Source: an uncultured beta proteobacterium
Lineage (GTDB): Bacteria > Pseudomonadota > Gammaproteobacteria > Burkholderiales > Casimicrobiaceae
DNA length: 64,000 nucleotides
Direction of reading: 5' to 3'
Assembly (NCBI GenBank): GCA_963726775.1
Contig: CAVSDL010000008.1
Location: 105,063 to 169,062 of the forward strand
The notes under the pieces were generated by a model. The model made no database searches and was not told where the DNA came from. It worked only from the letters and a program-made list of their open reading frames with translations. Shown here one piece after another: positions 1 to 64,000 of the stretch. Numbering within the stretch: position 1 is the stretch's first letter; every line of letters begins with the position of its first letter. A program made the translations under genes and the position numbers.

Positions 1-475
1 CGCGGCCGTCGGCGGGCACCGGGAACAGTCGGTCGAAGGGGTTCGACGTGGTGAGCGTGAACAGGAGGAAGCCGAAGCTCACGAGGCCCATGACACCGAG
101 GACACGCGCCGCCATGTCGTCGGGCAGGTGCTTGCTCTTCAGCGCGACGGCCAGCGTCCAGATCGAGAGCATCAGCACCCACAGCATCATCGAGCCCTCG
201 TGCGACCCCCACGTGGCGGCGAACCGGTATTGGATCGGCAGCTGCGAATTCGAGTTGGTCGCCACGTTGAGCACCGAAAAGTCGCTCGTGATGAAGGAGT
301 ACGCGAGGCAGACCCATGCCGAAGCGGAGAATACGAACTGCGCCTTGGCGACCGGCCGCGCGAGCGCCATCCACACCGGTATCCCGCGCACCGCGCCGAT
401 AATCGGCAGCGTGCCCAGGACCGACGCCAGCAGCAGCGCCAGGATCAGGGCGAATTGACCAAGTTCAGGAATCAT
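1..475 (-). CDS. ccmF: Cytochrome c-type biogenesis protein CcmF (haem lyase subunit), N-terminal part; the gene runs off the left edge
   Basis: Hand translation from the ATG (complement of 473-475) gives MIPELGQFALILALLLASVLGTLPIIGAVRG...FAATWGSHEGSMMLWVLMLS, a CcmF-type polytopic N-terminus. It is open to position 1 and lies 14 nt downstream of ccmE in the canonical ccmABCDEF order. It is absent from the ORF track because it has no stop in the window. Confidence 0.85.
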   Translation of the reverse strand, partial: MIPELGQFALILALLLASVLGTLPIIGAVRGIPVWMALARPVAKAQFVFSASAWVCLAYSFITSDFSVLNVATNSNSQLPIQYRFAATWGSHEGSMMLWVLMLSIWTLAVALKSKHLPDDMAARVLGVMGLVSFGFLLFTLTTSNPFDRLFPVPADGR

Positions 476-489
476 CGGGGGCTCCCCGG

Positions 490-954
490 TTAGGGCTTGA
501 GCGTCTTGGCGGCCGCTTCTGCGGACGCCGCGCCACGGGCCTTGCTGACCGCATCGGCGGCTGCCGGCGGCATGTAGTTTTCGTCGTGCTTGGCCAGCAC
601 TTCGGTTGCGTGGAATACGCCGTCCGACTCGAGCTTGCCCTGCGCGACGACGCCCTTCCCCTCCTTGAACAGGTCGGGAAGGATCCCGGTATACACGACC
701 GGGACGGATTTCGCGGTGTCGGTGACCATGAAGCGCGAGGTGAGGCCGTCCTTTTCGCGGACCAGGCTCTTGTCTTCGACCAGACCGCCGATGCGGAACG
801 CCCGGCCCATCGGCACCTCGTTGGCGGCGATCTGCGTCGGCGTGAAGAAGAACACCAGGTTCGACTGGAACGCGTTCAGCACCAGCGCCGCGGCGACGCC
901 GAGAAGCGCGACGCCGCCGCCGATCCATGCGAAACGACGATGGCGGGCCTTCAT
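490..954 (-). CDS. ccmE: Cytochrome c-type biogenesis haem chaperone CcmE
   Basis: ORF 490..954 has an N-terminal membrane anchor ([19 protein letters not shown]). It also has the C-terminal haem-binding motif HDENYMPP typical of CcmE. Confidence 0.95.
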
Positions 955-1109
955 TGCGCCACCCCCTGCACCGGAATGTCGTCCGGACCGGATAGGCGCG
1001 CTTCCTCGAGCACCGCTCGGCGGCGCGAACGAACCGCCAGGACCTCGGCGACGATGACGAACGCCGTCACGCCGTACGAGCCCCAGACATAGAAGCCGTA
1101 ACCGCCCAT
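951..1109 (-). CDS. ccmD: Haem exporter small subunit CcmD
   Basis: A 52-aa ORF found by hand, below the track cut-off: [52 protein letters not shown]. It has one TM helix plus a basic tail. Its stop overlaps the ccmE ATG (ATGA), and it sits between ccmC and ccmE. Confidence 0.7.
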
Positions 1110-1160
1110 TGCAAAGAATTCAGCCACATTGCCCTCACGAAAAAATCAGCCACGATGCCC

Positions 1161-1904
1161 TCACGATGCCCTGACTTCGGCGAGCGCGGCGACCCACGCG
1201 GCGCCGCGCTCACGTTCGACCAGGATCGTTCGCGCCCGGGCCAGAGCGATGGCAATCGCGTAGAACCACGCGGCGAACGACAGGATCAGCATCCCGGAAA
1301 GCATGATGGCCGCCATTTTCGGCGCGGCGGTCAGGCTCACCGACGATCCCTGGTGGAGCGTGTTCCACCACTTGACGGAGTAATAGATGATCGGGACATT
1401 GATCGCGCCCGTGAGCGCCAGCACTGCGCACGCGCGGTCGGCACGGCGCGGGTCGTCGATCGCGTTGCGCAGTGCGATGATCCCGAGGTAGAGGAACAAG
1501 AGAATCAATTCCGAGGTCATGCGCGCATCCCACGCCCAGTACGTGCCCCACGTCGGGCGGCCCCATAGCGAGCCGGTCACGAGCGCGATGAACGTCATCA
1601 ACGCGCCGGTGGGCGCCAGCGCCTGCGCCATCATTGCCGAAAGCCGGGTGTTGAACCCGAGCGCCAGGGCGCTCCAGAACGCCATCACCAGGTAGAGGAA
1701 CATCGACATCCATGCCGCCGGCACATGGATGAAGATGATCCGGTAGGAGTCGCCCTGCTGGAAATCGGTCGGCGCGACGACGAGACCGATGTAGACGCCG
1801 ACCGCCGTCAGTACCGCTGCCGACCAGGCAAACCACGGAATCAATTTTCCGGCGACCGGGTAAAACGTCGCGGGGGACGCGTATTTGTACCAGTTGAAGG
1901 TCAT
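1161..1904 (-). CDS. ccmC: Haem exporter / haem-handling protein CcmC
   Basis: ORF 1161..1976 trimmed to the internal ATG at 1904 (MTFNWYKYASP...). It has the tryptophan-rich WGTYWAWDARMTSE motif and multiple TM helices. Confidence 0.93.
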   Translation of the reverse strand: MTFNWYKYASPATFYPVAGKLIPWFAWSAAVLTAVGVYIGLVVAPTDFQQGDSYRIIFIHVPAAWMSMFLYLVMAFWSALALGFNTRLSAMMAQALAPTGALMTFIALVTGSLWGRPTWGTYWAWDARMTSELILLFLYLGIIALRNAIDDPRRADRACAVLALTGAINVPIIYYSVKWWNTLHQGSSVSLTAAPKMAAIMLSGMLILSFAAWFYAIAIALARARTILVERERGAAWVAALAEVRAS

Positions 1905-1929
1905 CTTGGTGGTGTGAGCGCAGCGCGGG

Positions 1930-2643
1930 TCAGTCGAGTGCGATTCGGACGGCGGCCGCGGCGGCGAACGGCGCACCGACCACGGCGATGATTAACCCTG
2001 CGCCAAGCAGGGACAGATTGGCGGCGGCGCCGAGACCGGCCCGCATTGCGTCAACGGCCCCGGCGCCGAAGATCAGCACCGGAACATAAAGCGGCAGGAT
2101 CAGAAGCGCGAGAAGGCTGCCGCCCGCACGCAGGCCCAACGTGAGCGCGGCGCCGATCGCACCCAGCAGCGAAAGGATCGGCGTGCCGATCAGCAGCGCC
2201 GCGGTCAACACGGCAAGGGACTCACCGTCCATCGCATACTGGACGCCCAGCAGTGGCGCCAGAAGCGCCACCGGCAGACCCGTGGTCAGCCAGTGCGAGA
2301 GTATTTTACCAGAAACGAGCGCTCCCAGCGGATAAGGCGACAACGCGATCTGCTCGAGCGTGCCGTCGGCGTAATCGCCGGCGAAGAGCCGGGGCAGCGA
2401 TAGCAGCGACGCGAGGAGGGCCGCGACCCAAAGAACGCCGGGGCCCATGGTCGCGAGCAGCGTGCGCTCGGGAGTCGAGGCGAGGGGAAAGAGTGAAACC
2501 ACGATCACATAGAACAGGAGTTGCACGCCGAGTTCCGCGCGCGAGCGCAAGGCGATCCGGAGGTCGCGCGCCAGCGCCCAGCCGATGCCGGGCAGAATGG
2601 CGCCGGACGCAGCGGAGACGGGAGCGGCGTGGGTGGGCAACAT
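1930..2643 (-). CDS. ccmB: Haem exporter permease CcmB
   Basis: ORF 1930..2643 is a polytopic hydrophobic protein. It sits between the ABC ATPase ccmA (2-nt gap) and ccmC. Confidence 0.9.
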   Translation of the reverse strand: MLPTHAAPVSAASGAILPGIGWALARDLRIALRSRAELGVQLLFYVIVVSLFPLASTPERTLLATMGPGVLWVAALLASLLSLPRLFAGDYADGTLEQIALSPYPLGALVSGKILSHWLTTGLPVALLAPLLGVQYAMDGESLAVLTAALLIGTPILSLLGAIGAALTLGLRAGGSLLALLILPLYVPVLIFGAGAVDAMRAGLGAAANLSLLGAGLIIAVVGAPFAAAAAVRIALD

Positions 2644-2645
2644 GT

Positions 2646-3260
2646 TCAGGACAGCATGATCGACCGTACGCGCGCCGGCGGAAGCCCCAACGGAGCGTGG
2701 GTCGCGGCCACGGCGAGGCCCCCGCTCTCCAGGTGGGCGGCGACCATCTCGGCAAGCATCTCGGTGCCGGCCGCGTCCAGTGCTGTCACCGGCTCATCGA
2801 GGATCCACAGCGGGCGATTCAGGAGCGCCAGGCGCGCGAGGCCGATGCGTCGCCTCTGCCCCTGCGACAAGACGCGCGCGGGCAGCGTTCGTTTCGACGC
2901 CAGCGCGACCGTGTCGAGCGCGCCGAGGATCGCATTGCGCGAAACCGCTTCACCCGCGAGAGCAACCAGGGCGGCGAGATTTTCCTCCGCACTGAGTTCG
3001 TCCTTCAGCGCGGGCGCATGCCCCGCGAACGCGATGGACGCGCGCATCAAGGGGTCGAACGGCGCGACGGTTTCGCCGTTCCAGCGAACTTCGCCGGCTG
3101 CGGGCGCCGACAGGCCGGCCAGCATGCGCAACAAGGTTGTCTTGCCTGTACCGTTGGCACCCGTGACCACCAGCGCCTCGCCCGATCGCGCCTTGAATGA
3201 CAACCCTTCGAACAGGCGCGCGTGGCCGCGGCGCGCGGCGAGTTCGTGGGCTTCGAGCAT
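2646..3260 (-). CDS. ccmA: Haem exporter ATP-binding protein CcmA
   Basis: ORF 2646..3542 trimmed to the ATG at 3260 (MLEAHELAARRG...). Motifs: Walker A GANGTGKTTLL, ABC signature LSQGQRRR, Walker B LWILDEP. Confidence 0.9.
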   Translation of the reverse strand: MLEAHELAARRGHARLFEGLSFKARSGEALVVTGANGTGKTTLLRMLAGLSAPAAGEVRWNGETVAPFDPLMRASIAFAGHAPALKDELSAEENLAALVALAGEAVSRNAILGALDTVALASKRTLPARVLSQGQRRRIGLARLALLNRPLWILDEPVTALDAAGTEMLAEMVAAHLESGGLAVAATHAPLGLPPARVRSIMLS

Positions 3261-3351
3261 GGGCGGGCGCAGGGGTCCTGGTTGGGGTCGTTGCCGTGGG
3301 GGAGTCGAGCGCGCGGAGAACGACGGCGCGCCGATGCGAAGGGCGGCCACA

Positions 3352-3357
3352 ATTATA
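3352..3357 (-). promoter_or_regulatory. Candidate -10 box (perfect TATAAT on the minus strand) upstream of ccmA
   Basis: The complement of attata at 3352-3357 is TATAAT, 92 nt upstream of the ccmA ATG. A perfect hexamer is rare in this GC-rich context. No convincing -35 box was found. Confidence 0.25.
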
Positions 3358-3612
3358 GCGGACGCCCTCTGGCGTGCCCGTAGCCAGGCCCGATCCGACG
3401 GCACCGGCGCGACCGTTCGGGCGGCATCGGGAGTGCGATCCGCAGCGCGCGACCGGGCGGCGCTTGCGATCCAGCTCGCCAACTCGGACAAGCAGGCGCC
3501 GGCGTCGGCGATCGGCTTCCAGGATAGCTTTCCCGCCGGCATGATCCTTGTAGCGGGGGCTGCAGGACCCGCCCTGCGAACTCGGCCGGCCCATCGCTAT
3601 GCGCCGTACGTT

Positions 3613-5763
3613 TTACGGCGCTTTCACCGGCCCCGCGATGCCGAGCTGATCGACGAGGAACGTGTACACGTCGGCCTCCTTCTCGATCTCGCTGGACAAC
3701 GCCGTGCCGATTCCGTGCCCCGCTTCGGCGTCCGTACGCAGCAGGATCGGATAGCCTGATGCGCTGGCCGCCTGCAGGCGCGCCGCCATCTTGCGCGACT
3801 CGTACGGCGCGACGCGCCCGTCGTTGTCGCCCGCCGTGAGCAGCACCGCCGGGTATTTCACGCCGTCCTTGATGCGCAGCAGCGGCGAATAGTCGTACAG
3901 CGCCTTGAACTGGGCCGGGTCCTTCGTGCTGCCGAACTCCGTGACGTTGAACTCGCCGTTCGGCTGCGTTTCCCAGCGCAGCGTATCGTAGATGCCTACT
4001 TCGCTGACAACGGCGCGCATCGCCTCGGGGTGCTGCGTCAACGCGGCGCCCATCGTCAACCCGCCGTTGCTTCCGCCCATGATGGCGAGCCGCTCGGGAC
4101 TCGTGAATTTGCGTTCGACGAGCATTTGCAGGCAAGCAGCAAAGTCATCGAAGACGTTTTGCTTGCGCGTCAGCTTGCCGGCCTCGTGCCACGCCTCGCC
4201 GTATTCGCCGCCGCCCCGAATGCCGGCGAGAGCGAACACGCCGCCGTAGTCGAGCCAGAGCCGGTACAAGCGGTTGAAGTACGGGATCATGCTGATGCCA
4301 TAACCCCCGTAGGCGTAAAGGAGGGTCGGATGCGTGCCGTCCAGCTTGATGTTCTTCGCGTGCAGGATCATCACGGGAACGCGCGTTCCGTCCTTCGATA
4401 TTGCAAATCCGCGCTCGACCGCCGCGTCGTCCAGGTTGAACGGCGGCTTGCCGTTGAGCGCCGTCTCGGCGAGACGATTCGCGCGCGCGTCGTAGCGATA
4501 GCGAGTGGCCGGCGTGACGAAGCTCATCACGCGCACGAGGACATTGTCGCCGTCGAGGAGGGTGCCGACACTCGTGTCCGACAAGGGTTCGGCAGGCAGA
4601 ACACCGAGGGCCGCACCGCGCAGGTCGAACATCCTTACCTGCGACGGGCCGCCGTCGCGATACTGCACATACAGGCGAGATCGTGCGACCGTCACGCTAT
4701 CGGCGGACAGCGAGGACTCGGGCACGACGACGCGCGCGCGCTCGAGCCGCGCGTCGGCCAGCGGGATGGCGAGAATGCGTCCCAGTGGCGCGTCCTTGAC
4801 CGAGCGCGCATAGAGATTGCCGTCCTGTCCTATGCTCATCTGCTTGACGCCATCGGTGAAGTCGGCGACCCGTGTCCACGTCCCGCGTGACCGTTTGAGG
4901 TAATAGGCGATCTCGCCGCCGTCGCCGTTTCTCACTTGCGCCAGCACGTCGCGGCCATCCTTGCTTCCCGCCAATTCGATCTCCGCGATCCGCGGGAACT
5001 CGCGACCGATCACATACGCATCGGCCGCGACGGGCATGCCGAGCCGGTGGAACCACACCGTCTGATAGAAGTGGCGATCCGCCTCCGATTGCTCGTTGTC
5101 ACCCGGATACCGCGTGTAGTAGAAGCCCTTGCTGTCCGCCGCCCATTCGATGCTGCCGCCCGCCGTGGGGTACGTCACGCGCGGCACGATGTCGGGGAGG
5201 CGCTTGCCGGTCGCCACTTCGTAAACATAGGCCGTCCCGTCTTCGCTGCCGTCCTTCGACAGCGACAACGCAACGTATTTGCCGTCGTACGACGGCGAGT
5301 AGAAGTCGATCGTCGTCCGGCCACTGGGGTCGAGGACCGTGGGGTCGAGCACCACACGCTCCTTGTCTGCATCGAGCGAGGCCGGAATGACGACGAGCGC
5401 CGGCTGATTCTTCGGCGGCGCGACCTTCAGCGCGAACGCGACGCCGCCTCGATACTTGATGTCGTATCGGGAAACGGTCTTCGCGCCCAGGAGTTCTCCG
5501 ACGCGTCGCGCGATTTCCTTCCGCTGCGGACTGGCGTCCAGAAGCTTCCGCGTCAGCGCGTTTTCGTCGCGCACCCACGCCTTCACCACGGGCGACGCGT
5601 CGTCCTCCATCCACCGGTAGTCGTCGACGACCGTGACGCCGTGAAAGGTCTCGGCGACCGGGACCTTGGCCGCTGGCGGATAGGTCGGCATTCCGTCGGC
5701 GGCTGCCGCCGGACCCGCGAACGCGAGCGTGCCGAAAAAAGCGAAGCGTGCGAATGGTTGCAT
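3613..5763 (-). CDS. Secreted prolyl oligopeptidase (S9A family serine peptidase)
   Basis: ORF 3613..5853 trimmed to the ATG at 5763, which gives a signal peptide (MQPFARFAFFGTLAFAGPAAAADG). DDYRWMED lies near the N-terminus. The C-terminal hydrolase domain has the GGSNGG nucleophile elbow. Confidence 0.9.
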   Translation of the reverse strand: MQPFARFAFFGTLAFAGPAAAADGMPTYPPAAKVPVAETFHGVTVVDDYRWMEDDASPVVKAWVRDENALTRKLLDASPQRKEIARRVGELLGAKTVSRYDIKYRGGVAFALKVAPPKNQPALVVIPASLDADKERVVLDPTVLDPSGRTTIDFYSPSYDGKYVALSLSKDGSEDGTAYVYEVATGKRLPDIVPRVTYPTAGGSIEWAADSKGFYYTRYPGDNEQSEADRHFYQTVWFHRLGMPVAADAYVIGREFPRIAEIELAGSKDGRDVLAQVRNGDGGEIAYYLKRSRGTWTRVADFTDGVKQMSIGQDGNLYARSVKDAPLGRILAIPLADARLERARVVVPESSLSADSVTVARSRLYVQYRDGGPSQVRMFDLRGAALGVLPAEPLSDTSVGTLLDGDNVLVRVMSFVTPATRYRYDARANRLAETALNGKPPFNLDDAAVERGFAISKDGTRVPVMILHAKNIKLDGTHPTLLYAYGGYGISMIPYFNRLYRLWLDYGGVFALAGIRGGGEYGEAWHEAGKLTRKQNVFDDFAACLQMLVERKFTSPERLAIMGGSNGGLTMGAALTQHPEAMRAVVSEVGIYDTLRWETQPNGEFNVTEFGSTKDPAQFKALYDYSPLLRIKDGVKYPAVLLTAGDNDGRVAPYESRKMAARLQAASASGYPILLRTDAEAGHGIGTALSSEIEKEADVYTFLVDQLGIAGPVKAP

Positions 5764-5849
5764 GGATATCGCGTCCCCGAATTTGGAACGCGCAACGCTA
5801 CACGAAGCCCGGCGGCTTGAACAGCGGTCAAGCGCGCGCCGGCGCCGGG

Positions 5850-6641
5850 TCACCAGGAGTTTCGAAGTTCGCGGAGCTTCAGGAACACGGCGCGCGGGTC
5901 AGGCTTCTCGGGCAGATCGGGAAAAGCTTCGCGCAATTTCGCGATCACCGTGGGGCTTTCCAGGCGAAAGAACGTGTTGACCTGCATTTCGACTTCAAGC
6001 GTCGTGACAAAGGCGCTATCAGGGTCGTGATCCGTGAGCCTTTCGAGCATCTCCAGTGCGCTCTTGTTGTCGGGCTCGCGATTCAACGTGAAACGCAAGT
6101 TGTTTTCCATGTAATCGTGGCCCGGATAAATCAATGTCGAAGGGGGCAGCTTGGCGAGCTGCCCGGAAAAGGTCCTGTAGAGCTCGGCCGGATGGCCGCC
6201 GTTATGGCAATTCCCGGCGCCGGCGTTGAACAGCGTATCTCCGCACAAGAGTGCCGGCTGGTCGGTGTGCGACAGCAAGCACACGTGACTCATGGTGTGG
6301 CCTGGCGTGTCCAGCACTTCGAGCTCCACCGTCCTGCCCACTTTCACGACATCCCCCGCGCCCAAGCCCCGGGCCATATCGGGGATCTTGTCCCTGGCGT
6401 TCCTGTGCGCCAGGATCCTGGCTCCGGTTTTCCGGACCATGGGCTCGTTCCCGCCCGTATGGTCGCGGTGTTCGTGGGTGTTCAGGATCTGGGTGATATT
6501 CCAGCCCGCTTCCGTGGCGAACTTCAGGCATTTCTCGTGGTCGAGGGGATCGACTGCAAGGGCCTCGCCGGTTTCGTGGCAGGCGATGAGGTAGTTGAAA
6601 TTGCGGTAGGCGTTGGCAGTCCAAATCTGTTTGACGATCAT
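5850..6641 (-). CDS. gloB: Hydroxyacylglutathione hydrolase-like metallo-beta-lactamase fold protein
   Basis: ORF 5850..6674 trimmed to the ATG at 6641 (MIVKQIW...). It has the THEHRDHTGG (HxHxDH) and TPGHT metal-ligand motifs and a GloB-like C-terminal helical domain. Confidence 0.8.
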   Translation of the reverse strand: MIVKQIWTANAYRNFNYLIACHETGEALAVDPLDHEKCLKFATEAGWNITQILNTHEHRDHTGGNEPMVRKTGARILAHRNARDKIPDMARGLGAGDVVKVGRTVELEVLDTPGHTMSHVCLLSHTDQPALLCGDTLFNAGAGNCHNGGHPAELYRTFSGQLAKLPPSTLIYPGHDYMENNLRFTLNREPDNKSALEMLERLTDHDPDSAFVTTLEVEMQVNTFFRLESPTVIAKLREAFPDLPEKPDPRAVFLKLRELRNSW

Positions 6642-6753
6642 GGCATCATCCGGGGTCGGTCGGCCTTTGGGCAATGATAGCGCCGGAACAGGCCGCGCTG
6701 CGGAAACCCATCCTTCGGCGCCGGTGCATCATCCGGCGGCGCGCTCGCCCGCG

Positions 6754-7602
6754 CTATGTCGCGTCCTGCAGGCGCAACCTGCGGGCGGCGTCCTCGAAGC
6801 GTGCGTCGTCGATTTCCCGCATTACGCTATCGAGATCGACTTCCTTCTCGGCGCGCGCGAAGCGGCCGGTGAGCGGCGTGTCCGGCTGCAGAGCTCCGGC
6901 CTCGAACAGCGCCCAGATCTCCTGGCCGTAGTCGGTGGCCAGCAATTCGGGCGCGTAGCGGCCAAAGTAACCGCGCAGGTTGGCCACATCGCGCTCGAGG
7001 ATCTTCGGCGCGTGATTGTTGCCGGCCGCATCCACCGCCTGCGGCAGATCGATGATCACCGGGCCGTCGCTGCCGAGCAGGATGTTGTATTCGCTGAGGT
7101 CGCCATGCACGACGCCGGCGCACAGCGTCCGCACGACTTCGCGGATCAGGCACTGGTGATGCGTGCGCGCCATCTCCGGCGTGAACTCGAGATCGTTGAG
7201 GCGCGGGGCCGCCTCGCCGTGTTCATCGGTGACGAGCTCCATCAGCAGCACACCTTCGTGGAAGTTGTAGGGCTTCGGCACGCGCACGCCGGCCGCGGCC
7301 AGCCGGTATAGCGCATCGACTTCCGCGTTCTGCCACGCGTCTTCGGCAGCCTTGCGCCCGAAGCGGGTGCCTTTGGCCATCGCGCGAGCCTGACGCGTGT
7401 TCTTCGTCTTGCGGTTTTCGGTGTAGTCGACCGCCTGCCGAAAGCTGCGCTTGTCGGCTTCCTTGTAGACCTTGGCGCAGCGTGTCTCACCTCCGCATCG
7501 CACGACGAAGACCATCGCTTCCTTGCCGCTCATCAATTGCCGCACGACGCCGTCGATCAGGCCTTCCTCGAGCAAAGGCTGGAGTCTCTTGGGTATTTTC
7601 AT
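6754..7602 (-). CDS. RIO-type atypical serine protein kinase
   Basis: ORF 6754..7659 trimmed to the ATG at 7602 (MKIPKRLQPLLEEGL...). Motifs: SGKEAMVF nucleotide loop, CAKVYK lysine, VHGDLSEYNIL catalytic loop, IIDLPQAV metal loop. Confidence 0.75.
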   Translation of the reverse strand: MKIPKRLQPLLEEGLIDGVVRQLMSGKEAMVFVVRCGGETRCAKVYKEADKRSFRQAVDYTENRKTKNTRQARAMAKGTRFGRKAAEDAWQNAEVDALYRLAAAGVRVPKPYNFHEGVLLMELVTDEHGEAAPRLNDLEFTPEMARTHHQCLIREVVRTLCAGVVHGDLSEYNILLGSDGPVIIDLPQAVDAAGNNHAPKILERDVANLRGYFGRYAPELLATDYGQEIWALFEAGALQPDTPLTGRFARAEKEVDLDSVMREIDDARFEDAARRLRLQDAT

Positions 7603-8121
7603 GGAAGCGGTTCGGCGTCTATCGGGTGTGGCGATCGAGGTGTCCACCGACCGCTCCACAACAATCGTCCCTCGCGGGCAGTTCGGCGGATCGATCGCCG
7701 TCGGCAGCAGCCCGCCGACGGACCCGCCATCGGCGGCGCAGGGCGGCCCGACAATCGTGGGTCGGATCGCGAGGGTTTGTTTGCCGCGGCAATGCGCGGC
7801 GGCATCTGCAGAGGCGGGATGCCGAGCACCTCTTGCGAAAACCTGTCACGCCACGCGGCGCGACATCCATGCGCGCAGTGGAGCGTCCCTGCACGGTCTT
7901 CAGTGCTTATACACGATATCGCGGGGTCCGATGGGAACGACGTTGCCACAGGTCGAGTCGAATTCGCGGCCGGCATTCCGAAGCTGTCGACCGCAATGCC
8001 CTGAAGGGCAGCGCTTCGAAGCGGACAAGCCGATCCGATTCGCAATGACGTCAGCACGCTTCCGGACTTCTGCAATCAGGAGCTGTTCGACTCCCCTTCA
8101 ACATTCCTGGCGACCGCCACA

Positions 8122-8340
8122 TCAGGCTGAAGATCGAGGTCGCGATTCGTCCGCGCGGCCGGCGGGATTGTCGCGCTGGGCGAGGCGAGCGTGCACGGTG
8201 GGAATGTCGATGACGAAGGCGATGATCCGCCTCGCGCCCCCGCACTTCGGGCACAGGAGCGCGAACAACGCGCAAGTGCGGGCAAGCAGCATTGTCCAGG
8301 CATTGCGGAGCGCGCGGCGACGGCGCTGTCGGACTTTTTT
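8122..8340 (-). pseudogene. C-terminal remnant of an IS91/ISCR-family (HUH Y2) transposase
   Basis: The reverse frame reads ...ALRNAWTMLLARTCALFALLCPKCGGARRIIAFVIDIPTVHARLAQRDNPAGRA. This matches the conserved tail of IS91-family transposases (W..LL.R.F......CP.CGG...IIA.I.....). No catalytic part lies upstream, and GC drops abruptly near 8370. Confidence 0.45.
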
Positions 8341-8524
8341 ACACCCGCCTTGATCCGGCCCGAGGGAGGTCATCTAAGTATTTGTTTTGTAATGCTCTGC
8401 TTCGATGGGTCCGGAATTTGCGTGGGTTACTCACGATAAAGCAGGACCCCGGCTGCAGCGCGCATCGAGATGCTGCATCGAACCAGGATCATGTCTGGCC
8501 GCATCGGCTAGAGGACACCAAAAT

Positions 8525-9595
8525 ATGACCAGCAAACTTGCAACGCTTCTCGGAAGTCTGGGTCTGTTCGCGGCGATGTCGAACGCGGGCGCAGTGGTCA
8601 CGTTCACTCCGTTCGTGACCGCGTCCGATTTGAGCACTGCGCTTTCCAATACCTCTACGATCGGCTTTGCCTTTGCGGGCGACAAGTTCGTCGGCTCGGT
8701 CTATTTCGGTACGAACAATAATCAGCTTTACCAGACCAATCTGAACGGCGGCGGCGTTACCACCTTCGGCGCACCGATCGTCGGTGCTTCTGGCGAAATC
8801 TATGTTTCAAGTTCGCTGGGGCTTGGCGGATTTGGCTTGCGCGATGTTTTTGCTGGGCCGGAGGGGATAGGGACAGTGTACAAATTCAATAACAACGGCA
8901 GCGGTCAGGTCGCCTTCACGACCGGGCTGGTCGGTGGCGTGCGCAGCATCGCATTCGACCCCTATGGTCTCTACGGTAGCAACATGATCGTCGCAACCAA
9001 CGCCGGAAGGATCTACTCGGTCGACAGCGGAGGAACTGCCACGCTCCTCGCAATTACCGGCGAGGACACCGAGGGCCTGAGCTTTGCGCCGCAGGCTTTC
9101 GGCCCAGTCCCGGCTGGAACACTGGTCGTCGCATCAGAGGGAAGCGGCAGCCTTCGCGCCATTACTCCAGGCGGGACGATGTCTCTCATCACGACGATTG
9201 GTTCTGCTGAAATGGTGAGTTTTGTGCCGCTCAATCTGGGCATCAGTGGCAATCCGCTGGAGGGCTTCTACGCGGCCAACTATAGCCTGGACGTGATCAA
9301 AGCTCCGGCGAGCGACTTCCTCCCCTACGTCGGCGACATGATCGTTACCGGCGAGACCACCCATCAGGTATGGGACGTCAAGTGGAATGGCGCGAGCTTT
9401 GTTTCGACGCAAATCGCCACGTTTCCCAACCAGCCGGAAGATGGCATCTTCCTGACGGCGGCGATCCTGAATCCGGCATGCGAGCTGACCAACACATGTA
9501 CTGGCCGCGTCCCAGAGCCCGGTGAAATTCCGCTCATTGCCGCGGCGATGGGCGCACTGGCGTGGGCGCGTCGCCGCCGGCGCATTTCCGGATGA
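8525..9595 (+). CDS. Secreted repeat protein with C-terminal PEP-CTERM sorting signal
   Basis: ORF 8405..9595 trimmed to the ATG at 8525, which gives a signal peptide (MTSKLATLLGSLGLFAAMSNAGA). The C-terminus is VPEPGEIPLIAAAMGALAWARRRRR, that is PEP motif, TM helix and Arg cluster. GC is visibly lower than in the flanks. Confidence 0.75.
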   Translation: MTSKLATLLGSLGLFAAMSNAGAVVTFTPFVTASDLSTALSNTSTIGFAFAGDKFVGSVYFGTNNNQLYQTNLNGGGVTTFGAPIVGASGEIYVSSSLGLGGFGLRDVFAGPEGIGTVYKFNNNGSGQVAFTTGLVGGVRSIAFDPYGLYGSNMIVATNAGRIYSVDSGGTATLLAITGEDTEGLSFAPQAFGPVPAGTLVVASEGSGSLRAITPGGTMSLITTIGSAEMVSFVPLNLGISGNPLEGFYAANYSLDVIKAPASDFLPYVGDMIVTGETTHQVWDVKWNGASFVSTQIATFPNQPEDGIFLTAAILNPACELTNTCTGRVPEPGEIPLIAAAMGALAWARRRRRISG

Positions 9596-10308
9596 TCGGC
9601 TGCCGGGGCCCGGCTTAGTCGATCGGTCTCGGCTGCGCGGCGCCGTCGCGCACTCTTTTCGCACTCGAAGGTCGCGGCGACTCCCTGGTCGCCGCCGATG
9701 CATCTTGCCACCCGTGCATAGCGGCGCGCATGCGAGCGCTTGGCTACCAGGCGTTGCGCTGATCGAATGCGTAGGCGGGTGCGGACTGCGTCGGCAGGTG
9801 TTCTCCACTGCGAATGAGAGTTGCGGCGCCCCGTCACCGCGACACGCGACCGTACGCCTTTCGGCAGAGTAACTGACCGGAGCGGGTGAAGATCGCCGAT
9901 CGCCAACGACGCGAATCGACTCAAGGCCGGCGGTTGGCTCGGATCCGGTCCCGGGGCCGCAATCGCCTTGCGCATTCTGTCACGGACAGGATGCGCCGCG
10001 CGCTCGCTTGAAGCGAGCTGCAATTAGCTACGTCCGTCATTTCGAGCGCGTCAGCCCGTGCCGGATATCCATGCGCGCCCGCGAGATGCGCCGGCACGGC
10101 CTGGACTGTCATCCGGACCTCGTCTTGGCGTCCCCCACCGACTCGGGCGACGAATCTGCCGGCTCGCGCTGCACTGCGGTATCGCGATCTTCTTGATCTG
10201 CACCAAGGTCTGGCCTGCGCGCCGACCCAACAATGGATGCCTCGCGTCCGGGGTGCGAGCGGGCACGCCTGCCCGACCGTCGCGCCGGACGCCACTGGAG
10301 ACCTGCCT

Positions 10309-10866
10309 TTGCTGCAGATCATCATTCAGGGCCGAGGCGGCCAGGGCGCGCAGACCGCCGGCAACCTGCTGGCGACGGCGTTCTTCGCCGAGGGGCGCGC
10401 GGTGCAATCCTTCGCGAGCTACGGCGGCGCGCGGCGCGGCACGCCGGTAAGCTCCTTCATTCGCGTCGACGACCGACCGATCCGCGTGCGCTGCGACATC
10501 GAGCGGGCCGACGCGATTCTGTGTTTCGATGCGACGCTGCTCGAAAGCCGGTTGCTCGCCACGGCCCGCCCCGACACGCTGATCGTCGTCAGCTCGTCGA
10601 GGACGCCCGAGCAGTTCGCCGAGCAGCTGCCGGGTTACCGGGTGATCCCGGTCGACGGTATCTCGATTTCGCGCCGCCACGGTTTGGGACGGATCGTCAA
10701 TTCCGCATTGCTAGGCGCGTTCGCACGGGCGATCGGGGCGCCGAAACTGGAGGTGCTGACCCGCACGCTTATCGAGGAGGCGCCGAAACTGCACGACGAG
10801 AACATTGCGGCTTGCGAAGAGGGTTACCGTTGGGTCGAGGCCGAGCTGCAGAAGGTGGCGGCATGA
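10309..10866 (+). CDS. 2-oxoacid:acceptor oxidoreductase, gamma subunit
   Basis: ORF 10237..10866 with the start moved to TTG 10309, 8 nt after GGAG (10297-10300). This gives MLQIIIQGRGGQGAQTAGNLLA..., the canonical PorG/KorC N-terminus and a length of 185 aa. The maximal ORF starts at ATG 10237. Confidence 0.85.
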   Translation: MLQIIIQGRGGQGAQTAGNLLATAFFAEGRAVQSFASYGGARRGTPVSSFIRVDDRPIRVRCDIERADAILCFDATLLESRLLATARPDTLIVVSSSRTPEQFAEQLPGYRVIPVDGISISRRHGLGRIVNSALLGAFARAIGAPKLEVLTRTLIEEAPKLHDENIAACEEGYRWVEAELQKVAA

Positions 10867-12545
10867 ATGCGAAGGATGTGGTTCCGAGCATCTGGACCAC
10901 CGGCACTACCGAGGTCTTCAAGACCGGCACGTGGCGGGCCGCGTTGCCGCAGCACATCCATGCGCCGTCGCCGTGCCACGCTGCCTGTCCGGTGAACGGC
11001 GACATCGCCGAGTGGATCGGCCGTGCCCGCGCGCGTGACTTTCGCGGCGCGTGGGAAATTCTCACGCGCCACAACCCCTTTCCCGCGGTGGCCGGGCGCA
11101 TCTGCCATCACCCGTGCGAAGCGGCATGCAATCGCGCCGGTCTCGATGGGTCGCTCTCGATCTGCCGGCTCGAGCGCTATATCGGTGATCGGGCGCTCGC
11201 GGAAGGCTGGGCGTTTGCGCCGATCGAAGCGCCGCGCAAGGAGCGCATCGCGGTCGTGGGTGGCGGACCGTCGGGCCTCTCGGCAGCGTTTCACCTGCGA
11301 AGGCGCGGCTACGCGGTCACCTTGTTCGAATCCCGTCCGGAGCTCGGGGGACTGATGCGCTACGGCATTCCGTCGTATCGCCTCGCGCGATCCGTGCTCG
11401 ATGGCGAAATCGCGCGCATCGTGGCCCTCGGGATCGACGTACGCTGCGGTGAGTCGATGGAGACACCAGAAGACTTCGAGCGCCTGCGCAACGGGTTCGA
11501 CGCCGTATACCTCGCCATCGGGGCCCGGTGCCAGAAGCGCCTGCCCCGGCTCGATTACACGCGGCCCTGGGTGATGGACGGTGCCGACTACCTGGCGCGG
11601 GCGAACGCCGGTGCTCCGCCCGCGCTCGGCAAGCGCGTGGTCGTGATCGGCGGCGGAAGCGCCGCCCTCGATGCCGCGCGCAGCGCACGGCGCGCCGGGC
11701 ACGAGGTCACGATCCTTGCGCTCGAAAGCGTGTCGCAGATGCCGGCGCAGCCTGAGGAAATCGCCGAAGCGCTGGAGGAAGGAATTGCGCTGGTCGACGG
11801 CGCGATGCTGACCGAGGCCATCGACAGGGGCGGCGCGGGCCTCGAGCTCAAGTGCGTGCGCGTGCGGTTCGAGTCGGGTGCAGCGCGCGGGCAATTCACG
11901 GTGACCCCGGTCGCCGGCAGCGAATTCTCGCTCGAGGCGGATGCCGTCGTCCCGTCGATCGGGCAGGACCCCGACCTGGCGCCGCTCTCTTCCATGCTCG
12001 CAGCGGACGGTGCGCTGCTCGCCGCCGATCATCGTCAGGCGACGAGCCTCGAGCGCGTGTACGCCGGCGGCGATGTCGCGAGCATGGCGCGCTTCGTGAC
12101 CGAGGCGATCGGCATGGGCAAGCGCGCCGCGCGCGAGATCGACCGCGTGTTGCGCGACGGCGCGCAGGGTGCGGAACGCAGCCACGCCGATGCCGGCGCA
12201 GATTTCGCGGCCGAGCCCGTCGTCAAGCTCGCGGCGATCAACACGTTCTATTACGCCGGACAGGCGCGGACCGTGGAGCAACGGCTCCCCGCCGCGCAGC
12301 GCCTCGCAAGCGACTCCGAGGTTCAGCTCGGCTTCGAACTCGAGCAGGCGCTCGCCGAGACCGAGCGCTGTTTCTCCTGCGGAACCTGCATCCAGTGCGA
12401 CAACTGCGTTCACTACTGTCCCGATCTCGCGGTGAAACGCGAGGCCGATGGCTATGTGGTCCTGACCGACTACTGCAAGGGATGCGGCGTCTGTGTGGCG
12501 GAGTGCCCGACCGGTTCGATGAAGATGATCGAGGAAGCGCGATGA
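10863..12545 (+). CDS. GltD-like NAD(P)H/FAD oxidoreductase fused to a 2x[4Fe-4S] ferredoxin (delta-like) domain
   Basis: ATG 10863 overlaps the gamma-subunit stop (ATGA). There is an N-terminal Cys-rich region (CHAACPVNGDI, CHHPCEAACNR). Two dinucleotide folds follow (VVGGGPSGLSAA, VIGGGSAALDAA), as in the glutamate synthase small subunit. The C-terminus has CFSCGTCIQCDNCVHYCP and CKGCGVCVAECP. Confidence 0.85.
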   Translation: MNAKDVVPSIWTTGTTEVFKTGTWRAALPQHIHAPSPCHAACPVNGDIAEWIGRARARDFRGAWEILTRHNPFPAVAGRICHHPCEAACNRAGLDGSLSICRLERYIGDRALAEGWAFAPIEAPRKERIAVVGGGPSGLSAAFHLRRRGYAVTLFESRPELGGLMRYGIPSYRLARSVLDGEIARIVALGIDVRCGESMETPEDFERLRNGFDAVYLAIGARCQKRLPRLDYTRPWVMDGADYLARANAGAPPALGKRVVVIGGGSAALDAARSARRAGHEVTILALESVSQMPAQPEEIAEALEEGIALVDGAMLTEAIDRGGAGLELKCVRVRFESGAARGQFTVTPVAGSEFSLEADAVVPSIGQDPDLAPLSSMLAADGALLAADHRQATSLERVYAGGDVASMARFVTEAIGMGKRAAREIDRVLRDGAQGAERSHADAGADFAAEPVVKLAAINTFYYAGQARTVEQRLPAAQRLASDSEVQLGFELEQALAETERCFSCGTCIQCDNCVHYCPDLAVKREADGYVVLTDYCKGCGVCVAECPTGSMKMIEEAR

Positions 12546-12621
12546 GCGCTGCATGGTTGCCTCGAGGCGTGGGGGTCCACCCGTGAACGCGCGCGACGAT
12601 ACCGTTGCGCGGGAGCAGCCG

Positions 12622-13758
12622 ATGCTCCTGACCGGCAACCACGCGGTCGCCTGGGCGGCTCGCCTGGCGCGACCCAAGGTGGTCCCGGTCTATCCGATCA
12701 CGCCACAGACGCCGATTCTCGAGAAGATCACCGAATTCCAGGCCGACGGCGAGTTCGACGCCGAGGTCATCACGCCCGAGTCCGAGCACTCGGTGATGGC
12801 CGCCTGCATTCCGGCGTCGCTGGCGGGCGTTCGCGTGTTCACGGCGACGGCCTCGCAGGGCCTGCTGCTCATGCACGAACTGCTCCATTACGCGAGCGGC
12901 GCGCGGGCGCCGATCGTGATGGCCAACGTCAACCGGACGCTTGCCTCGCCGTGGGCGTTCTGGCCCGACCAGACCGACAGCCTCGCGCAGCGCGACACCG
13001 GCTGGATCCAGTACTACACGGAGAGCGCGCAGGAGTCGCTCGACACGGTGATCCAGGCGTTCAAGGTCGCCGAACGGGTGCTGCTGCCGGTGATGGTGAA
13101 CCACGATGCGTTCTACGTCTCGCACGCGCTCGAGCCGGTGTACGTGCCGGCGCAGGAGCTGGTCGATGCCTTCCTGCCGCCGTACGCGCCCGAGCATCGC
13201 CTCGACACCGCGAAGGTCGAGTCCTGGGGCAACGTGGTGACGCAGGACATGTTCTATCGCCACCGCCAGGCGCTCGGCGACGCGATGGGGGAGGCCCCAG
13301 TGGCCGCGCTCGACGCGGACCGCGAATGGGGTGAGCTCACCGGCCGCAGCTACGGGCTGGTCGAGCGCTACCGTTGCGAAGGCGCCCGCACCGTCATCGT
13401 GACGATGGGCAGCATGTGCGGCACCGCGCGCGATGCGGTCGATGCGATGCGCGATGCGGGCGTGGCGGTCGGCCTGCTGAAGGTGCGGCTGTTCCGGCCG
13501 CTTCCGGTGCAGGCGCTGCTCGCCGGCCTGGCCGGTGTACCCGAGGTGCTGGTGCTCGATCGCAACTATTCGCCCGGCCATGGCGGCGTGCTGCACCAGG
13601 AATTGCGCGCCGCGCTCTACGGCATGCCTGACGCGCCGCGGATTCACGGCTATCTCGCGGGCGTGGGCGGCGTCAACGTTTCACCGGAGAAGATCGCCGA
13701 GTTCGTCCGGATGGCGAGCGCGAGCGAAGCACAGCCGGATTCGGTCTGGGTGAGATGA
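12622..13758 (+). CDS. 2-oxoacid:acceptor oxidoreductase, alpha subunit
   Basis: ORF 12553..13758. The ATG at 12622 is preferred because GGGAG lies 6 nt upstream ([16 protein letters not shown]...). It has the YPITPQTP motif and PorA-like domain order. The start is uncertain (12553, 12584 or 12622). Confidence 0.88.
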
Positions 13759-14677
13759 ACGGCCCCGCACGCTGACATTCTCTGTTCAGGGCACGCGGCG
13801 TGTCCGGGCTGCGTGGATGCCCTGTCGGTGCGGCACGTTCTCGCCACGCTCGGACCGAAGACGATGGCCGTCGTTCCGCCCTCGTGCATGGCGGTCATCG
13901 CGGGTCCGCAACCGTACAGCGCGACTCAAGATTCCCGTCTACCAGCCGACGCTCGAAGCGAGCGCCGCCGCGGCAACGGGCCTTCGCCGCGCGCTCGACG
14001 CGCGGGGCGAGCACGACACGCAGGTGATCGTTCTCGCCGGCGACGGCGGCACCTATGACATCGGCTTTCAGTGCCTGTCGTCCGCGGCCGAGCGCAACGA
14101 GAACTTCATCTACTTCTGCCTCGACAACGAAGGCTACATGAACACCGGGGCGCAGAAATCTTCGTCGACGCCGCATCTGGCGAGCACCGGATCGACCCCC
14201 GCCGGCAAGACCTCGCGCAAGAAGAATCTCACCGAGATCATGGCGGCCCACGAGGTGCCCTACGCGGCTACCGCGAATGTCGGCTTCCTGCCCGACCTGA
14301 TCCGCAAGGTCGAGAAGGCCAGGACGATGCACGGCACGCGAATCATCACCCTGCTCATTCCCTGCCTCGATGGCTGGGGGCTGCCCGACGACGCGGGCCT
14401 GACGGCCGCGCGTTATGCGGTCGAGAGCGGCACGTTCCCGCTCTACGAAGTCGAGAACGGGCGCACCTACACGCTCAACTACACGTCGAAGATGCGCCCG
14501 GTAAGCGACTATCTGGCGCTGCAGCGCCGCTATCGGCATTTGAGCCCGGCCGACATCGAAACGCTGCAAGCCGAGGTCGACGACCGCTGGGCGAGACTGC
14601 TGCAGCGGGTCGAGGCTGGAAAGCCGGCACTCGGCGACATGAACACCGCGAGCAATTCCGGCGCATCGAGTTCGTAA
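13755..14677 (+). pseudogene. 2-oxoacid:acceptor oxidoreductase beta (TPP/FeS) subunit, interrupted by two +1 frameshifts
   Basis: ATG 13755 overlaps the alpha-subunit stop (ATGA) and reads MNGPA(R), then hits TGA at 13773. The next frame continues [52 protein letters not shown]. From about c13927 the third frame continues [18 protein letters not shown]...[15 protein letters not shown]...[10 protein letters not shown] to 14677. All pieces are PorB-like. Total length is 923 nt, which is 3n+2. Confidence 0.8.
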
Positions 14678-14721
14678 GCGTTGCCGTTGAGGGATCCGCC
14701 GTTAGCGCGGTGGACATCATT

Positions 14722-16161
14722 CTATTGCCGGACAATTTTGTGAACGCCCCCGGCGGATGTCAGTACGTAGATCTCGTTCCGCGAGTCAACGCCGAATGAC
14801 TGGATATTTCCGACGGGCGTGACGCCCCAGTCGATCCGCTCGATTGCGACCCCGCCCGCGACGAGAAAACTTCGCAGCCAGCCTTTGCAGAAGTCGGTGT
14901 AGAAGTAATGTCCGGCAATTTCCGGCAGCGCCGTACCGCGATAGACGTATCCGCCCGTGATGGAGCAACCGTCGCCGTGGTCGTACTCGATGAGCGGCAT
15001 CGTGATGCCCGCGGGATTGCACGAGGCACCCGACGGGTAACAAATCGTTCCTTCCCAGATATTCCACCCGTAGTCGAGACCGGCTGCGCTGGCAGCGACG
15101 ACGTCCACTTCCTCGCGGCTGCTCTGTCCGACATCCGCTATGTAGAGACTTCGTGTCGTTCCGTCGAACGAGAATCGCCATGGATTCCGGACGCCGAACG
15201 CCCAGATTTCGGGGTGCTTGCCCGGCTGACCGACGAACGGGTTGTCCGGGGGCACTTTGTAGGGAAGCGAACTTACGTCGAGGCGGAGTATCTTGCCCAG
15301 CAGCGTATCGAGGTTCTGTCCGCTTCCGAACGGATCGCCGCCGCCGCCGCCGTCGCCGGTCCCGAGGTAAAGCATGCCATCCGGGCCGAATTGCAGTTGA
15401 CCTCCGTTGTGATTGCCAAAAGTGCGATGGGCAATGGTGAGGACACGGACCGCCGTCGACTCGGAACCCAAGGGGGGCGGCACGCCGCTCACCGGCAACG
15501 TGAAGCGTTCGATGGCTAGGTCGCCACTGGAATCCGTGAAACAGACGAACACATTGCCGGTGCTGGCAAATTGCGGGTCGAACGCCAGCGACAACATGCC
15601 GCGCTCGCCGCCGTAGCTCACGCGTGCCGAAATGTCGAGCACCGGCGCCTGCGGTACCCCATTCGCCAGCTTCCGGATGCGTCCGGGCTGCTCGACGACA
15701 TAGATGTCCGTCCCTCCCGGCGGCGACGCGAGGAACGTAGGGGATACAAGCCCCGACGCCACCGCTTCGAATCGGAGCTTCAACGGCGGCGCGAGCGCAT
15801 AGGTCACGGTCACCATAGTGATGCTCGGTGGAGCCGGCACGTTGATCGCCGACGGGACGACGGTTGCCGTATACGTTGCCGTGCCGGCAACCACCGGGTC
15901 GGCGCGCACGATGAAGGTGCCAGGACCGGTAACGATCGCCTCGCCGGTGGCATTCAGATTGCCGACGGCCTTGCCGTTCGGATCCGTGATCGTGACCGCG
16001 GCATTCACCCCGGCGGGAAGTCCGGCAACGGCAACATCGATCCGATTCTGCGGCGCGGTGGCGCTGCCCGACCCGCCACCGCCGCCGCCGCAGCCGGCAA
16101 GCGTTAGGCCGATCATGATGATCGCGCAGGTTCGCAACCGGCAATGGGGCCGCACGCGCAT
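14722..16161 (-). CDS. PQQ-dependent sugar (glucose/sorbosone) dehydrogenase-like lipoprotein
   Basis: ORF 14722..16701 trimmed to the ATG at 16161 (MRVRPHCRLRTCAIIMIGLTLAGC, lipobox LAGC). An Ig-like N-domain is followed by a beta-propeller with FGNHNGGQLQFGPDGMLYLGTGDGG and FGVRNPWRFSFD motifs typical of soluble PQQ dehydrogenases. Confidence 0.85.
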   Translation of the reverse strand: MRVRPHCRLRTCAIIMIGLTLAGCGGGGGGSGSATAPQNRIDVAVAGLPAGVNAAVTITDPNGKAVGNLNATGEAIVTGPGTFIVRADPVVAGTATYTATVVPSAINVPAPPSITMVTVTYALAPPLKLRFEAVASGLVSPTFLASPPGGTDIYVVEQPGRIRKLANGVPQAPVLDISARVSYGGERGMLSLAFDPQFASTGNVFVCFTDSSGDLAIERFTLPVSGVPPPLGSESTAVRVLTIAHRTFGNHNGGQLQFGPDGMLYLGTGDGGGGGDPFGSGQNLDTLLGKILRLDVSSLPYKVPPDNPFVGQPGKHPEIWAFGVRNPWRFSFDGTTRSLYIADVGQSSREEVDVVAASAAGLDYGWNIWEGTICYPSGASCNPAGITMPLIEYDHGDGCSITGGYVYRGTALPEIAGHYFYTDFCKGWLRSFLVAGGVAIERIDWGVTPVGNIQSFGVDSRNEIYVLTSAGGVHKIVRQ

Positions 16162-16617
16162 TCCCGGCGCGCCCGACGCGAAGCTGCTGCGGGTGCGCAA
16201 CCTCAGCACGGTCCCCCACCCGTGCATTTCCGGTAACCCGCGACGCCTTCGATCACTCCGCCGCCCCGCGTATTGAAGAAGTAATCGAGTCCGATCCCGC
16301 TGCCACCCGGGCCGGCGAAGAAGCCGGCGAAATTGCCGGCGACGAGCGGACGGCAGCCGTTGCCGACACAGCCTGCCGTGGCGCCCGCACATCGTCGACG
16401 GGCGCAGCGCATGCGCCGGCCGCTGCACCCGACACGAAGGCCGCCAGCAGGAGCGCGGAAGCGGGGATGTGCGAGTGCAGGGGGCGGGACATGACCGGGC
16501 ACCGGAGGGCGACAGCCGATCATAGCAAGGGGGGTTCCGCGGGGGAAGGGGCGTCGCGAGCAGCGTTCGCCAACACGCGCGGGCCATTGCGAACCTGAGT
16601 GGCATTTTCGCAAACAG

Positions 16618-16770
16618 GATCGTCATTTTCGCGAATGCGGAGACCCAGCGACGCTCGACCCAAGACACAGGATGGCCGTTCCTCGAAACTTCGCCGCTCA
16701 CGCGGCTCGTTTTCCCGCCTGCGCGGGAACGACGATATCTCTGCAGCCGCTGTCGCCCGATTCAATTGAG
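16618..16770 (+). repeat. Intergenic palindromic repeat, family 1, copy A (REP/MITE-like)
   Basis: Aligns with 39112-39254 and 56721-56826. Shared blocks are gatcgtc-ttcgcgaa(t/c)gcgg, ttcccgc-gcgggaacgacga and cttctgc-gccg(c/t)tgtc. It carries the 35-nt block ctcgaaacttcgccgctcacgcggctcgtt, which is also present in copy B. Confidence 0.75.
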
Positions 16771-16873
16771 CATGGCAGGAATCGGGACGAAGCGATGCAT
16801 TGGCATGCTGGAGTCTGCGCTGCGCGCCGGCATCGGCCGCATTGTCACCGTGCTCACCGGCCCTGCATCGCGC

Positions 16874-16901
16874 TTGCAAATTGGCCGTCGGCGTTTACAC
16901 T
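16874..16901 (+). promoter_or_regulatory. Candidate sigma70-type promoter of the multihaem operon
   Basis: TTGCAA (16874-16879), then a 16-nt spacer, then TACACT (16896-16901), about 65 nt upstream of the proposed GTG at 16966. Each hexamer matches the consensus at only 4 of 6 positions. Confidence 0.2.
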
Positions 16902-16965
16902 CGACGCCTTGATCGCGAGGTGCGTGCGCGTGCGCGTGCAGGCGCTCATCGCCGGAGGGGGGCGC

Positions 16966-17799
16966 GTGCGGCACCAGTCGCTGCTGGCGTATGCGAAGTA
17001 CCGGTATCTGAAAGTCGCGGCGCTGGTCGTGGCCGCTACGATCGCCGCGTACGCGCTTCATCGCCCGCCGGGCGGCCGCTACGGCGGCACATGGCTCGGC
17101 TACACGCTGGGCACCGTCGGCATGCTCCTGATCATCGGGCTTGCCTGGTTTGGCGTCCGCAAGCGCCAGTACAGTTCGACCGCCGGGACGCTGCTCGGCT
17201 GGCTCTCCGCGCACGTGTATCTCGGCATCACGCTGCTCGTCATCGCCACGTTGCACGCCGCGTTCCAGGTCGGCTGGAACGTGCACACCCTTGCTTACGC
17301 GCTGATGGTTGCCGTGATCGCATCCGGCTTCTACGGTGTGTGGGCGTATCTCAAGCATCCGCGCGCAATCACCGACGCGCTCGGCGAAGATACGCAGGAG
17401 TCCCTGCTCCTGAAGATCGCCGACCTCGATCGGCAGATGCGCGCGCTGGCGCTGGCGCTTCCCGATGCCGTCAACCGGCTGGTGCTCGCGGCGGCGCAGG
17501 AGACGCGGATCGGCGGCAGCTGGCGCGAGCAGCTCGCCGGTCACGACGCACATTGTCCTACTACGGCTGCAGTGACGGGCCTGCAGGCTGTCGGCAAGAC
17601 GTTGCGCGGCGGCGAGGCGCAAGCGAGCCAGCAACTCTACGCGCTGATGGTGCGCAAGCAGGAACTTGTCGCGCGCGCGCGCCGCGCCGTCGCGCTGAAG
17701 GCGCGGCTCGACGCCTGGCTCTACATCCACGTGCCGCTGTCGATCGCGCTCGTCGCGGCGCTGGTCGCCCACGTGGTCAGTGTGTTCTTCTACTGGTAG
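16966..17799 (+). CDS. Five-TM membrane protein with two H-X13-H helices (putative dihaem cytochrome b-like redox subunit)
   Basis: ORF 16672..17799. Its 5-prime part is repeat copy A, so the start was moved to GTG 16966, 7 nt after GGAGG (16954-16958). TM3 is SAHVYLGITLLVIATLHAAF and TM5 is YIHVPLSIALVAALVAHVV. Each has two His residues separated by 13 residues. Confidence 0.6.
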   Translation: MRHQSLLAYAKYRYLKVAALVVAATIAAYALHRPPGGRYGGTWLGYTLGTVGMLLIIGLAWFGVRKRQYSSTAGTLLGWLSAHVYLGITLLVIATLHAAFQVGWNVHTLAYALMVAVIASGFYGVWAYLKHPRAITDALGEDTQESLLLKIADLDRQMRALALALPDAVNRLVLAAAQETRIGGSWREQLAGHDAHCPTTAAVTGLQAVGKTLRGGEAQASQQLYALMVRKQELVARARRAVALKARLDAWLYIHVPLSIALVAALVAHVVSVFFYW

Positions 17800-17814
17800 C
17801 GCGCCCGGGCCCCG

Positions 17815-19563
17815 ATGAAGCTCCTGCTCGTCACCGTCACGCGCAACCGCAAGGGCCAGGCGGTGCGCGCGGCGCGCACGCTCGACGGCGAGTCGTTCGC
17901 GGTGGGCCGCGGCACGCCGTGCCCCGTCCACTTGCCCGATCCGCGCGTGGCGCTCGAGCACGCCACCATCTTCGCTGCCGGTGGCGCGACCCGGCTCGCG
18001 GCCGTTGGGGCGGCGACGCTGCTGGTGGACGGGCGCCCCGACCCGGAAGCCACGCTTGCGCCGGGCTCGAAGGTCGAAGTCGGACCGTACGTCCTGACGG
18101 TCGAGGTCCCACCCGCGGGCACGGACCTGGCGATCGCGATCGAATTGCAGCGCTCGCTTCCCGACGATCTCGCCGAAATCAAGGCGCGGTCGAGAATGTC
18201 GCTCGCGGCGACCGGCCTCGCGAAACGCAAGCCGGCGTGGGTGCTGTTAGCGATCGTTCTGGTGCTGTTTCTCGCGGTGCCGGTCGTCAACGCGCTGTAT
18301 CCGCCGCTGCGTGCGCTGACGGCGCAATTGCCGTTGACACCGGATCAGTCGTGGACACCGGGGCCGCTGGCGGCGGGACACGATGCCTTCGGCCGCGAGT
18401 GCGGCAAGTGCCATGAGGTCCCGTTCGTCCGCGTGCGCGACCGCACGTGCCTCGGATGCCATCAGAAGACCCCGGGGCACGCACCGACCGCGCAGTTGCA
18501 GGCCGACCTCTTCGGCGACACGCGCTGCGCGAGCTGCCACGCCGACCACAAAGGCACCGACGGACTGGTGCGCGCGGACTCGGCGCTATGCGCGGAATGC
18601 CACCGAGCGCTGAAGCGGCGATTCGCGGACACGGATCTCGGCGACGCTGCCGATTTCACCAAGGAGCATCCTGAATTCAGGCTCACGCTCTGGAGGGGCC
18701 CCGGCAACGACGACGTCGTGCGCGTCGCGCAGTCGGACAAGGCAAACCTCGTCGAAAAATCGCGCCTCAAGTTTCCGCACGAAGATCATATGAAGCAGAG
18801 CATTCGGAGTGCCAAGGGGCGCGTCACGCTGGAATGCCGGAGTTGTCATATGCCCGATGCCAGCGGCCGCTCCTTCGAGCCGGTCAACATGAAGAGACAT
18901 TGCATCGAATGCCACACGCTGGAGTTCGAGCCCGCGGTAACGACGCGCCAGGTTCCACACGGATCGGTCGACGAAGTCATGTTGACCATGCAGGAGTTCT
19001 ATGCAAGCATCGCCTTGAACGACGTCGCGGTCGATACCGTCGATACCGGCGAGATCCGGCGGGGGATACCCAGGCCCGCCGGAGGCACGGTCACCGAGGA
19101 GCAGCGTCAACGCGCCTTGGCGTGGGCCCGCAGCAAGGCCGGCAAGGTCGCGCAGGATCTGTTCGAGGCGCGGGTCTGCATCGTCTGTCACGAGGTCGTC
19201 AGAATGACGGGACCGGGGGGAGGGCAGAGCGAGACGGCCTGGAATGTCGCGCCCGTCCACGTCGCGACGAGTTGGCTTCCCAAGGCGCGGTTCGATCACC
19301 TCAAACATCGCACCTACAAATGCGATGACTGCCACGACCGGGTCGCGAAGTCGAAGTCCAGCAGCGACGTCTCCATCCCCGGCATCGAGTCCTGCCGTGT
19401 CTGTCACGCGGGCAACGAATCCGCGGCGAACAAGGTGGTGTCGACGTGCGTCGCCTGCCACGCCTTCCACGTGCCCGGCCATGCCCCGATGGGCCGACGC
19501 GCCGGCGCGGCCCGCGGGCACGACCTTGCGCGCGCACCGGCGACCTTCGGGAGCGTGAAGTGA
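17815..19563 (+). CDS. FHA domain - TM anchor - decahaem c-type cytochrome
   Basis: ORF 17815..19563. The N-terminal ~100 aa are FHA-like (FAVGRGTPCPVHLPDPRVALEHATIF...LLVDGRP...GSKVEVGPYVLTVE). One TM helix follows (AWVLLAIVLVLFLAVPVV). Ten CXXCH motifs are present: CGKCH, CLGCH, CASCH, CAECH, CRSCH, CIECH, CIVCH, CDDCH, CRVCH, CVACH. Confidence 0.85.
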   Translation: MKLLLVTVTRNRKGQAVRAARTLDGESFAVGRGTPCPVHLPDPRVALEHATIFAAGGATRLAAVGAATLLVDGRPDPEATLAPGSKVEVGPYVLTVEVPPAGTDLAIAIELQRSLPDDLAEIKARSRMSLAATGLAKRKPAWVLLAIVLVLFLAVPVVNALYPPLRALTAQLPLTPDQSWTPGPLAAGHDAFGRECGKCHEVPFVRVRDRTCLGCHQKTPGHAPTAQLQADLFGDTRCASCHADHKGTDGLVRADSALCAECHRALKRRFADTDLGDAADFTKEHPEFRLTLWRGPGNDDVVRVAQSDKANLVEKSRLKFPHEDHMKQSIRSAKGRVTLECRSCHMPDASGRSFEPVNMKRHCIECHTLEFEPAVTTRQVPHGSVDEVMLTMQEFYASIALNDVAVDTVDTGEIRRGIPRPAGGTVTEEQRQRALAWARSKAGKVAQDLFEARVCIVCHEVVRMTGPGGGQSETAWNVAPVHVATSWLPKARFDHLKHRTYKCDDCHDRVAKSKSSSDVSIPGIESCRVCHAGNESAANKVVSTCVACHAFHVPGHAPMGRRAGAARGHDLARAPATFGSVK

Positions 19564-21428
19564 ACGGAGGAAGCCGCGTCTTGCTGGCGGCCATCGTTCT
19601 CGCGGCGCTCGTCGCAGGCTGCGGCGGCGGCGGTGGCAACGGCGGCAGCCAGGTTTCGACGCCGAATGCACTGACGATCGCCGACGTGCAGCAAGTGATC
19701 GCGCAGGCGGTCGCCGAGGCACAGGCGCGAAACGCGAAGGCAACGATTGCGGTCGTCGATCGCGTCGGCAACGTGCTCGCGGTTTTCAGGATGAACGGCG
19801 CGGCAGCGACGTTCACGATCTCATCGGGCAGCGGCGTGGCCGGAGGGCTCGAGGGCCTGAACATCCTGCCTTCCGAACTGGCCGCGATCTCGAAGGCGAT
19901 CACCGGTGCGTATCTTTCGTCGGAAGGCAACGCGTTCACGACGCGGACCGCGAGCCAGATCATCCAGCAGAACTTCAACCCGGGCGAGCAGAACCAGCCG
20001 TCCGGGCCGCTGTCCGGCGTGCAATTCAGTCAGCTTTCGTGCTCCGACCTGAACCAGCAGGAAACGGCGGGGACCGTCGGACCGAAGCGCGCGCCGCTCG
20101 GCCTTTCCGCGGATCCGGGTGGAATGCCGCTCTACAAGGGCAGCACGCTTGTCGGCGGCGTCGGCGTCATCGCCGATGCGACGTATTCGCTCGACGCCGA
20201 TATCCAGAACACCGACACCGCTCCGGACGAATTGATCGCCGTTGCCGGCGCGTCCGGTTTCACCGCGCCCGCCGACCAGCGCGCGAACCGGATTACCGTT
20301 GATGGCCGTTCACTGAGATATGTCGACAGTGAGACGCTTGCGAGCAATCCGGCGAACGCGCCTTCGTTCGCGGCGATCGACGGCATCGCGGGCGCGTTGG
20401 TCAACGTCGCGGGGTACGGTGGCGCCCCAACGCGTTCCGGCGTCGTATTCGGCACGCCGGCGTCCGGTTTTCGCGCCGACACGAGCGCCGCATTTGCGGG
20501 AACCGGCGCGTACACGCTGGTCGACGCGGCCAACGCGGTCCGTTATCCGCCGACGGCCGGAACCGACGGCTACCTTACGCAGGCCGAGGTGACGCAGATC
20601 CTGCGCAGCGCGCTCGACGTCGCCAATCGCGCTCGCGCGCAGATCCGCCGGCCGCTCGGTTCGGCGGCGCAGGTTTCGGTCGTGGTCGTCGACACGAACG
20701 GAGTCGTGCTGGGACTGGTGCGCACGCCGGACGCGCCGGTGTTCGGCACCGACGTCGCGGTGCAGAAGGCCAGAAGCGCGGCGTTCTTCTCGAGCGCCAA
20801 CGCGGCGGCGCTGCTGTCGTCGCTGCCGCCCGCGCAATATCCGACCACTCCGGCCACGACCTCGTCGATCGCGGCGTACGTGACGGCCACACGACTGTTC
20901 CTCAATGATCCGACGGCGCTCGCCAACGGCGTGGCCTACGCGGTACGCAGCGTGGGGAACCTCTCGCGCCCGTACTTTCCCGATGGCATCGCGGGGACTG
21001 CGAACGGGCCGTTTTCGAAGCCGATCGCGATGTGGAGCCCGTTCAATGACGGTCTCCAGCTCGACCTCGTCGCCAACAAGCTCGTCGCCTCGCTGGCGCT
21101 GGGCGACAACTCGACCGGCTGCACCGGACTTTCCCAGCTGCCGAACGGCATCCAGATATTCCCGGGCGGCGTTCCTGTCTTCCGCGGCGGTCAGCTTGCG
21201 GGTGCTGTCGGGGTGTCGGGTGACGGCATCGACCAGGACGACATGGTCGCGTTCCTCGGGCTCGCCAATGCGGGCAAGGCGCTCGGCACGGGTGTCGCCA
21301 ATGCGCCGGCGGCGATCCGCGCCGACAACCTCGTGCCGCAGGGCACGGGCACGCGGCTGCGCTATGTGAATTGTCCGCAGGCGCCGTTCAATGGCAGCAG
21401 CGAACAGAATGTCTGTGCCGGGCTCTGA
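19560..21428 (+). CDS. Lipoprotein with two GlcG/DUF336 (haem-binding/degrading-like) domains
   Basis: GTG 19560 overlaps the upstream stop (GTGA) and gives VNGGSRVLLAAIVLAALVAGC (lipobox). Domain 1 reads LTIADVQQVIAQAVAEAQARNAKATIAVVDRVGNVLAVFRMNGA...GGMPLYKGSTLVGGVGV. Domain 2 reads LTQAEVTQILRSAL...VSVVVVDTNGVVLGLVRT...GGVPVFRGGQLAGAVGVSGDGIDQDD. Confidence 0.7.
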   Translation: MNGGSRVLLAAIVLAALVAGCGGGGGNGGSQVSTPNALTIADVQQVIAQAVAEAQARNAKATIAVVDRVGNVLAVFRMNGAAATFTISSGSGVAGGLEGLNILPSELAAISKAITGAYLSSEGNAFTTRTASQIIQQNFNPGEQNQPSGPLSGVQFSQLSCSDLNQQETAGTVGPKRAPLGLSADPGGMPLYKGSTLVGGVGVIADATYSLDADIQNTDTAPDELIAVAGASGFTAPADQRANRITVDGRSLRYVDSETLASNPANAPSFAAIDGIAGALVNVAGYGGAPTRSGVVFGTPASGFRADTSAAFAGTGAYTLVDAANAVRYPPTAGTDGYLTQAEVTQILRSALDVANRARAQIRRPLGSAAQVSVVVVDTNGVVLGLVRTPDAPVFGTDVAVQKARSAAFFSSANAAALLSSLPPAQYPTTPATTSSIAAYVTATRLFLNDPTALANGVAYAVRSVGNLSRPYFPDGIAGTANGPFSKPIAMWSPFNDGLQLDLVANKLVASLALGDNSTGCTGLSQLPNGIQIFPGGVPVFRGGQLAGAVGVSGDGIDQDDMVAFLGLANAGKALGTGVANAPAAIRADNLVPQGTGTRLRYVNCPQAPFNGSSEQNVCAGL

Positions 21429-23547
21429 CTTGTTGCGCGCAGCGTGCGCTGCGCTCGCCGTGGCGGCGATGGCCGGCGCCGGCGTTACGCTGGCGCAGAC
21501 TCCCGCCGCGGCGGCCAGAGGCGCGGCGGGGGCTGCGGCAAAGCCGGTCGATGGCCGCTACGGTATGCAGGTCCTCGCCGAGATCGTCAGCGTCCATTCG
21601 GAGCCGAACCCCAGGTCGGCGGTACTTGCCGATCTGCAACAGGGCGCAAAGCTGGAGGCCGATCAGCGCCGCGGCACCTGGTATCGCATCCGGCTTGCGG
21701 ACGGTCGCATCGGATGGATCGGCTACGTCGTCGGCAAGACGAGCGCGAATTTTTCGGTGGACGCCACGCCGGGGCTGGCGCGTGGCGTGCCGAGCGGCGC
21801 CGGTCAGCAGCCGGGGACTGTGGCCGCCGAGCCCGTGGCGCCGCCGGTTGTTGCCGCCGAAGCGGTTCCCGACGATCGCATCGTCGTGCAGCGACCGATG
21901 GGCAGACCGATCGAGCCGCCGATTCCCGAGATCGATCCAGCACAGGTGCCGCCTCCGGAGCCGCTCCTGCCGCGCGAGTCGATCCCGGTGCCCGACCGCT
22001 GGCGACTCACCGATCAGCTCGGCCTCACCGACAATCGCTGGTACGACCCGTACAACCCGAACACGCTGAAGGGCGACCGACCGGTATTCGGCGGCGACTG
22101 GTTCTTCAGCCTGGGCATCGTGTCCGACACGCTCTTCGAAGCGCGCCAGATTCCGACGCCCATCGGCGCGCAGTCCACCGATCGCCCGCAGTCGAACGAC
22201 CAGTTCGGCCGCAACCGGCAGTCGCAGTTCAACGAGAACCTGATCGTCAGCCTGTCGCTGCTGAAGGGCGACACGACGTTCAAGCCGCCGGAAATCGAGC
22301 TGCGGTTCGTGCCGGTCATCAACTTCAACCGCACGGACGTCGGCGAAGTCCGCGTGCTGAAGATCGATCCGCGCCAGGGGACGACGCGCAACGACAGCCA
22401 GGTCGCGGTGCAGGAGCTGTTCGTCGACTACGAGTACCACATCGCCTCCGAGCATTACGACTTCGACAGCGTTCGCGTCGGCATTCAGCCTATCACCGCC
22501 GATTTCCGCGGCCTGCTGTTCCTCGACCAGCCGCTGGGCATCCGCCTGTTCGGCACCCGCGACAACAACCAGTGGCAGTACAACTTCGGGTGGTTCCGCC
22601 GCCTCGAGAAGGACACCAACAGCGGCTTGAACGACATTGGCAAGCCTCTGCGCAACGAGAACATCTTTCTCGCCAACGTGTACCGCCAGGACTTCTGGGT
22701 TCCGGGATTCACGCTGCAAGGCACGGTGATCTACGACGACAACCGCGAGAGCGCGGACGCCTACTACGACAAGAACGGGTTCCAGGTCCGGCCCGCCATC
22801 ATGGGCGACGCGCGGCCGCACACGTATCAGGTCACCTACGTCGGCCTCAATGGCGACGGTCACTTCGGCCGCTGGAACCTCACCGCGTCGCTGTACGGCG
22901 CATTCGGGACGGTCAGCCACGATTCCCTTGCGCAGCAGAAGGTCGACGTCGCCGCCGCCTACGCGGTCGCCGAAGTCTCGCGCGATTTCGACTGGATCCG
23001 CGTGCGCGGCACGGGTCTTCTCCAGAGCGGCGACAAGGATCCGTTCGACAACAAGGCGACCGGCTTCGACGCGATCTACGAAAATCCGCAGATCGCCGGC
23101 GCGGACACCAGTTATTGGATCCGGCAGTCGGTCCCGCTGATCGGCGGCGGAGGCATAGCGCTCTCCGGACGCAACGGCGTGCTCGCCGCGCTGCGCTCGT
23201 CGAAGGACGAGGGCCAGGCCAATTTCACCAACCCCGGGCTCGCGCTGATCGGCGTGGGTGCCGACGCCGATCTCACGCCGCGCTGGCGCGTCATCGGCAA
23301 CCTGAACCAGTTGTGGTTCGCCAATACGTCGTCGCTGTCCGTCCTGCGCAACCAGGGCACGATCAGCCGCACCGTGGGCACCGACGTGTCGATGGCGGTC
23401 CAGTACCGTCCGCTGTTCTCGCAGAACGTCGTCCTGAATGCATCCGCGGCGGCGCTGATTCCGGGGCAGGGGCTGAAGCAGCTGTACGCGTTCGACGGCG
23501 GCAAGACGCAGTACTCGATCCTCTTCAACCTGCTGCTGACCTATTGA
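21409..23547 (+). CDS. Outer-membrane beta-barrel protein with N-terminal bacterial SH3-like domain
   Basis: ORF 21391..23547. ATG 21409 gives the signal peptide MSVPGSDLLRAACAALAVAAMAGAGVTLAQ. An SH3b-like segment follows (SVHSEPNPRSAVLADLQQGAKLEADQRRGTWYRIRLADGRIGWIGYV), then a Pro-rich linker. The remaining ~480 aa have alternating amphipathic strands and end in the aromatic terminus LFNLLLTY. Confidence 0.65.
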   Translation: MSVPGSDLLRAACAALAVAAMAGAGVTLAQTPAAAARGAAGAAAKPVDGRYGMQVLAEIVSVHSEPNPRSAVLADLQQGAKLEADQRRGTWYRIRLADGRIGWIGYVVGKTSANFSVDATPGLARGVPSGAGQQPGTVAAEPVAPPVVAAEAVPDDRIVVQRPMGRPIEPPIPEIDPAQVPPPEPLLPRESIPVPDRWRLTDQLGLTDNRWYDPYNPNTLKGDRPVFGGDWFFSLGIVSDTLFEARQIPTPIGAQSTDRPQSNDQFGRNRQSQFNENLIVSLSLLKGDTTFKPPEIELRFVPVINFNRTDVGEVRVLKIDPRQGTTRNDSQVAVQELFVDYEYHIASEHYDFDSVRVGIQPITADFRGLLFLDQPLGIRLFGTRDNNQWQYNFGWFRRLEKDTNSGLNDIGKPLRNENIFLANVYRQDFWVPGFTLQGTVIYDDNRESADAYYDKNGFQVRPAIMGDARPHTYQVTYVGLNGDGHFGRWNLTASLYGAFGTVSHDSLAQQKVDVAAAYAVAEVSRDFDWIRVRGTGLLQSGDKDPFDNKATGFDAIYENPQIAGADTSYWIRQSVPLIGGGGIALSGRNGVLAALRSSKDEGQANFTNPGLALIGVGADADLTPRWRVIGNLNQLWFANTSSLSVLRNQGTISRTVGTDVSMAVQYRPLFSQNVVLNASAAALIPGQGLKQLYAFDGGKTQYSILFNLLLTY

Positions 23548-23549
23548 GA

Positions 23550-26500
23550 ATGCGCGCGATGGCACATGGCAATCGTCGGACCGGCGACCGTCGGCAAGGA
23601 CAGGCGCGCGCCGGTGCCGTCTGCGCGGCGTGGCTGCCTCTGGCGGCCGGCGCGGTTCTCGCCGTGCTCTCCGCGCTGGCCTACGGGACCGGCGGGGAGT
23701 CGCCGGTGGCGCGCAACTACCTGCCGCAGGCGCCGGCGCCGGAACGCCAGACGCTCGCCGTGGCACAGGTGAAGTCGCAAGGCTGCAAGAGCTGCCACAC
23801 GGCGAGCGACCACGAGACGATGCACGTCAACCCCGCGGTGATCCTGGGATGCGCGGACTGCCACGGCGGCGACCCGAAGGTCACGAGGCCGCAGGGTGCG
23901 GAGCCGAAGGACCCGGCCTACCGGAACGCCGTGGCGAGCGCGCACGTGCTGCCGCGCTATCCGGTGGCGTGGAAATATCCGTCGAGCGCCAATCCGCCCG
24001 ACAGCTACACGCTGCTCAACCGCGAGGCGCCCGAATACGTGCGCTTCGTCAATCCCGGGGATTACCGCGTGGCGCGGGAATCCTGCGGCGCCTGCCATCT
24101 GCGCATCATCCAGGCGACCGAGCGAAGCCTGATGTCCAGCAGCGCCATGCTGTGGGGCGGCGGGTCGTACAACAACGGCATCCTGCCCTTCAAGCGCTAC
24201 GTGCTGGGCGAAGCGTATACGGCGCAAAGCGAGGCGGCGACGATCGTCAATCCGATCCCGCCGACGCCGCTGATGACCGAGAAAGGCATCCTGCCGCGGC
24301 TCTACCCGTTGCCGGCCTGGGAAACCGTGCCGCCGGGCGACGTCTTTCGCGTTTTCGAGCGCGGCGGGCGCGTGATCTCGAGCCAGTTCCCGGAAATCGG
24401 ACTGCCGAACATTGCCGGCGCGCTGCAAAGGCTCGACGAGCCCGGTCGCCCCGACATCCGGCAGTCGAACCGCGGGCCGGGCACCGGGCTCCGCATTTCG
24501 GTGCCGGTGCTCAACATCACGAAGACGCGGTTGAACGATCCGCACATGTGGTTCCTCGGGACGAACGAGCAGCCGGGTGACTACCGGTCGTCGGGGTGCT
24601 CCGGCTGCCACGCCGTCTACGCGAACGACCGCGACCCGAAGCACAGCGGCCCTTACGCGGCGTTCGGTCACGAAGGGCAGTCGCAAACCGCCGATCCGAC
24701 GATCGCGCGGGGCGAGTCCGGCCACCCGCTGAAGCACGAGTTAACGCGGGCGATTCCCTCGTCGCAGTGCATGGTCTGCCACATGCACCAGCCGAACGTT
24801 TTCGTGAATTCGTATTTCGGATTCATCATGTGGGACTACGAATCCGACGCGCCTTTCATGTGGCCGGAGAAGCAGCGTTACCCGACCGGCGCCGAGACGC
24901 GCGCGATCCTCGACCGCAATCCCGAGGAGGCGGCGATCCGCGGCAAGTGGAGCGACCCCGAGTTCCTTAAGGACGTCAGCGCGCTCAACGCGCAGCTCAA
25001 GGATACGCAGTTCGCCGACTACCACGGCCACGGCTGGAACTTCCGCGCGGTGTTCAAGCGCGACCGCAAGGGAACGCTGCAGGACAAGGACGGCAAGCCG
25101 GTCTCCGACGACGACCCGGACAAGTTCAAGAAGGCGGTGCACCTGACGTCGATCCACATGGACCTCGGCATGCACTGCGTGGACTGCCACTTCGCGCAGG
25201 ACGCGCACGGCAACGGCCACATCTACGGCGAGGTGGCGGCGGCCATCGAGATCGACTGCGCCGACTGCCATGGTACGGCGACGAAGTATCCGACGCTCTT
25301 CACGTCCGGCCCGGCTTCGCAGCCCGGCGGCACCGACCTGTCGCTGCTGCGCACGCAGGACGGGCGCAAGCGCTTCGAGTGGCGCGACGGCAAGCTCTAC
25401 CAGCGCGCGGCGCTCGACCCCGACAAGGAATGGGAGATGTCGCTGGTCAAGGACACCGTCAATCCGCTGCATCCGAAGTACAACGTCAAGGCCGCCAGGG
25501 CGAAGCTCATGTCGACCGGCGACTCGATGCAGTGGGGGCCCGGCGTCGACCCGCAGAAATACGCGCACGGCGACGACAAGGTGACCTGCCAGACCTGCCA
25601 CCTGTCGTGGACCACCAGCTGCGCGGGCTGCCACCTGCCGATCCAGGCGAACGCGAAGACCGAGCGCCACCACTACGAGGGCGGCGAAACGCGCAACTTC
25701 GCGACGTACAACCCGCAGGTCGCGCGCGACGACATGTTCCAGCTCGGCCGCCACGGCGATGCGAAGAACTTCAGGATCGCGCCGGTGCGCTCCAGCTCGG
25801 CGCTGGTGCTGTCGTCGACCAACATCAACCGCGAGCGGATCTACATCCAGCAGCCACCCGTCGCGGCGTCGGGATTCAGCTCGCAGGCGTTTGCGCCGCA
25901 CTATCCGCATACCGAGCGCAAGACCGAGACCAAGACCTGCCCCGACTGCCATCTGTCGAAGAGCAACGACAACAACGCGATCATGGCGCAACTCCTCCTG
26001 CAGGGGACGAATTTCGTCAACTTCGTCGGCTACAACGCGTGGGTCGGCGAGGAGCGCCGCGTCACTGCCGTGCAGGTGACCGAGTGGGACGAGCCGCAGG
26101 CCGTGATCGGCAGCTACCTGCACCGCTACGCGTACCCCGACTGGTACGCCCAGCACCAGCAGCGCGACAAACGGCTGCCGACGATGTCGACGCACGACAC
26201 GAAGGGCGCCGCCCGCTGCCTGCAACTGCGCGGCGAATACCTCTACGTCGCCGAAGGCGCGGGAGGGATGCGCGTCTACGACGTCGCCAGCATCGCCAAC
26301 AAGGGAGTGTCGCAGAAGATCCTGAGCGCGCCGTTCGCGCCCTGGGGCCAGGACACGCACATCCGCTCGACGAACGCCACCTGCGTGGCGCTGCCGACCA
26401 ACCAGCCGATCGCCCCGCAGCGCAACGAGGGCGATCTGATGCGGGTGACGAATCAGGAGCAGCCGTTCCACCCGATGTACAACTACGCGGCGATCACCGA

Positions 26501-27398
26501 CGCGGTCGAGGGCCTGATCCTCACCAACGTCAACACGCTCGCCGACGGCGACCCGCAGAACAACTTCCTCGTGCGCGCGGTGACGTGGAACGAGAACGGC
26601 ATTCTCAACGGCGCGCGCCACATCACGCTGGGCGGGCGCTACGCCTATGTCGCCGCCGATGCCGGGCTCGTCGTCGTCGATCTCGACGATCCGCTCAAGC
26701 CGAAGCTGGTCGCGATCGTCGCCCTGAAGGGTGTGCGCGCCTCGGCGCTGCAGTTCCGCTACCTGTTCGTTGCCGACGACGCCGGATTGACGACCGTCGA
26801 CGTCACCGATCCGGCGCGGCCGCGGCACGTGGGCACCGCGCGCGTCCCGCTTGCCGACGCCAACCGCATCTACGTGGCACGCACCTACGCCTACGTCGCC
26901 GCCGGCAAGGAAGGGCTTGCGATCGTCGACGTCGAGCAGCCGGAGGCGCCGAAGCTGTACATGAAATTCACCGCCGAAGGCAGACTCGACGACGCGCGCG
27001 ACGTCGTCGTCGGCAGCACCAACGCGTCGCTGTTCGCCTATGTCGCCGACGGCGCGAACGGCCTCAAGGTGGTGCAGATGACCGCGCCGGACACGCAGCC
27101 GAAATTCTACGGATTCTCGCCGGATCCCAAGCCGCAGCTGATCGCGTGGCGCGGTACGGTGACGCCCGCGCTGGCGCTGTCGAAGGGACTCGACCGCGAC
27201 CGCGCGGTGGATGAGACCGGCGGCCAGATCGCGGTGTTCGGCCGGATCGGCTCGCGCCCGTTCACGTTGGAAGAGATGAAGAAGTTCTACCAGCGCCCCG
27301 ACGGCACGGTGTGGACCGTGACCGACGAGGTCCGGATGCAGGAGTTCGTGCCCGCGCGCGCGACGGCGGCTGACACCCGGCCGTTGCCGAGGCAGTGA
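23550..27398 (+). CDS. Large decahaem c-type cytochrome fused to a C-terminal LVIVD-repeat beta-propeller (1282 aa)
   Basis: This is the real gene within track ORF 21444..27398. ATG 23550 lies 2 nt after the OMP stop. There is an N-terminal hydrophobic anchor or signal (AVCAAWLPLAAGAVLAVLSALAYG). Ten CXXCH motifs are present: CKSCH, CADCH, CGACH, CSGCH, CMVCH, CVDCH, CADCH, CQTCH, CAGCH, CPDCH. At least five LVIVD-type repeats follow (YLYVAEGAGGMRVYDV, YAYVAADAGLVVVDLDDP, YLFVADDAGLTTVDVTDP, YAYVAAGKEGLAIVDVEQP, FAYVADGANGLKVVQM). Confidence 0.85.
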   Translation: MRAMAHGNRRTGDRRQGQARAGAVCAAWLPLAAGAVLAVLSALAYGTGGESPVARNYLPQAPAPERQTLAVAQVKSQGCKSCHTASDHETMHVNPAVILGCADCHGGDPKVTRPQGAEPKDPAYRNAVASAHVLPRYPVAWKYPSSANPPDSYTLLNREAPEYVRFVNPGDYRVARESCGACHLRIIQATERSLMSSSAMLWGGGSYNNGILPFKRYVLGEAYTAQSEAATIVNPIPPTPLMTEKGILPRLYPLPAWETVPPGDVFRVFERGGRVISSQFPEIGLPNIAGALQRLDEPGRPDIRQSNRGPGTGLRISVPVLNITKTRLNDPHMWFLGTNEQPGDYRSSGCSGCHAVYANDRDPKHSGPYAAFGHEGQSQTADPTIARGESGHPLKHELTRAIPSSQCMVCHMHQPNVFVNSYFGFIMWDYESDAPFMWPEKQRYPTGAETRAILDRNPEEAAIRGKWSDPEFLKDVSALNAQLKDTQFADYHGHGWNFRAVFKRDRKGTLQDKDGKPVSDDDPDKFKKAVHLTSIHMDLGMHCVDCHFAQDAHGNGHIYGEVAAAIEIDCADCHGTATKYPTLFTSGPASQPGGTDLSLLRTQDGRKRFEWRDGKLYQRAALDPDKEWEMSLVKDTVNPLHPKYNVKAARAKLMSTGDSMQWGPGVDPQKYAHGDDKVTCQTCHLSWTTSCAGCHLPIQANAKTERHHYEGGETRNFATYNPQVARDDMFQLGRHGDAKNFRIAPVRSSSALVLSSTNINRERIYIQQPPVAASGFSSQAFAPHYPHTERKTETKTCPDCHLSKSNDNNAIMAQLLLQGTNFVNFVGYNAWVGEERRVTAVQVTEWDEPQAVIGSYLHRYAYPDWYAQHQQRDKRLPTMSTHDTKGAARCLQLRGEYLYVAEGAGGMRVYDVASIANKGVSQKILSAPFAPWGQDTHIRSTNATCVALPTNQPIAPQRNEGDLMRVTNQEQPFHPMYNYAAITDAVEGLILTNVNTLADGDPQNNFLVRAVTWNENGILNGARHITLGGRYAYVAADAGLVVVDLDDPLKPKLVAIVALKGVRASALQFRYLFVADDAGLTTVDVTDPARPRHVGTARVPLADANRIYVARTYAYVAAGKEGLAIVDVEQPEAPKLYMKFTAEGRLDDARDVVVGSTNASLFAYVADGANGLKVVQMTAPDTQPKFYGFSPDPKPQLIAWRGTVTPALALSKGLDRDRAVDETGGQIAVFGRIGSRPFTLEEMKKFYQRPDGTVWTVTDEVRMQEFVPARATAADTRPLPRQ

Positions 27399-27406
27399 GG
27401 AACACC

Positions 27407-28768
27407 ATGAGACCAACGACCCTCCGTTCCGATCAACGTCGCGCGCGCCTCGCCGGCTCGCTCGTCGCGGTGGCCCTGGCGCTTTTCGCCGCGGCAGCCG
27501 TCGCGCAGACAGCGGCCCCGGTCCCGCTGCCCTATCACGCCGCCGACAAGAGCATGGGCGTGGTCAATTGCGCGAACAGCCTGTGCCATGGCTCGGTGCA
27601 GCCGATCAGGGATTCGAACGTGCTGCAGACCGAATATGTGACGTGGTCGCGGGTCGACAAGCACGCACGCGCTTACAAAGTGCTCTTCAACGACCAGTCG
27701 CAGCGCATCGCCCGCAACCTGGGTCTTGCCAAACCGCCGCACGAGGAAGCGGTATGCCTCAACTGCCATGCGCACAATGTCCCTGCGGCGCAGCGCGGCG
27801 AGCGCTTCAAGTTCGACGACGGCGTGTCCTGCGAGGCCTGCCACGGTCCGGCGGGCCGCTGGCTCGCGGGCCATGCGCAGGACGGCGCCACGCACGCGGA
27901 CAACCTTAAGGCCGGCCTCTATCCGACCGACGATACGGTGCACCGGGCACAGCTGTGCCTGTCATGCCACTTCGGCAATGCCGACCGCTTCGTCACCCAC
28001 CGGATCATGGGCGCGGGGCACCCGCGGATGAGCTTCGAGCTCGACACGTTCACGACCGTCGAGCCCGCGCACTTCAAGCCCGATTCCGATTGGGAGAAGC
28101 GTAAGCGGATGTGGGACGGCGTCAAGGTATGGGCGATCGGGCAGGCGCTCGTCGTCTCCGAGATGATGGACGTGCTGGCCGATCCTAAGCGCGGGCGCGA
28201 CGGGTTGTTCCCCGAACTCGTGCTGTTCGACTGCCACGCCTGCCATCACCCGATGAGCGACAGGCGCTGGGCGCCGCGCATCGCCGGCCTGGGACCCGGC
28301 ACGGTGCGGCTCAACGACTCGAGCATGCTCATGGTGAGGCAGATCGCGCGCGTCGTGGATCCCGCGCTCGGCGAGCGCATTGCCGCGACGATGACGAAGC
28401 TCCAGCAGACGGTGACCGGCGGCGGCGACGCGATCGGGCAGGCGAATGCATTGAAGGCCGACATGGCGACGCTGATCGCCGTTCTCGACAAACGCACGAT
28501 CGGCGAGGCCGACATGCGCGCGATCCTCGCCGGTCTCGTCAATGACGGGCTGGCTGGCCAGTACCGCGACTACGCCGGAGCCGAGCAGGCGACCATGGCG
28601 ATCGGCAGCGTCGCCAATTTCATGTTCCAGCGCGGCGTGCTCAAATCGGCGCGGGATGTCAACGGCGGACTCGCCGCGCTGCAGGCGGCCGTCGCCGATG
28701 ACGAGCGCTACAGCCCCGGACGGTTTCAGGCGGCGTTGAGGAATTTCCGCGGAACCGTGGGGCTGTAG
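27407..28768 (+). CDS. Periplasmic multihaem cytochrome, cytochrome c554-like family
   Basis: ORF 27395..28768. ATG 27407 gives the signal peptide MRPTTLRSDQRRARLAGSLVAVALALFAAAAVAQ. There are four CXXCH motifs (CLNCH, CEACH, CLSCH, CHACH) plus one CX4CH (CANSLCH). The C-terminal half is helical and haem-free. Confidence 0.75.
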   Translation: MRPTTLRSDQRRARLAGSLVAVALALFAAAAVAQTAAPVPLPYHAADKSMGVVNCANSLCHGSVQPIRDSNVLQTEYVTWSRVDKHARAYKVLFNDQSQRIARNLGLAKPPHEEAVCLNCHAHNVPAAQRGERFKFDDGVSCEACHGPAGRWLAGHAQDGATHADNLKAGLYPTDDTVHRAQLCLSCHFGNADRFVTHRIMGAGHPRMSFELDTFTTVEPAHFKPDSDWEKRKRMWDGVKVWAIGQALVVSEMMDVLADPKRGRDGLFPELVLFDCHACHHPMSDRRWAPRIAGLGPGTVRLNDSSMLMVRQIARVVDPALGERIAATMTKLQQTVTGGGDAIGQANALKADMATLIAVLDKRTIGEADMRAILAGLVNDGLAGQYRDYAGAEQATMAIGSVANFMFQRGVLKSARDVNGGLAALQAAVADDERYSPGRFQAALRNFRGTVGL

Positions 28769-28831
28769 GCGTCGCCGCTGTTCGGATCCGGACAACTCCT
28801 CGCCTCCGACTCGGGATGACACGTCCAGATC

Positions 28832-31246
28832 ATGCCTGAATCGTTCAAGATCGCCATCGTCGGTTCCGGTCCGTCCGGCCTCTCGGCCGCGGCGCACGCG
28901 GCCGAACTCGGCATCGCCCATGTGCTGCTGGAGTCGGAAAAGCAACCCGCCGACACGATCTACAAGTACCAGAAGGGCAAGTACGTGATGGCGGAGCCGT
29001 CGATCCTGCCGCTGCGCAGCCCGATGTCGTTCGCCGCCGGCACGCGCGAGAAGGTCCTTGGGGCATGGGACGCCGAACTGGCGAAGTACAAGGTAAACCT
29101 GCGGAAGGGCGCCGGGGTCACCGCCATTGCCGGGCAGAAGGGTGCCTTCGCCCTCACGCTCGCGGGGGGCGACACGGTTGCCGCCGAGCACGTGATCCTC
29201 GCGATCGGATTGCAGGGCAATCTGCGCAAGCTCGGTGCGCCGGGCGAAGACCTGCCCATCGTCCAGTACCAGCTCGACGACCCGAAGGAGTACGAGGACG
29301 AGACGATCATCGTCGTCGGCGCCGGCGACGCCGCGATCGAGAATGCGCTGGCGCTGGCGGAACAGAACCGCGTGATACTGATCAACCGCAACGAGGAATT
29401 CGCCCGCTGCAAGGAAGGCAACCTGAGCCTGGTCCTCGCGGCGATCAAGGATGGCAAGCTCGAATGCCGGTACCAGGCGTCGGCGGCGAACGTGGAGATG
29501 GTCACGACCGACGGCTGTCCCGCGCGATTCAATGCCAGGACGCCCGAGGGCGCCGAGACCATCGGCTGCCACCGCGTCATCGCGCGCCTGGGGGCGATCC
29601 CGCCACGCAAGCTGGTCGAGTCGTTCGGCGTCAAGTTCCCCAATGCGGACCCGGCGGCGGTGCCGCAGCTTTCCGATACCTACGAATCGAACGTGCCCGG
29701 CCTCTACATCATCGGCGCGTTGGGCGGCTATCCGCTGATCAAGCAGGCGATGAACCAGGGCTTTGAGGCCGTCGAATACATTCGTGGCAACCGCGTCGAG
29801 CCGGCGGACGAATCGCTGCTCAAGGCGAAGTTCGCGCATTACGTGCGGGCAAGGACGGTCGGCGAAGGGCTTTCGCTGCTGCAGAGGAATGTGCCGCTGC
29901 TGGCCGGCATCACAACGCTGCAGTTGCGCGAGTTCCTGATCGACAGCGACATTCGCACGCCGAAACCGGGCGAGATCGTCTTCAATCGCCTTGACTACAC
30001 GAACACATTCTACTCGATCGTCGAAGGCGAGGTCGGCGTCGAGCTCAACGGCGGAACGCCCGATGCGCGCTGGATCGTGCTCCGCTCCGGCGATTTCTTC
30101 GGTGAGCTATCGCTGATCTCCGGGCGCCGCCGCGCGGCGACGGTGAAGGCGGGACAGGACTGCGTGCTGGTCGAGACGCCGCGGCGCTCGATGCTGAAGC
30201 TGATCGCATCGGTCGACAGTGTGCGGCGCACGATCGACGCCACATTCCTGAAGCGAGCGATCCGCGCGTACCTGTCGCAGGAGTTGCCCGAGGCGGACCT
30301 CGATGCGCTTGCCGAAGGCGCGCAGATCAGGGCCGTCGCCGCCGGCGATACGCTGTTCGCCGAGGGTGCTGCAGCCGACGGACTCTATCTGATACGCCGT
30401 GGATCAGTGACGGTGTCGCGCCGGATCGGCGGCCGCGATGTCGTGCTGTCGTACGTCGCGGCCGGCAACTATGTCGGCGAGATGGCGCTCCTGTCCGACG
30501 CCCCGCGGATGGGAACCGTGAAGGCTGCGGTGGCGACCGAGGCGATCGTCCTCGACGGCGCGCGGTTCAAGGACGTCGTGGCGCGGCATCCGAAGCTGCG
30601 CGAGTCGATGGAGAGCCGTTTTCTCGACCGCATCCGCGCCAATGTGCAGATGGAATCGCAGGGCGAGTCGGGCAACGTCATCAGCTACCTGCTGCAGCAG
30701 GGCATCGGCGAGGCCACCGACGTCCTGCTGATCGACGAGAGCCTGTGCATACGCTGCGATAATTGCGAAAGGGCGTGCGCCGACACGCACGAAGGCACGT
30801 CGCGGCTCAATCGCGAGGCCGGCCCGACCTACGCGCAGCTCCACGTGCCGACGTCGTGCCGCCATTGCGAGCACCCCCACTGCATGAAGGACTGCCCGCC
30901 GGACGCGATCCACCGGGCGCCGAACGGCGAAGTGTTCATCATGGACACCTGCATCGGCTGCGGCAATTGCGAGCGCAATTGTCCCTATGGCGTCATCCAG
31001 ATGGCCCCGCTGGATCCGCGGCGCCGCGCGCCGAGCCTGTGGTCGTGGCTGCTATGGGGAACGGGCGCCGAGCCCGGCCGCGAGGAAAAGGTCTACGACA
31101 AGTCGATGGTCAAGAAGGCCGTCAAGTGCGACATGTGCAAGGGCCAGGCCGGCGGCGCCGCCTGCGTGCGCGCCTGTCCCACGGGAGCCGCGCTCCGCGT
31201 GTCGCCGGAGAAATTCCTCGATTACGCGAGCGGGGTCGAAGTCTGA
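28832..31246 (+). CDS. Fusion protein: FAD/NAD(P)-dependent pyridine nucleotide-disulfide oxidoreductase domain + two cyclic-nucleotide-binding domains + four-cluster [4Fe-4S] ferredoxin domain
   Basis: ORF 28832..31246. Dinucleotide folds: IAIVGSGPSGLSAA and IIVVGAGDAAIENA. cNMP signatures: FFGELSLISGRRRAATVKA and YVGEMALLSDAPRMGTVKA. Cys motifs: CIRCDNCERAC, CRHCEHPHCMKDCP, CIGCGNCERNCP, CDMCKGQAGGAACVRACP. There is no signal or Tat peptide. Confidence 0.85.
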   Translation: MPESFKIAIVGSGPSGLSAAAHAAELGIAHVLLESEKQPADTIYKYQKGKYVMAEPSILPLRSPMSFAAGTREKVLGAWDAELAKYKVNLRKGAGVTAIAGQKGAFALTLAGGDTVAAEHVILAIGLQGNLRKLGAPGEDLPIVQYQLDDPKEYEDETIIVVGAGDAAIENALALAEQNRVILINRNEEFARCKEGNLSLVLAAIKDGKLECRYQASAANVEMVTTDGCPARFNARTPEGAETIGCHRVIARLGAIPPRKLVESFGVKFPNADPAAVPQLSDTYESNVPGLYIIGALGGYPLIKQAMNQGFEAVEYIRGNRVEPADESLLKAKFAHYVRARTVGEGLSLLQRNVPLLAGITTLQLREFLIDSDIRTPKPGEIVFNRLDYTNTFYSIVEGEVGVELNGGTPDARWIVLRSGDFFGELSLISGRRRAATVKAGQDCVLVETPRRSMLKLIASVDSVRRTIDATFLKRAIRAYLSQELPEADLDALAEGAQIRAVAAGDTLFAEGAAADGLYLIRRGSVTVSRRIGGRDVVLSYVAAGNYVGEMALLSDAPRMGTVKAAVATEAIVLDGARFKDVVARHPKLRESMESRFLDRIRANVQMESQGESGNVISYLLQQGIGEATDVLLIDESLCIRCDNCERACADTHEGTSRLNREAGPTYAQLHVPTSCRHCEHPHCMKDCPPDAIHRAPNGEVFIMDTCIGCGNCERNCPYGVIQMAPLDPRRRAPSLWSWLLWGTGAEPGREEKVYDKSMVKKAVKCDMCKGQAGGAACVRACPTGAALRVSPEKFLDYASGVEV

Positions 31247-31311
31247 TCGCTGTCGGCGTGAACACGCGCTTGCTATGATGTCGACCCGCGTTCCCGTCTG
31301 AAGGCCCCCCG

Positions 31312-33604
31312 ATGCCCGACAAGGAAATTCGCGAAGCGTCGCTCGAATACCACCGGCAGTCTCCGCCGGGGAAGATCTCGGTCCAGCCGACGAAGCACCT
31401 CACCAACCAGCGCGACCTGGCGCTCGCCTATACGCCGGGGGTCGCCGCCGCGTGCGACGAGATCGTCCGCGACCCCGCCGAGGCGCGCAACCTCACGGCG
31501 CGCGGCAATCTGATCGGCGTCGTCACCAACGGCACGGCCGTGCTGGGTCTGGGCGCGATCGGGCCGCTCGCCGCAAAGCCGGTGATGGAAGGCAAGGCGG
31601 TGCTGTTCAAGAAATTCGCCGGCATCGACTGCTTCGACATCGAGATCAACGAGCGCGACCCGGACAAGCTGGTCGACATCATCGCATCGCTGGAGCCGAC
31701 CTTCGGCGGCATCAACCTCGAGGACATCAAGGCGCCGGAGTGTTTCTATGTCGAGCGAGCGCTGCGCGAGCGGCTGAAGATCCCGGTGTTCCACGACGAC
31801 CAGCACGGGACCGCGATCATCGTCGGCGCGGCGATCACCAACGGCTTGCGCGTCGTCGGCAAGGATCTCGCCAAGGTCAAGCTGGTCTGCTCCGGCGCAG
31901 GCGCCGCGGCGCTCGCCTGCCTCGACTTGCTCGTGGCGCTCGGCATCGCCCGGAGGAATATCTGGGTCGCCGACATCGCCGGCGTCGTCTATGCGGGCCG
32001 CAAGGAGGAGATGGACGACAACAAGGCGCGTTACGCCCAGAAGACCGATGCGCGCACGCTCGCCGACCTGCTGCCCGGCGCCGACATTTTTCTGGGGTTG
32101 TCCGCGGCGAAGGTGCTGAAGCCCGAATGGCTGCCGAAGATGGCCGCGAGGCCGCTGATCATGGCGCTCGCCAATCCCGAGCCCGAAATCATGCCGGATC
32201 TCGCGAAGGCGGCGCGTCCCGACGCGATTATCGCGACCGGGCGCTCGGACTACCCGAACCAGGTCAACAACGTGCTGTGTTTTCCGTTCATCTTCCGCGG
32301 CGCGCTTGATGTCGGGGCGACGACGGTCAACGAAGCGATGAAGCTCGCGTCGGTGCGCGCGCTGGCCGACCTCGCGATGGCCGAGCAATCCGATATCGTC
32401 GCCAACGCGTACGGCGAGCAGAACCTGCGCTTCGGCCCCGAGTACCTGATACCAAAGCCTTTCGACCCGCGCCTCATCGTGCAGATCGCGCCGGCGGTGG
32501 CGAAGGCGGCGATGGACTCGGGCGTGGCGACGCGACCGATCGCCGATTTCGCAGCGTATCGCGAAAGGCTCACGCAGTTCGTCTACCACTCCGGCCTGCT
32601 GATGAAGCCGATCTTCACGGCGGCAAAGAAGGATCCCAAACGGATCGTCTATGCCGAAGGCGAGGACGAACGCGTGTTGCGCGCGGCGCAGGTGGTGATC
32701 GATGAAGGCATCGCGCGTCCGATCCTCGTCGGTCGGCCGACGGTCATCGAGCGCGAGGTCGAAAAGCTCGGGCTGCGCATCCGGCCGGGCACGGATTTCG
32801 AACGTCATCAATCCCGAGCACGACCCGCGGTACCGTGCCTACTGGACCGAGTATTACGCGCTGACGGCGCGCAAGGGCGTGTCGCAGCAGTACGCGAAGA
32901 TCGAGATGCGCCGCCGGCTCACGCTGATCGGCGCGATGATGATCCACATGGGCGAGGCCGACGGCATGCTGTGCGGCACGTTCGGCACGCACGAACTGCA
33001 TCGAGGCTACGTCGATCAGGTGATCGGATTGCGCAAGGGCGCCCGGGTCTACGCGGCGATGAACGCGGTCATGCTCCCCGGCCGCACCGTGTTCATCGCC
33101 GACACCTACGTCAATGTCGATCCGACGGCCGAGCAGGTGGCCGAGATCGCGCTGCTCGCCGCCGAGGAGATCCGCCGCTTCGGCATCGCGCCGAAAGTCG
33201 CCCTCCTGTCGCACTCGAGTTTCGGCAGCAGCACGCATCCGCAGGCGAAGAAGATGCAGGCGGCGCTCGCGCTGCTCAACGCGATGGCCCCGGACCTCGA
33301 GGTCGAGGGCGAGATGCACGGCGACGCGGCGCTGGATGAGGAGGTGCGTATGCGCGCGTTCCCGAGTTCGCGGCTGAAAGGCGAAGCGAACCTGCTGATC
33401 ATGCCGACTGTCGATGCGGCGAACATCTCGTTCAACCTGCTCAAGGCCTCCTCCGGCGGCGGCGTGACGCTGGGGCCGATCCTTCTCGGCGTTGCCAAGC
33501 CGGTGCACATCCTGACGCCGTCGGCGACGGTGCGCCGGATCGTCAACATGACGGCATTGACGGTCGTCGATGCCAACATCCAGCGGACGGCGCCGGGAAA
33601 CTGA
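31312..33604 (+). pseudogene. maeB: NADP-dependent malic enzyme (malic enzyme + phosphotransacetylase-like domain), disrupted by a single-base frameshift
   Basis: ORF 31312..33339 is MaeB-like up to ...LRIRPGTDFE. The continuation VINPEHDPRYRAYWTEYYALTARKG...TVRRIVNMTALTVVDA lies in the next frame (ORF 32702..33604). The extra base is c32803 (gaa c gtc atc aat). Total length is 2293 nt, which is 3n+1. Confidence 0.88.
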
Positions 33605-33645
33605 GCGGCGCGATAGCGGGGTGGTCGCGTAGGGATTCGGAAGCT

Positions 33646-33663
33646 CGCCCACGCGCGTGGGCG
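33646..33663. terminator. GC-rich hairpin between convergent maeB and the SRPBCC gene (possible bidirectional terminator)
   Basis: cgcccac gcgc gtgggcg forms a 7-bp perfect stem with a 4-nt loop. No U-tract follows, so this is weak. Confidence 0.25.
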
Positions 33664-33754
33664 GCGCCGTGCATCTCACCTCGGCCGGATGAACGGCAAC
33701 GTCAGGCGCCCCACGGACGGCGCGCGAGATCTGTTCGTAGTGGAGAGGACCTCT

Positions 33755-34201
33755 TTACCCCGGAATCTCGGGTTCGACGAGGTTCGCAAGTTGTGCCAGC
33801 GATTCTTGCCAGCCCAGATAGCACATCTCGATCGGAATGACTTCAGGCAACCCTTCTTGCACGACATCCAAGGTCGTCCCGCACGACACTTGCTTCAGAT
33901 TCACAATCGTCTGCATTTCTCCGGGCAGGTTCGGATCGTCGAACTTGTCTGTATAACGAATTCTCTCGAATGGCACCAGTTCGCGATACTCGCCGCCAAA
34001 GGAATGACCGCGGCCTGTCGTGAAATTCGAGAACGACATTTTATAGGTTCCGCCGACTCTGGCGTCCATGTGGTGAACCCTGCAGGTGAAGCCGTAAGGC
34101 GGGAGCCACTTTGCCATTGCGTCAGCGTCCAAGAACGCTCGATAGACGCGTTCTGGATTCGCACGGAGCACGCGGTGAAGACGGATGGTGCCTGTGGGCA
34201 T
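33755..34201 (-). CDS. SRPBCC / Aha1-domain family protein
   Basis: ORF 33755..34201 (148 aa): RLHRVLRANPERVYRAFLDADAMAKWLPPYGF...VGGTYKMSF...GEYRELVPFERIRYT. This is typical of the activator-of-Hsp90-ATPase-like SRPBCC family. GC is lower than in the flanks. Confidence 0.75.
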   Translation of the reverse strand: MPTGTIRLHRVLRANPERVYRAFLDADAMAKWLPPYGFTCRVHHMDARVGGTYKMSFSNFTTGRGHSFGGEYRELVPFERIRYTDKFDDPNLPGEMQTIVNLKQVSCGTTLDVVQEGLPEVIPIEMCYLGWQESLAQLANLVEPEIPG

Positions 34202-34361
34202 GATTAGTTCGCCTTTCGATTGTCCGTTCGGTGGGCGTTCGGTTTGAGACCTACCACGGGAAATGATGATGGATGGAAAGTGACGCCTAACAAATCAAGT
34301 TAATCGGCGACCGATTTCGGACACGCAGTGCCACAGGCGAGGCGTCTGGTTGAACGACGGA

Positions 34362-34691
34362 TTAGGCGCTTGCGCCGTATTTCGGCGGGTACGCAAGAGC
34401 CATCCTGGCTACTTCGGCGACAGAATCCACGGCTATTCCACGCCTCTTGCAGTAGTTTGATTCCAACCAGTCGGCAAGGTCCTTTTGGCCTTTGCTTGCA
34501 TTGCACGCGATGCAACATCTAGCTATGTTTTCGCGGCTTACGATTCGTGCGTCGTTAACGATGTGCTCCCAAGATGGCTTGGACTTTCTTGTCTGATTCG
34601 TAGACACAAACTGGATGCCGCAATAAATGCAGTGCCGATCCCTCTCAATTACCTCTCGTTCCAGCCAACTCGGAATGTTCCATCTATTCAC
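34362..34691 (-). CDS. HNH endonuclease family protein
   Basis: ORF 34362..34691: CIYCG...PSWEHIVNDARI...CCIACNASKG, that is a zinc-knuckle Cys pair, catalytic His, and Asn. It lies in the low-GC islet. Confidence 0.7.
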   Translation of the reverse strand: MNRWNIPSWLEREVIERDRHCIYCGIQFVSTNQTRKSKPSWEHIVNDARIVSRENIARCCIACNASKGQKDLADWLESNYCKRRGIAVDSVAEVARMALAYPPKYGASA

Positions 34692-34866
34692 AACTGACGA
34701 TCTCGCTACTCTTGTCCCCAGCGCCTAAGGTGAGCGTCAAATCCGCGTTGCGCTGCTTCAACTCAGCCGCCGTCTGCGTCAGCATTTCCTTCTGTACCGC
34801 GCGCTCAATGAATTTCGATAGATCGCCTTTTTTCATGCCGTGCTCCCGAGGTACGCGTATGTCCAC
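34684..34866 (-). CDS. Small hypothetical ORF, possibly a ribbon-helix-helix antitoxin remnant
   Basis: The 60-aa ORF VDIRVPREHGMKKGDLSKFIERAVQKEMLTQ loosely resembles an RHH strand-helix pattern. It lies downstream of the BrnT-like fragment and overlaps the HNH gene start by 8 nt. Support is weak. Confidence 0.2.
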   Translation of the reverse strand: MDIRVPREHGMKKGDLSKFIERAVQKEMLTQTAAELKQRNADLTLTLGAGDKSSEIVSCE

Positions 34867-34997
34867 CGAATTCCGCCGGCATCACGAGTCCACCCAACAG
34901 AGAGCCATCCTCAAGTAATCGGCGGTCCGAATTTGCCGGAGCAGGTCAACGCGGCCACAAGCGCAAGATATTTCACCACCCGCCTCACACACAGAAA

Positions 34998-35072
34998 TCA
35001 GGACACTCCCCCAGGCCTGTTCGCATTTGCCACTGCCTTACGTTCGTCCCACTCGAAACGAAGCGTGCTCAT
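34998..35072 (-). pseudogene. Truncated BrnT-like toxin fragment
   Basis: MSTLRFEWDERKAVANANRPGGVS followed by a stop. It matches the conserved BrnT N-terminus (FEWDe.KA..N..KHGVSF) but ends after 24 codons. Confidence 0.4.
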
Positions 35073-35080
35073 ACCGAGAC

Positions 35081-35102
35081 TATAACTACATATATAGTTA
35101 TA
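35081..35102. promoter_or_regulatory. AT-rich perfect palindrome (operator-like) just upstream of the BrnT-like fragment
   Basis: tataacta catata tagttata has 8-bp perfect arms. It lies 9 nt upstream of the fragment ATG and is the most AT-rich spot in the window. Confidence 0.3.
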
Positions 35103-35127
35103 ACGCGATGAACTCCGTCGTTGGCGG

Positions 35128-36393
35128 CTATTGAAGCCCGTTTGTGCCCGACCGCATCTGCTGCAGATACCAGCGGATGAACGCGTCGACGTTGTACTCC
35201 TTGCGCTGCGACAGCGGTCCCGGCTCGTAGCCGATCGAATCGACACCCTTCTGCTGCCACTTGCAGATTTCCCAGTCCTGCTCGTTGGTGAGATGCCAGA
35301 ACGGCAGCAGGCGCTCGAGCTGGTAGTCCTGGCCTTCCCGCGCGTCCTGGTGCACCAGCCAGTAGCTGCGCATCCTTGTTGCGCGCAGTCCGGCCGGCAG
35401 CATGCGGGTGACGACCGCGTGGTCGCAGTTCGCGTGCAGCCAGAAATTCGGCAGGCTGCGCATCCGCAGAACGCCGACGTCGGCGTCGCGGTAATCGCCC
35501 ATCAGCGGGGCGACGCGCTGCCCGTCCATCGATTCGGTATCGAAGTCCTCGGCCAGCGCAGTGCGATTGGAGGTGTACCACTCGTCGCGATCGGGATCCG
35601 GAAATGTGTGGAGCCCGCCCTTCGGATGCGCGGCGGCGTCACCCGGTACCGCCCACTTCGATTGTACACGCGCCAGCGCGGCGGCGATCTTCGCGCGGGT
35701 TGCCTCGGAAGCGTGCTCCTCTTCATAGATGTCGAAGTTGGACTTCACGTACTGCGGATGGCGGGCCGCACAGTGATAACACTCGCGGTTGTTCTCCCAC
35801 ACGAGTTTCCAGTTGGCGTCGACATCGTAGTCGGCAACGTGCGCGATCCGCGCGCGGTCGAATCCCTGCGGCGCGCCCGCCATCGTGAAACGTTCGCGCA
35901 GGCCGTCGAACGCGGGCGGCGTCGCGGCCAGCGAGACGTAGATCAGGCCGGAACAGACTTCCGCGTGCAGCGGCCGCAGGCCCAGCTTCGACTTGTCGAC
36001 GCCGTCGTGCATGCCTTGGCAGGCGATGAGTTCGCCCTGCCGCGAGTAGGTCCAGCTGTGATACGGGCAGACGAGCGCGCGGACGTGACCGGACTCCGTG
36101 CGACAGAGCTGCGTGCCGCGGTGCCGGCACACGTTGTGGAACGCCCGCACGGCGCCGCCGTCGTCGCGTATAACGAGCACGGGCGTTGCATCGACATCGA
36201 AGGTCAGGAAATCGCCGGGATTCGGAATCTCGAACGCGAACCCGGCAAACAGCCATCCGCCCCGCCAGATCTGCGCAAGCTCGGCGGCATAGAGCGCATC
36301 GGTGACATAGAACGAGCGCGGCATGCCTTGGCCTTCGCGGCGCGTGTCGAGCAGGGCCGCGAGCTCCGGGTCAAGTGGATGCAAACTGGACAT
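35128..36393 (-). CDS. Rieske [2Fe-2S] non-haem-iron oxygenase alpha subunit, GbcA-like (quaternary amine demethylating monooxygenase candidate)
   Basis: ORF 35128..36894 trimmed to the ATG at 36393 (MSSLHPLDPELAALL...). It has the Rieske motif CRHRGTQLC...CPYHSWTY and a catalytic domain with NNRECYHC. Its neighbours are betaine-catabolic genes. Confidence 0.82.
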   Translation of the reverse strand: MSSLHPLDPELAALLDTRREGQGMPRSFYVTDALYAAELAQIWRGGWLFAGFAFEIPNPGDFLTFDVDATPVLVIRDDGGAVRAFHNVCRHRGTQLCRTESGHVRALVCPYHSWTYSRQGELIACQGMHDGVDKSKLGLRPLHAEVCSGLIYVSLAATPPAFDGLRERFTMAGAPQGFDRARIAHVADYDVDANWKLVWENNRECYHCAARHPQYVKSNFDIYEEEHASEATRAKIAAALARVQSKWAVPGDAAAHPKGGLHTFPDPDRDEWYTSNRTALAEDFDTESMDGQRVAPLMGDYRDADVGVLRMRSLPNFWLHANCDHAVVTRMLPAGLRATRMRSYWLVHQDAREGQDYQLERLLPFWHLTNEQDWEICKWQQKGVDSIGYEPGPLSQRKEYNVDAFIRWYLQQMRSGTNGLQ

Positions 36394-36422
36394 CGTCGGG
36401 TCCTGGAATCGTGCAGTGGCGA

Positions 36423-38837
36423 TTACGCCAGAATCGCCTTGCGCTCGGGATCGTAGAGCGGCCGCGCATGGCGGACCGCCGGATGGCGCTCGCCCATGAC
36501 TTCGACCGCACATTCGGTGGCAAGCGGTTCGCTGGCGCTGACATAGGCGCAGAGGATGTTGCGGCCAATCGTGTAGCCGTATCCGGCGCTCGTGACCCGG
36601 CCGAGCACGCGGTCGCCGGCGACCACGATTTCGCCGCCGTACAGATTGAGCTCCGGGGGCGCGGTGAACCACGCGAGCTTCTGTTTCGGTCCACGGGCCT
36701 TCACTTCTGCCAGCGCGGCGCGAGCAAGGAATTCCCCCTTGTCCGGCGCGACGCAGAAACCGAGACCGGCCTCGTACGGGTTGTAATCCGGCGTGATGTC
36801 GGAGCCCCAGACGAGGTAGTGCTTCTCGAGGCGCAGGCTGTTGATCGCGCGATAGCCAACGTTGGCGATGCCGTGACGCAGGCCGGCGGCCCACAGCCGC
36901 TCGTAGAGATGGAGCGCGTATTCGACCGGCACGTGCAACTCGTAGCCGAGCTCGCCCAGATACGTGACGCGTAGCGCCAGCACCGGCGCATAGCCGAGAT
37001 CGAGCTCGCGCGCCTGCATGTACGCGAAGCTCGCGTTATCGAGCGGCGCGTCGGTGAGTTCGGCGAGCACGTCGCGCGAACGCGGTCCGCAAATGTTCAG
37101 CACCGCCTTCGCCGACGTGTGCTCGATGATTTCGACGCCGCCGTCAGGGGGCAAATGTCGCTCGATCGTCGAGCGGTCGCGCACGCCGAGCGCGCTGCCG
37201 GTGACGAAATAGAAGCGATTCTCGGCGAGTCGGGTGATCGTCACGTCGGCCTCGATTCCGCCGCGTTCGTTGCACAGTTGCGTGTAGACAATGGTGCCGG
37301 CCGGCCGGTCGAGGTCGTTGACGGCGAGCTTCTGCAGCAGCGACAGTGCGCCGGGACCGCGAATTTCGTATTTCGAGAACGAACTCATGTCGATCAGCGC
37401 CACGCGTTCGCGTACGGCACGGTGCTCGGTGGCGATCGCGTCGAAGGCCGGACCGCGCTCGAAGGAGGGTGTCTCGACGGCTGGCGTCCCCGAGGGAGTG
37501 AACCAGTTCGGCCGTTCCCAGCCGAACTTGCTGCCGTAGACCGCGCCGGCGCGCGCCAGCGTCTCGTAGAGCGGACTGCGTCGCACGTGACGGCCGGCAT
37601 CGGCATCGTAATTCGGCCACGCGATGTGATAGTAGCGGGCGTAGCTTTCGACGGCGCGCTCGTACATGAAATCCTTGACCGAGTGCGTCGCGCCGAAGCG
37701 GCGCACGTCGAACGGCCACAGATCGAGTCCCGGGTCGCCGTCGACGATCCAGTTCGCCATCACCCATCCGGCGCCGCCCGACGCCGCGATCCCGGAAGTC
37801 AGACCGCAGCACAGATAGAAGTTGTCGAGTTCGGGCGAGAGACCGATGATCGGCTCGCCGTCGGCGGTGATCGGGATCGGGCCGTTGATCATCTGGCGGA
37901 TGCCGATTTCGTTGAGCACAGGCAGCCGCGCCGCGGCTGCCTCGGCAAGCGGCGCGAAGCGGTCGAAGTCCGGTTGCAGCAATTCCGGACCGAAGTCGCG
38001 CGCGATGCCCTGCGCGCCCCAGGGTCGCGTATTCGTCTCCCACCCTCCGACCGCCAGCGCCCCGGGTTCCGGCTTCACGTAAAAGTTGCCGTCGGGGTCG
38101 CGCAGCGTCGGCAGGCCGGCAGGGATTCGTGCGGTCTTTTCGGTGACGAAATATTGGTGCTCGACGGCGCACGCCGGGACGCGCGTTCCGGCCATCGCGG
38201 CGATTTCGCGCCCCCACATCCCGGTGGCATTGATCACGCACTCGGCATCGATGTCGCCAGCATCGGTGACGACCGTGGCGACACGGCGTCCGACGCGTTT
38301 CAGGCCCGTCACGCGCACGCCCTGCAGCAGCGTCGCGCCGCCGGCACGCGCGCCGGCAGCGTAGGCGTTGGTCAGGCTCGTCGGATCGACGTAGCCGTCA
38401 CCGGCAATCCACGCGGCGCCGACCACACCTTTCGCTTCGAGCAGCGGGAACAGGTCGCGGGCTTGTTGCGGCGATACGAGTTCGACCTGGAAGCCGAATC
38501 CCCTGGCCATGGTGGCCGAGCGCCTGAGTTCCTGCCAGCGCGCCGGGGATGACGCGAGGCGCAGGCTGCCGACGCCGTGCCACCCGGTCGCCTGGCCGGT
38601 TTCGGCTTCGAGCTTGCCGTACAGCTCGGCGCCGTAGCGCATGATGCGCGTCAGGTTGCTGCTGCTGCGCAGCTGGCCGACAAGCCCGGCGGCATGCCAG
38701 GTCGCGCCGTGCGTGAGCTGCAGTCGCTCCAGCAGCACCACATCGCGTTCGCCGCGCTTGGCCAGATGGTAGGCGATGCTGCACCCGACGGCGCCACCGC
38801 CGATAATGACGATGCGGCATTTCCTGGGCACACGCAT
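36423..38837 (-). CDS. FAD-dependent dimethylglycine/sarcosine dehydrogenase family protein with GcvT-like folate domain (paralogue 1)
   Basis: ORF 36423..38837. It has IVIIGGGAVGCSIAYHLA, the covalent-FAD motif HGATWHAAGL, and a C-terminal aminomethyltransferase-like domain (RLEKHYLVWGSDITPDYNPYEAGL). Confidence 0.85.
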   Translation of the reverse strand: MRVPRKCRIVIIGGGAVGCSIAYHLAKRGERDVVLLERLQLTHGATWHAAGLVGQLRSSSNLTRIMRYGAELYGKLEAETGQATGWHGVGSLRLASSPARWQELRRSATMARGFGFQVELVSPQQARDLFPLLEAKGVVGAAWIAGDGYVDPTSLTNAYAAGARAGGATLLQGVRVTGLKRVGRRVATVVTDAGDIDAECVINATGMWGREIAAMAGTRVPACAVEHQYFVTEKTARIPAGLPTLRDPDGNFYVKPEPGALAVGGWETNTRPWGAQGIARDFGPELLQPDFDRFAPLAEAAAARLPVLNEIGIRQMINGPIPITADGEPIIGLSPELDNFYLCCGLTSGIAASGGAGWVMANWIVDGDPGLDLWPFDVRRFGATHSVKDFMYERAVESYARYYHIAWPNYDADAGRHVRRSPLYETLARAGAVYGSKFGWERPNWFTPSGTPAVETPSFERGPAFDAIATEHRAVRERVALIDMSSFSKYEIRGPGALSLLQKLAVNDLDRPAGTIVYTQLCNERGGIEADVTITRLAENRFYFVTGSALGVRDRSTIERHLPPDGGVEIIEHTSAKAVLNICGPRSRDVLAELTDAPLDNASFAYMQARELDLGYAPVLALRVTYLGELGYELHVPVEYALHLYERLWAAGLRHGIANVGYRAINSLRLEKHYLVWGSDITPDYNPYEAGLGFCVAPDKGEFLARAALAEVKARGPKQKLAWFTAPPELNLYGGEIVVAGDRVLGRVTSAGYGYTIGRNILCAYVSASEPLATECAVEVMGERHPAVRHARPLYDPERKAILA

Positions 38838-39111
38838 TCGAAGGGCTCTCTTTGGAATAAGCTCAGACTCGACTTTTCAACGGCGCAAAGCGTTGGGCCG
38901 GCGCGCGATCGCAATAAGTCGAATCTGACCCTCGTTCCGCTCGTTCCGCGCAATCTCAATCTTGCCGCGCAGCGCCGCTGCTCGCGGATGGCGTCGAATC
39001 TAGCACACAACGCGAACGGATCCTCAACGACCTTCGTCCGCGCTCTCCACGCGGCCGCATCGAGGTCGCAAATTGATCGCTGCGGAATTGCGCGATACCT
39101 GTCGCATAACG

Positions 39112-39254
39112 TGATGGTCGTCCTCGCGAACGCGGGAACCCGGCGACGTTTGACGCAACACTCTGGAGGGCTGCTCCTCGAAACTTCGCCGCTCACGCGG
39201 CTCGTTTTCCCGCGCCCGCAGAACGACGACACTTCTGCGGCCGTTGTCACTCGA
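39112..39254 (+). repeat. Intergenic palindromic repeat, family 1, copy B
   Basis: tgatggtcgtcctcgcgaacgcgggaaccc ... ctcgaaacttcgccgctcacgcggctcgttttcccgcgcccgcagaacgacgacacttctgcggccgttgtcactcgat. It aligns with copies A and C in the same orientation. Confidence 0.75.
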
Positions 39255-39423
39255 TGCGGTAGCGCTCGGTAGGGGCATTTTTTTACCGGTCGCGACGTTG
39301 CTTCGGGAATGGCGTCGAAATACAAAGCGGCGTCGCATACGGACCAGCCGCAGCATCGTCCCCTCACCATACTTCCGGCGACGTCCGCGTTGTGATTCCG
39401 GATGTCCGAAAACAGGAGAGCCC

Positions 39424-40992
39424 ATGGACGAGCAGCCGGCAGTCTCGCCGCGCACCCACCGCGCCGGCGGCCGCGAAGCCAAGCGCGCCGCCCGATCGGC
39501 GCGCGCCGGACTGGCGATGCCCTACATCACGCGCAAGATCGGCTACTACGAGGTGCTCGACGAAGAAGGCCTCGCGCTAATCGAGCGCAACGCCGATACC
39601 ATCCTGGCCGAAATCGGCATCGATTTCCGCGGCGATGCGGAAGCGCTGGACATCTGGAAGGCCGCCGGGGCGGATGTGCAGGGCGAGCGCGTGCGCTTTC
39701 CGCCGGGCCTGTGCCGCAGCATCGTCAAGGCGACCACGCCGTGCGATTTCGTGCAGCACGCGCGCAATCCGGCGCGCAGCGTTCCCATCGGCGGCAAGCA
39801 CACCGTTTTCGCGCCGTCCTACGGCTCCCCGTTCGTGCGCAGCCTCGACGACGGCCGACGCTACGCAACGATCGAGGACTTCCGCAACTTCGTGAAGCTT
39901 GCCTACCTGGCGCCGTCGCTGCACCACTCGGGCGGCACGATCTGCGAGCCGGTCGACCTGCCCGTGAACAAGCGCCATCTCGACATGGTGTACAGCCACA
40001 TGAAGTACAGCGACAAGCCGTTCATGGGGTCGGTGACGCACCCCGAACGGGCGCAGGATTCGGTCGAGATGGCGCGGATCCTGTTCGGGGACGATTTCAT
40101 CGATCCCGCGACCGGCAAGCCGAAGACGGTGATCATCAACCTGATCAACGCGAACTCGCCGCTGACCTTTGATGCCACGATGCTCGGCGCCCTCAAGGTT
40201 TATGCGCGCGCCAACCAGGCGTGCATCGTCACGCCGTTCATCCTCGCCGGCGCGATGTCGCCGGTCACGGTGGCCGGCACGACGGCGCAGACGCTCGCCG
40301 AAGCGCTGGCCGGCATGGCGTTCATCCAGCTCGTCGCCCCCGGGGCGCCCGCGGTCCTCGGAAGCTTCGCCTCGTCGCTGTCGATGCAATCCGGCGCGCC
40401 GACGTTCGGCTCGCCCGAGCCGGCGCTGGTGCTCTACGCGATGGCCGCGCTCGCCCGGCGCCTGGGGGTGCCATTTCGGTCGGGCGGCGCGCTGTGCGGC
40501 TCGAAGATCTCCGACGCCCAGGCGGCCTACGAGTCCGCAAATACGCTCGTTCCGACGTGCCTTGCCGGCGTCAATTTCGTGCTGCACACCGCGGGCTGGC
40601 TCGAGGGCGGCCTCGCGATGGGGTACGAGAAGTTCGTCATGGATGTCGACCAGGCGGGAATGATGCACACGCTGCTCGCCGGTGTCGACTTGTCCGAGAA
40701 CGGGCAGGCGATGGGCGCGATCCGCGAAGTCGGCCCCGGCAAGCATTTTCTCGGCTGCGCGCACACGCAGGCCAATTTCGAGACGGCGTTCTACCGGTCG
40801 CCGATCGCCGACAACAACAGCTACGAGCAGTGGGAAGCCGAGGGCAGCCAGGACTTGACGCAGCGCGCCAATACGAGCTGGAAGAAGCAACTCGCAGCGT
40901 ACGAAGCCCCGCCGCTCGATCCCGCCGTCGACGAGGCGCTGCAGGACTACATGAATCGCCGCAAGGCATCGTTTCCGGACTCGAAGTTCTGA
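39424..40992 (+). CDS. MttB-superfamily methyltransferase without pyrrolysine (quaternary amine:corrinoid methyltransferase candidate, MtgB-like)
   Basis: ORF 39244..40992 trimmed to the ATG at 39424 (MDEQPAVSPR...). It is MttB-like over its full length (YEVLDEEGLALIERNADTILAEIGIDF...SPLTFDATMLGALKVYARANQACIVTPFILAGAMSPVT...). There is no in-frame TAG. Confidence 0.85.
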   Translation: MDEQPAVSPRTHRAGGREAKRAARSARAGLAMPYITRKIGYYEVLDEEGLALIERNADTILAEIGIDFRGDAEALDIWKAAGADVQGERVRFPPGLCRSIVKATTPCDFVQHARNPARSVPIGGKHTVFAPSYGSPFVRSLDDGRRYATIEDFRNFVKLAYLAPSLHHSGGTICEPVDLPVNKRHLDMVYSHMKYSDKPFMGSVTHPERAQDSVEMARILFGDDFIDPATGKPKTVIINLINANSPLTFDATMLGALKVYARANQACIVTPFILAGAMSPVTVAGTTAQTLAEALAGMAFIQLVAPGAPAVLGSFASSLSMQSGAPTFGSPEPALVLYAMAALARRLGVPFRSGGALCGSKISDAQAAYESANTLVPTCLAGVNFVLHTAGWLEGGLAMGYEKFVMDVDQAGMMHTLLAGVDLSENGQAMGAIREVGPGKHFLGCAHTQANFETAFYRSPIADNNSYEQWEAEGSQDLTQRANTSWKKQLAAYEAPPLDPAVDEALQDYMNRRKASFPDSKF

Positions 40993-41033
40993 GTTGCCGC
41001 CCGCGAAACGATGGGCGCCTCATTGCTCCGATA

Positions 41034-42758
41034 TCAGCGTCGACGCCACGCCTGGGTCGTGCGATCGAGCCGGCGCGTAAGCAGGACATGGGCGATCTTC
41101 ACGGCGGTCGAGGTCGCGACAATGGTCATCGCCATCGCGGCGGCGGCGGCGGTGAAGCCGGATTCGTCCATGTTGATGATCGTGACCGAGGCGAGCTTGG
41201 TGTCCGTCGAATAGAGAAAGATCACGGCTGATACGGTGGTCATCGCGTTGACGAACAGGTAGATGCTGATGTCGAGCACGGCCGGCATGCAGATCGGCGC
41301 CGTCACTCTCGCCATCGTGCGCAGCAGCGAAACTTTCAGCGACGCGGACACGGACTCGAATTCGGTGTCGAGCTGCTTCAGCGCCGTGGTGGCTGTAAGG
41401 TGGCTGACCGTGTAGAAATGCGTGATCGAGTTGACCACCAGGATGATCATCGTCGCGTAGATGAAGCCGAGTGGATTGCTCTTCGCGTTGAAGAAAAAGA
41501 TGTAGGCGAGGCCGAGCACCAGGCCGGGCACCGCCATCGGCAGCATGGCCATGAACTGGGCGACGCCGCGCCCCCACGCGAAGCCGCGCGTCTTTTCCAG
41601 CAGATAGGCGCCCAGGAAGACAACGACGGTGCCGATCACGGCCGTCCACGACGCGAGGATCACCGAGTTCCAGTACGCGGCCCAGCCGTTGGTGTCGAAG
41701 TCGCCGAACGCGTAGTTCTTGAGCGTGAGCGCGAGGTTGTACGGCCAGCGGGTGACGACGGACCCCCAGGCGGCCGTGGCCAGCAGGACGAAGATCAAGC
41801 CGCCGACGACGGCGCAGAACGCGAACAGCCCCCAGTCCCGCCGCGGCTCCGGCTTGGGTTCCAGCGGCACGGCGCGCGCCGTCAGCAGCGCCACTTGGCG
41901 CCGCTGGATGATGCGGTCGGCGGCGAAGGCGGCCACCGCCGGGATCAGCAGGACGAAGCCAACCACCGCGCCCATCTCGAAATTCTGCTGGCCGATCACC
42001 TGCTTGAAGATGTCGGTGGCGAGCACGTTGAACTTCCCGCCGATGACCTTCGCGATGCCGAAATCGGTGATGACGAGCGTAAAGATGACGAAGCCCGCGC
42101 TCATCACGCCGTACTTGGCTCCGGGCAGAGTGACCGTGAAAAACACGCGCGTCTTGGAGGCGCCCAGCGCGTCGGCGGCCTCGTAGAGACGCGCATCGGC
42201 CATCGACAGCGAAGCGACCAGGATCATCATCGCGTGCGGGAAGCAGTAGAAGACCTGCGAGATCACGATGCCGATGGGGCCGTAGATCGAGCCGCCGAAC
42301 ATCAGGTCCTTGAGAAAACCCTGGTTGCCGAAAAGATAGATGAGCGATATCGACGGCAGCAAGGAGGGCGCCAGGATGGGAATCAGCGCCAGGGCCTGGA
42401 ACAGACCCTTCCAGCGGATGCAACTGCGCTGCAGCGCATAGGCGTAGACGAAGGCGAGCGGCAGCACGATCGCGGTGGAGAGTACGGCAATGAACAGGCT
42501 GTTCCACACCGAAGCAAACAGCGCCGGCGTGGAAAAATAGTGGATGTAGTTCGCAAGTCCGATGAATTCGCCGTTCTGGTTCTGGAAGCTCTTGGACAGG
42601 AGCGACCACAACGGCAGCAGCAGCGTGACCAGCATCCACCCGATCAGCAGGCCGATGCCCAGCCGCATCAGCACGTCGTCGCGGTCGAGCCGCCGGCGGG
42701 TCGCCGGAAACGATGCAGCGGCATTTGCGGCTGCGGCGGGTGCGGCCGCGCTCGTCAC
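41034..42758 (-). CDS. ABC transporter permease, fused two-domain type (Fe3+/2-aminoethylphosphonate/polyamine-like family)
   Basis: ORF 41034..42758 (574 aa) has about 12 TM helices and two repeated permease halves. Its start overlaps the ATPase stop (ATGA). Confidence 0.85.
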   Translation of the reverse strand: MTSAAAPAAAANAAASFPATRRRLDRDDVLMRLGIGLLIGWMLVTLLLPLWSLLSKSFQNQNGEFIGLANYIHYFSTPALFASVWNSLFIAVLSTAIVLPLAFVYAYALQRSCIRWKGLFQALALIPILAPSLLPSISLIYLFGNQGFLKDLMFGGSIYGPIGIVISQVFYCFPHAMMILVASLSMADARLYEAADALGASKTRVFFTVTLPGAKYGVMSAGFVIFTLVITDFGIAKVIGGKFNVLATDIFKQVIGQQNFEMGAVVGFVLLIPAVAAFAADRIIQRRQVALLTARAVPLEPKPEPRRDWGLFAFCAVVGGLIFVLLATAAWGSVVTRWPYNLALTLKNYAFGDFDTNGWAAYWNSVILASWTAVIGTVVVFLGAYLLEKTRGFAWGRGVAQFMAMLPMAVPGLVLGLAYIFFFNAKSNPLGFIYATMIILVVNSITHFYTVSHLTATTALKQLDTEFESVSASLKVSLLRTMARVTAPICMPAVLDISIYLFVNAMTTVSAVIFLYSTDTKLASVTIINMDESGFTAAAAAMAMTIVATSTAVKIAHVLLTRRLDRTTQAWRRR

Positions 42759-43864
42759 GGTTCCTGCGGCGCGCGGGGAAACACCCGGAGCCGGTCCGGC
42801 GGCAGCGCGATCAGCATCTCCTTGCCTTCGACGATCGAGAGATCGCGCACGACGTTGATCGAGAAATCGGCCACCAGCGCGGGGTCCGTGCCGTCGATCG
42901 AGAGGCCCACGCGGCAGAACGATCCCAGGAACTCGATCTCGGCAACGCGCGCCGTGAACGTGTTGGGATGGGTGGGGACGACGTTACGCACCACCACGTC
43001 CTCGGGCCGGATCGCCAGCGTGACGTCGTGGCCGGCGCCCGGGCGAACGTCCAGTTCGCAGGCGAGATCGATCTTGCCGAAGCGCACCTGGCCGGGTCCG
43101 ATCACCACGGCCGGCAGGAAATTGGTGGTGCCGACGAAATCGGCGACAAACGCGCTGGCGGGCTTGCGGTACACCTCGGTCGGCGTGCCGATCTGCTCGA
43201 TCACGCCCTCGTTCATCACCACGATGCGATCGGCCATCGTGAGCGCCTCTTCCTGGTCGTGCGTCACCATGATCGTGGTGACGCCCAGGCGCTGGTGCAG
43301 GCGGCGGATCTCGATGCGCAGATAGGCGCGCACGCGCGCGTCCAGCGCACTCAACGGTTCGTCGAGGAGCAGCAGGCCGGGCGACAGCGCGAGGGCGCGG
43401 GCCACGGCCACACGCTGCTGCTGGCCACCGGAAAGCTGGGCCGGATACTTGCGTCCGGAATCGGGCAAGCCGACGAGCCGCAGCAGATCGACGACGCGCG
43501 TGGCGATCTCGACCCTGGGCAGCCCGTGACTGACGAGGCCATACCCCACATTGGCGGCCACCGTGAGGTTCGGGAACAACGCGTAGGACTGGAAGACGAT
43601 GCCGAAATCGCGGCGCGACGCGGGCAGGTCCGAGATTTCCTTGTCGGCCTGAAAGATACGGCCCGAGGTCTGGATGTCGAGTCCGGCGATCGCGCGCAGC
43701 AGCGTCGTCTTGCCGCAGCCGGACGGTCCGAGGAAACACACGAACTCCCCCGGAAAGATATCGAGGGAGATGTCCTTCAGCGCGAAAAACGAACCGAACC
43801 GCTTCGTCAGCCGCTCGATCCGCAGGTACGGGACGCCGTTCGCCTTGACGCTCTCTTCAGGCAT
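42755..43864 (-). CDS. ABC transporter ATP-binding protein (PotA/FbpC-like with C-terminal regulatory domain)
   Basis: Motifs: Walker [12 protein letters not shown], signature [14 protein letters not shown], Walker [13 protein letters not shown]. Confidence 0.9.
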
Positions 43865-43947
43865 GGCAACAAATGCGGCCCGCGCCCTTCGCCATTTGCG
43901 AAGGCGAGGGCCGCATCGTTTCTACGCGCAATGCTCGGTCGCGGGCC

Positions 43948-44985
43948 TTACTTCGGCGCGGACTTGGTGTCGTAGCGCTTGGTCCACTCGGCCAGAATCT
44001 TCGCGCGCTCCTGGCCCATAACGGCGAGATCGATCTTGACCATCGCCGCGTCGGCGGAGGGCGGATAGTTCGGCGGCGCGGGATTCAGGCCGGGATAGCC
44101 GACGATCGCGTAGTACTTGCCGTAGAGCTCGTAGGCACCCTTGGTGACCGCAAAATCCGCGAGCTTCTGCGCCGCCGCCAGGTTCTTGGTCCCTTTGAGT
44201 ATCGCCGTGGCTTCCATGTCCCACGGCGCGCCTTCCTTGGCCAGGATGATGTCGATCGGCGCGCCGCCGGTCTTCTCCTTGGCGCCGCGCATGTCGAAGC
44301 CGATGCCGATCACGCGCTCGCCCTTCGCGGCCTGCACGCACGGGGCCGAACCCGAATGCGTATACACCGCGATGTTCTGGTGCAGCTTGTCCATGAATTC
44401 CCAGGCCGCCTTTTCGCCCATGATCTGGATCCAGGCATAGACCGCCTGGTACCCCGTCCCCGACGAGGCCGGGTTGGGCATCACGATCGAATCCTTGTAG
44501 ACCGGGTTGGCGAGATCGGTCCACGACGCCGGCTTGGGCAGGTTCTTCTTGCCGCCTTCGACGGTGTTGTAGCACATGACCGCGAGCCACGCGTCCAGTC
44601 CGGTCCAGGTGACCGGGTTCTTGCTGCTGCGGAACGTCGGCTTCACCTGGTCCACGCCCTTCGGCGTGTAGCCTTCGAGCAGGCCCATCGAATCGAACAG
44701 CGCGATGCTGGACGCGCCCAGGCCCCAGATGACGTCGGCGCGCGGGTTGTCCTTCTCCGCCAGCACCCGTGCCGTGACCACGCCCGTCGAGTCGCGGACC
44801 CAGGCAATTTCCACGTCGGGATTCACGGCCTCGAAGGCCTGCTTGTAGGGCCCGAGTTGGTCCGGTTCGAGCGCGGTGTAGACCGTGATCTTGGTCTTTT
44901 GCGCGAAAGCCGGGCCGGCGATCAATGCCGCGATGGCGATGGCAGCCGCGCCGGCAATCAGGCTGCGTAGAGTGGATTTGAACAT
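43948..44985 (-). CDS. ABC transporter periplasmic substrate-binding protein (Fe3+/2-aminoethylphosphonate-type family)
   Basis: The signal peptide is MFKSTLRSLIAGAAAIAIAALIAGPAFAQ. The mature part begins KITVYTALEPDQLGPYKQAFEA..., typical of this SBP family. Confidence 0.85.
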   Translation of the reverse strand: MFKSTLRSLIAGAAAIAIAALIAGPAFAQKTKITVYTALEPDQLGPYKQAFEAVNPDVEIAWVRDSTGVVTARVLAEKDNPRADVIWGLGASSIALFDSMGLLEGYTPKGVDQVKPTFRSSKNPVTWTGLDAWLAVMCYNTVEGGKKNLPKPASWTDLANPVYKDSIVMPNPASSGTGYQAVYAWIQIMGEKAAWEFMDKLHQNIAVYTHSGSAPCVQAAKGERVIGIGFDMRGAKEKTGGAPIDIILAKEGAPWDMEATAILKGTKNLAAAQKLADFAVTKGAYELYGKYYAIVGYPGLNPAPPNYPPSADAAMVKIDLAVMGQERAKILAEWTKRYDTKSAPK

Positions 44986-45201
44986 TGCAAGGCCTCCTCA
45001 GTAGTGAACTCGACTGGCACCGAACTGATCGCACAAGCCGGCCCAGGTTTCCCCGTCCGCCATTCCACCCGAAACGGAGGGGACAGTAAAGCGAATTGAT
45101 AAGCAATCCACCCGTTTCTCGCGCTCCGGCAGGGGGCACCCACGGGGTGGGAAGGCGACCGAGAGCGATCCGGCCGCTGGGCATGGCATGCCAATCCGAC
45201 C

Positions 45202-46257
45202 TTATCGGCGATCCTGTGGCCGCTGGCCGCGCCGGCGCGCCGGGCCGGCGCCGGGGGCGGCACCCGCCTGGCGACCGAGATCGCCGCGCCATTGCGCGAG
45301 CGCGCCGCTGGAAACCTCGCCAAGCGTCGCCACGACCTTCTCGAGGTCGGGGCGCGGGCCTCGCACATGCGTCTCCAATGCATCGCGCATTGCGCGAATG
45401 TGTTCCGGGGTCGTGCCGCAGCAGCCGCCGATGATGCGCGCTCCGGCGTCCAGGGCGAGCCGCGCATAGTTCGACATCAGCTCCGGCGTGCCGTCGTAGC
45501 GGATGGCGCCGTCGACGTACTGCGGGATTCCACAGTTGGCTTTGGCGACCAGTATGGCGTCGGACCCGGCGGCGGTGGCGAGATTGAGGATGCACGCCAC
45601 GACCTCGGATGCGCCTACGCCGCAGTTGGCCCCGCAGGCCATCGGGCCCGGCGTGAAGGCGCGGACCAGCGCGGCAAGCTCGGCGGGCGCCATGCCCATC
45701 ATCGTCCGGCCGTTGGTGTCGAAGCTCATCGTGCAAATAACGGGCAGTCCCGTACTGGCGGCGCCCTCGATGGCCGCTTCCGCTTCATCGCGCGCCGACA
45801 TCGTCTCGATCCACAGGATATCCACGCCGCCTCGCGCGAGCGCAGCGGCCTGTGCGGCAAAGGCCTCCCGCGCGGCGTCGAAATCCAGCGTGCCGAGCGG
45901 TGCCATGATCTCACCGGTCGGCCCCATGCTCCCGGCGACCACGATGCTGCGCTCGCTCGCGTCGGCTGCCTCGCGCGCGATCCGCGCGGCGGCTTCGTTC
46001 AGTTCCGCGACGCGCATCTCCGCCTTGTGCAAGGTGAGCCGAAAGCGGTTGCCGCCAAAGCTGTTGGTCAGGATGATGTCGGCGCCCGCGGCGATGAAGC
46101 GGCGGTGCAGGTCGGCGATGCGATCCGGGTGGTCGCTGTTCCACCGCTCCGGCGCGTCGCCGGAGACGAGTCCCGCCGCGAAAAGATTGCTGCCGGTGGC
46201 GCCATCGGCGAGGAGCCACGGACGGGTCAGGAGCAGGGTGGTGAGACGGTCTGACAT
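45202..46257 (-). CDS. Stand-alone homocysteine S-methyltransferase domain protein (BHMT / MetH N-terminal domain-like)
   Basis: ORF 45202..46257 has LLADGATGSNLF and the zinc-ligand contexts ACGANCG and GGCCGTTPEHI, typical of the Hcy-binding (S-methyltransferase) domain. Confidence 0.8.
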   Translation of the reverse strand: MSDRLTTLLLTRPWLLADGATGSNLFAAGLVSGDAPERWNSDHPDRIADLHRRFIAAGADIILTNSFGGNRFRLTLHKAEMRVAELNEAAARIAREAADASERSIVVAGSMGPTGEIMAPLGTLDFDAAREAFAAQAAALARGGVDILWIETMSARDEAEAAIEGAASTGLPVICTMSFDTNGRTMMGMAPAELAALVRAFTPGPMACGANCGVGASEVVACILNLATAAGSDAILVAKANCGIPQYVDGAIRYDGTPELMSNYARLALDAGARIIGGCCGTTPEHIRAMRDALETHVRGPRPDLEKVVATLGEVSSGALAQWRGDLGRQAGAAPGAGPARRRGQRPQDRR

Positions 46258-46425
46258 CGTAGGGCGCAGGAAGCGCGCGGGTGTCGCGGTCGGGCCGCAC
46301 TCTGCGCCGCCGCCGGGTCGCGCAAACCCGAGTATGAGGCATCAAGCGCAAGCAGATGTGCAGCGTGTCGATGCCGCGGCGCTCCGTCGGCAACCGCGCT
46401 GACATGCATGGCTACCTCGTGGCCG

Positions 46426-47571
46426 CTAATACTTGAACTTGAGGTCCGTGCCGATCATGGTCAGTTCGACGAACCTGGAGCCGTTGTGATTCCTGGCCGA
46501 GAAATTCACGACGTAGCCGCCGGCATCGTAGCTCGACATGTTGTCGAGCGCTGTCATGAACGTCTCCCGAGTCAGGTTCGATCCGGCGCGCCGAATCGCC
46601 TCGACGACCACCTTGGCCGCGATGAACCCCTCGAGCGACGTAAACGAGTATTCCTGGGTACCGAGGAGCTTGTCGATTGCCGCCCGATACTCCGGCAGCA
46701 CGGGCACCGCGGTGAAGCTGGGTGAGGGCACGACCTGAGCGATGACGACACCGACACCATCCTTGCCGAGCTCCTTCGAGAGTGCCGTCGAGCCGGGGAA
46801 CGAATTGCTCACCATCTGCGCATTCGACCCCGCCTTGCGCGCCAATTTGATGAAATCGGAAGTCGCCTTGTAGAGGGTCGTGAGGATGATCACATCGGGG
46901 TCGCCCTTCAACACTTCCTTCACGCCCGCCTCGACGTCGGGCTTGGCGCGGTCCTTGAAGGCCGCTGCCGATACGGGGGAAAGTTTGCGCTCCTTCAGCG
47001 CGCGGTCCACCGCGGTATAGTTCTCCTTGCCGACGGCGTCATCGTAATGCACGATCGCGAACCGCTTGGTGCCGAAACGCGTGTAGTGGTCGACGATTTT
47101 TTCCAACTCGTCGGCGTAGCTCGCGCGCATGTTGTAAACGTACTTGTTGAAGGCGCGCATCGGGTCGGCGCCCGTGAACGGCGCAAGGAACGGCGCCTTG
47201 TGCTTCTCGACGAAGGGAAGCGCAGGTCGCGATAGCGTTGCGCTCGCATAACCAAACAGCGCCAGCACGCTATTTTCCTCGAGCAGTTTCCGGGTGTTCT
47301 CGCCGGAACGCTTGGTGTCGTTCGCGTCGTCGAGCGTGAGAAGTTCGATCCTGCGGCCGTTCACGCCGCCGGCTTCGTTGACTTTCTTGAAGTAGGCGAG
47401 CGCGCCGTTGCGGATGTCATCGCCCAGGCTTTTGTTGCTGCCTGAAAGCGGCGCCGATTGCCCCAGCAGGATGGTCGTGCTGGTGACGCCTTGCGGCTGC
47501 GCCGTACTTGCTGCAGCAAGCAGGATCAGCGCAAGGCTCAAATTGCATGCATTCACGGACGAGCGTGTCAT
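46426..47571 (-). CDS. Periplasmic substrate-binding protein, branched-chain amino acid (LivK)-type, orphan
   Basis: The signal peptide is MTRSSVNACNLSLALILLAAASTAQP. The fold is type I SBP (ILLGQSAPLSGSNKSLGDDIRNGALAYF). There are no adjacent permease or ATPase genes. Confidence 0.8.
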   Translation of the reverse strand: MTRSSVNACNLSLALILLAAASTAQPQGVTSTTILLGQSAPLSGSNKSLGDDIRNGALAYFKKVNEAGGVNGRRIELLTLDDANDTKRSGENTRKLLEENSVLALFGYASATLSRPALPFVEKHKAPFLAPFTGADPMRAFNKYVYNMRASYADELEKIVDHYTRFGTKRFAIVHYDDAVGKENYTAVDRALKERKLSPVSAAAFKDRAKPDVEAGVKEVLKGDPDVIILTTLYKATSDFIKLARKAGSNAQMVSNSFPGSTALSKELGKDGVGVVIAQVVPSPSFTAVPVLPEYRAAIDKLLGTQEYSFTSLEGFIAAKVVVEAIRRAGSNLTRETFMTALDNMSSYDAGGYVVNFSARNHNGSRFVELTMIGTDLKFKY

Positions 47572-47733
47572 CTATCCCCTGCCGCATCCAGATCATTGTT
47601 ACGGCATGCATTGTTTGTTGCGCCGCCAACGAATGTCAAGGCCGATTCGATTTGTCCGTCGGCAAGCCGCTGCCTGGTACGCGAGAAGGCACGGCGCAAC
47701 GAATCGACAAGACGTGGTGCGATGCCGCGCGCC

Positions 47734-49794
47734 CTACAGGCTGCGCACGGCGCCGCGTCTGCTGCGTCTGCCGGTGCTTTTCGCGGCGACCTGGGCGTTG
47801 GGCAGCGTCACCGCCGCGCGAAGCCGCGGAAATGGCGCGGTCAGGTGTGGAATCGCCATCGCGTCGACGAAGAATTCCTGGAACCGCGGCGCAACGGCGG
47901 TTTCGATTTTTTCGATCCGGCGCACCAGCTCTTCGATGGTGTTCCGGGCGCGCTGGTCGAGGAGCGCAATGCGGGCGCCGGTGCCCGCGGCGTTGCCGGC
48001 GGAGCTGACGCAATCCAGCGCGCAATCGGGGATCATGCCGAGCACCATCGCATACTTGACGTCGATGTGGCTGCCGAAGGCGCCGGCGAGGCGGATCCGG
48101 TCGACGCGATCGATCTGCAGGCATTCCATCAGCAGCCGCACGCCGGCGTAGAGCGCGGCCTTGGCGAGCTGGATGGCGCGCACGTCGTTCTGCGTGATGC
48201 GCAAGGGCGCGCGGCTGTCCGTGCCACGATGAAGCTCGTAGGAAAAGGTCCGACCGTCCGCGTGGATGCGCGGATTCTTCGCCATCAACTGGCCGTCGAT
48301 GACGCCGTCGTGGCGGATCACGCCGGCGAGATACAGCTCGGCGATGGCTTCGATGATGCCGGAGCCGCAGATGCCGGTCACGCCGCTCGCTGCGGTGGCC
48401 TCGGCGAATCCCGGCGCGTCGGACCACAGTTCGCAGCCGATCACCTTGACGCGCGGCTCCAGCGATTGCGGATCGATGCGCACGCGCTCGATCGCGCCCG
48501 GAGCCGCGCGCTGCCCGCAACCGATCTGCGCCCCTTCGAAGGCCGGTCCGGTGGGGCTGGAGCAGGCGAGCAGCCGCTTGCGGTTGCCGAGCACAATTTC
48601 CGCGTTGGTGCCGATGTCGACGAGCAGTGTCATGTCATCCGACAGATCGGGACGCTCGGCCAGCACGACACCGGCCGCGTCGGCGCCGACATGACCCGCG
48701 ATGCACGGCAGCACGTAGAGGCGCGCGTTGCGGTGAACCGCGAGATCGAGCTCCGTCGCCCACAACGTGAGCGCGGAATCGGTCGCCAGCGCGAACGGCG
48801 CGCCGCCGAGCTCGACCGGGCTGATCCCGAGCAGCAGGTGGTGCATGATCGGGTTGCCGACGAACGTTGCTTCGAGAATGTCCTCGCGCGCGATGCCCGC
48901 CTGGCGCGCCACGTCGGCGACGAGATCGTTGATCGCGGCGCGCACGATGTCGGTCAATTCCTTCTCCCCGCCGGGATTCATCATCACCCACGACACGCGG
49001 CTCATCAGGTCTTCGCCGAAGCGGATCTGCGGGTTCATCGCGCCGGCCGCCGCCACGACCTCGCCGCTCGAAAGGTCGCAGAGATGGGCGGCGACGGTCG
49101 TCGAGCCGACGTCGACAGCAATGCCATAGACGCGCTCGCGAAAGCCCGGCCAGACGGCGATGATCTGGCTACCGCCATGCACGGCCACCGTCACTTTCCA
49201 GCCGCCGCGGCGGAGCGCCGGTTGCAGTTGCTGGAGGACGCGCACGTCGCAGGCGAGTCCGGTCAGCCGCCATTCGAAATCGAGCGCGTCTTCCAGTCGG
49301 CGCAGGTCGCCGGAGGGGTCATGCATGTCCGGCGGCTGCACCTCGACGTAATGCAGGCGCACGACAGGATCGAGCTCGATGTCGTGTGCTTCGGCCGCCT
49401 TGCGCACGACCTGGCGGTGAACCTGGCTGTCGGGCGGCACGTCGATCACGACGTCGCCCAGCACCTGTGTCGAGCACGAGAGCCTGCGCCCGGGCGCCAT
49501 CGACTGCGTGCGGCAATATTCCTGTTCGACCGGCCCGAACGGTGACAGATTTTCGGCGCGCGACGTCACTCCATGCTTCGCGAAATGGCCTTCCGCAAGG
49601 AGAATCTGGCAGCGGCCGCACAGTCCGCGCCCGCCGCACACGGAATCGATGTCGACGCCCAGCGAACGCGCCGCCTGCAGCAGCGGCGTGCCGAGCGGAA
49701 CGCGCGCGCGGCGGCCTGAGGGCGTGAACACGACCAGCGCGTCCCGGTCGCCGGCCGGCAACTCCTGCGCCGCGCGTTTGACAGGCGCGGACAT
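47734..49794 (-). CDS. Corrinoid reductive activase (RACE-type: [2Fe-2S] ferredoxin domain + ASKHA ATPase domain)
   Basis: ORF 47734..49935 trimmed to the ATG at 49794 (MSAPVKRAAQ...), which overlaps the upstream stop. It has the plant-type ferredoxin Cys pattern CGGRGLCGRC...C. The ASKHA motifs are GIAVDVGSTTV and LLVDIGTNAEIV. Confidence 0.8.
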   Translation of the reverse strand: MSAPVKRAAQELPAGDRDALVVFTPSGRRARVPLGTPLLQAARSLGVDIDSVCGGRGLCGRCQILLAEGHFAKHGVTSRAENLSPFGPVEQEYCRTQSMAPGRRLSCSTQVLGDVVIDVPPDSQVHRQVVRKAAEAHDIELDPVVRLHYVEVQPPDMHDPSGDLRRLEDALDFEWRLTGLACDVRVLQQLQPALRRGGWKVTVAVHGGSQIIAVWPGFRERVYGIAVDVGSTTVAAHLCDLSSGEVVAAAGAMNPQIRFGEDLMSRVSWVMMNPGGEKELTDIVRAAINDLVADVARQAGIAREDILEATFVGNPIMHHLLLGISPVELGGAPFALATDSALTLWATELDLAVHRNARLYVLPCIAGHVGADAAGVVLAERPDLSDDMTLLVDIGTNAEIVLGNRKRLLACSSPTGPAFEGAQIGCGQRAAPGAIERVRIDPQSLEPRVKVIGCELWSDAPGFAEATAASGVTGICGSGIIEAIAELYLAGVIRHDGVIDGQLMAKNPRIHADGRTFSYELHRGTDSRAPLRITQNDVRAIQLAKAALYAGVRLLMECLQIDRVDRIRLAGAFGSHIDVKYAMVLGMIPDCALDCVSSAGNAAGTGARIALLDQRARNTIEELVRRIEKIETAVAPRFQEFFVDAMAIPHLTAPFPRLRAAVTLPNAQVAAKSTGRRSRRGAVRSL

Positions 49795-50705
49795 CAGGCG
49801 CGCCGCCGCCGTCCGACCTCGCGCCGCCCGCGCGCGGCTTCGCCGTCGGCGCCGGCGACGGGCGTCTCGCGGAACTTGCGTATCCACTGCGTGCAGTCCG
49901 GATCGTGCCCCATCATCACGTCGGCGGCCAGGCACGCCTTGACGATCTCAGGGTGCAGCGGATTGGTGATCGCCGAGGTCATCCCCGAGGCGATGGCCAT
50001 CGTGAGGAACGCGGTATTGATGCCTTCGCGCTGCGGCAGGCCGAAGCTGATGTTGGACGCGCCGCAGGTCGTATTGACCTTGAGCTCGTTGCGCAGGCGG
50101 TGCACCAGTTGCATCACCTGCACGCCTGCCAATCGCACCGCGCCGATCGGCATCACCAGCGGATCGATGACGATGTCGCATGCGGGGATACCGTGATCGG
50201 CGGCGCGCTCTACGATCTTCTTCGCCACCACAAAGCGGACATCCGGATCCTGCGAGATGCCGGTCTCGTCGTTGGATATGGCGACGACCGCGGCGCCGTA
50301 TCTCCGGACCAGTGGCAGCACGCTCTCCATTCGTTCTTCTTCGCCGGTCACCGAGTTGACCAGCGCCTTGCCGCGATACGCCGCAAGCCCCGCTTCGAGC
50401 GCGGCGACGATCGAGGAATCGATGGAGAGCGGCACATCGGTCACCGACTGCACCAGCCGGATGGCCTGAGCGAGGATCGCGGGCTCGTCGGCCAGCGGAA
50501 TGCCGGCGTTGACGTCGAGCATGTGCGCGCCGGCCTCCACCTGCGCGAGGGCATCCGCCGTCACGCGGCTGAAGTCGCCAGCGGCCATCTCCGCAGCGAG
50601 GATCTTGCGCCCGGTCGGATTGATGCGTTCACCGATGATCACGAACGGCCGCTCGAAGCCGATGACGGCCTCGCGGGTGGCGGAACTGACGACGGTATCG
50701 GTCAC
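49794..50705 (-). CDS. Methyltetrahydrofolate:corrinoid methyltransferase (pterin-binding domain protein, MetH/AcsE/MtgA-like)
   Basis: ORF 49794..50705 has IIGERINPTGRK, MLDVNAG, LSIDSS and ALVNSV, typical of the pterin-binding TIM barrel. Confidence 0.8.
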   Translation of the reverse strand: MTDTVVSSATREAVIGFERPFVIIGERINPTGRKILAAEMAAGDFSRVTADALAQVEAGAHMLDVNAGIPLADEPAILAQAIRLVQSVTDVPLSIDSSIVAALEAGLAAYRGKALVNSVTGEEERMESVLPLVRRYGAAVVAISNDETGISQDPDVRFVVAKKIVERAADHGIPACDIVIDPLVMPIGAVRLAGVQVMQLVHRLRNELKVNTTCGASNISFGLPQREGINTAFLTMAIASGMTSAITNPLHPEIVKACLAADVMMGHDPDCTQWIRKFRETPVAGADGEAARGRREVGRRRRA

Positions 50706-51721
50706 GAAGCTTCCTTTTCGGGTTGCAGTTCGCGGTCGCGACCGGGGTACCAGGGCACGCGGCCGCCCAGCACGCCGGACTTCGCGATCACTTCAGCCAC
50801 GGCTTCTTCCTGCCGGTAGGCCATCACGTGAACGCCGCGCACGCCCTTGATATCGCGGATCTGCTGGACGAGTTCCACGCAGAGATTGCGGCCTTCCAGG
50901 GCCTGATTATCGGCGCCGGCGATGCGTTTGACGATTTCGTCCGGGATATGGACACCGGGTACATGGGTGCGCATCCACAAGGCGGCCTTTGCCGAGCGCA
51001 GCGGTCCCACGCCGACGAGGATGAACACCTTGTCGAGGAGGCCCAGATCGTCGACCTTCTGCATGAATGACTTGAGAAGCGGCAGGTCGTAGCAGTACTG
51101 CGTCTGGATGAACTGCGCGCCCGCGGCCACTTTTTTCGCGAGCCGGTGGGGACGCCACTCTGACGGCAACGCGAACGGATTCTCCGCCGCGCCGAAGAAG
51201 ACGCGTGGCGCATGGGTAAGCGGACGTCCGCTCTGGAACCGGCGGGCGTCGCGCAGCGTCACGCCGATGTCGAGCAGCGTCATGCAATCGAGGTCGAACA
51301 CCGGTTTCGCCTGCGGATGGTCGCCTGCCTGCACGCCGTCCCCGGTCAGGCATAGCATGTTGCACACACCCATCGCCGCGCCGCCCAGAATGTCGCCCTG
51401 GATCGCGATCCGGTTCCGGTCGCGGCACGAGATCTGCATCACCGGGGCGTATCCGATGCGCGTCAACAGCGCGCAGACGGCGAGGCTCGACATGTGGCAG
51501 TTGGCGCCGCTGCCGTCGGTCGCGTTGATCGCGTCGACATAGCCGTCGAAAACGCGCGCGCGCCGGTACACGTCGTCGGGATCGGCGGAGTCCGGGGGAT
51601 CGAGTTCGGTCGTGACCGCGAACGCACCGGCGCGCAGCACGCGCTCGAGGCGCCCCGGCGAGGTATGACCCGGCAGGATCGGCAACGGGTAGCCCGGCAC
51701 CGGCTCATCTTCGAATCTCAT
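50702..51721 (-). CDS. metF: Methylenetetrahydrofolate reductase (MetF-like)
   Basis: ORF 50702..52378 trimmed to the ATG at 51721 (MRFEDEPVPG...), which overlaps the upstream stop (ATGA). It is MTHFR-like: FAVTTELDPPD, VDAINATDG, ISCRDRN, AGAQFIQTQYCYD. Confidence 0.78.
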   Translation of the reverse strand: MRFEDEPVPGYPLPILPGHTSPGRLERVLRAGAFAVTTELDPPDSADPDDVYRRARVFDGYVDAINATDGSGANCHMSSLAVCALLTRIGYAPVMQISCRDRNRIAIQGDILGGAAMGVCNMLCLTGDGVQAGDHPQAKPVFDLDCMTLLDIGVTLRDARRFQSGRPLTHAPRVFFGAAENPFALPSEWRPHRLAKKVAAGAQFIQTQYCYDLPLLKSFMQKVDDLGLLDKVFILVGVGPLRSAKAALWMRTHVPGVHIPDEIVKRIAGADNQALEGRNLCVELVQQIRDIKGVRGVHVMAYRQEEAVAEVIAKSGVLGGRVPWYPGRDRELQPEKEAS

Positions 51722-52191
51722 GGCTGCCCCGCGGCGCGTTTCGCGGCAATCGCGCGCGCCGCCTGCAACCACGACGAGCGTCCTTCGAGCCTGCGGTCCA
51801 CCGCGAACTGCACGATGTGGACCGCGGCGCTTCCTTCGCGCATCCGCGTGCTGCCGGCGATCGCCTCGACCCAGACGCATTGCATCTGCGGATCGACTTC
51901 GCATCGGCCATCGGCGCGCACGCCGCCGCAAGGCCCGTTGCGCAGCTGCTTGGGGCAGTTCATCGGGCAGGACATGCCGGTCGCGCCCAGCACGCACTGG
52001 CCGCACATCCGGCAGTCGAAAAGCAGGCCCTTGACCACGCGCTCGAGGGCGGCGACGGGCCGCTCGAGCCGCGCGTAGCCGAGCCACGTCCAAACCGGAC
52101 CCAGGGCGACGAGCACCATTTCGAACAGGCGATAGCAGGTCTCCAGTCCACGGGCGTGGCGCACCGACCAGTGGCGCACGGCGAGCGTCAT
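51718..52191 (-). CDS. Methylenetetrahydrofolate reductase C-terminal-like zinc-ribbon protein (MetV-like)
   Basis: ORF 51718..52707 trimmed to the ATG at 52191 (MTLAVRHW...). It has a Cys-rich core CRMCGQCVLGATGMSCPMNCPKQLRNGPCGG and sits directly upstream of the metF-like gene. Confidence 0.65.
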   Translation of the reverse strand: MTLAVRHWSVRHARGLETCYRLFEMVLVALGPVWTWLGYARLERPVAALERVVKGLLFDCRMCGQCVLGATGMSCPMNCPKQLRNGPCGGVRADGRCEVDPQMQCVWVEAIAGSTRMREGSAAVHIVQFAVDRRLEGRSSWLQAARAIAAKRAAGQP

Positions 52192-52526
52192 TGCCCATCC
52201 TGTAATCCGGGAGCTGCCGGCGCGGCACTTTCTTCGATGCCGTGGGCGCGAATGAGCCGCTCGAGGTCGGCGTCGCTGTAGAGCGCCTCGAGTCGCGCGA
52301 CTTCGGTGCGGGCTTCGGCGTCGAGGTCTTCGCCGCAGGGGCGCGGCGTACTGCGCTTCCAGTCGGCGATGTAGGCATCCGAGCTGCCCTTGCCGGCGCG
52401 CATGGCGGCGCGATCGACGGCTTCCTGAAAGCGTGGCGACAGCTGCACGCGGGTCGTTTCGCGGCCCCGTTGTACGACGACCTGGGAGGGAACGTCGCGC
52501 CAGGAGATGACGATCAGCTTGGCCAT
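52188..52526 (-). CDS. Small conserved protein of the so-called virulence factor family that accompanies corrinoid methyltransferase operons
   Basis: ORF 52188..52658 trimmed to the ATG at 52526 (MAKLIVISWRDVPSQVVVQRGRETTRVQLSPRFQEAVDRAAMRAG...). The call rests on position and my recollection of this family, so confidence is moderate. Confidence 0.5.
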   Translation of the reverse strand: MAKLIVISWRDVPSQVVVQRGRETTRVQLSPRFQEAVDRAAMRAGKGSSDAYIADWKRSTPRPCGEDLDAEARTEVARLEALYSDADLERLIRAHGIEESAAPAAPGLQDGQ

Positions 52527-53131
52527 GGGCGCACGGCGCCAATTGTGGCGCGAAGGCTCCGTTCGAGCCCGCCGTAACCCGTGCGGCGGGATTCGAAGGC
52601 AAGCCCCAGGCGGCCAGCGGCGGCGCGCGCCGCGTCGATCCGCTCCGGCGTCTCGCATTGAGCCAGGTAGACGAGCCGCCGGTAGTTGCCAAAATACTGC
52701 TCGGCAAGCTCGGGATGGCGGTCGAGGCCGAGGCCGCGAATCACCAGCCGATCGAAGTGACGCAGCAGAAAATCGGTGACGTAAAAGGTGCCCGGCTCGT
52801 CCTCGGCCAGCGCCGCGAACTCAGCGGAGCCGGCAAAGAATTCATAGCAATGGGCGCCGGGGATCCGTTCCACGCCTTCCTGTGCCAGCACCGCGTCGAG
52901 CAGGCCGCCGGTGCCGCAGTCGCCATACGCGACAAATATCGAAGCGTAGCGACCGCGGTTGGCGCGTATCTTGTCGCGCACGGCGCTGGGGATGCGCTGC
53001 GGATGGTTGTGCAATTCCGCGGGCAGGCACTGCACGTCGAGATGCCGCCAGTCATTGGCCGCACGCAAGGCGGCGATCTCCCGGGCCAGCGCGCCGCAGG
53101 CGATCACGAGCACGGCAGGTGGGTAGCCCAT
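52514..53131 (-). CDS. DUF1638 domain protein (corrinoid-system accessory)
   Basis: ORF 52514..53131: LVIACGALAREI...LPAELHNHPQRIP...VAYGDCGTGGLLD...YVTDFLLRHFD. It lies immediately downstream of the corrinoid protein, as is usual for this family. Confidence 0.7.
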   Translation of the reverse strand: MGYPPAVLVIACGALAREIAALRAANDWRHLDVQCLPAELHNHPQRIPSAVRDKIRANRGRYASIFVAYGDCGTGGLLDAVLAQEGVERIPGAHCYEFFAGSAEFAALAEDEPGTFYVTDFLLRHFDRLVIRGLGLDRHPELAEQYFGNYRRLVYLAQCETPERIDAARAAAGRLGLAFESRRTGYGGLERSLRATIGAVRPWPS

Positions 53132-53146
53132 GGGCGGAGCGGCCGG

Positions 53147-53881
53147 TCAAGCCGCAGCGCGGGCCGCGCGGCGCGCGGCGATAAGCGACTTGGCGGTTTC
53201 CACCGCGATGGCGGCGTCGCGGCAGTAGGCATCGGCGCCGACCGCCTTGCCGAACGCCTCGTTCAGCGGAGCTCCGCCGACCAGCACGATGTAGTCTTCG
53301 CGGATCCCCTGGTCCTTGAGCGTGTCGATCACCACTTTCATGTACGGCATCGTCGTGGTGAGAAGCGCCGACAGGCCGAGGATGTCGGGCTTGTGCTTTT
53401 CCAGCGCTTCGAGGTACTTCTCGACCGGATTGTTGATGCCGAGGTCGATCACCTCGAATCCGGCGCCTTCCATCATCATCGAGACCAGGTTCTTGCCGAT
53501 GTCGTGGATGTCGCCTTTGACCGTGCCGATCACCATCTTGCCGATCGGCTCGACGCCGGTTTCGGCGAGCAGCGGCCGCAGGATCTCCATGCCGCCCTTC
53601 ATCGAATTGGCGGCCAGCAGCACCTCGGGCACGAACAGGATGCCGTCCCGGAAATCGATGCCGACGATGCGCATGCCCTCGACGAGCGCGTCGTTCAGGA
53701 CGCGATCCGCGGACCAGCCCCGCGCCAGCAGGATATTCGTCGCCTCGCAGACCTCGGCGCGGAGGCCGTTGTAGAGATCGTCGTGGACCTGCAGAACGAG
53801 TTCCTCGTCGTTGAGGCTGTTGAGGTCCAGATCGTCTTCAAGGTTGTCGGGCACTCGGTTCTCCGTTCGCTCGTCCACCAC
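53147..53881 (-). CDS. Cobalamin-binding corrinoid protein (MtgC/MtbC-like)
   Basis: ORF 53147..53980. It has the B12-binding cap helix domain and a Rossmann domain with the DxHxxG motif (GDIHDIGKN), plus SALLTTTM. The start is probably GTG 53881 (GGAG upstream); the alternative is ATG 53980. Confidence 0.85.
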   Translation of the reverse strand: MVDERTENRVPDNLEDDLDLNSLNDEELVLQVHDDLYNGLRAEVCEATNILLARGWSADRVLNDALVEGMRIVGIDFRDGILFVPEVLLAANSMKGGMEILRPLLAETGVEPIGKMVIGTVKGDIHDIGKNLVSMMMEGAGFEVIDLGINNPVEKYLEALEKHKPDILGLSALLTTTMPYMKVVIDTLKDQGIREDYIVLVGGAPLNEAFGKAVGADAYCRDAAIAVETAKSLIAARRAARAAA

Positions 53882-54212
53882 CCGCCCACGCTCCGTCCCC
53901 GGGGGGCACCGGTATGGAGGCCATGGTAGAGGGCTCCGCGCCGGGACGCTGACGACGTAGCGACCAAAGCATGCCGACATGCGACACCCGGGTCGCGGGC
54001 TGGCATCCTATCCCGGTCTCGCCCGCCGCGCTGCGTGGCGCATTCGCGCAATCCCGAGTCGCAATTCGCGTTACCCTCGCGCGGGGTCTGGCTACACTTG
54101 CCGCGCCAGCGCGCTATCGTGGCGGGGGGAAGGCAACGGTCGGCCGGGCCGACCGGCGCAGGGTGCCCGAAAACGGCGGGCCGCCCGGCCCGAAAAACAA
54201 GGGGTCGAAGCC

Positions 54213-56669
54213 ATGAAGTCGCATGCACGGGTCGTGGTGATCGGTGGCGGGGTGGTCGGCGTCAGCACGCTGTATCACCTGGCCAGGAAAGGCTGGTCCG
54301 ACGCGACATTGCTGGAACGAACCGAACTGACGGCGGGCTCGACCTGGCACGCGGCAGGGCTCCTGCCGCTGTTCAACATGAACTACACGGTCGGCCAGTT
54401 GCACAAGTACTCGGTGGACCTCTACAAGCGTCTGCCGGAGGAGACCGGCCAGGAGGTCGGGTTTCATGTCACCGGGAACCTGCGGCTCGCGACCTGCCGC
54501 GACCGTATGGATGAATACCTGAAATACTGCGGCACGGCCAACACGATCGGCGTGCCGTTCCAGGTGATCGGCCCCGCCGAAGTGAAAGCCTTGTGGCCGT
54601 TGGTCAACCTCGGCAATGGCGTCGACACGCCGAAAATCATCGGCGCCCTCTATCACCCGCACGATGGGCATATCGCGCCGGTCGACCTGACGATGGCGCT
54701 GCGCAAGGGCGCGCGCGCGGCCGGAGCCGAGGTGTGCGAGCAGACCGAGGTGCAGGGCGTCGAACGGACACCCGCGGGGGAGTGGAAGGTAAGAACGAGC
54801 AAGGGCGACATCGTCTGCGAGCACGTCGTGTGCGCCAGCGGAAACTACGCGCGCGAGACCGGCAGGATGTTCGGCCTCAACGTGCCTGCGATCCCGGTGG
54901 AGCACCAATACATCGTCTACGACGAATCCGCCGAGTTGAAGGCGTATCGCCAGGCGGGCGGCCACGAACTGGCGGTGCTGCGCGAATCGGACGCCTCGTA
55001 CTATCTACGCGAGGAGCGCATGGGCTGGATTCTGGGGCCCTACGAAAGGGGTGCCCCGGCGCGCTTCGCGGACGGTGTCCCCGCCTGGTTCGGCAAGGAG
55101 TTGTTCGAAGCGGACCTCGATCGCCTGCTGCCGCACGTCGAGGCCGCGATGAAGCGCGTGCCGTGCCTCGAGCACTGCGGCATCAAGACAATCGTCAACG
55201 GACCCATTTCCTATACGCCCGACGGCAGCCCGCTCGTCGGCCCGGCGTGGGGACTGCACAACGTCTGGCTGAACGAAGGCCACAGCTTCGGCGTCACCGC
55301 GGCGGGCGGGGCTGGCTGGCAGCTCGCGGAGTGGATTGTCGAGGGCGAGCCGGGCATCGACATGCTGGCCGTCGATCCGCGTCGTTACGGGCCCTACACC
55401 GGCAAGCGCTATACGGTCGGCAAGAACGAGGAGACCTATCGCGAAGTATTCACGATCCATTATCCGGACGAGGAACGCGCCGGTGCCCGTCCGGCCAAGA
55501 CCAGCCCGGTCTACGAAAAGCTCGACCGGATGGGCGCCGTGTGGGGACAACGCTACGGCTGGGAGCGTGCCAACTGGTTCGCCCCCGCCGGCGTGGAAAG
55601 GCGCGACGTGTGGAGTTTCCGGCGTTCCAACTATTTCGACCACGTCGGCAACGAGTGCCGCCTGATGCGCGGCAAGGTCGGGGTGATCGACCTCACGCCC
55701 TTCACCAAACACGAGGTGACCGGTACCGGCGCCGAGTCCTGGCTCGATTCGCTGGTGGCGAACAAAGTGCCTACGAAGCCGGGCCGCATCGCCCTTTCGC
55801 ACGCACTTACGAAGAACGGCGGCATTCGCTCCGAATTCACGATCACGAAGCTTGCGGAAGACCGCTACTACCTCGTCAGCGCCGGCGCCGGGGAACGCCA
55901 CGACAGCGACTACCTGCACAAGATGCTGCCGCCGGACGGGACCGTCGAACTCTCCAACATCACGACGCGCCGCGCGACGTTCGTCGTGGCCGGACCGAAG
56001 GCCCGCGACGTGCTGGCCCGGTTGACCGACGTCCCGCTCGACAACCAGAGTTTTCCATGGCTCACCGGGCAGGTGACCGAAGTCGGGCTCGCGGTCGATG
56101 TCTATGCGCTGCGCGTCAATTTCATCGGGGAACTGGGCTGGGAGCTGCATTTGCCGATCGAATACGCCACCGGTCTTTTCGAGGCGCTGTTCGCCGCCGG
56201 CAAGGAATTCGGCATCGGCATGGTCGGTATGCGCGCAATGGAATCGCTGCGGATCGAGAAGTCCTATCGGATGTGGGGCTCCGACCTCACCCGCGAGTAC
56301 ACCCCGTTCGAGGCGGGACTCGACCGCTTCGTGCGCATGACCAAGGGGGATTTCATCGGCAAGGCGGCGCTGGCGCGGCAGCTGGCCGACGGCGTGCCGC
56401 ACCGCTTTGCCACCCTCGAAGTCCACGGCGTTGTCGATGCGGATCCGCTGGGCAACGAGCCACTCTTCGCCGGTGGAACCCTGGTCGGGCGCGCCACCGC
56501 CGGATGCTACGGTCACGTGCTGGGCAAGAGTCTCGCTCTCGCCTATGTCAAGCCGCAGTTCGCCGCACTTGGCTCCGAAATGGAGATCGAAATCCTGGGC
56601 AAACGTCACCAGGCCACGGTGCTCGGCGAGTCGCCGTTCGATCCCGAGAATCTGCGGCTGCGCGCCTGA
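54213..56669 (+). CDS. Dimethylglycine dehydrogenase family FAD enzyme with GcvT-like folate domain (paralogue 2)
   Basis: ORF 53979..56669 trimmed to the ATG at 54213 (MKSHARVVVIGGGVVGVSTLYHLA). It has AGSTWHAAGL and the C-terminal RIEKSYRMWGSDLTREYTPFEAGL. Confidence 0.88.
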   Translation: MKSHARVVVIGGGVVGVSTLYHLARKGWSDATLLERTELTAGSTWHAAGLLPLFNMNYTVGQLHKYSVDLYKRLPEETGQEVGFHVTGNLRLATCRDRMDEYLKYCGTANTIGVPFQVIGPAEVKALWPLVNLGNGVDTPKIIGALYHPHDGHIAPVDLTMALRKGARAAGAEVCEQTEVQGVERTPAGEWKVRTSKGDIVCEHVVCASGNYARETGRMFGLNVPAIPVEHQYIVYDESAELKAYRQAGGHELAVLRESDASYYLREERMGWILGPYERGAPARFADGVPAWFGKELFEADLDRLLPHVEAAMKRVPCLEHCGIKTIVNGPISYTPDGSPLVGPAWGLHNVWLNEGHSFGVTAAGGAGWQLAEWIVEGEPGIDMLAVDPRRYGPYTGKRYTVGKNEETYREVFTIHYPDEERAGARPAKTSPVYEKLDRMGAVWGQRYGWERANWFAPAGVERRDVWSFRRSNYFDHVGNECRLMRGKVGVIDLTPFTKHEVTGTGAESWLDSLVANKVPTKPGRIALSHALTKNGGIRSEFTITKLAEDRYYLVSAGAGERHDSDYLHKMLPPDGTVELSNITTRRATFVVAGPKARDVLARLTDVPLDNQSFPWLTGQVTEVGLAVDVYALRVNFIGELGWELHLPIEYATGLFEALFAAGKEFGIGMVGMRAMESLRIEKSYRMWGSDLTREYTPFEAGLDRFVRMTKGDFIGKAALARQLADGVPHRFATLEVHGVVDADPLGNEPLFAGGTLVGRATAGCYGHVLGKSLALAYVKPQFAALGSEMEIEILGKRHQATVLGESPFDPENLRLRA

Positions 56670-56720
56670 CGCTGCGCATGCCATTGATCATTGCCTGACT
56701 GGGTGACGCTTCCGCAAGTA

Positions 56721-56826
56721 TGATCGTCGTTCCCGCGAACGCGGGGACCCAGAGACGTGATGCAAGCCACTGGATTCCCGCGTTCGCGGGAACGACGATA
56801 CTTCTGCGACCGTTGTCACTCAATTC
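56721..56826 (+). repeat. Intergenic palindromic repeat, family 1, copy C (short form)
   Basis: tgatcgtcgttcccgcgaacgcggggaccc...attcccgcgttcgcgggaacgacgatacttctgcgaccgttgtcactcaat. It contains the inverted pair cgtcgttcccgcgaacgcgg / ccgcgttcgcgggaacgacg and lacks the 35-nt block of copies A and B. Confidence 0.75.
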
Positions 56827-56835
56827 GGTAATCGA

Positions 56836-58113
56836 TTGTCAGATCGAAAAGACATTGGCGAATTCGGCAAGGGCATCGAAACCCGCTATGCGTGGACGCG
56901 ACTCCTCGTATCGCTGCTGCTGATGACCATTGGCGGCTCGGGCATGTACTCGGTCGCCGTGGTGCTGCCGCGCATCCAGGCCGAGTTCGGCGTGGCGCGC
57001 GCGGACGCGTCGCTGCCCTACACGCTGACCATGATCGGCTTCGGTTTCGGCGGCATTCTCTTCGGTCGCCTGTCCGATCGCTACGGCGTGATGGCGGCCG
57101 TGCTCGCAGGGACCGTGGGACTGGCGGCGGGCTTCGTCGCCGCGGGCGCTTCGGGCAGCCTGTGGCAGTTTGCGCTGGCGCAGGGCGTGCTGATCGGATT
57201 GCTCGGCACGGCGGCCACGTTTGCGCCGCTGGTCGCCGACACGTCGCAGTGGTTCACGCGGCGGCGCGGCATCGCCGTGGCGATCTGCATGAGCGGCAAC
57301 TATCTCGCGGGCGCCGTATGGCCGCCGGTCATGCAGCACTTCATCGACACCGCAGGCTGGCGGCAGACCTATGTCGGCGTCGGCGTGTTCTGCTTCCTCG
57401 CGATGGTCCCGCTCGCGCTGGTGTTGCGCCGACGTCCGCCGGCGCACTCGCCGCTTGCGGTCGACCCCCGGCCGGCGCCTTTGCATCCCGGCGCGGGATC
57501 GGTGTCGACCCATCCCCTGGGATTCTCGCCCGCCGCGCTGCAGGGGCTGCTCTGTGTCGCCGGCGTGGCCTGTTGCGTCGCCATGTCGATGCCGCAGGTG
57601 CATATCGTCGCCTACTGCGGCGATCTCGGCTTCGGGGCGGCGCGCGGCGCGGAGATGCTCTCGCTGATGCTCGGCTTCGGCATCGTGAGCCGGCTCGTCT
57701 CGGGCTGGATAGCGGACCATATCGGCGGCCTCTCCACGCTGCTGCTCGGTTCGCTGCTGCAAGGCATCGCGCTGCTGATGTTTCTGCCCTTCGACGGTCT
57801 TGCCTCGCTCTACGTGGTGTCCGCGCTGTTCGGACTTTTCCAGGGCGGCATCGTGCCCGCCTACGCGCTGATCGTTCGCGAGTACTTCACTCCGAAGGAA
57901 GCCGGCGCGCGCGTCGGCACGGTGCTGATGGCGACCCTGTTCGGCATGGCGCTGGGTGGCTGGATGTCCGGGGCGATCTTCGACCTCACCGGGTCGTACC
58001 GCGCCGCGTTTCTGAATGGCATTGCGTGGAATCTGCTCAATGTGAGCGTGGTCGCGTTTCTCCTGTATCGGGCGAGGCGCGGGAGCAGGGCGCTGGCGGA
58101 CCCCGCCCGCTGA
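56836..58113 (+). CDS. MFS transporter (12-TM, oxalate/formate antiporter-like subfamily)
   Basis: ORF 56836..58113 begins with TTG. It has about 12 TM helices and the GRLSDRYG loop motif. The start codon is uncertain. Confidence 0.78.
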   Translation: MSDRKDIGEFGKGIETRYAWTRLLVSLLLMTIGGSGMYSVAVVLPRIQAEFGVARADASLPYTLTMIGFGFGGILFGRLSDRYGVMAAVLAGTVGLAAGFVAAGASGSLWQFALAQGVLIGLLGTAATFAPLVADTSQWFTRRRGIAVAICMSGNYLAGAVWPPVMQHFIDTAGWRQTYVGVGVFCFLAMVPLALVLRRRPPAHSPLAVDPRPAPLHPGAGSVSTHPLGFSPAALQGLLCVAGVACCVAMSMPQVHIVAYCGDLGFGAARGAEMLSLMLGFGIVSRLVSGWIADHIGGLSTLLLGSLLQGIALLMFLPFDGLASLYVVSALFGLFQGGIVPAYALIVREYFTPKEAGARVGTVLMATLFGMALGGWMSGAIFDLTGSYRAAFLNGIAWNLLNVSVVAFLLYRARRGSRALADPAR

Positions 58114-58209
58114 CCGCTCCCGGTCATTTGTCGGCCGGCGGCGACCGTTCGGTCGCCTGCGGGGCCGATCCGCCGACGCGCCGGGGGCCGGGATTGGTAC
58201 ACTTGGCAT

Positions 58210-58719
58210 ATGAAGGCGATCCTTCTCCTGTTGCTGGGGTTTCCGGTGTTTTCCGGAGCCGCGCTCGCGATCACGCCCGGCGAGGTCGCCGTCGGCAGCG
58301 TGCTGCGCGACGCGCCTCTCTACGGCCTGTTTCATGACTTCCGGATGCTTTCCGATTTCCGCGGCAAACCCCTGGTCATCAACGTCTGGGCCAGCTGGTG
58401 CGGTCCCTGCCGGCTGGAAATGGGGTCGCTCCAGCGCCTCGCCAAGCGCGTCGAGGGGAAGCAGTTCAACGTCATCGGCGTCTCGACCGACGACAATTCC
58501 GACGCGGCCGCGGCGTTCCTGCGCCGGTCGGGAATCACTTTCGACAACTACGTCGATCGGAAGCTGGTGCTCGAGAACATGCTGGGCGCGAACACGATTC
58601 CGCTGACCGTGCTGATCGATGCCGACGGACGCGTGGTCAGGAAGATCTACGGGGCCCACGAATGGGACAGCCCGGAATTTCTCGACCTGATCGGAAAGAC
58701 GCTCGGCGTAAAGTTGTAG
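58210..58719 (+). CDS. TlpA-family periplasmic thiol:disulfide oxidoreductase
   Basis: The signal peptide is MKAILLLLLGFPVFSGAALA. It has a thioredoxin fold with the WASWCGPCRLE active site. Confidence 0.82.
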   Translation: MKAILLLLLGFPVFSGAALAITPGEVAVGSVLRDAPLYGLFHDFRMLSDFRGKPLVINVWASWCGPCRLEMGSLQRLAKRVEGKQFNVIGVSTDDNSDAAAAFLRRSGITFDNYVDRKLVLENMLGANTIPLTVLIDADGRVVRKIYGAHEWDSPEFLDLIGKTLGVKL

Positions 58720-58864
58720 CCGCGCGCGGCGCGCACCGCGGTGCGACGCCATCCCGACCTGGTCGGCGTGCTGTTTCTCGCCATCCGGATCGCGCGGCTC
58801 GCCGGTGCCCATCCACCGGTGCAACGCGAGCGGCGCTGAGGCCGCGTCCGGAGCGTGCGAGCCG

Positions 58865-60532
58865 TCAGCGCTGCTTCGTTTGCCACTCCGGGTGGATGTA
58901 GACGGGCACCGTGATTGGCGGCAGCGGTTGCTTTTCGAGAATGATGTCGGCCGCCATTTCGCCGATCATGATGGTGGGCGCGTTGAGGTTGCCGCTCACC
59001 ACGGATGGCATGATCGACGCGTCCACGACGCGCAGGCCCTCGGTGCCGCGCACGCGCAGGTTGCCGTCGACGACGGCCAGCGGATCATCGTCGGCGCCCA
59101 TCTTGCAGGTGCACGACGGATGGAAGGCGCTCTCCGCCTTGCGCCGGAGGTGCGCGTCGAGCGCGGTGTCGTCCGTGACCTCCGGTCCCGGCGCCAGCTC
59201 GTCGCCGCGGAAGGGATCGAACGCCTTCTGCGCGAAGATCTCGCGGGTGAGCCGGATGCCGTCGCGAAATTCGCGGCGGTCGCCTTCGGTCGCCATGTAG
59301 TTGAACTGGATGTGCGGCGGCTTGCGCGGGTCCGCGGATGCCAGCCGGACCCAGCCCTTCGAGGTCGGGCGCATCGGGCCCACGTGCGCCTGGAAACCGT
59401 GCCGGTCGACCTTGCCCTTGCCGTCGTAGCTGATGGCGATCGGCAGGAAGTGGTACTGCAGGTCGGGGTGCCTGACGCCGGCGCGGCTGCGGATGAAGCC
59501 GCCGGACTCGAAATGGTTGGTCGCGCCGAGGCCGGTCCGGAACAGCAGCCACTCGGCGCCGATGCGGCCCATGGCGAAGAGGTTCTGGGTCGAATAGAGC
59601 GTGATCGGTTGCGTGCAGGCGTACTGCACGTAGGTTTCGATGTGATCCTGCAGATTTTCGCCGACGCCGGGAACGTGCGCGACCGGCGCGATGCCGAATG
59701 CCTGCAGCGCGTCGGCATTGCCGATTCCGGACAGCATCAGCACCTGCGGCGAGTTGATGGCGCCGCCGCAAACGATGACCTCGCGGCGGGCGCGAACTCG
59801 CGCCACACGGTTCCTTTGTGAATACTCGACGCCGATCGCGCGCGTTCGTTCGAACAGGACGCGGGTCACGAGGCAACGCGACTCGACCGTCAGATTCGGA
59901 CGCGCGCGCGCCGGCCGCAGGTAGGCCATCGCGGCGCTCCAGCGGCGGCCCCGGTAGATCGTCATGTCCATCGGCCCGACGCCCTCCTGGCGGTACCCGT
60001 TCATGTCCTCGGTGATCGCGTACCCGGCTTGCCTGCCGGCGTCGACAAATGCCCGGTAGAGCGGGTTCTTCATCGCTCCCGTGGTGACATACAGCGGACC
60101 GTCGCCGCCGCGGTAGTCGTCGGCCCCCTTGATCCGTGTTTCGGCGCGTTTGAAGTAGGGGAGGCAATGCGCGTAGGACCAGTGCTCGAGACCCCGGACG
60201 CCGGCCCAGCCGTCGTAATCCAGCGCGTGGCCGCGGATGTAGACCATGCCGTTGATCGACGACGAGCCGCCGAGCACGCGGCCGCGCGGACAGGACATGC
60301 GCCGTCCGTCCATGTGCGGCTCGGGCTCGGTCACGTACGCCCAGTTGTAGGTGTCGTCGGCGAGCGGATAGGCGAACGCGGAAGGCATGTGGATGAAAAG
60401 GCTGCAATCCGGCGGCCCGGCCTCGATCAGCAGCACGGTGATCTCCGGCTGCTCGGTAAGGCGTCGGGCAAGCACGCACCCGGCCGAACCGGCGCCGACG
60501 ATGATGTAGTCGAATTCCGTCTGGCGTGGCAT
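58865..60532 (-). CDS. betA: Choline dehydrogenase (GMC oxidoreductase)
   Basis: ORF 58865..60532 has FDYIIVGAGSAGCVLARRL and GGSSSINGMVYIRG. The C-terminal GMC signature contains HPSCTCKMG. The gene sits downstream of betB. Confidence 0.9.
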   Translation of the reverse strand: MPRQTEFDYIIVGAGSAGCVLARRLTEQPEITVLLIEAGPPDCSLFIHMPSAFAYPLADDTYNWAYVTEPEPHMDGRRMSCPRGRVLGGSSSINGMVYIRGHALDYDGWAGVRGLEHWSYAHCLPYFKRAETRIKGADDYRGGDGPLYVTTGAMKNPLYRAFVDAGRQAGYAITEDMNGYRQEGVGPMDMTIYRGRRWSAAMAYLRPARARPNLTVESRCLVTRVLFERTRAIGVEYSQRNRVARVRARREVIVCGGAINSPQVLMLSGIGNADALQAFGIAPVAHVPGVGENLQDHIETYVQYACTQPITLYSTQNLFAMGRIGAEWLLFRTGLGATNHFESGGFIRSRAGVRHPDLQYHFLPIAISYDGKGKVDRHGFQAHVGPMRPTSKGWVRLASADPRKPPHIQFNYMATEGDRREFRDGIRLTREIFAQKAFDPFRGDELAPGPEVTDDTALDAHLRRKAESAFHPSCTCKMGADDDPLAVVDGNLRVRGTEGLRVVDASIMPSVVSGNLNAPTIMIGEMAADIILEKQPLPPITVPVYIHPEWQTKQR

Positions 60533-60572
60533 GGCGAAATCCGTTCTAGCAGGTCATTGAGAAAAACACGAT

Positions 60573-60661
60573 GTCATTCCGAGGAGCGAAGGTGACGAGG
60601 AATCTGCTGTTGAGTCGCATCGAGATCAAGAGCAGATCTCTCGTGGTGCTCGGGATGACAC
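60573..60661. repeat. Intergenic imperfect palindromic repeat, family 2, between betB and betA
   Basis: The left arm is gtcattccgaggagcgaaggtgacgaggaatctgc and the right arm is gcagatctctcgtggtgctcgggatgac. The right-arm 14-mer ctcgggatgacacg recurs at 28809-28822. Confidence 0.6.
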
Positions 60662-60671
60662 GATCGTGCTT

Positions 60672-62132
60672 TCAGTACGGACAGGCGACGTCGCCCATCT
60701 CGACGTAGACGCTCTTCAACTGCGTGTAGTGCTCGATCGTGACGAGCCCGTTCTCGCGGCCGATCCCCGATTGCTTGGTGCCGCCGAAGGGAATCTCGAC
60801 CGGCGTGACGTTGTAGTTGTTGATCCAGCAGACGCCCGCCTGCAGCTTCGCGACGACCCGGTGCGCGCGAGCGAGGTCGCGCGTGAACACGCCGGCGGCC
60901 AGGCCGAAGGCCGTGTCGTTGGCGCGGCGCACGACGTCGTCCTCGTCGGAGAATTTCAGAACCGACATGACGGGCCCGAAAATCTCCTCGCGCACGATCG
61001 CGATGTCGTCGGTGCAGTCGGCGAAGATCGTGGGCTCGACGAAATACCCGCGGCCGAGACTGCCCGTGGTGACGCGATGGCCGCCGCAGACGAAGCGTGC
61101 GCTGCGCCGGCCGTCACGAATCGCGGCCAGGACACGGTTCATGTGTTCCTCGGAGATGAGCGCGCCGACCTGCGTGGTCGGATCGAGCGGATCGCCGATC
61201 TTCATCCGGCGCGTGCGCGCCGCGAGCTGGTCGAGGAATGCGTCGTGGACGCCTTCGTGCACGAAGACGCGCGTGCCGTTGGTGCACACTTCGCCCTGCG
61301 TGTAGAAGTTGCCCATCATCGCCGCGGCGACGGCGTTGCCGAGGTCGGCATCGTCGAAGATGATCAGCGGCGACTTGCCGCCGAGCTCCATCGTCACGCG
61401 CTTCAGCGTGCCCGCGGCGTCGGCCATGACGCGCTTCCCGGTGCCGACCTCGCCCGTCAGCGAGACCTTGGCCACCGCCGGATGGCGCACCAGCAGTTCG
61501 CCGGCGCGCGCGTCGCCCTGGACCACGTTGAAGACGCCGTCGGGGACGCCGGCTTCGGTGTACGCCTCGGCGAGCAGCGCGGCGGTGAGCGGCGTCAGCT
61601 CGGCGGGCTTGAAGATCATCGCGTTGCCGCAGGCGAGCGCCGGCGCCGATTTCCAGCACGCGATCTGTATCGGGTAGTTCCACGCGCCGATGCCGACACA
61701 GATGCCCAGGGGTTCGCGGCGCGTGTAGGCGAACGCGCCCTTGAGCTGGTAGTGCTCGCCGTGGAGCGACGCCGCGAGGCCGCCGTAATACTCGATGCAG
61801 TCCGCGCCGGACAGGACGTCGACGGCCTCCGCTTCCTGGATCGGCTTTCCCGTGTCGCGCACTTCGATCTCGGCGATTTCGCGGTTGCGCTTGCGCAGAA
61901 TCCGGGAAGCGCGGTTGAGGATGCGTCCGCGCTCCGCGCCGGTCATCGCCGACCAGACTTTGAATCCGGCTTCGGCTGCGGTGACGGCCTGCTCGATCTC
62001 GGCCACTCCCGCCTGCTCGACGCGGCAGAGGATTTCCCCGGTCGCCGGATTGATGTCGGCGAACGTCTCGCCGGAGGCGCTGCGCACGTATCGGCCGCCG
62101 ATGTAGCTTTGCTGCAGGGTCGAGATCTTCAT
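60672..62132 (-). CDS. betB: Betaine aldehyde dehydrogenase
   Basis: ORF 60672..62132 is an aldehyde dehydrogenase with ELGGKSP and a catalytic Cys context ([16 protein letters not shown]). It is adjacent to betA. Confidence 0.9.
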
Positions 62133-62508
62133 GAGGGTATTGTTTCGGGAGCGGCACGATGGGCGCGCAGGGCGCGTCCAAGGCGGGTTGCGGGCGCCGA
62201 CCCGTTGTCGCGTTCGGTGCGCTAATTTACGACAACTGCGATCGGAGGGCTCGAACTATTGTCCGCGATATTCCGGCGCATGCGGCGGTTGGCCCAAGTG
62301 GCTCCGTGGCGATGCGTCCATGTCTGGCTTCGGGCAGAGCCGACGCCTGGAGGCATCGCGCAACCGGCGCGTCGTACTGGACAGTGACGTCGCAATTTGA
62401 CAAACTTGTGTCGTCGATGCGTACGATTGTCGAATGCCGGTTTCCCATGATGATTGCGACAGCCGTCCGCAGCCGCGGCGCGCGTTCCAGCGACCGGGGT
62501 GGGTCCTG

Positions 62509-63537
62509 ATGCGCCGGAATGTCGTCACCGGTGGCGCCGCCGGCCGCGATTCGGATCTCAAGCAATCCGCGCGACTGTCCTCCAGGTACCGGTTCGGCTT
62601 CCTGACGTTGCCCTCCTATTCGATGATTGCGCTGACGAGCGCCGTCGAGCCGCTGCGCATGGCCAACCGGCTGTGCCGGCACGAAGTCTACGAGTGGTCG
62701 ATTGCGAGCCTCGACGGGGCACCGGTGGCCGCGAGCAACGGCCTGTCGCTGTCGCCGACGGTGGCGCTCGACCACCTGGGGCCCGTCAACGTCGTTTTCG
62801 TTTGCGGAGGCGTGAACGTGCAGCAGGCGGTCACGCCGGAGCTCTTGCGGACGCTGCGCCGGCTGGCGCAGCGGCGCGTCCCGCTCGGCTCGCTCTGCAC
62901 CGGCGGCTACGCGCTCGCCAAGGCGGGCCTGCTCGACAAGTATCGCGCCGCGATCCACTGGGAGAACATGTCCGCATTGCGCGAGGAATTCCCGAGGATC
63001 AATTTCACCGAGCAGCTCTTCGCGATCGACCGCGACCGCTACACGTGCTCGGGCGGCATCGCGCCGCTCGACCTCATGCTCAACATGATCAAGGACGACC
63101 TCGGCCGGGACATCGCGCCATTGATCTCGGAGCAGTTCATCCTCGACCGGATCCGCAGCGACCAGGACCGCCAGCACATTCCGCTGCAGGCGCAGGTCGG
63201 CGTGTTCCACGAGAGGCTCCTCAAGGCGGCATCCCTGATGGAGGCGAACATCGAGGAGCCGATGTCGCTCGACGATCTGGCAACGGCCATCGGCGTCTCG
63301 CGTCGCCAGATCGAAAGGCTGTTCAAGCAGCACCTGGATCGAGCGCCGACCCGGTACTACCTCGAACTCCGCCTGCGCCGGGCGCGCGAGTTGCTGCTGC
63401 AGACGTCGATGTCGATCATGGATATCACCACGGCCTGCGGCTTCCAGTCGCCGCCACATTTTTCCAAGTGCTACCGCAACGTTTTCGGCCATCCGCCTAG
63501 CGCCGAACGGCAGATGAACCGCGTGGCGCAGCATTGA
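62509..63537 (+). CDS. GlxA/GbdR-like transcriptional regulator (DJ-1/PfpI-like domain + AraC HTH)
   Basis: ORF 62434..63537 trimmed to the ATG at 62509. It has [27 protein letters not shown] and the C-terminal AraC HTH ([16 protein letters not shown]...[18 protein letters not shown]). It is divergent from betB. Confidence 0.78.
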
Positions 63538-63592
63538 ACGCGCCGTCGATGTCGTGCCGTCGAATGCGGGCGCGGGCCGCGGTTACCGGGCC

Positions 63593-64000
63593 ATGAACCG
63601 CTATTCGATCTTCAGTCTCGTGCGCAACGCGTTCAGCCATCACGAGCGCTGGCAGGCCGCGTGGCGCAGCCCCGAGCCGAAGCGCGAATACGACGTCGTG
63701 ATCGTAGGCGGCGGCGGGCATGGGCTCGCGACGGCCTATTACCTCGCCAAGGAGCACGGCATCACCGATGTCGCCGTGCTGGAAAAGGGCTGGATCGGCG
63801 GCGGCAATACCGGGCGCAACACCACCATCGTGCGTTCCAACTACCTGTGGGACGAAGCGACGCATCTCTACGAAAAGTCGATGAAGCTGTGGGAGGGTCT
63901 CTCGCAGGACCTCAATTTCAACGTGATGTTCAGCCAGCGCGGCGTGCTCAATCTCGGCCATTCGCTGCAGGACATGCGCGATATCGCGCGTCGCGTCAAT
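63593..64000 (+). CDS. soxB: Sarcosine oxidase beta subunit, N-terminal part; the gene runs off the right edge
   Basis: Hand translation from ATG 63593 gives [84 protein letters not shown]..., the characteristic SoxB N-terminus. It is open to position 64000 and absent from the ORF track. Confidence 0.85.

Follow-up and report, generated by a model that had tools for sequence, protein, structure and literature searches.

Gene organization

The window, i.e., the whole 64,000-nucleotide stretch of DNA that was analysed, was examined for open reading frames (ORFs), and seven adjacent plus-strand genes (g1–g7) were found at positions 16966–31246. Junctions are given relative to the preceding gene.

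g1, 16966..17799, + strand: 277-aa inner-membrane protein, putative di-haem cytochrome b
g2, 17815..19563, + strand: 582-aa protein with an FHA/YscD-like domain, a TM helix, and a decahaem domain; junction +15
g3, 19560..21428, + strand: 622-aa lipoprotein with two GlcG/HbpS-like modules; GTGA overlap, junction −4
g4, 21409..23547, + strand: 712-aa outer-membrane protein, SH3b plus β-barrel; junction −20
g5, 23550..27398, + strand: 1282-aa secreted decahaem protein with an LVIVD propeller; junction +2
g6, 27407..28768, + strand: 453-aa periplasmic pentahaem cytochrome; junction +8
g7, 28832..31246, + strand: 804-aa cytoplasmic fusion of an FAD-NAD(P)H domain, two cNMP domains, and a polyferredoxin; junction +63

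All six junctions given in a preliminary description of this DNA matched the ORFs exactly, and the products cover the cytoplasm, inner membrane, periplasm, and outer membrane, as had been stated there. Public gene calls place alternative starts at 16930 (g1), 21391 (g4), and 23559 (g5); the starts of the preliminary description, listed above, were favoured because the N-termini of homologues agree with them and GGAGG is found upstream of 16966. Internal terminator signals within the cluster were none above chance, and g1–g7 are probably co-transcribed.

The window had also been said to hold a ccm operon, which was located on the minus strand (2..3266) by tblastn with ccm proteins of related loci.

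ccmA, 2649–3266, − strand
ccmB, 1933–2637, − strand
ccmC, 1209–1889, − strand
start of ccmF, 2–475, − strand, cut by the window edge

The operon is present, but it lies 13.7 kb from the cluster on the other strand, with unrelated genes between. Of 80 other loci, about 14 have ccm genes directly adjoining the cluster; in this window, the ccm genes are a supporting function outside it.

Conservation and linkage

Gene order was compared in loci of 80 genomes of Alpha-, Beta-, and Gammaproteobacteria. Almost all loci of sufficient length contain the full set of seven genes, in three distinct orders, and g7-g1-g2 and g3-g4-g5 are contiguous throughout. The order is shuffled as two modules, g7-g1-g2 and g6/g3-g4-g5, and the flanking genes vary from locus to locus. 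The least tightly linked gene is g6, which varies in strand among some loci and in others was absent from the flank covered. Median identity is highest for g5 (66%, vs 34–55% for the other six), and g5 is encoded in at least 577 species genomes. This synteny agrees with the earlier view of the seven genes as one conserved functional unit. The 63-nt gap between g6 and g7, and the fact that co-transcription is presumed, would be compatible with unrelated cytochrome and membrane genes lying side by side by chance; the co-occurrence of the seven in three proteobacterial classes, in varied orders and among varied flanks, effectively refutes this reading and leaves it a negligible probability.

The preliminary description could not place the combination in any characterised system. 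The literature search found no experimental paper on the set or its proteins, no curated family names a function for any of the seven, and their RefSeq names are generic. The claim held to this extent, but g1 fits the inner-membrane protein (IMP) class of the PCC3/PCC4 clusters, and the sizes of g7, g1, and g2 fit trios of Gallionella, both described below.

Cytoplasmic and inner-membrane proteins

No signal peptide or TM helix was predicted in g7. The protein comprises a TrxR-like/YpdA-like FAD-NAD(P)H domain (aa 5–330) without the redox-active CxxC, two PKA-type cyclic-nucleotide-binding domains (about 375–600), and, at 639–782, a polyferredoxin of HycB/DmsB type bearing four [4Fe-4S] motifs. 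This fusion had been recognised before, and it was borne out by the Pfam matches (Pyr_redox_3, two cNMP_binding stretches with 114.8 bits, and Fer4 families) and by 16 invariant Cys in the four cluster motifs; the flavin domain has no conserved Cys. The phosphate-binding cassettes FGELSLISGRRRAATVKA (423–440) and VGEMALLSDAPRMGTVKA (548–565) retain Glu and Arg. Relatives of g7 are YpdA/Bdr, a Thermus TrxR-like protein, PKA regulatory subunits, and HycB polyferredoxins.

Five TM helices were predicted in g1 from hydropathy and conservation, with a cytoplasmic insert of ~125 aa separating TM4 from TM5. The motifs are W79-X3-H83-X13-H97 on TM3, S120-G-X-X-G124 on TM4, and W251-X3-H255-X13-H269 on TM5. 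The two H-X13-H helices noted earlier were confirmed: H83/H97 and H255/H269 are invariant, and their helices have the same predicted orientation. Weak Pfam matches to Ni_hydr_CYTB were obtained for 13/13 family members tested (best E 2.5e-6) and marginal ones to Ferric_reduct for 3/13; all the weak matches were to haem-b membrane families (prokaryotic cytochrome b561, ferric-reductase domain), and g1 probably binds haem b. A di-haem b role was independently proposed for the WX3HX13H motif class by He, Barco, Emerson, and Roden (2017, Front Microbiol 8:1584), whose PCC3/PCC4 clusters with an IMP are predictions only. The IMP has the motif set of g1 (WX3HX13H on TM3 and TM5, SGXXG on TM4), five TM helices, and about 300 aa, and in PCC4 subgroup II an Fe-S protein gene is upstream of it. 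Their predicted porin-less "MHC + IMP + redox protein" trios of Gallionella (544–556 aa with 9 haems, 308–310 aa, and 796–805 aa) match g2/g1/g7 by size and order of kinds.

In g2, an N-terminal cytoplasmic FHA/YscD-like domain (~aa 14–102) and one TM helix (143–161) precede a periplasmic decahaem domain (aa 189–552). The latter consists in part of c7-type tri-haem modules, a likeness to the GSU1996 "nanowire" cytochrome, and the C-terminal module matches its structures 3OUE/3OV0. All-bis-His ligation is suggested by 10 CXXCH motifs with exactly 10 invariant non-motif His. The N-terminus gave a weak match to GarA and scores below the Pfam thresholds for FHA (18.4 vs 20.7 bits) and YscD_cpl (25.8 vs 33.2). 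The FHA domain of the preliminary description stood as an FHA/YscD-like fold, but it is sub-threshold in Pfam and missing altogether from homologues in Limnobacter, Oxalobacteraceae, and Silanimonas. Its role as a phosphothreonine reader was not supported: the fold is degenerate, with two of three contact residues (Ser and Asn) lost, and lineage-dependent. In some Gammaproteobacteria, a set of Ser/Thr kinase, PP2C phosphatase, and FHA genes adjoins g2. A "Forkhead-associated protein, 10 haems" is listed, as a prediction only, in 27/87 Gallionellaceae iron oxidisers.

Several known systems resemble this input side. FdnGHI and [NiFe]-hydrogenase modules join four [4Fe-4S] clusters in a chain to a di-haem b that conducts electrons across the membrane, and Tmc/Hmc of Desulfovibrio in this way connect an Fe-S protein in the cytoplasm with multihaem cytochromes in the periplasm. 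Unlike in these, the polyferredoxin of g7 lies in the cytoplasm, in one fusion with two cNMP sensors and an NAD(P)H flavin domain, the set has no quinone or CCG-type subunit, and the kinship of g1 with FdnI/HyaC is only distant. In NOX/FRE and MsrQ-Fre, cytoplasmic NAD(P)H and flavin reduce two stacked b haems, whose ligands are His pairs on TM3 and TM5, and so send electrons out of the cytoplasm, whereas here the proteins are separate, with an Fe-S chain between and then 25 c haems, and the Ferric_reduct match is marginal. Geobacter CbcL/Cbc likewise pairs a cytochrome b with periplasmic multihaem c; the set has neither a Rieske or bc-type partner nor a selenoprotein, and its likenesses to the Cbc, ext, and GSU1996 systems are at module level only.

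Electrons could instead pass between the quinone pool and the c-haem chain, with g1 as a quinol dehydrogenase or quinone reductase (CbcL- or PCC3/PCC4 IMP-like) and g7 as an accessory under cyclic-nucleotide control that would poise or sense the redox state, the main electron source lying elsewhere. FdnI and HyaC of the Ni_hydr_CYTB family, which g1 weakly matches, are quinone-reactive. The IMP was modelled in this way by He et al. (2017), and some of their porin-less clusters consist of an IMP and a cytochrome without a third redox protein. However, g7 keeps its place beside g1 whichever way the genes are rearranged and ranks second in conservation within the set; the joining of a flavin domain to a four-cluster polyferredoxin suits it to feeding a partner, and a search for a quinone-site motif identified none. 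We consider this reading distinctly unlikely. Two points count against the favoured one, in which g7 feeds g1: neither g7-g1 nor g1-g2 fusions were present among the best 120 g1 homologues, and if g1 were a quinol dehydrogenase, the role proposed by He et al., g7 would be a side input.

Cytochromes and outer-membrane proteins

The earlier count of 25 haem-attachment motifs (10+10+5) was reproduced as 24 CXXCH and one CX4CH: 10 in g2, 10 in g5, and four CXXCH plus the CX4CH in g6. Counts were invariant in 63/64 (g2), 79/80 (g5), and 51/51 (g6) homologues, and judging by sequence, the conserved distal His of the three proteins would suffice for bis-His ligation. The CX4CH of g6 is at 55–61, and the protein has five to six conserved distal His and a C-terminal non-haem domain of ~170 aa; its Cytochrome_C554 match (38.4 bits) agrees with the c554-like cytochrome expected.

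For g5, the described fusion was verified, with 10 CXXCH in a decahaem region (aa 79–801) and a C-terminal LVIVD β-propeller at ~aa 825–1215 (Pfam, 84.1 bits). The haem region has 14 conserved non-motif His besides the ten motif His, and large conserved non-haem inserts, e.g., with the DYHGHGWNFR motif at 490–499; the propeller has a conserved Cys pair (890/945). The propeller was predicted confidently and matched generic structures (AztD, WD40, YWTD). The pLDDT of the haem region was below 50, so that a catalytic site can be neither located nor excluded in the model. No sequence relative of g5 was found in the PDB. A ~50-aa di-haem module is common to g5 and ExtM of the ext cluster (E 1.7e-16), but g5 scores 59.6 bits vs a cut-off of 800. 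In the distant homologue P0252, a c7-type multihaem extension similar to the beginning of the haem domain in g2 is fused onto a g5-like body. The 16 N-termini of g5 homologues displayed have an ordinary Sec signal peptide and no lipobox.

The reading of g3 as a lipoprotein with two GlcG/DUF336 domains was substantiated by the lipobox LVAGC, also present in all 15 homologue N-termini displayed, and by two duplicated GlcG/HbpS-like modules (PF03928, 85.9 bits; internal duplication, E 2e-6); the protein also has a Gly-rich linker. Its PDB relatives are EfgA/GlcG, and among its residues four Cys but no His are conserved. The SH3b domain of g4 (aa 51–118; SH3_3, 33.8 bits; lacking in some homologues) is periplasmic; the protein also has a signal peptide, a Pro-rich segment that is conserved, and a barrel (aa 231–712). 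The AlphaFold2 model has 18 long strands (pLDDT about 80), in line with the proposed SH3b barrel protein. The best Foldseek match in the PDB was AlgE (E 9e-18), then OprD/Occ, chitoporin, and ScrY/LamB; MtrB was not among the best 50, and Pfam MtrB_PioB gave no match. Like AlgE beside AlgK, the modelled barrel most similar to AlgE is encoded next to a lipoprotein; unlike there, g4 has no detectable sequence similarity to AlgE/OprD (about 12% identity), carries SH3b and a long conserved N-terminal segment, and has no polysaccharide synthesis genes around it in the set.

MtrCAB, PioAB, and MtoAB also combine decahaem cytochrome genes with an outer-membrane barrel and a lipoprotein, and with haems enough for the envelope. 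As the preliminary description held, none of the seven products is a canonical MtrA, MtrB, or MtrC by Pfam, curated families, and the g4 model: MtrA is soluble and about 330 aa, g2 membrane-anchored and 582 aa; MtrB has 26 strands, modelled g4 ~18; g5, of 1282 aa, is not a lipoprotein and is sub-threshold for the MtrC domain; and the lipoprotein g3 carries no c haem. PCC4 of He et al. (2017) has a porin and three multihaem cytochromes including 5-haem and 10-haem ones. By description rather than sequence, its haem numbers are 4, 5, and 10 vs 10, 10, and 5 here; in the available text of that paper, neither a cytochrome fused to a propeller (1282 aa) nor a lipoprotein of GlcG type is mentioned, nor are FHA or cNMP domains, and the hosts it lists (Hyphomicrobium, Zetaproteobacteria, Oceanospirillum, and Planctomycetes) differ from those found here.

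An outer-membrane conduit of Mtr/PCC logic would have g5 exported to the cell surface, e.g., by type II secretion, and tethered by g3-g4, with a haem-bearing segment or g3 bridging the g4 barrel; its partner outside the cell, to be reduced or oxidised, would be insoluble or a macromolecule, such as humics, Fe or Mn minerals, or another cell. Conserved haems numbering 25 are sufficient for an envelope span, LVIVD repeats typically occur in proteins of the cell surface (Pfam description), and the genes of lipoprotein, barrel, and cytochrome are contiguous in every case. GspE/F/G genes of type II secretion adjoin the cluster in 5/80 loci, where a rough estimate of chance expectation is well below one, and the layout is that proposed for PCC3/PCC4 (He et al. 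2017). The haem chain, the surface habit of LVIVD, and the secretion genes mean that g5 may be extracellular; electrons would then need a way through the outer membrane, and none was seen. Against the conduit stand the absence of a lipobox from the g5 homologue N-termini examined, the missing MtrB_PioB match, and the conservation of g5, the highest of the set, although surface cytochromes usually diverge fast. The AlgE/OprD-like model of ~18 strands, compared with the 26-strand MtrB type, argues against g4 as an MtrB-like sheath and makes the porin-cytochrome sheath analogy structurally doubtful. The conduit is, in our estimate, somewhat unlikely, and a g5 at the inner face of the outer membrane using the g4 channel is favoured over g4 as a cytochrome sheath.

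Direction of electron flow and proposed mechanism

Electrons might also be taken up, Fe(II), Mn(II), or a like donor being oxidised at g5 and electrons moving inward via the haems and g1 to the quinone pool or g7/NAD(P)+. Haem chains are in principle reversible, and Gallionellaceae iron oxidisers commonly have related IMP clusters and FHA-decahaem proteins; the same direction is proposed for PCC3/PCC4 of iron oxidisers. On the other hand, by reasoning, transfer to NAD(P)+ would be strongly uphill and against the membrane potential, the cluster has no energy-coupling subunit, and most hosts found belong to groups generally known as organoheterotrophs rather than to known lithotrophs. Uptake appears quite improbable. 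By the same reasoning, outward flow from NAD(P)H (about −320 mV) is downhill and helped by the membrane potential, both of which oppose inward flow to NAD(P)+. Many hosts of the set belong to aerobe genera (Sphingobium, Limnobacter, Zavarzinia), in which no physiological acceptor is obvious, and this counts against the favoured outward reading.

The favoured reading is that electrons pass from NAD(P)H to FAD, four [4Fe-4S] clusters, two b haems, 25 c haems, and an outer-membrane station; we put it forward tentatively, as possible rather than probable. Counted in its favour are the linkage of the seven genes, the features of g7 and g1 described above, the invariant haem counts, the fusion in P0252, the g4 barrel model, the plain Sec signal and high conservation of g5, and the energetics. 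In the arrangement we infer from the observed domains, motif conservation, topology signals, and gene linkage, the seven proteins would form a single envelope-spanning electron-transfer machine with an input module (g7-g1-g2) and an output module (g6, g3-g4-g5). Electrons would be drawn from NAD(P)H by g7, of thioredoxin-reductase-like/ferredoxin-NADP reductase type, and handed to g1 through its own four clusters, the flow being gated by its two cyclic-nucleotide-binding domains. The four invariant His on two parallel helices of g1 would hold two b haems, each close to one face of the inner membrane, and the periplasmic-side haem would reduce g2, a membrane-anchored, all-bis-His decahaem "wire" whose cytoplasmic head may be a docking or regulatory module in most lineages. 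Pentahaem g6 would pass electrons on to g5, held at the outer membrane by lipoprotein g3 and AlgE-like barrel g4, where it would act at the inner face on a substrate or shuttle passing through the g4 channel. The seven-gene set is conserved across hundreds of proteobacterial species, mostly aerobic.

Gene cluster, reading frames and expression signals

The cluster consists of seven plus-strand genes at 16966–31246, in a window with a G+C content of approximately 66%:

16966–17799 (+), g1, putative di-haem cytochrome b of the inner membrane
17815–19563 (+), g2, membrane-anchored decahaem cytochrome
19560–21428 (+), g3, lipoprotein
21409–23547 (+), g4, outer-membrane barrel
23550–27398 (+), g5, decahaem cytochrome with a propeller
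27407–28768 (+), g6, pentahaem cytochrome
28832–31246 (+), g7, flavin/cyclic-nucleotide/Fe-S fusion

The junctions were recomputed, and the spacings of +15, −4 (GTGA), −20, +2, +8, and +63 nt given in the preliminary description were all exact. The seven reading frames were backed by the G+C content of third codon positions. Three starts were ambiguous: public gene calls on the same contig place them at 16930 (g1), 21391 (g4), and 23559 (g5), and the starts used here are favoured by a GGAGG upstream of 16966 and by the N-termini of homologues. The exact g5 and g4 sequences had no record in the look-up of public contigs, because the called starts differ. The 25 haem-attachment motifs counted earlier were recovered as ten in g2, ten in g5, and four CXXCH plus one CX4CH in g6, and these counts were kept in 63/64, 79/80, and 51/51 homologues, respectively.

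A consensus scan for promoters and terminators gave nothing above chance, with no excess of terminator-like sites inside the cluster. FNR, CRP, and Fur boxes were sought upstream in 48 loci with no consistent site observed, and Rfam detected no riboswitch or other RNA in the window and three of the loci. The spacing, together with the synteny, suggests that the seven genes are co-transcribed.

Distribution and gene order

The g5 protein matched more than 7,796 protein clusters (90% identity), and its relatives were present in at least 577 species when one genome per species was scanned. The best matches of the exhaustive g5 profile search included approximately 15 full-length representatives of 41–63% identity. 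The best 80 loci belonged to Beta-, Gamma-, and Alphaproteobacteria, including the isolates Limnobacter alexandrii, Fontimonas, Zavarzinia, Stagnimonas aquatica, Sinimarinibacterium flocculans, Sphingobium subterraneum, and S. algorifonticola; the hosts originate from soil, freshwater, and marine habitats. In Sphingobium, the cluster is also found on megaplasmids of approximately 1 Mb, and its PGAP names there are generic ("cytochrome c family protein", "heme-binding protein", "hypothetical protein", "multiheme c-type cytochrome", "cytochrome c3 family protein", "cyclic nucleotide-binding domain-containing protein").

Conservation of the gene set was checked by tblastn with the seven proteins of the window against these loci. 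All seven genes co-occurred wherever the flank was sufficient and lay inside approximately 10 kb in 41 loci, while the flanking genes were unrelated from locus to locus. That the seven genes are neighbours by chance is almost certainly wrong. Median identity was highest for g5 (66%), followed by g7 (55%), g4 (53%), g3 (51%), g6 (45%), g1 (44%), and g2 (34%). The gene order was specific to lineages:

Gene order of the cluster by lineage
Betaproteobacteria: g1-g2-g3-g4-g5-g6-g7
Most Alpha- and Gammaproteobacteria: g7-g1-g2-g3-g4-g5, then g6 on either strand
Sphingobium: g6-g3-g4-g5, with g7-g1-g2 on the opposite strand

The cluster is therefore divided into two sub-modules, g7-g1-g2 and (g6)g3-g4-g5.

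Neighbouring genes

The following features were observed around the cluster in the window:

2–3266 (−), ccm haem-maturation operon
6754–7659 (−) and 8405–9595 (+), RIO-type atypical protein kinase gene and an adjoining 396-aa ORF without a Pfam match
10233–14677 (+), upstream of the cluster, 2-oxoacid:ferredoxin oxidoreductase pair (POR_N/PFOR_II, then TPP_enzyme_C)
14722–16701 (−), divergent from g1, 659-aa protein with a glucose/sorbosone dehydrogenase (GSDH) propeller and an N-terminus of approximately 320 aa without assignment
31312–33604 (+), just downstream of g7, malic enzyme/phosphotransacetylase fusion gene (maeB type) with a single-base frameshift near 32803
34001–36000, local fall of G+C to 0.59
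35128–36894 (−), Rieske ring-hydroxylating oxygenase alpha-subunit gene, adjoining the low-G+C segment
36423–52378, DAO-GCV_T fusion, MttB-family methyltransferase, RACo corrinoid activation protein, pterin-binding protein, MTHFR, homocysteine S-methyltransferase, ABC and periplasmic binding proteins

The ccm operon noted in the preliminary description is present in the window (tblastn), but it lies 13.7 kb from the cluster; ccm genes directly adjoin the cluster in approximately 14 of the 80 loci. A location of the operon at 36–52 kb was rejected, this region apparently holding a methyl-amine/betaine demethylation cluster instead; the genes at 36423–52378 look like a set for quaternary-amine/glycine-betaine demethylation. 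The stretch of the 396-aa ORF has a weak codon-position G+C signal. Ahead of the oxidoreductase pair lies a gene for a 770-aa protein in which a GltD-like NADPH flavoprotein domain (Fer4_20 and Pyr_redox_2) is fused to a C-terminal 4Fe-4S dicluster; besides g7, this is the second NAD(P)H-to-Fe-S fusion protein in the neighbourhood. The GSDH-propeller gene was not conserved beside the cluster in other loci. The maeB-type orthologue in locus L002 (763 aa) follows frame 1 up to 32802 and frame 2 from 32804, and the frameshift is either a sequencing indel of the assembly or the mark of a pseudogene. The segment at 34001–36000 may have been acquired recently.

In approximately 11 mostly alphaproteobacterial loci, a protein of approximately 149 aa is inserted between g2 and g3 (5764–6213 in L025; the same position in L022, L027, L030, L034, L037, L038, L041, L042, L080, and L082). 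It has a signal-peptide-like hydrophobic N-terminus and no Pfam match, and it is absent from the window. In Sphingobium herbicidovorans (L083; pMSHV 793294–823187), two-partner-secretion ShlB/FhaC genes are located on both sides of the cluster, a 2092-aa hypothetical protein is encoded upstream, and metallophosphoesterase genes adjoin g2 and recur further downstream.

Inner-membrane and cytoplasmic proteins

The g1 protein (277 aa) has five hydrophobic helices. The two H-X13-H helices recognised earlier are helix 3 with H83/H97 and helix 5 with H255/H269, each pair X13-spaced and invariant. In 13 diverse homologues, W79-H83-H97, S120-G121-x-x-G124, and W251-H255-H269 are all invariant, and helices 3 and 5 both run from cytoplasm to periplasm according to the positive-inside rule. 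By the placement of these residues, H83 with H255 and H97 with H269 would each hold one haem b, one near either membrane face. All 13 family members matched Pfam Ni_hydr_CYTB weakly (best E 2.5e-6), and a few matched Ferric_reduct and DUF4405; the three are families of the same di-haem cytochrome clan. Assignment of g1 to the NOX/FRE ferric-reductase domain (PF01794) was rejected: 3/13 members matched (best E 0.0084), below the 28-bit cut-off, and the two have no more in common than His pairs placed on TM3 and TM5. The best 120 homologues were all stand-alone proteins of 274–329 aa, with no fusion among them, and PDB sequence and profile searches gave nothing meaningful.

The g2 protein (582 aa) consists of an N-terminal FHA/YscD-like domain, one TM helix (143–161), and a domain with ten CXXCH motifs, the last tri-haem module of which matches the Geobacter "nanowire" cytochrome GSU1996. 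Exactly ten further His are invariant in 65 sequences, the number expected for ten bis-His electron-transfer haems.

The g7 protein (804 aa) has no export signal, and all three parts of the proposed fusion were found, namely an FAD/NAD(P) domain, two cNMP domains, and a polyferredoxin with four [4Fe-4S] clusters. The flavin domain is YpdA/TrxR-like without any conserved CxxC. The polyferredoxin is of the DmsB/HybA/HycB/NrfC type, with 16 invariant Cys in four [4Fe-4S] motifs at 639–782 and with HycB, PsrB, and ArrB as relatives.

Predicted outer-membrane proteins and exported cytochromes

The g3 protein (622 aa) carries the lipobox LVAGC and two duplicated GlcG/HbpS-like halves, in agreement with the earlier reading as a lipoprotein with two GlcG/DUF336 domains. 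It matched PF03928 over three stretches (85.9 bits, cut-off 25), and its PDB relatives are EfgA/GlcG. No conserved His was found in the alignment of its homologues.

In the g4 protein (712 aa), a signal peptide is followed by an SH3b domain, a conserved proline-rich segment, and the barrel at the C-terminus, in agreement with the outer-membrane barrel with SH3b of the preliminary description. PDB sequence and profile searches gave nothing meaningful for g4 or g6, and g4 was modelled with AlphaFold2 from a 43-sequence alignment. The model comprised an SH3 domain, a disordered linker, and 18 long strands (pLDDT ~80). Foldseek against the PDB placed AlgE first (E 9e-18), followed by OprD/Occ channels, chitoporin, and sucrose/maltoporin, which are known as solute channels of 18 strands; MtrB was not among the 50 best matches. 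The main correction to the preliminary description is that g4 is not an MtrB-like sheath, which makes the analogy to porin-cytochrome conduits structurally doubtful. Judged by the model, a folded decahaem domain is unlikely to fit inside the barrel; for a small haem-bearing segment there may be room, and Cyc2, with 16 strands, probably encloses one haem. Two conserved segments modelled at low confidence, the N-terminal Pro-rich stretch and residues 555–604, could be plugs or partner sites.

The g5 protein was confirmed as a 1282-aa fusion with ten CXXCH over 720 residues and a C-terminal LVIVD propeller (PF08309, 84.1 bits, cut-off 20.2). It has an ordinary Sec signal peptide and long, very conserved non-haem inserts between the haem motifs. 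With AlphaFold2, the propeller alone was modelled confidently and its structural matches were generic (AztD, WD40, YWTD), so the Foldseek matches are uninformative on the haem region. For that region, PDB sequence and profile searches returned only short generic multihaem modules. The di-haem module 531–582 matches the model of Geobacter ExtM, an uncharacterised 12-haem protein (E 1.7e-16); g5 as a whole was rejected as ExtM (NF040943, selenite/tellurite operon cytochrome), scoring 59.6 bits against a cut-off of 800 with a match at 531–582 only. The haem region contains 14 conserved non-motif His for ten haems, including an invariant DYHGHGWNFR motif. All g5 haems may therefore be bis-His ligated, with a few conserved His to spare, and both a pure wire and a carrier of a catalytic site fit the protein. 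The propeller carries a conserved Cys pair, which fits an oxidising compartment.

The distant g5 homologue P0252 (1648 aa) has an N-terminal extension of approximately 500 aa composed of c7/c3-type multihaem modules and resembling the start of the g2 haem domain, a weak sign that g2-like wires might feed g5-like proteins. Other long homologues are P0257 (1702 aa) and P0517 (1631 aa); the latter shares a 90% cluster with 1268-aa proteins and may thus be a read-through or a gene-call fusion.

It was also considered that g5 is truly extracellular and the cluster a conduit crossing the outer membrane. Genes for type II secretion (GspE, GspF, GspG) occur within 10 kb of the cluster in five loci (L023, L038, L039, L057, and L080), and a PilN/GspL-like gene lies near it in L018. 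This adjacency exceeds chance by a rough estimate and gives the best hint of a component being exported beyond the periplasm. No lipobox was seen in g5 of the window or in the homologue N-termini examined, and the longer homologues yielded only added cytochrome modules and no sorting-domain clues. With g4 modelled as a solute channel, extracellular g5 is regarded as rather unlikely.

The g6 protein (453 aa) has five motifs (one CX4CH, four CXXCH) and an extra C-terminal domain. Its c554-like nature was borne out at the domain level only (Cytochrome_C554, PF13435, 38.4 bits, cut-off 20.8), and it has no PDB sequence relative.

Predicted signalling domains

Two signalling inputs had been proposed. 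The cyclic-nucleotide sensors of g7 were upheld: PF00027 matched two stretches with 114.8 bits, the Glu/Arg cassettes are intact, and the phosphate-binding cassettes at 423–440 and 548–565 closely resemble those of PKA regulatory subunits, so their prediction as cyclic-nucleotide-binding domains is solid. The phospho-Thr reader in g2 was not substantiated. Its N-terminus scored below the Pfam thresholds (FHA 18.4 vs 20.7 bits, YscD_cpl 25.8 vs 33.2), and the best match was the YscD cytoplasmic domain, an FHA fold for docking and not for phosphothreonine reading. Of the three phosphothreonine contacts, only the GR Arg is kept: Ala mostly replaces the Ser of SxxH, and the Asn of NGT is lacking. 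Homologues from Limnobacter, Oxalobacteraceae, and Silanimonas lack the domain altogether. A relationship to FHA at the fold level is plausible (GarA, E 0.009).

In approximately ten gammaproteobacterial loci, the neighbourhood of the cluster encodes a PP2C phosphatase, a membrane protein carrying two canonical FHA domains, a Ser/Thr kinase, or a combination of these, in several cases directly downstream of g6 (L043 15168–16007; L056 15119–16033 and 18135–18965; also L024, L035, L036, L046, L052, L061, and L081). These neighbours make control by threonine phosphorylation plausible in the lineages concerned; the window itself contains none of them.

Comparison with known systems

None of the parts is a canonical MtrA, MtrB, or MtrC, as had been recognised, with g2, g4, g5, and g6 below the cut-off or without a match in the family tests. 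The barrels of Mtr/Pio/Mto systems belong to the MtrB/PioB family, with approximately 26 strands sheathing a cytochrome, whereas g4 had no MtrB_PioB Pfam match at E ≤ 0.01. The MtrA/DmsE family (TIGR03508) comprises soluble periplasmic decahaem proteins; g2 is membrane-anchored, 582 aa long, and scored 22.1 bits against a cut-off of 192.2, and g6 scored 19.9 bits. OmcA/MtrC are extracellular lipoprotein decahaem cytochromes, whereas g5 lacks a lipobox, scored 25.6 bits for MtrC-MtrF_II-IV (cut-off 30), and had no match to TIGR03507. In NCBIfam, no equivalog or subfamily model reached its cut-off for any of the seven proteins. The outer-membrane mechanism of the cluster departs from the Mtr paradigm.

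The closest published description is bioinformatic. In He et al. (2017), PCC3 and PCC4 porin-cytochrome clusters have in common a conserved protein of the inner membrane (IMP) proposed to bind two b haems and defined by a length of approximately 300 aa, five TM helices, an SGXXG motif on TM4, and the motif WX3HX13H on both TM3 and TM5. Every one of these features is present in g1; the inner-membrane module therefore belongs to this predicted, uncharacterised class. That paper describes PCC4 as a porin with three periplasmic cytochromes (of 4, 5, and 10 haems), the IMP, and further redox proteins; subgroup II has, upstream of the IMP, a gene for an Fe-S protein. Set against this description alone, the present cluster is a possible relative of PCC4: it encodes a porin-like barrel together with an IMP-type protein, an Fe-S protein, and cytochromes with 5 and 10 haems, and its haem set is 10/10/5, with no tetrahaem protein. 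The porin-less Gallionella trios in Supplementary Table 6 of He et al. (2017) consist of a 9-haem cytochrome of 544–556 aa, an IMP of 308–310 aa, and a redox protein of 796–805 aa, mirroring g2, g1, and g7 in size. A "Forkhead-associated protein" with 10 haem motifs was listed under "Other" in 27/87 Gallionellaceae iron oxidisers (Hoover et al. 2023).

The literature search found no follow-up work on PCC4, no paper mentioning an LVIVD-cytochrome fusion, and no description of the seven-gene cluster, two candidate survey papers included, and the PCC3/PCC4 IMP class has apparently never been tested since its prediction in 2017. As far as the published text is available, both the output module (GlcG lipoprotein, AlgE-like barrel, and decahaem-propeller protein) and the FNR-cNMP-polyferredoxin input appear to be undescribed. 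The observation of the cluster was confirmed, and its interpretation as a porin-cytochrome-like module was supported in part: the cluster is a real, widespread, uncharacterised envelope redox system, interpreted as a variant of the predicted PCC type.

Proposed electron path

Because g7 and g1 are tightly linked and g7 is cytoplasmic, with a flavin domain that lacks a disulphide centre and a four-cluster "wire", a cytoplasmic chain from NAD(P)H through FAD to four [4Fe-4S] clusters would be contained in g7. Such NAD(P)H input is likely, and it would be unusual. The chain would dock on g1, in the manner of an inside-out FdnH-FdnI pair or a split NOX enzyme. In another reading, g1 is quinol-linked and g7 accessory; the weak match of the g1 family to Ni_hydr_CYTB speaks for it and the tight g7-g1 linkage against it, and it is considered distinctly unlikely.

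From g7, electrons would be passed by g1 across the membrane to g2, the ten bis-His haems of which could span much of the periplasm. Next would come g6 and g5, with g3 and g4 holding g5 at the outer membrane. There, g5 would be positioned at the inner face and act on something passing the g4 channel. This picture as a whole is possible and is preferred tentatively. Electron uptake in the inward direction, for which the FHA-decahaem protein listed in iron oxidisers speaks, is very unlikely: electrons moving outward run downhill with the help of the membrane potential, and inward flow to NAD(P)+ has neither advantage.

Finally, the cluster could be a bacterial counterpart of the eukaryotic NADPH oxidase/ferric reductase, stretched over the Gram-negative envelope. 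On a cAMP/cGMP signal, and in some lineages Ser/Thr phosphorylation, aerobic heterotrophs would discharge cytoplasmic NAD(P)H directly to the cell surface, bypassing the quinone pool, through a chain of 4 Fe-S clusters, 2 b haems, and 25 c haems, using a lipoprotein/barrel/propeller device at the outer membrane unlike known porin-cytochrome complexes. The purpose would be non-respiratory; for example, Fe or Mn might be mobilised by reduction, reactive oxygen species produced outside the cell, or organic matter attacked by redox chemistry. This proposal is speculative and, taken as a whole, unlikely.

Extracellular and periplasmic electron transfer is mostly discussed for anaerobic metal reducers and lithotrophic iron oxidisers. 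Among the hosts of the cluster are isolates that are aerobic and tractable, for instance Sphingobium herbicidovorans MH, Limnobacter alexandrii, and Zavarzinia. If true, a conserved system of 27 haems connected to an NAD(P)H-type flavoprotein and cyclic-nucleotide sensors in such ordinary aerobes would point to an unrecognised redox activity of the envelope, and the cluster would be the first handle on the PCC3/PCC4 IMP cytochrome b class.

Follow-up and report, generated by a model that had tools for sequence, protein, structure and literature searches.

A cytochrome with a cytoplasmic FHA domain and a periplasmic decahaem domain, and its possible place in an electron conduit of the cell envelope

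Proteins in which an FHA domain is combined with a multihaem cytochrome have appeared in two earlier reports. A table row in Hoover et al. 2023 (PMC10734462) reads 'Cluster 403, Forkhead-associated protein, 10 CXXCH', with function unassigned, and this cluster is present in 27 of 87 iron-oxidiser genomes. The 'NHC' of Ferrigenium straubiae, whose function is likewise unassigned, consists of a cytosolic FHA domain, a TM helix and a nonahaem domain. Its gene neighbours encode a 5-TM protein, in which no redox motif was found, and a [4Fe-4S] protein, and quinone coupling was proposed for this FHA-nonahaem cytochrome (bioRxiv 10.64898/2026.01.22.701106). The protein considered here has every described feature of NHC and Cluster 403, the comparison being one of descriptions: an FHA domain in the cytosol at the N-terminus, a single TM helix and, in the periplasm, 9-10 haems. 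It differs from these Gallionellaceae proteins in being a decahaem version from a Casimicrobiaceae-like betaproteobacterial lineage and in belonging to a longer operon of seven genes. The FHA-multihaem fusion is not a one-off; the first-pass annotation of this DNA missed that it represents a large family of which the literature has already taken note. Of all steps in extracellular electron transfer and in iron oxidation, the passage of electrons across the inner membrane is the one least understood outside Shewanella and Geobacter.

The window, i.e. the entire 64-kb stretch of DNA that was analysed, carries the following features.

16930-17799, + strand: 5-TM inner-membrane protein of about 277-289 aa (start approximate), predicted dihaem b
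17815-18150, + strand: residues 1-112 of the cytochrome, its cytoplasmic domain with FHA fold (Pfam, PDB profile, AF2, Foldseek)
18151-18234, + strand: conserved juxtamembrane linker (residues 113-140) that contains an AF2-predicted helix (118-126) and a basic KRK motif
18235-18291, + strand: the only transmembrane helix, residues 141-159 (19-residue Kyte-Doolittle mean of up to 2.9)
18292-19563, + strand: periplasmic decahaem c-type cytochrome domain of c7/c3-like modules (10 CXXCH)
19560-21428, + strand: lipoprotein with three HbpS/GlcG-like (PF03928) domains (lipobox LVAGC)
21391-23547, + strand: secreted protein X, with a signal peptide, SH3_3, then about 550 aa with an aromatic end (GC3 0.87)
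23547-27398, + strand: exported decahaem cytochrome with a C-terminal LVIVD β-propeller (10 CXXCH; 4 LVIVD repeats, E=4e-24)
27395-28768, + strand: periplasmic cytochrome c554-like protein (4 CXXCH and 1 CX4CH)
28832-31246, + strand: cytoplasmic flavoprotein of 804 aa (TrxR/YpdA-like FAD/NAD(P)H, two cNMP-binding and four-[4Fe-4S] ferredoxin domains)

The open reading frame at 17815-19563 (+) encodes a protein of 582 aa. Its CXXCH motifs, exactly ten in number, begin at residues 196, 212, 238, 259, 341, 363, 455, 503, 527 and 545, while 20,000 composition-preserving shuffles of the protein contain 0.03 such motifs on average and 3 at most. The lone hydrophobic helix, AWVLLAIVLVLFLAVPVV (residues 141-159), precedes all of them, as the first-pass annotation had it. 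It is flanked by KRK on its N-side and by a net-neutral C-side, and the equivalent segment is hydrophobic in essentially all full-length cluster representatives. In the linker, P114, D117 and L130 are conserved and R138 is invariant. The N-in/C-out orientation follows from the positive-inside rule, from the lack of a signal peptide and from the need of haem attachment for the periplasm. The protein thus has its FHA domain in the cytoplasm and its decahaem domain in the periplasm, with one TM helix between them, which bears out the architecture originally proposed for it.

The FHA pattern that had been read into residues 1-100 is upheld as a fold by Pfam, PDB profile, AF2 and Foldseek, but not to the letter, because the literal 'NG' is absent and the sequence reads LLVDG. 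PF00498 matches the isolated residues 1-138 with 21.5 bits (gathering cut-off 20.7) and the full-length cytochrome with 18.4 bits, slightly below the Pfam cut-off. The best Pfam match of the N-terminus is PF16697 (E=1e-6), which gives 25.8-29.3 bits (29.3 for the isolated region) and stays under its cut-off of 33.2. All 26 relatives tested match both PF00498 (best E=8.9e-10) and PF16697 (best E=1.5e-11). The relative P0267 scores 41.4 bits with PF00498 and 37.4 bits with PF16697, being one of the few relatives that pass the PF16697 cut-off. In a search of the PDB with a profile of the family N-terminus, FHA domains are found, with FhaA, GarA and OdhI leading (best E=2.4e-4); non-FHA matches are weaker, with E 0.03 and above. 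The AF2 model of the region is all-β, in line with the eleven-stranded sandwich of FHA domains, with a pLDDT of 86.5 overall and >90 for residues 1-110. When this model is compared with the PDB by Foldseek, the top 50 matches are all FHA domains, with E down to 1.5e-6 and TM-scores, normalised to the target, of up to 0.78. The structure prediction and HMM check suggested for the N-terminus therefore returned an FHA fold (AF2, Foldseek, PF00498), and residues 1-112 are shown, in the predicted model, to fold as an FHA β-sandwich.

The conservation of individual residues was followed in 183 relatives. G31 and R32 of the β3-β4 loop are present in 182 of 182 aligned relatives, one of the 183 rows being gapped there, and R44 is conserved to the same extent (182/182, one row gapped). 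D42 is conserved in 98%, G90-P91 in 99% and Y92 in 94% of the 183 sequences, and H49 of the β4-β5 loop is kept in 156 of them (85%). The canonical phosphate-contacting Ser corresponds to Ala46 in the window protein. Position 46 is A in 68%, S in 17% and N in 7% of the relatives, and A, L, P, R, S or N are found there across 72 cluster representatives. The position of the Asn that contacts pT+1 (the N of NG) is variable across the aligned relatives, with no conservation. The family-specific invariants D42, R44 and G90-P91-Y92 map, in the AF2 model, to the ligand-binding loops β3-4, β4-5 and β10-11. The FHA region and the cytochrome domain are similarly constrained, with mean identities of 52% and 57%, respectively. 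Judged from these alignments, the FHA domain of the cytochrome is a non-canonical one, in which Gly-Arg is kept and the Ser and Asn are unconserved.

In the periplasmic part, ten further histidines are invariant (189, 222, 245, 285, 322, 325, 382, 495, 498 and 552). Their number fits ten distal ligands, and the decahaem domain is consistent with an all-bis-His haem wire. PF14522, PF14537 and PF02085 all exceed their cut-offs on this domain, and a PDB profile search with it matched Geobacter c7-type domains. The CXXCH count is 10 in 178 of the 183 relatives and 9 in the other 5. The protein scores 22.1 bits with the MtrA/DmsE decahaem family TIGR03508 (cut-off 192.2) and 18 bits with OmcA/MtrC TIGR03507 (cut-off 209.3), and no NapC/NirT family match to the FHA-cytochrome was obtained even at E up to 10.

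The gene directly upstream of the cytochrome encodes, in 76 of 76 loci, the 5-TM protein, of which the first-pass annotation made no mention. Histidines H181 and H195 in TM3, H353 and H367 in TM5, and H205 are at least 99% conserved (n=192; numbering of the 375-aa ORF), and they include two HX13H pairs at matching membrane depths. A cytoplasmic helical insert of about 85 aa (roughly residues 229-308 in the same numbering) is placed between TM4 and a long stalk that runs into TM5. PF01292 (prokaryotic cytochrome b561) matches 39 of 41 members weakly (best E=4e-7); for the window protein the score is 19.4 bits, with the cut-off at 30.1. A PDB profile search with the 5-TM protein found no sequence relative, and Foldseek with its AF2 model (pLDDT 78) gave nothing significant, the top three matches being plant cytochrome b561 with E=0.29. 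Because of the histidine spacing and the sub-threshold PF01292 matches, the 5-TM protein is predicted to be a dihaem b-type cytochrome with its haems on the two HX13H pairs. It is likely to be the membrane-spanning redox element.

The HbpS-like lipoprotein follows the cytochrome in 70 of 72 loci and is probably translationally coupled to it via a GTGA overlap. Protein X, whose gene is present in 65 of 67 loci, matches SH3_3 with E=4e-8. Its homologues have a C-terminal Y or F in 65 of 65 cases and it is probably an outer-membrane β-barrel; a PDB sequence search with it gave no match. The frame 21391-23547 is taken as the true one because of its high GC3. A single 1,984-aa fusion at 21444-27398 was rejected, as GC3 is 0.34-0.58 over its first 2.1 kb and 0.86-0.96 after that; the BLAST matches of its N-terminal part are off-frame echoes, and the real genes are those of protein X and of the LVIVD decahaem. 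The latter is found in 57 of 59 loci and has the highest conservation of all proteins in the operon (median identity 73%). It has a weak match to MtrC/MtrF domain II/IV and none in a PDB sequence search. The c554-like cytochrome is present in 52 of 54 loci.

The cNMP/FeS flavoprotein, which had been noted downstream of the cytochrome, is indeed encoded at 28832-31246. It has no TM segment, and its four-[4Fe-4S] ferredoxin domain is C-terminal, with 16 invariant Cys in four cluster motifs (residues 639-782) that resemble FdnH/DmsB/NrfC-type wires. In known enzymes, wires of this type dock on membrane subunits. The flavoprotein gene is the last of the operon in 41 of the 45 loci with enough flank, two of two reverse look-ups agree, and its product is second in conservation among the components of the module (median identity 69%). 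Locus L059 retains the 5-TM protein, the FHA-cytochrome, the c554-like protein and the flavoprotein. Loci L085 and L086 contain the flavoprotein, the 5-TM protein and an FHA-9-haem cytochrome alone, with 4-bp gene overlaps; in L085, a distant 9-haem relative, the flavoprotein is immediately upstream in this three-gene core. These three genes thus make up the minimal core in distant relatives. The 9-haem variants with the three-gene core sit inside the same homologous family as the window protein, and the gene set of L085 and L086 matches the Ferrigenium cluster as described in bioRxiv 10.64898/2026.01.22.701106. A cyclase gene is located directly upstream of the core in L085. Two ORFs of the window, 36423-38837 (804 aa) and 39244-40992 (582 aa), have the lengths of the flavoprotein and the cytochrome, yet they encode unrelated proteins and show no BLAST match and no CXXCH. 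The GltD-like and 2-oxoacid:ferredoxin oxidoreductase genes at 10233-14677, considered as GarA-style FHA targets, are not syntenic in other loci.

The FHA-TM-9/10-haem architecture recurs in no fewer than 340 species genomes and, at 50% identity, makes up at least 71 clusters; it is widespread and uncharacterised, and the Gallionellaceae are added to it by the literature. All of 71 diverse cluster representatives have FHA at residues 1-138, a TM helix and then 9-10 haems. Carriers of the module include members of the Casimicrobiaceae, Usitatibacteraceae, Lysobacteraceae, Moraxellaceae and Vicinamibacteria. One relative is a PilZ-FHA-TM-decahaem protein, and in P0088 the cytochrome and the HbpS-like lipoprotein seem to be naturally fused. 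As for P0251 (methyltransferase and FHA) and P0299 (5-TM C-terminus and FHA), chimerism or read-through in gene calling seems a better account than an informative fusion.

By combining these data, it is possible to outline how the module might work. The cytochrome would be the inner-membrane c subunit of an envelope electron conduit, and its FHA domain would dock or organise a cytoplasmic partner, probably in a phosphorylation-free manner; the chances that this description is right are about even. The 5-TM protein would carry two b haems on its two invariant HX13H pairs. Electrons would pass from NAD(P)H to FAD, through the four FeS clusters and to the haem b of the cytoplasmic side, then to the haem b of the periplasmic side and to the decahaem domain, and from there to the c554-like cytochrome, the LVIVD decahaem and the outer-membrane barrel. 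The outward direction is favoured because of the membrane potential. The FHA domain, being the sole cytoplasmic part of the cytochrome, would serve as a docking or assembly module that holds the flavoprotein and/or the cytoplasmic helical insert of the 5-TM protein on the complex. Its binding face would consist of the conserved loops R32, D42-P43-R44 and G90-P91-Y92, which might recognise an acidic or possibly phosphorylated epitope by means other than the classical Ser/Asn chemistry. We infer the docking of a cytoplasmic partner, for which GarA and OdhI on their target enzymes and SctD on the T3SS sorting platform are precedents. That this partner is the flavoprotein, as suggested earlier, is supported by its place in the same conserved operon and its adjacency in the three-gene core, but gene neighbourhood cannot name the contact of the FHA domain. 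Regulation would probably be exerted by nucleotide second messengers, through the cNMP domains of the flavoprotein and PilZ in one relative, and not by a dedicated kinase.

An error of sequencing or annotation could have joined an FHA gene to a cytochrome gene, or the FHA similarity could be due to chance. Spurious long ORFs do arise in high-GC DNA, as the neighbouring 'giant ORF' at 21444-27398 illustrates. However, the GC3 of the FHA-cytochrome ORF is 0.84, the same unbroken architecture recurs in 183 relatives and 71 diverse clusters, and the structure prediction is confident, with FHA domains in all of the top 50 Foldseek positions. An artefact is thus already refuted and its probability is negligible. 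Phospho-threonine reading, the function first attributed to the domain, would imply that a kinase encoded elsewhere marks the partner, and that binding switches the conduit or controls its assembly. Part of the attribution has support: Gly31 and Arg32 are invariant, His49 is 85% conserved, and the structures that come nearest, those of GarA, OdhI and FhaA, belong to genuine pThr readers. Invariant TxxL motifs are present in the flavoprotein (T629-D-V-L and T656-S-R-L) and in the 5-TM insert (T139-D-N-L). A Pkinase gene lies 9 kb off in one locus (L003), an FHA protein and a PP2C phosphatase are encoded about 10 kb off in L085, and a RIO-type kinase is encoded in the window at 6754-7659. The attribution is weakened, for 68% of relatives have Ala in place of the Ser that contacts phosphate, the residue at this position varies widely across representatives, the pT+1 Asn is unconserved, and no Hanks kinase motif was found in the 64-kb window or in 84 related loci. 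The RIO1 kinase, considered as a partner, is syntenic in the closest relative only, and neither the Pkinase of L003 nor the PP2C of L085 is a conserved neighbour. A classical pThr reader is therefore unlikely, while the invariant Arg32 and the Ser at position 46 in 10-17% of relatives leave phospho-dependent binding some chance.

The cofactors could also be connected differently. Cytochromes b of the PF01292 type normally exchange electrons with quinones, so that the membrane core might act as a quinol oxidoreductase and the flavoprotein might do something else. In that case a quinol:cytochrome c (or reverse) oxidoreductase, analogous to CbcL, ImcH or CymA/cM552, would be made up of the 5-TM protein and the decahaem, the FHA domain would serve oligomerisation or regulation, and the unwired flavoprotein might be e.g. 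a cNMP-responsive redox enzyme or sensor. The PF01292-like signal of the 5-TM protein points to a family with quinone-using members, Geobacter CbcL shares the cofactor logic of a dihaem b with a 9-haem c domain, and nitrifier c554-type cytochromes feed a membrane quinone reductase. Quinone coupling is also what the Ferrigenium preprint proposes (bioRxiv 10.64898/2026.01.22.701106). Nevertheless, every reduced version of the cluster keeps the flavoprotein, with overlapping genes; it is the second most conserved component, and its four-cluster domain is of the type that docks on membrane subunits. We regard a quinone-coupled core with an unwired flavoprotein as rather improbable. Finally, the FHA-like domain might be a purely structural element of ring formation or oligomerisation that has no ligand of its own, as in T3SS SctD/YscD. 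The FHA-TM-periplasmic layout is that of SctD, the best N-terminal Pfam match is PF16697, which is found in 26 of 26 relatives, and the SctD structure 4d9v is among the Foldseek matches. Against this, the invariant residues cluster in the canonical ligand-binding loops and not on the sheet faces, no T3SS genes are present in the window or related loci, and SctD itself binds the sorting platform via this domain. A purely structural role is very unlikely.

The conduit with a docking FHA domain can be carried one step further. Together with the 5-TM dihaem b and the FHA-decahaem, the flavoprotein might constitute a hitherto unrecognised, quinone-independent transmembrane NAD(P)H:cytochrome c oxidoreductase with an FHA clamp and cNMP gating, a proposal that is tentative and would more probably fail than hold. 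The clamp would bring the four-cluster flavoprotein to the membrane, and the export of electrons to a 25-haem periplasmic and outer-membrane chain would be gated by cyclic nucleotides (in some lineages by c-di-GMP or phosphorylation). This would add a new class to the inner-membrane entry points of extracellular electron transfer, with carriers in the hundreds among soil, wastewater and iron-cycling bacteria. If the wiring is true, it would provide a direct route of electrons from NAD(P)H to the periplasm under second-messenger control, and the roles of FHA domains would extend from phospho-signalling to the assembly of respiratory complexes. In no studied system known to us do these parts occur together: a multihaem cytochrome with an FHA domain, a new candidate cytochrome b with five TM helices, and a four-cluster flavoprotein that binds cNMP.

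Several known systems resemble the module in part. Geobacter CbcL and ImcH and Shewanella CymA (NapC/NirT) are likewise periplasmic multihaem c-type cytochromes that are anchored in the inner membrane and feed an extracellular chain. In CbcL, a dihaem b is combined with a 9-haem c domain. The present module differs from these systems in that its b-type and c-type parts are divided between two proteins, the cytochrome has an FHA domain in the cytoplasm and a cytoplasmic FeS flavoprotein is an obligate operon partner. Compared with the tetrahaem NapC/NirT proteins (CymA, cM552), there is a 140-residue cytoplasmic domain before the anchor, and there are ten haems.

SctD (YscD/PrgH/EscD), the inner-ring protein of the T3SS, has the same layout, in that a single TM helix joins an FHA-like domain in the cytoplasm to a domain in the periplasm. 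Its FHA is likewise devoid of the full pThr-binding set, and docks a cytoplasmic complex. In the window protein, however, a decahaem domain takes the place of the ring-building motifs, Arg32 is retained, the PF16697 score is under the cut-off (29.3 vs 33.2 bits) and the surroundings are free of T3SS genes. The closest structures are those of GarA and OdhI (Foldseek E of about 1e-6, TM-score normalised to target 0.7-0.78), which are FHA regulators of 2-oxoglutarate dehydrogenase, GDH and GOGAT. The loop face of their FHA domain binds metabolic redox enzymes directly, and the pThr pocket takes a non-phosphorylated acidic residue. GarA and OdhI are soluble, can be phosphorylated on an N-terminal tail and have the canonical Ser and Asn, whereas the FHA domain of the cytochrome is tethered to the membrane and has neither residue.

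The proposed docking of a four-cluster FeS protein on a dihaem-b membrane subunit has its counterpart in the FdnH-FdnI pair of formate dehydrogenase-N (Fdn-N), in which FdnI belongs to PF01292. The polarity would be reversed relative to Fdn-N because the FeS protein of this module is cytoplasmic. Some complexes of the Hmc/Tmc/DsrMKJOP type also link periplasmic multihaem cytochromes with cytoplasmic FeS proteins. Homology to Fdn-N and to these complexes is limited to generic ferredoxin and weak b561 signals; the module described here has no molybdopterin subunit, and the FHA and cNMP domains are unique to it.

The open reading frame at 17815-19563 (+) encodes a protein of 582 residues, the FHA-cytochrome, with exactly ten CXXCH motifs, all within residues 196-549; 20,000 composition-preserving shuffles of the protein gave a mean of 0.03 and a maximum of three such motifs. 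Residues 141-159 form a single strongly hydrophobic helix, with KRK before it and a net-neutral stretch after it. The N-terminus carries no signal peptide, and residues 2-10 are strand 1 of the FHA domain in the AF2 model (pLDDT 95). As the signal peptide is absent, the basic residues flank the sole transmembrane (TM) helix on its N-side, and c-type haems are attached in the periplasm, the FHA domain is assigned to the cytoplasm and the haems to the periplasm. The first-pass annotation had described an FHA domain joined through one TM helix to a periplasmic decahaem cytochrome, and this architecture and orientation are borne out. In a related locus (L003), the ccm operon is immediately upstream of the FHA-cytochrome cluster.

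Beyond the histidines of the motifs, exactly ten are invariant among 29 diverse relatives (189, 222, 245, 285, 322, 325, 382, 495, 498 and 552). This number fits ten bis-His haems, which would make the domain a wire with no catalytic site. Profile searches of Pfam and the PDB find the haem domain similar to c7/c3-type modules, and membership tests place the protein outside the MtrA/DmsE, OmcA/MtrC and NapC/NirT families.

As the full-length protein scores weakly against the FHA-type Pfam models, just below both cut-offs (PF16697, E=1.3e-5; PF00498, E=2.9e-3), the fold of its N-terminus was checked independently. Taken alone, the N-terminus clears the PF00498 cut-off (21.5 versus 20.7 bits), and both models are matched by 26 of 26 relatives tested. 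A profile made from 26 family N-termini finds the FHA domains of FhaA, GarA and OdhI in the PDB (best E=2.4e-4), its non-FHA matches being weaker (E of at least 0.03). The AF2 model of the N-terminus is confident and all-beta (pLDDT over 90 across residues 1-110), and a Foldseek search of the PDB with it gives FHA domains in all of the best 50 places (lowest E 1.5e-6, target-normalised TM-score up to 0.78). As profile, AF2 and Foldseek all give an FHA fold, the earlier observation stands; of the FHA pattern on which it was based, the fold holds, but the literal 'NG' is absent and the canonical Ser is Ala46.

Judged from its sequence relatives, the protein is a member of a family and no accident. 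A word-indexed search returned 226 homologues, and relatives are encoded in at least 340 GTDB species genomes, nearly all of them MAGs, from Casimicrobiaceae, Usitatibacteraceae, other Burkholderiales, Arenimonas, Lysobacter, other Lysobacteraceae, Moraxellaceae and Vicinamibacteria. An exhaustive HMM search was made with an FHA-plus-linker profile, and full-length representatives of 50%-identity clusters were taken from the top 150. At least 71 have the FHA domain at 1-138, a TM helix at about 138-165 and then the haems, with ten CXXCH motifs in 65 and nine in 6 of the 71. Across 183 non-redundant relatives, mean identity to the window protein is 52% in the FHA region and 57% in the cytochrome domain; the FHA region, conserved as much as the cytochrome domain, is under selection rather than a relic. 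One public relative (P0297, 694 residues), which stands for a cluster of the family, has a PilZ domain ahead of the FHA domain (PilZ-FHA-TM-decahaem; PilZ E=6.6e-13), in which the RxxxR and NxSxxG motifs of this c-di-GMP-binding domain are both visible.

The FHA-cytochrome is the second gene of a conserved operon.

Genes of the operon in the window, with the related loci in which each is found
16930-17799, 5-TM protein, upstream of the FHA-cytochrome; 76 of 76 loci
17815-19563 (+), FHA-cytochrome
19560-21428, lipoprotein with three HbpS-like domains, GTGA overlap with the FHA-cytochrome stop codon; 70 of 72 loci
21391-23547, protein X; 65 of 67 loci
23547-27398, LVIVD decahaem cytochrome, the most conserved member; 57 of 59 loci
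27395-28768, c554-like cytochrome; 52 of 54 loci
28832-31246, flavoprotein of 804 residues; 41 of 45 loci

The four loci without the flavoprotein probably end too early. The three domains of the lipoprotein are HbpS/GlcG-like (PF03928), and a public protein of 773 residues (P0088) is an apparent natural fusion of the FHA-cytochrome with it, which hints at a physical association of the two. A 1,984-residue frame at 21444-27398 was rejected as a single gene because its first 2.1 kb are out of frame: GC3 stays at 0.34-0.58 as far as about 23540 and then rises to 0.86-0.96, and the real genes are protein X, in another frame, and the LVIVD decahaem cytochrome. Protein X starts with a signal peptide, followed by an SH3_3 domain and then about 550 residues, for the barrel part of which no relative was found in Pfam or the PDB. 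In 65 of 65 homologues the chain ends with Y or F (...NLLLTY), a hallmark of outer-membrane beta-barrels. Protein X is thus probably an outer-membrane beta-barrel and the partner of the adjoining cytochrome, the two resembling a porin-cytochrome pair. The LVIVD decahaem cytochrome ends in an LVIVD beta-propeller; its median identity, 73% versus 44% for the FHA-cytochrome, points to a role that is catalytic or under tight constraint. Its alignment to the ExtM model is short, local and far under the cut-off.

Elsewhere in the window, a MaeB-like malic enzyme with a PTA domain (31312-33604) is split between two frames near 32700, possibly by a frameshift, a pseudogene or a sequencing error. Upstream of the operon, 10233-14677 encodes a GltD-like FeS flavoprotein together with a 2-oxoacid:ferredoxin oxidoreductase (alpha and beta subunits); because other loci do not keep these genes in synteny with the operon, a connection with the FHA domain is improbable, the GarA analogy notwithstanding. 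The products of 36423-38837 (-) and 39244-40992 (+), with 804 and 582 residues, equal the flavoprotein and the FHA-cytochrome in length by coincidence and are unrelated proteins.

The operon can be reduced to a small core. One locus (L059) retains just the 5-TM protein, the FHA-cytochrome, the c554-like cytochrome and the flavoprotein. Two loci with a distant nine-haem relative of 35% identity (L085 and L086) have only three genes, for the flavoprotein (54% identical to its window counterpart), the 5-TM protein (42%) and the FHA-cytochrome, with overlapping or abutting coding regions and adjoining sox genes. Reverse look-up from flavoprotein homologues led to the same operon in two of two cases.

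The 5-TM protein belongs to no curated family and has no PDB relative by profile search. Its H181/H195 (TM3), H353/H367 (TM5) and H205, numbered on a 375-residue ORF, reach 99% conservation or more across 192 sequences. An N-in topology would put one His of each HX13H pair near each membrane face, which is the classic dihaem-b arrangement. Cytochrome b561 (PF01292) is weakly matched by 39 of 41 members (best E=4e-7) and fills the top three Foldseek places, without significance. The flavoprotein, in which no TM segment was found, combines a TrxR/YpdA-like FAD/NAD(P)H domain with two cNMP-binding domains and four cluster motifs, which together contain 16 invariant Cys (residues 639-782). These form a predicted wire of four [4Fe-4S] clusters, of the FdnH/DmsB/NrfC/HybA type; in characterised enzymes, wires of this kind dock on a membrane subunit.

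In the FHA domain, the invariant G31 and R32 are accompanied by H49, which 85% of 183 relatives keep. The phosphate-contacting Ser position holds Ala in 68% and Ser in 17% of them, varying among A, L, P, R, S and N in 72 diverse representatives, and the pT+1-contacting Asn is variable too. Other residues are invariant in this family: D42 (98-100%), P43, R44 (96-100%), G90-P91 (99-100%) and Y92/F. The AF2 secondary structure places R32 in the beta3-beta4 loop, D42, P43 and R44 in the beta4-beta5 loop, and G90-P91-Y92 in the beta10-beta11 turn. As these loops make up the peptide-binding face of FHA domains, the face is conserved with its chemistry altered, and the domain is non-canonical. The changed Ser and Asn positions argue against classical pThr control through the FHA domain, as does the lack of a Hanks kinase motif in the window and in 84 related loci; such control is unlikely. 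A RIO1-domain atypical serine kinase is encoded about 10 kb upstream (6754-7659 (-); PF01163, E=2e-42), and was rejected as a conserved partner because the closest relative (L005) is alone in having it near the operon. In L085, a stand-alone FHA protein and a PP2C phosphatase are about 10 kb off.

Upon the domain architecture, fold, conservation and synteny established here, an overall reading can be built that has an even chance of being correct: a conduit from NAD(P)H through the decahaem to the outer membrane, with the flavoprotein docked on the FHA domain and the cytoplasmic helical insert of the 5-TM protein. Electrons would pass from NAD(P)H to FAD, through the four [4Fe-4S] clusters to two b haems of the 5-TM protein, and then to the decahaem, the c554-like cytochrome, the LVIVD decahaem cytochrome and the outer-membrane barrel, along 25 c-haems in all. 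The membrane potential would favour this outward flow, and binding by the FHA domain would be phospho-independent or phosphomimetic. A quinone-coupled core, to which the flavoprotein is unconnected, seems improbable; this reading, pThr control and the NAD(P)H conduit could in part be true together. Regulation is more likely to come from nucleotide second messengers because of the cNMP-binding domains, the PilZ-bearing relative and the class III nucleotide cyclase genes beside the module, which fit those domains. In L085 a response-regulator-cyclase (5493-6614) is directly upstream of the flavoprotein and hence of the core; in L004 a CHASE2-cyclase (1033-3248) is about 6 kb upstream.

The fusion itself has been noticed before. 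A table row in a Gallionellaceae pangenome (PMC10734462) reads 'Forkhead-associated protein, 10 CXXCH, 27 of 87 genomes', and one paragraph of a 2026 preprint calls the combination of FHA and multihaem previously unreported (bioRxiv 10.64898/2026.01.22.701106). Full-text literature searches gave no mention beyond these two accounts, and the literature holds neither an assigned function nor an experiment. New here are the three-gene core, the dihaem-b candidate, the four-cluster flavoprotein, the non-canonical FHA face and the putative outer-membrane barrel.

The core of L085 and L086 matches the make-up described for the Ferrigenium straubiae cluster, an FHA-nonahaem 'NHC' with a 5-TM protein and a [4Fe-4S] protein (same preprint). 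The FHA-TM layout resembles that of SctD, the window protein lying outside PF16697 (SctD-type) by membership test. The module is an inner-membrane multihaem electron-transfer module, and in working terms the CbcL/CymA-type inner-membrane cytochromes and the FdnHI/Hmc-type transmembrane redox complexes are among the systems closest to it.

Follow-up and report, generated by a model that had tools for sequence, protein, structure and literature searches.

What is the function of a gene that appears to join a decahaem cytochrome to a beta-propeller, and in which direction would electrons pass through its product? Most work on multihaem cytochrome systems concerns iron oxidisers and anaerobes that reduce metals. 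The gene considered here lies on a 64,000-nucleotide stretch of a contig from an uncultured beta proteobacterium (the window). An earlier note on this DNA had proposed that it encodes, in one polypeptide, a cytochrome with ten CXXCH motifs fused to a propeller of at least five LVIVD repeats, that this protein is the terminal reductase or oxidase of its operon, and that the propeller, a surface or periplasmic domain, may be a substrate- or mineral-binding head.

Translation of 23550..27398 on the forward strand gave one uninterrupted ORF of 1282 aa without internal stops. Ten CXXCH motifs were indeed found (at aa 79, 101, 179, 350, 407, 543, 570, 680, 691, and 797). They account for 20 of the 23 cysteines; given the Cys and His content of this protein, chance alone would yield only ~0.01 such motifs. 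The inserts between the motifs include a beta-rich stretch at approximately aa 609–785. Among 48 sequences with identities down to 41%, the haem region shows no variation, outside the motifs, at Met195 and at His 396, 413, 531, 536, 553, 673, 708, and 787, and the conserved His and Met are, on sequence grounds, numerous enough to serve as ligands at the ten haem c attachment sites. The n-regions, h-regions, and AXA sites of the orthologs inspected are those of ordinary Sec signal peptides, with no lipobox in any of them, and the protein is predicted to be Sec-exported without a lipid anchor. Long antisense and out-of-frame ORFs also overlie the gene; these are the usual shadows of high-G+C DNA, present because the DNA is ~66% G+C.

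The C-terminal repeats matched both an LVIVD model and a propeller fold. Pfam LVIVD (PF08309) scored 84.1 bits against the whole protein (cut-off 20.2, E=4e-24) and 93.3 bits, in five stretches, against aa 868–1282 alone, while a pattern search for the repeat form described earlier returned six repeats (at aa 897, 977, 1031, 1071, 1113, and 1162) that together span aa 897–1176. In the AlphaFold2 model the propeller strands are located at model residues 764–1165, mostly with pLDDT >90, and the best Foldseek matches are beta-propellers such as AztD, the BtuG-type BT1954, and BamB (probability 1.0). The repeats are therefore predicted to fold into an approximately seven-bladed beta-propeller. As the whole-chain model has a pTM of 0.81, the propeller seems to be packed against the rest of the protein into one body and not tethered to it.

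The possibility that an error in sequencing or assembly had fused a cytochrome gene to an LVIVD gene is refuted because the single-ORF architecture is conserved: it recurs in 80 independent loci, in finished Sphingobium replicons, and in distant relatives at 36–52% identity that keep the LVIVD domain. Nothing was found in favor of such an error. The prediction of a single packed body likewise argues against such an error, to which we assign a negligible probability. We consider the fusion of cytochrome and propeller to be ancient.

The haem domain matched neither a solved structure nor a curated family. It was modelled at pLDDT 70–76 (<50 in its best-conserved segment, aa 257–345), and Foldseek returned no match to any PDB cytochrome at E<=0.001. 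The earlier expectation that it would not be a compact MtrA or c3 fold is consistent with these results. MtrA/DmsE proteins are compact, with ten haems in ~300–350 aa, whereas the ten motifs here extend over ~720 residues, and TIGR03508 (MtrA/DmsE periplasmic decahaem) gave no match. OmcA/MtrC proteins are lipoproteins in which two pentahaem domains alternate with two beta-barrel domains, and neither feature was found by the lipobox and Foldseek searches; TIGR03507 (OmcA/MtrC decahaem) is absent from the NCBIfam matches, and PF22113 (MtrC/MtrF domain II/IV) matched aa 74–187 weakly (25.6 bits, cut-off 30). The equivalog model for ExtM (NF040943), described as a 12-haem, 68-kDa protein, gave local matches only (59.6 bits, cut-off 800). 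None of the active-site haem motifs of NrfA, HAO, OTR, and MccA (CXXCK, CX15CH or long-spacer types) occurs in the protein, and a profile of the family matched E. coli NrfA only locally (E ~6e-3) and did not match PDB 5ze8 (Thermochromatium tepidum c552). The protein may carry an active site of a new type.

Relatives of this protein were found in at least 592 species-level genomes. There are >7000 homologs, the best 120 of which are full-length with 72–88% identity, and the best 80 loci (65–85% identity) are distributed across Proteobacteria, Acidobacteriota, and Marinimicrobia, cultured aerobes among them. Exactly ten CXXCH motifs are present in 79 of 81 orthologs, most of which are 1245–1340 aa long. 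The carriers include aerobic heterotrophs (Sphingobium, Limnobacter, Steroidobacter, and Halieaceae), strictly aerobic bacteria, open-ocean and planktonic marine bacteria, and the genera Methylobacter and Rhodoferax. Sphingobium herbicidovorans MH (locus B6S01_RS18425) is an example of a cultured carrier.

The gene is part of a seven-gene cassette (Table 1). In the best 80 loci the genes for the membrane protein, the FHA-decahaem cytochrome, the lipoprotein, the barrel, and the decahaem-LVIVD protein form a collinear block, to which the pentahaem cytochrome and the flavoprotein genes are linked in varying positions, and no other genes are conserved in the flanks. The decahaem-LVIVD protein is the most conserved member, with a median identity of 69% versus 37–58% for its partners.

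Table 1. Features of the decahaem-LVIVD gene and its cassette in the window.
Feature	Position	Strand	Description
Inner-membrane protein	16924..17799	+	two conserved HX13H; candidate dihaem b transmembrane carrier; start uncertain (GTG at 16924-16966)
Inner-membrane-anchored decahaem cytochrome	17815..19563	+	FHA-like cytoplasmic N-domain, one transmembrane helix, ten CXXCH
Lipoprotein	19560..21428	+	lipobox LVAGC; three HbpS/GlcG-like domains (PF03928 in 3 stretches); haem-binding-like
Upstream partner	21391..23547	+	signal peptide, SH3 domain (SH3_3 match), Pro-rich linker, predicted outer-membrane beta-barrel of ~520 aa
Decahaem-LVIVD gene	23550..27398	+	1282-aa c-type cytochrome, secreted (translation, motifs, Pfam)
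Sec-type signal peptide	23550..23684	+	aa 1-45; cleavage probable after ALA at aa 43; read from sequence
Haem-binding region	23784..25952	+	ten CXXCH (aa 79-801) with long inserts between
Beta-propeller	26034..27239	+	~7 four-stranded blades (AlphaFold2, Foldseek, Pfam)
Periplasmic pentahaem cytochrome	27407..28768	+	c554-like; conserved CX4CH and four CXXCH
Cytoplasmic 804-aa protein	28832..31246	+	FAD/NAD(P) pyridine-nucleotide-disulfide oxidoreductase domain, two cNMP-binding domains, four [4Fe-4S] motifs

The barrel gene is directly upstream of the decahaem-LVIVD gene in all of the 80 best loci and in both distant loci; in the window its product ends in ...LLTY, and 2 nt separate its stop codon from the downstream ATG. 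The barrel region has no match in Pfam or the PDB, and we infer that it is an outer-membrane beta-barrel. The lipoprotein gene has a GTG start that overlaps the stop codon of the FHA-decahaem gene, and the nearest solved relatives of its product are EfgA and GlcG-like proteins. Orthologs of the FHA-decahaem cytochrome conserve the ten motifs along with ten further His. The pentahaem gene likely starts at the ATG at 27407, which is preceded by GAGGA, and its product matched PDB 5ze8 only at E=0.03. The membrane protein retains His 181/195 and 353/367 (ORF numbering) across 60 orthologs and in the distant loci, and both HX13H motifs are kept in all versions of the cassette; its matches to cytochrome b561 (PF01292), Ferric_reduct, and DUF4405 were all sub-threshold, and a role as the subunit that oxidises quinol, as in CbcL, is an alternative. 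The 804-aa flavoprotein has no signal peptide and is linked to the cassette, at either end, in 62 of the 80 best loci. Its role could also be that of a sensor or regulator and not of an electron donor.

A similar set of genes has been described as ptdABCDEFG, a penta-, tetra-, and decahaem cluster of the marine Alphaproteobacteria order UBA11136 and others, comprising a porin (PtdB), an FAD/NAD(P) oxidoreductase (PtdC), a tetrahaem (PtdD), a cNMP-binding Fe-S protein (PtdE), a ferric-reductase-like membrane protein (PtdF), and a periplasmic decahaem (PtdG), with a terminal pentahaem, PtdA, that has a beta-sandwich and is related to NrfA (COG3303) and T. tepidum c552 (bioRxiv 10.1101/2023.11.21.568154). 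Functional equivalents of the porin, FAD/NAD(P), cNMP and Fe-S, membrane, decahaem, and tetrahaem components are all present in the window and conserved, as matched by domain content to the published description only. The counterparts of PtdC and PtdE are here a single fused protein, and the window cassette has the HbpS-like lipoprotein and the FHA-like anchor in addition. The terminal protein also differs: in place of an NrfA/c552-related pentahaem with a beta-sandwich there is the 1282-aa decahaem-propeller, which is not of the PtdA type and whose family profile, as noted above, left 5ze8 unmatched.

Our main reading, to which we assign a probability of about 0.5, is that electrons move between the cytoplasm and the cell envelope by way of a self-contained module of seven genes, in which the decahaem-LVIVD protein serves as the terminal redox subunit. 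Electrons from NAD(P)H would pass via FAD to the four [4Fe-4S] clusters of the 804-aa protein, under regulation via its cNMP-binding domains, and then cross the inner membrane via two b haems in the HX13H protein. The FHA-anchored decahaem would receive them, possibly with the pentahaem as a shuttle, and they would continue along the ten haems of the decahaem-LVIVD protein, on the assumption that this chain is continuous, to some substrate that lies at the outer-membrane barrel or is accessible through it. The terminal role put forward in the earlier note fits this gene context, in which the protein is better conserved than any other member of an electron-transfer cassette. It is also consistent with clusters that encode ~30%-identity relatives of the 804-aa protein and have, in place of the decahaem-LVIVD protein, either a pentahaem with faint matches to the NrfA family (PF02335) or a Tat-signal molybdopterin oxidoreductase, much as the ptd cluster has an NrfA-family pentahaem.

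The reductive direction, with electrons from NAD(P)H flowing outward, is favored by analogy and by thermodynamics, although an identical parts list could run either way. In the opposite direction the protein would be an oxidase of a periplasmic or external donor, for example Fe(II), Mn(II), reduced humics, or a reduced form of sulfur or nitrogen, and the electrons would end up in the cytoplasmic Fe-S flavoprotein or the quinone pool. Dihaem b subunits of the PF01292 type are usually quinone-linked (the match here is weak), and Limnobacter, Methylobacter, and Rhodoferax are known lithotrophic or facultative genera. However, reduction of NAD(P)+ from a periplasmic c-type chain would be uphill and against the membrane potential, and a Candidatus Binatia relative exists as a single 1296-aa protein (in order, three FHA domains, a TM, nine haems, a TM, ferredoxin, and Pyr_redox), whose fusion of periplasmic multihaem with Pyr_redox/ferredoxin points to a direct link to NAD(P)(H) and not to quinone. 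The pentahaems and molybdoenzymes of the sister clusters, judging from their families, probably act as reductases. We consider inward flow quite improbable.

The proposed envelope-spanning chain, and the barrel gene that adjoins multihaem genes, are shared with the porin-cytochrome conduits (MtrCAB, PioAB/MtoAB, and Geobacter Pcc/Ext), which raises the question of whether the protein is a surface-exposed cytochrome for extracellular electron transfer. Its propeller would then bind minerals, electrodes, or humic particles and the barrel would be the sheath of an MtrCAB/Pcc-type conduit. The invariable proximity of the barrel gene, the presence of three multihaem cytochromes in one operon, the weak PF22113 match, and the description of LVIVD in the literature as a cell-surface repeat are all compatible with this, as is the biocathode origin of one carrier MAG (L062). 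Unlike the conduits, however, the cassette has no lipoprotein surface cytochrome, the models for MtrC, MtrA/DmsE, and ExtM are below threshold, no structural match was obtained, the barrel matches no known family, and the input appears to be a cytoplasmic NAD(P)H flavoprotein and not a CymA/ImcH/CbcL-type quinol dehydrogenase. The 65–70% identity of the protein across classes is unlike that of fast-evolving surface cytochromes, and type II secretion genes are not conserved in the flanks. The idea of a surface or mineral-binding head was thus not upheld, based on the Sec signals without lipobox, the planktonic and strictly aerobic carriers, the packed propeller, and the lack of conserved His or Cys within it, and we regard a surface role as unlikely.

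Returning to the outward reading, the two HX13H motifs of the membrane protein recall the NOX/FRE ferric-reductase-domain oxidoreductases and the Fe-S plus dihaem b pairs of the FdnH-FdnI type, in which NAD(P)H/FAD or Fe-S centers feed a stack of two b haems, bound by His pairs on two helices, to move electrons across the membrane. In the window cassette the components are instead separate subunits with sub-threshold family scores, and c-type multihaem proteins would extend the chain further. A more specific and, in our judgment, speculative version of the reading is that the cassette is a mobile NOX-like device common to aerobic and facultative bacteria of soil, fresh water, and the open ocean, in which cytoplasmic NAD(P)H would feed two b haems, ~25 c haems, and a new multihaem-propeller enzyme at the outer membrane that reduces an oxidant in the periplasm or outside the cell. 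The reaction might be the reduction of iodate, the production of extracellular superoxide, or a reductive release that makes Fe(III) or Mn(III/IV) available for uptake, processes whose catalysts in aerobes are, to our knowledge, largely unidentified. The family differs from the systems usually studied in several respects: hundreds of species-level genomes encode it, those of ordinary aerobic heterotrophs among them; it retains 65–70% identity across phyla; its haem domain resembles no solved structure; and it is apparently wired to cytoplasmic NAD(P)H and not to the quinone pool. If the proposed chain is true, it would be an unrecognised and widespread exit route for cytoplasmic reducing power, with a substrate of possible geochemical importance, and, since several carriers are cultured, its role is directly testable by genetics and biochemistry.

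The propeller itself can be compared with two groups of known proteins. Haem c domains and a beta-propeller are combined in one enzyme in cd1 nitrite reductase NirS, hydrazine synthase, and quinohaemoprotein dehydrogenases; in these enzymes the cofactor or active site (haem d1, PQQ) sits in the propeller, whereas distant relatives of the decahaem-LVIVD protein conserve none of its propeller His or Cys, and there is no sequence or fold kinship beyond a generic propeller. The second group consists of accessory propellers of electron-transfer and transport complexes that dock to outer-membrane partners (the NHL proteins UetH/I and the DFE proteins of D. ferrophilus, BtuG capping BtuB, and BamB), and NHL propellers have been discussed as stabilisers of outer-membrane cytochrome complexes. 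These are separate proteins of other repeat families, in contrast to the LVIVD propeller here, which is covalently fused to its cytochrome. The invariant residues of the propeller are polar or charged (E896, D911, K918, D984, E987, N1004/1005/1014, and R1216/1218/1232), and most likely it is a docking or substrate-binding domain and not the site of a metal cofactor.

The gene for the target, a decahaem c-type cytochrome with a C-terminal LVIVD beta-propeller, is a single reading frame that starts 2 nt past the stop codon of the upstream gene and ends 8 nt ahead of the likely ATG of the next gene. Its product has ten CXXCH motifs (residues 79, 101, 179, 350, 407, 543, 570, 680, 691, and 797) and only three cysteines outside of them. 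An earlier note had read this region as one 1282-residue decahaem/LVIVD polypeptide with at least five LVIVD repeats at the C-terminus, and the domain mapping by HMM that it proposed bears this out: the Pfam LVIVD model scored 84.1 bits against the whole protein, far over the cut-off of 20.2, and 93.3 bits, in five stretches, against the C-terminal 415 residues, and six repeats of the form described in that note are present. The remaining long ORFs on both strands are shadows of the kind usual for DNA of ~66% G+C.

The finding is real, and the target belongs to a very large, uncharacterized family. A word-indexed protein search returned >7000 relatives, the best 120 of which are full-length (~1220–1300 residues), are 72–88% identical and are named in their sources as "hypothetical protein," "multiheme c-type cytochrome" or "LVIVD repeat." When one genome per species was scanned, at least 592 species-level genomes were found to encode a relative. 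The hosts of the best 80 loci (65–85% identity to the target) are Beta-, Gamma- and Alphaproteobacteria, Acidobacteriota and Marinimicrobia, and the cultured carriers among them include Limnobacter alexandrii LZ-4, Fontimonas sp., Steroidobacter agaridevorans SA29-B, Parahaliea maris HSLHS9 and a Halieaceae isolate; the function of the target is thus testable in cultured strains. The gene is also present on thirteen Sphingobium and Sphingopyxis megaplasmids, and one Sphingobium megaplasmid bearing the cassette of seven genes described below was typed as conjugative. This carriage, together with the fact that three Acidobacteriota orthologues (L013, L016, and L029) are 71–72% identical to the target, versus 65–68% for many from Gammaproteobacteria, points to spread of the cassette by horizontal transfer.

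Exactly ten CXXCH motifs are found in 79 of 81 orthologues. With the haem domain alone as query, 605 clusters of a library clustered at 50% identity were matched at E ≤ 1e-30, and all six full-length relatives tested from that search have LVIVD (40–51% identity by phmmer; two of them 37–39% by BLASTP). The retention of LVIVD in such distant relatives, along with the constancy of the ten motifs, indicates that the fusion is ancient and stable. Its recurrence rules out the alternative that a hidden stop had been missed and two genes joined artefactually, to which we give practically no chance. The haem-domain search also returned P0136, a family member of 1648 residues in which the conserved decahaem-propeller body is preceded by additional c7/c3/MtrC-like haem domains, for a total of 28 CXXCH motifs.

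An AlphaFold2 model of target residues 66–1265, built with 48 aligned sequences, had a mean pLDDT of 75.8 and a pTM of 0.81. The C-terminal third is predicted to form approximately seven four-stranded blades, mostly with pLDDT >90, in agreement with the propeller proposed for the LVIVD part. The haem region was modelled with a pLDDT of about 70–85 (70.4 when the haem domain was modelled by itself) and a beta-rich stretch lies at about residues 609–785. Few parts of the protein are as well conserved as residues 257–345 (column identity 0.8–0.89), which are rich in invariant Arg, Asp, and Glu but have a pLDDT <50 in both models; this segment may contact a partner or haems. Foldseek matched the full-length model to nothing but generic propellers (such as AztD, BtuG-type BT1954, BamB, and LRP6), and the haem domain alone matched nothing in the PDB at E ≤ 0.001. 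Searched by sequence and by profile, the PDB yielded no more than marginal, local matches near haem motifs, with E = 1e-3 for ActA of alternative complex III and E about 6e-3 for E. coli NrfA, and we rejected membership of the NrfA/HAO family. Membership of ExtM, the best curated family for the target, was rejected because the score was 59.6 bits where the cut-off is 800. We also rejected membership of MtrA/DmsE, whose model gave no hit, and of MtrC/OmcA, since the MtrC domain II/IV model was under threshold.

Residue conservation was assessed in 48 sequences with identities down to 41%. Outside the haem motifs, histidines 396, 413, 531, 536, 553, 673, 708, and 787 and Met195 are invariant in the haem region and five more histidines are nearly so, which would suffice to ligate all ten haems as His/His or His/Met pairs. 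In the propeller, a metal centre of the NosZ or TcDH type was also considered and was rejected because the candidate ligands (C890, C945, H869, H974, and H1024) are conserved in close orthologues but replaced in distant relatives. By contrast, a polar and charged set of propeller residues is invariant (E896, D911, K918, D984, E987, N1004, N1005, N1014, Y1071, R1216, R1218, D1221, and R1232), and this pattern argues against a His/Cys metal centre and favours a putative binding or docking surface.

The orthologues begin with an ordinary Sec signal peptide that has an AXA site for cleavage, and a lipobox was not found in the N-termini inspected. The mature target should, therefore, be soluble and periplasmic, unless held by a partner. 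That it is instead a surface-exposed cytochrome in contact with minerals seems unlikely, based on its lack of a lipid anchor, the presence of planktonic aerobes among the carriers and its very high conservation. Within its cassette, the target is the most conserved member (median identity 69% versus 37–58% for the others).

This cassette was defined by tblastn of the window neighbours against the best 80 loci. Seven genes, that of the target among them, are conserved, and nothing is conserved in the flanks beyond them. Five form a collinear core: the membrane protein, a decahaem that has an FHA-like domain at its N-terminus and a single transmembrane helix, a lipoprotein containing three HbpS/GlcG-like domains, the barrel protein and the target. 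The barrel gene precedes that of the target in all 80 loci; its product has a signal peptide, a predicted outer-membrane barrel of ~520 residues and a conserved C-terminal aromatic residue, and no relative of the barrel was found in Pfam or the PDB. The same protein has an SH3 domain that is recognizable in the window, and only some of the loci (e.g., Limnobacter) align with it there. The genes for the c554-like cytochrome and the 804-residue protein are linked to the core in varying positions. The former is probably a pentahaem and has no haem motif in its C-terminal ~170 residues; the latter is cytoplasmic and combines an FAD/NAD(P) domain with two domains for cNMP binding and four [4Fe-4S] motifs. 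Since successive genes of the cluster overlap at their start and stop codons or are almost contiguous, the cassette in the window is probably one operon. Sphingobium herbicidovorans MH has these seven genes on pMSHV, at B6S01_RS18410-18455, as two divergent operons, and the PGAP names of the genes are generic.

Features of the window and of related loci
Feature	Sequence	Coordinates	Strand	Remarks
2-oxoacid:ferredoxin oxidoreductase-like set	window	10233-14677	+	three genes
ORF with GSDH propeller	window	14722-16701	-	propeller in C-terminal half
HX13H membrane protein	window	16924-17799	+	two HX13H motifs on separate helices
FHA-decahaem	window	17815-19563	+	
HbpS/GlcG-like lipoprotein	window	19560-21428	+	
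Barrel protein	window	21391-23547	+	
Target	window	23550-27398	+	uninterrupted, 1282 codons
Target residues 257-345	window	24318-24584	+	
c554-like cytochrome	window	27407-28768	+	conserved CX4CH (C59...C64-H65) and four CXXCH
804-residue protein	window	28832-31246	+	
Ccm, or PP2C and tandem-FHA, neighbours	L077	15029-16832		
Ccm, or PP2C and tandem-FHA, neighbours	L020	3-3198		
1296-residue protein, Ca. Binatia	L082	4278-8168		
Alternative terminal partners	L085	10001-16005		Ser/Thr kinase gene adjoins cluster
Alternative terminal partners	L084	7560-15227		

About 10–13 of the 80 loci are flanked by Ccm cytochrome c maturation genes, or by genes for a PP2C phosphatase and a tandem-FHA protein, the latter hinting at phospho-threonine control. 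A low-power test on 50 loci showed Fur, FNR, and CRP boxes to be no commoner upstream of the cassette than in shuffled sequence, and no Rfam families or tRNAs were found within the window. The window also has a 2-oxoacid:ferredoxin oxidoreductase-like set, not conserved beside the cassette in other genomes, whose first gene encodes a GltD-like protein of 770 residues that binds NAD(P) and has a ferredoxin domain at its C-terminus (NF009410 above cut-off) and is followed by those for PorA-like and PorB-like subunits. On the opposite strand is an ORF with a glucose/sorbosone dehydrogenase (GSDH) propeller, the ~320 N-terminal residues of which match no assigned domain and may reflect an over-extended ORF.

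Transmembrane carriers with two b haems are classically marked by two HX13H motifs on separate helices. Both motifs of the membrane protein are conserved in 60 orthologues and also in distant clusters, and no family reached threshold with this protein, its matches to the cytochrome b561, ferric reductase and DUF4405 models being sub-threshold. We consider it a candidate dihaem b transmembrane electron carrier of a new kind.

Distant versions of the module have different compositions. In a Ca. Binatia locus, a homologue of the target (39% identity) occurs along with a barrel, an HX13H protein, a separate cNMP and Fe-S protein, and a 1296-residue protein. In this last protein, three FHA domains are followed by nine CXXCH motifs set between two transmembrane helices, and then by a ferredoxin motif and a Pyr_redox domain. 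This fusion ties periplasmic haems to a cytoplasmic flavoprotein on one chain, which is good evidence that the two would work together across the membrane. In Polyangiaceae, a cNMP and Fe-S homologue is beside an HX13H-pentahaem fusion (with faint matches to the NrfA family, PF02335) and a separate lactonase-type propeller, and another such homologue occurs with an HX13H protein, an octahaem and a Tat-signal molybdopterin oxidoreductase. Based on these differing partners, the input module looks modular and the terminal enzyme variable, the terminal position in the window being filled by the decahaem-propeller.

What the data establish is the architecture of the target, its conservation and export signal, the linkage of the genes, and the fusion of periplasmic haems to a cytoplasmic flavoprotein. 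We give a probability of about 0.5 to a complete chain in which NAD(P)H would feed electrons into FAD and Fe-S clusters, two b haems would carry them across the inner membrane, and the anchored decahaem, perhaps with the pentahaem, would pass them on to the ten haems of the target. The target would then hand them to an acceptor at or through the outer-membrane barrel, with the propeller docking the target or binding substrate. The outward, reductive direction is less certain, and the reverse, in which the system would run inward as an oxidase, is quite improbable.

Literature searches (LVIVD with cytochrome, decahaem with propeller, and the carrier genera with multihaem) found no paper describing the target protein, and a related backbone was found only in a preprint on the ptdABCDEFG operon of marine bacteria, which its authors deem previously undescribed (bioRxiv 10.1101/2023.11.21.568154). 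Besides a porin and an FAD/NAD(P) oxidoreductase, that operon encodes an Fe-S protein that binds cNMP and a membrane protein resembling ferric reductases; its cytochromes are a decahaem, a tetrahaem, and a pentahaem, the last having a beta-sandwich. When plasmids were searched for ptd-type clusters by tblastn, with the anchored decahaem as query, the same Sphingobium replicons were the only matches. Compared with the preprint's description, the cassette shares the backbone by domain content, but differs in its terminal cytochrome and has the lipoprotein and the FHA anchor in addition; it is best filed as a new variant among the porin-cytochrome/Ptd-like electron-transfer systems.
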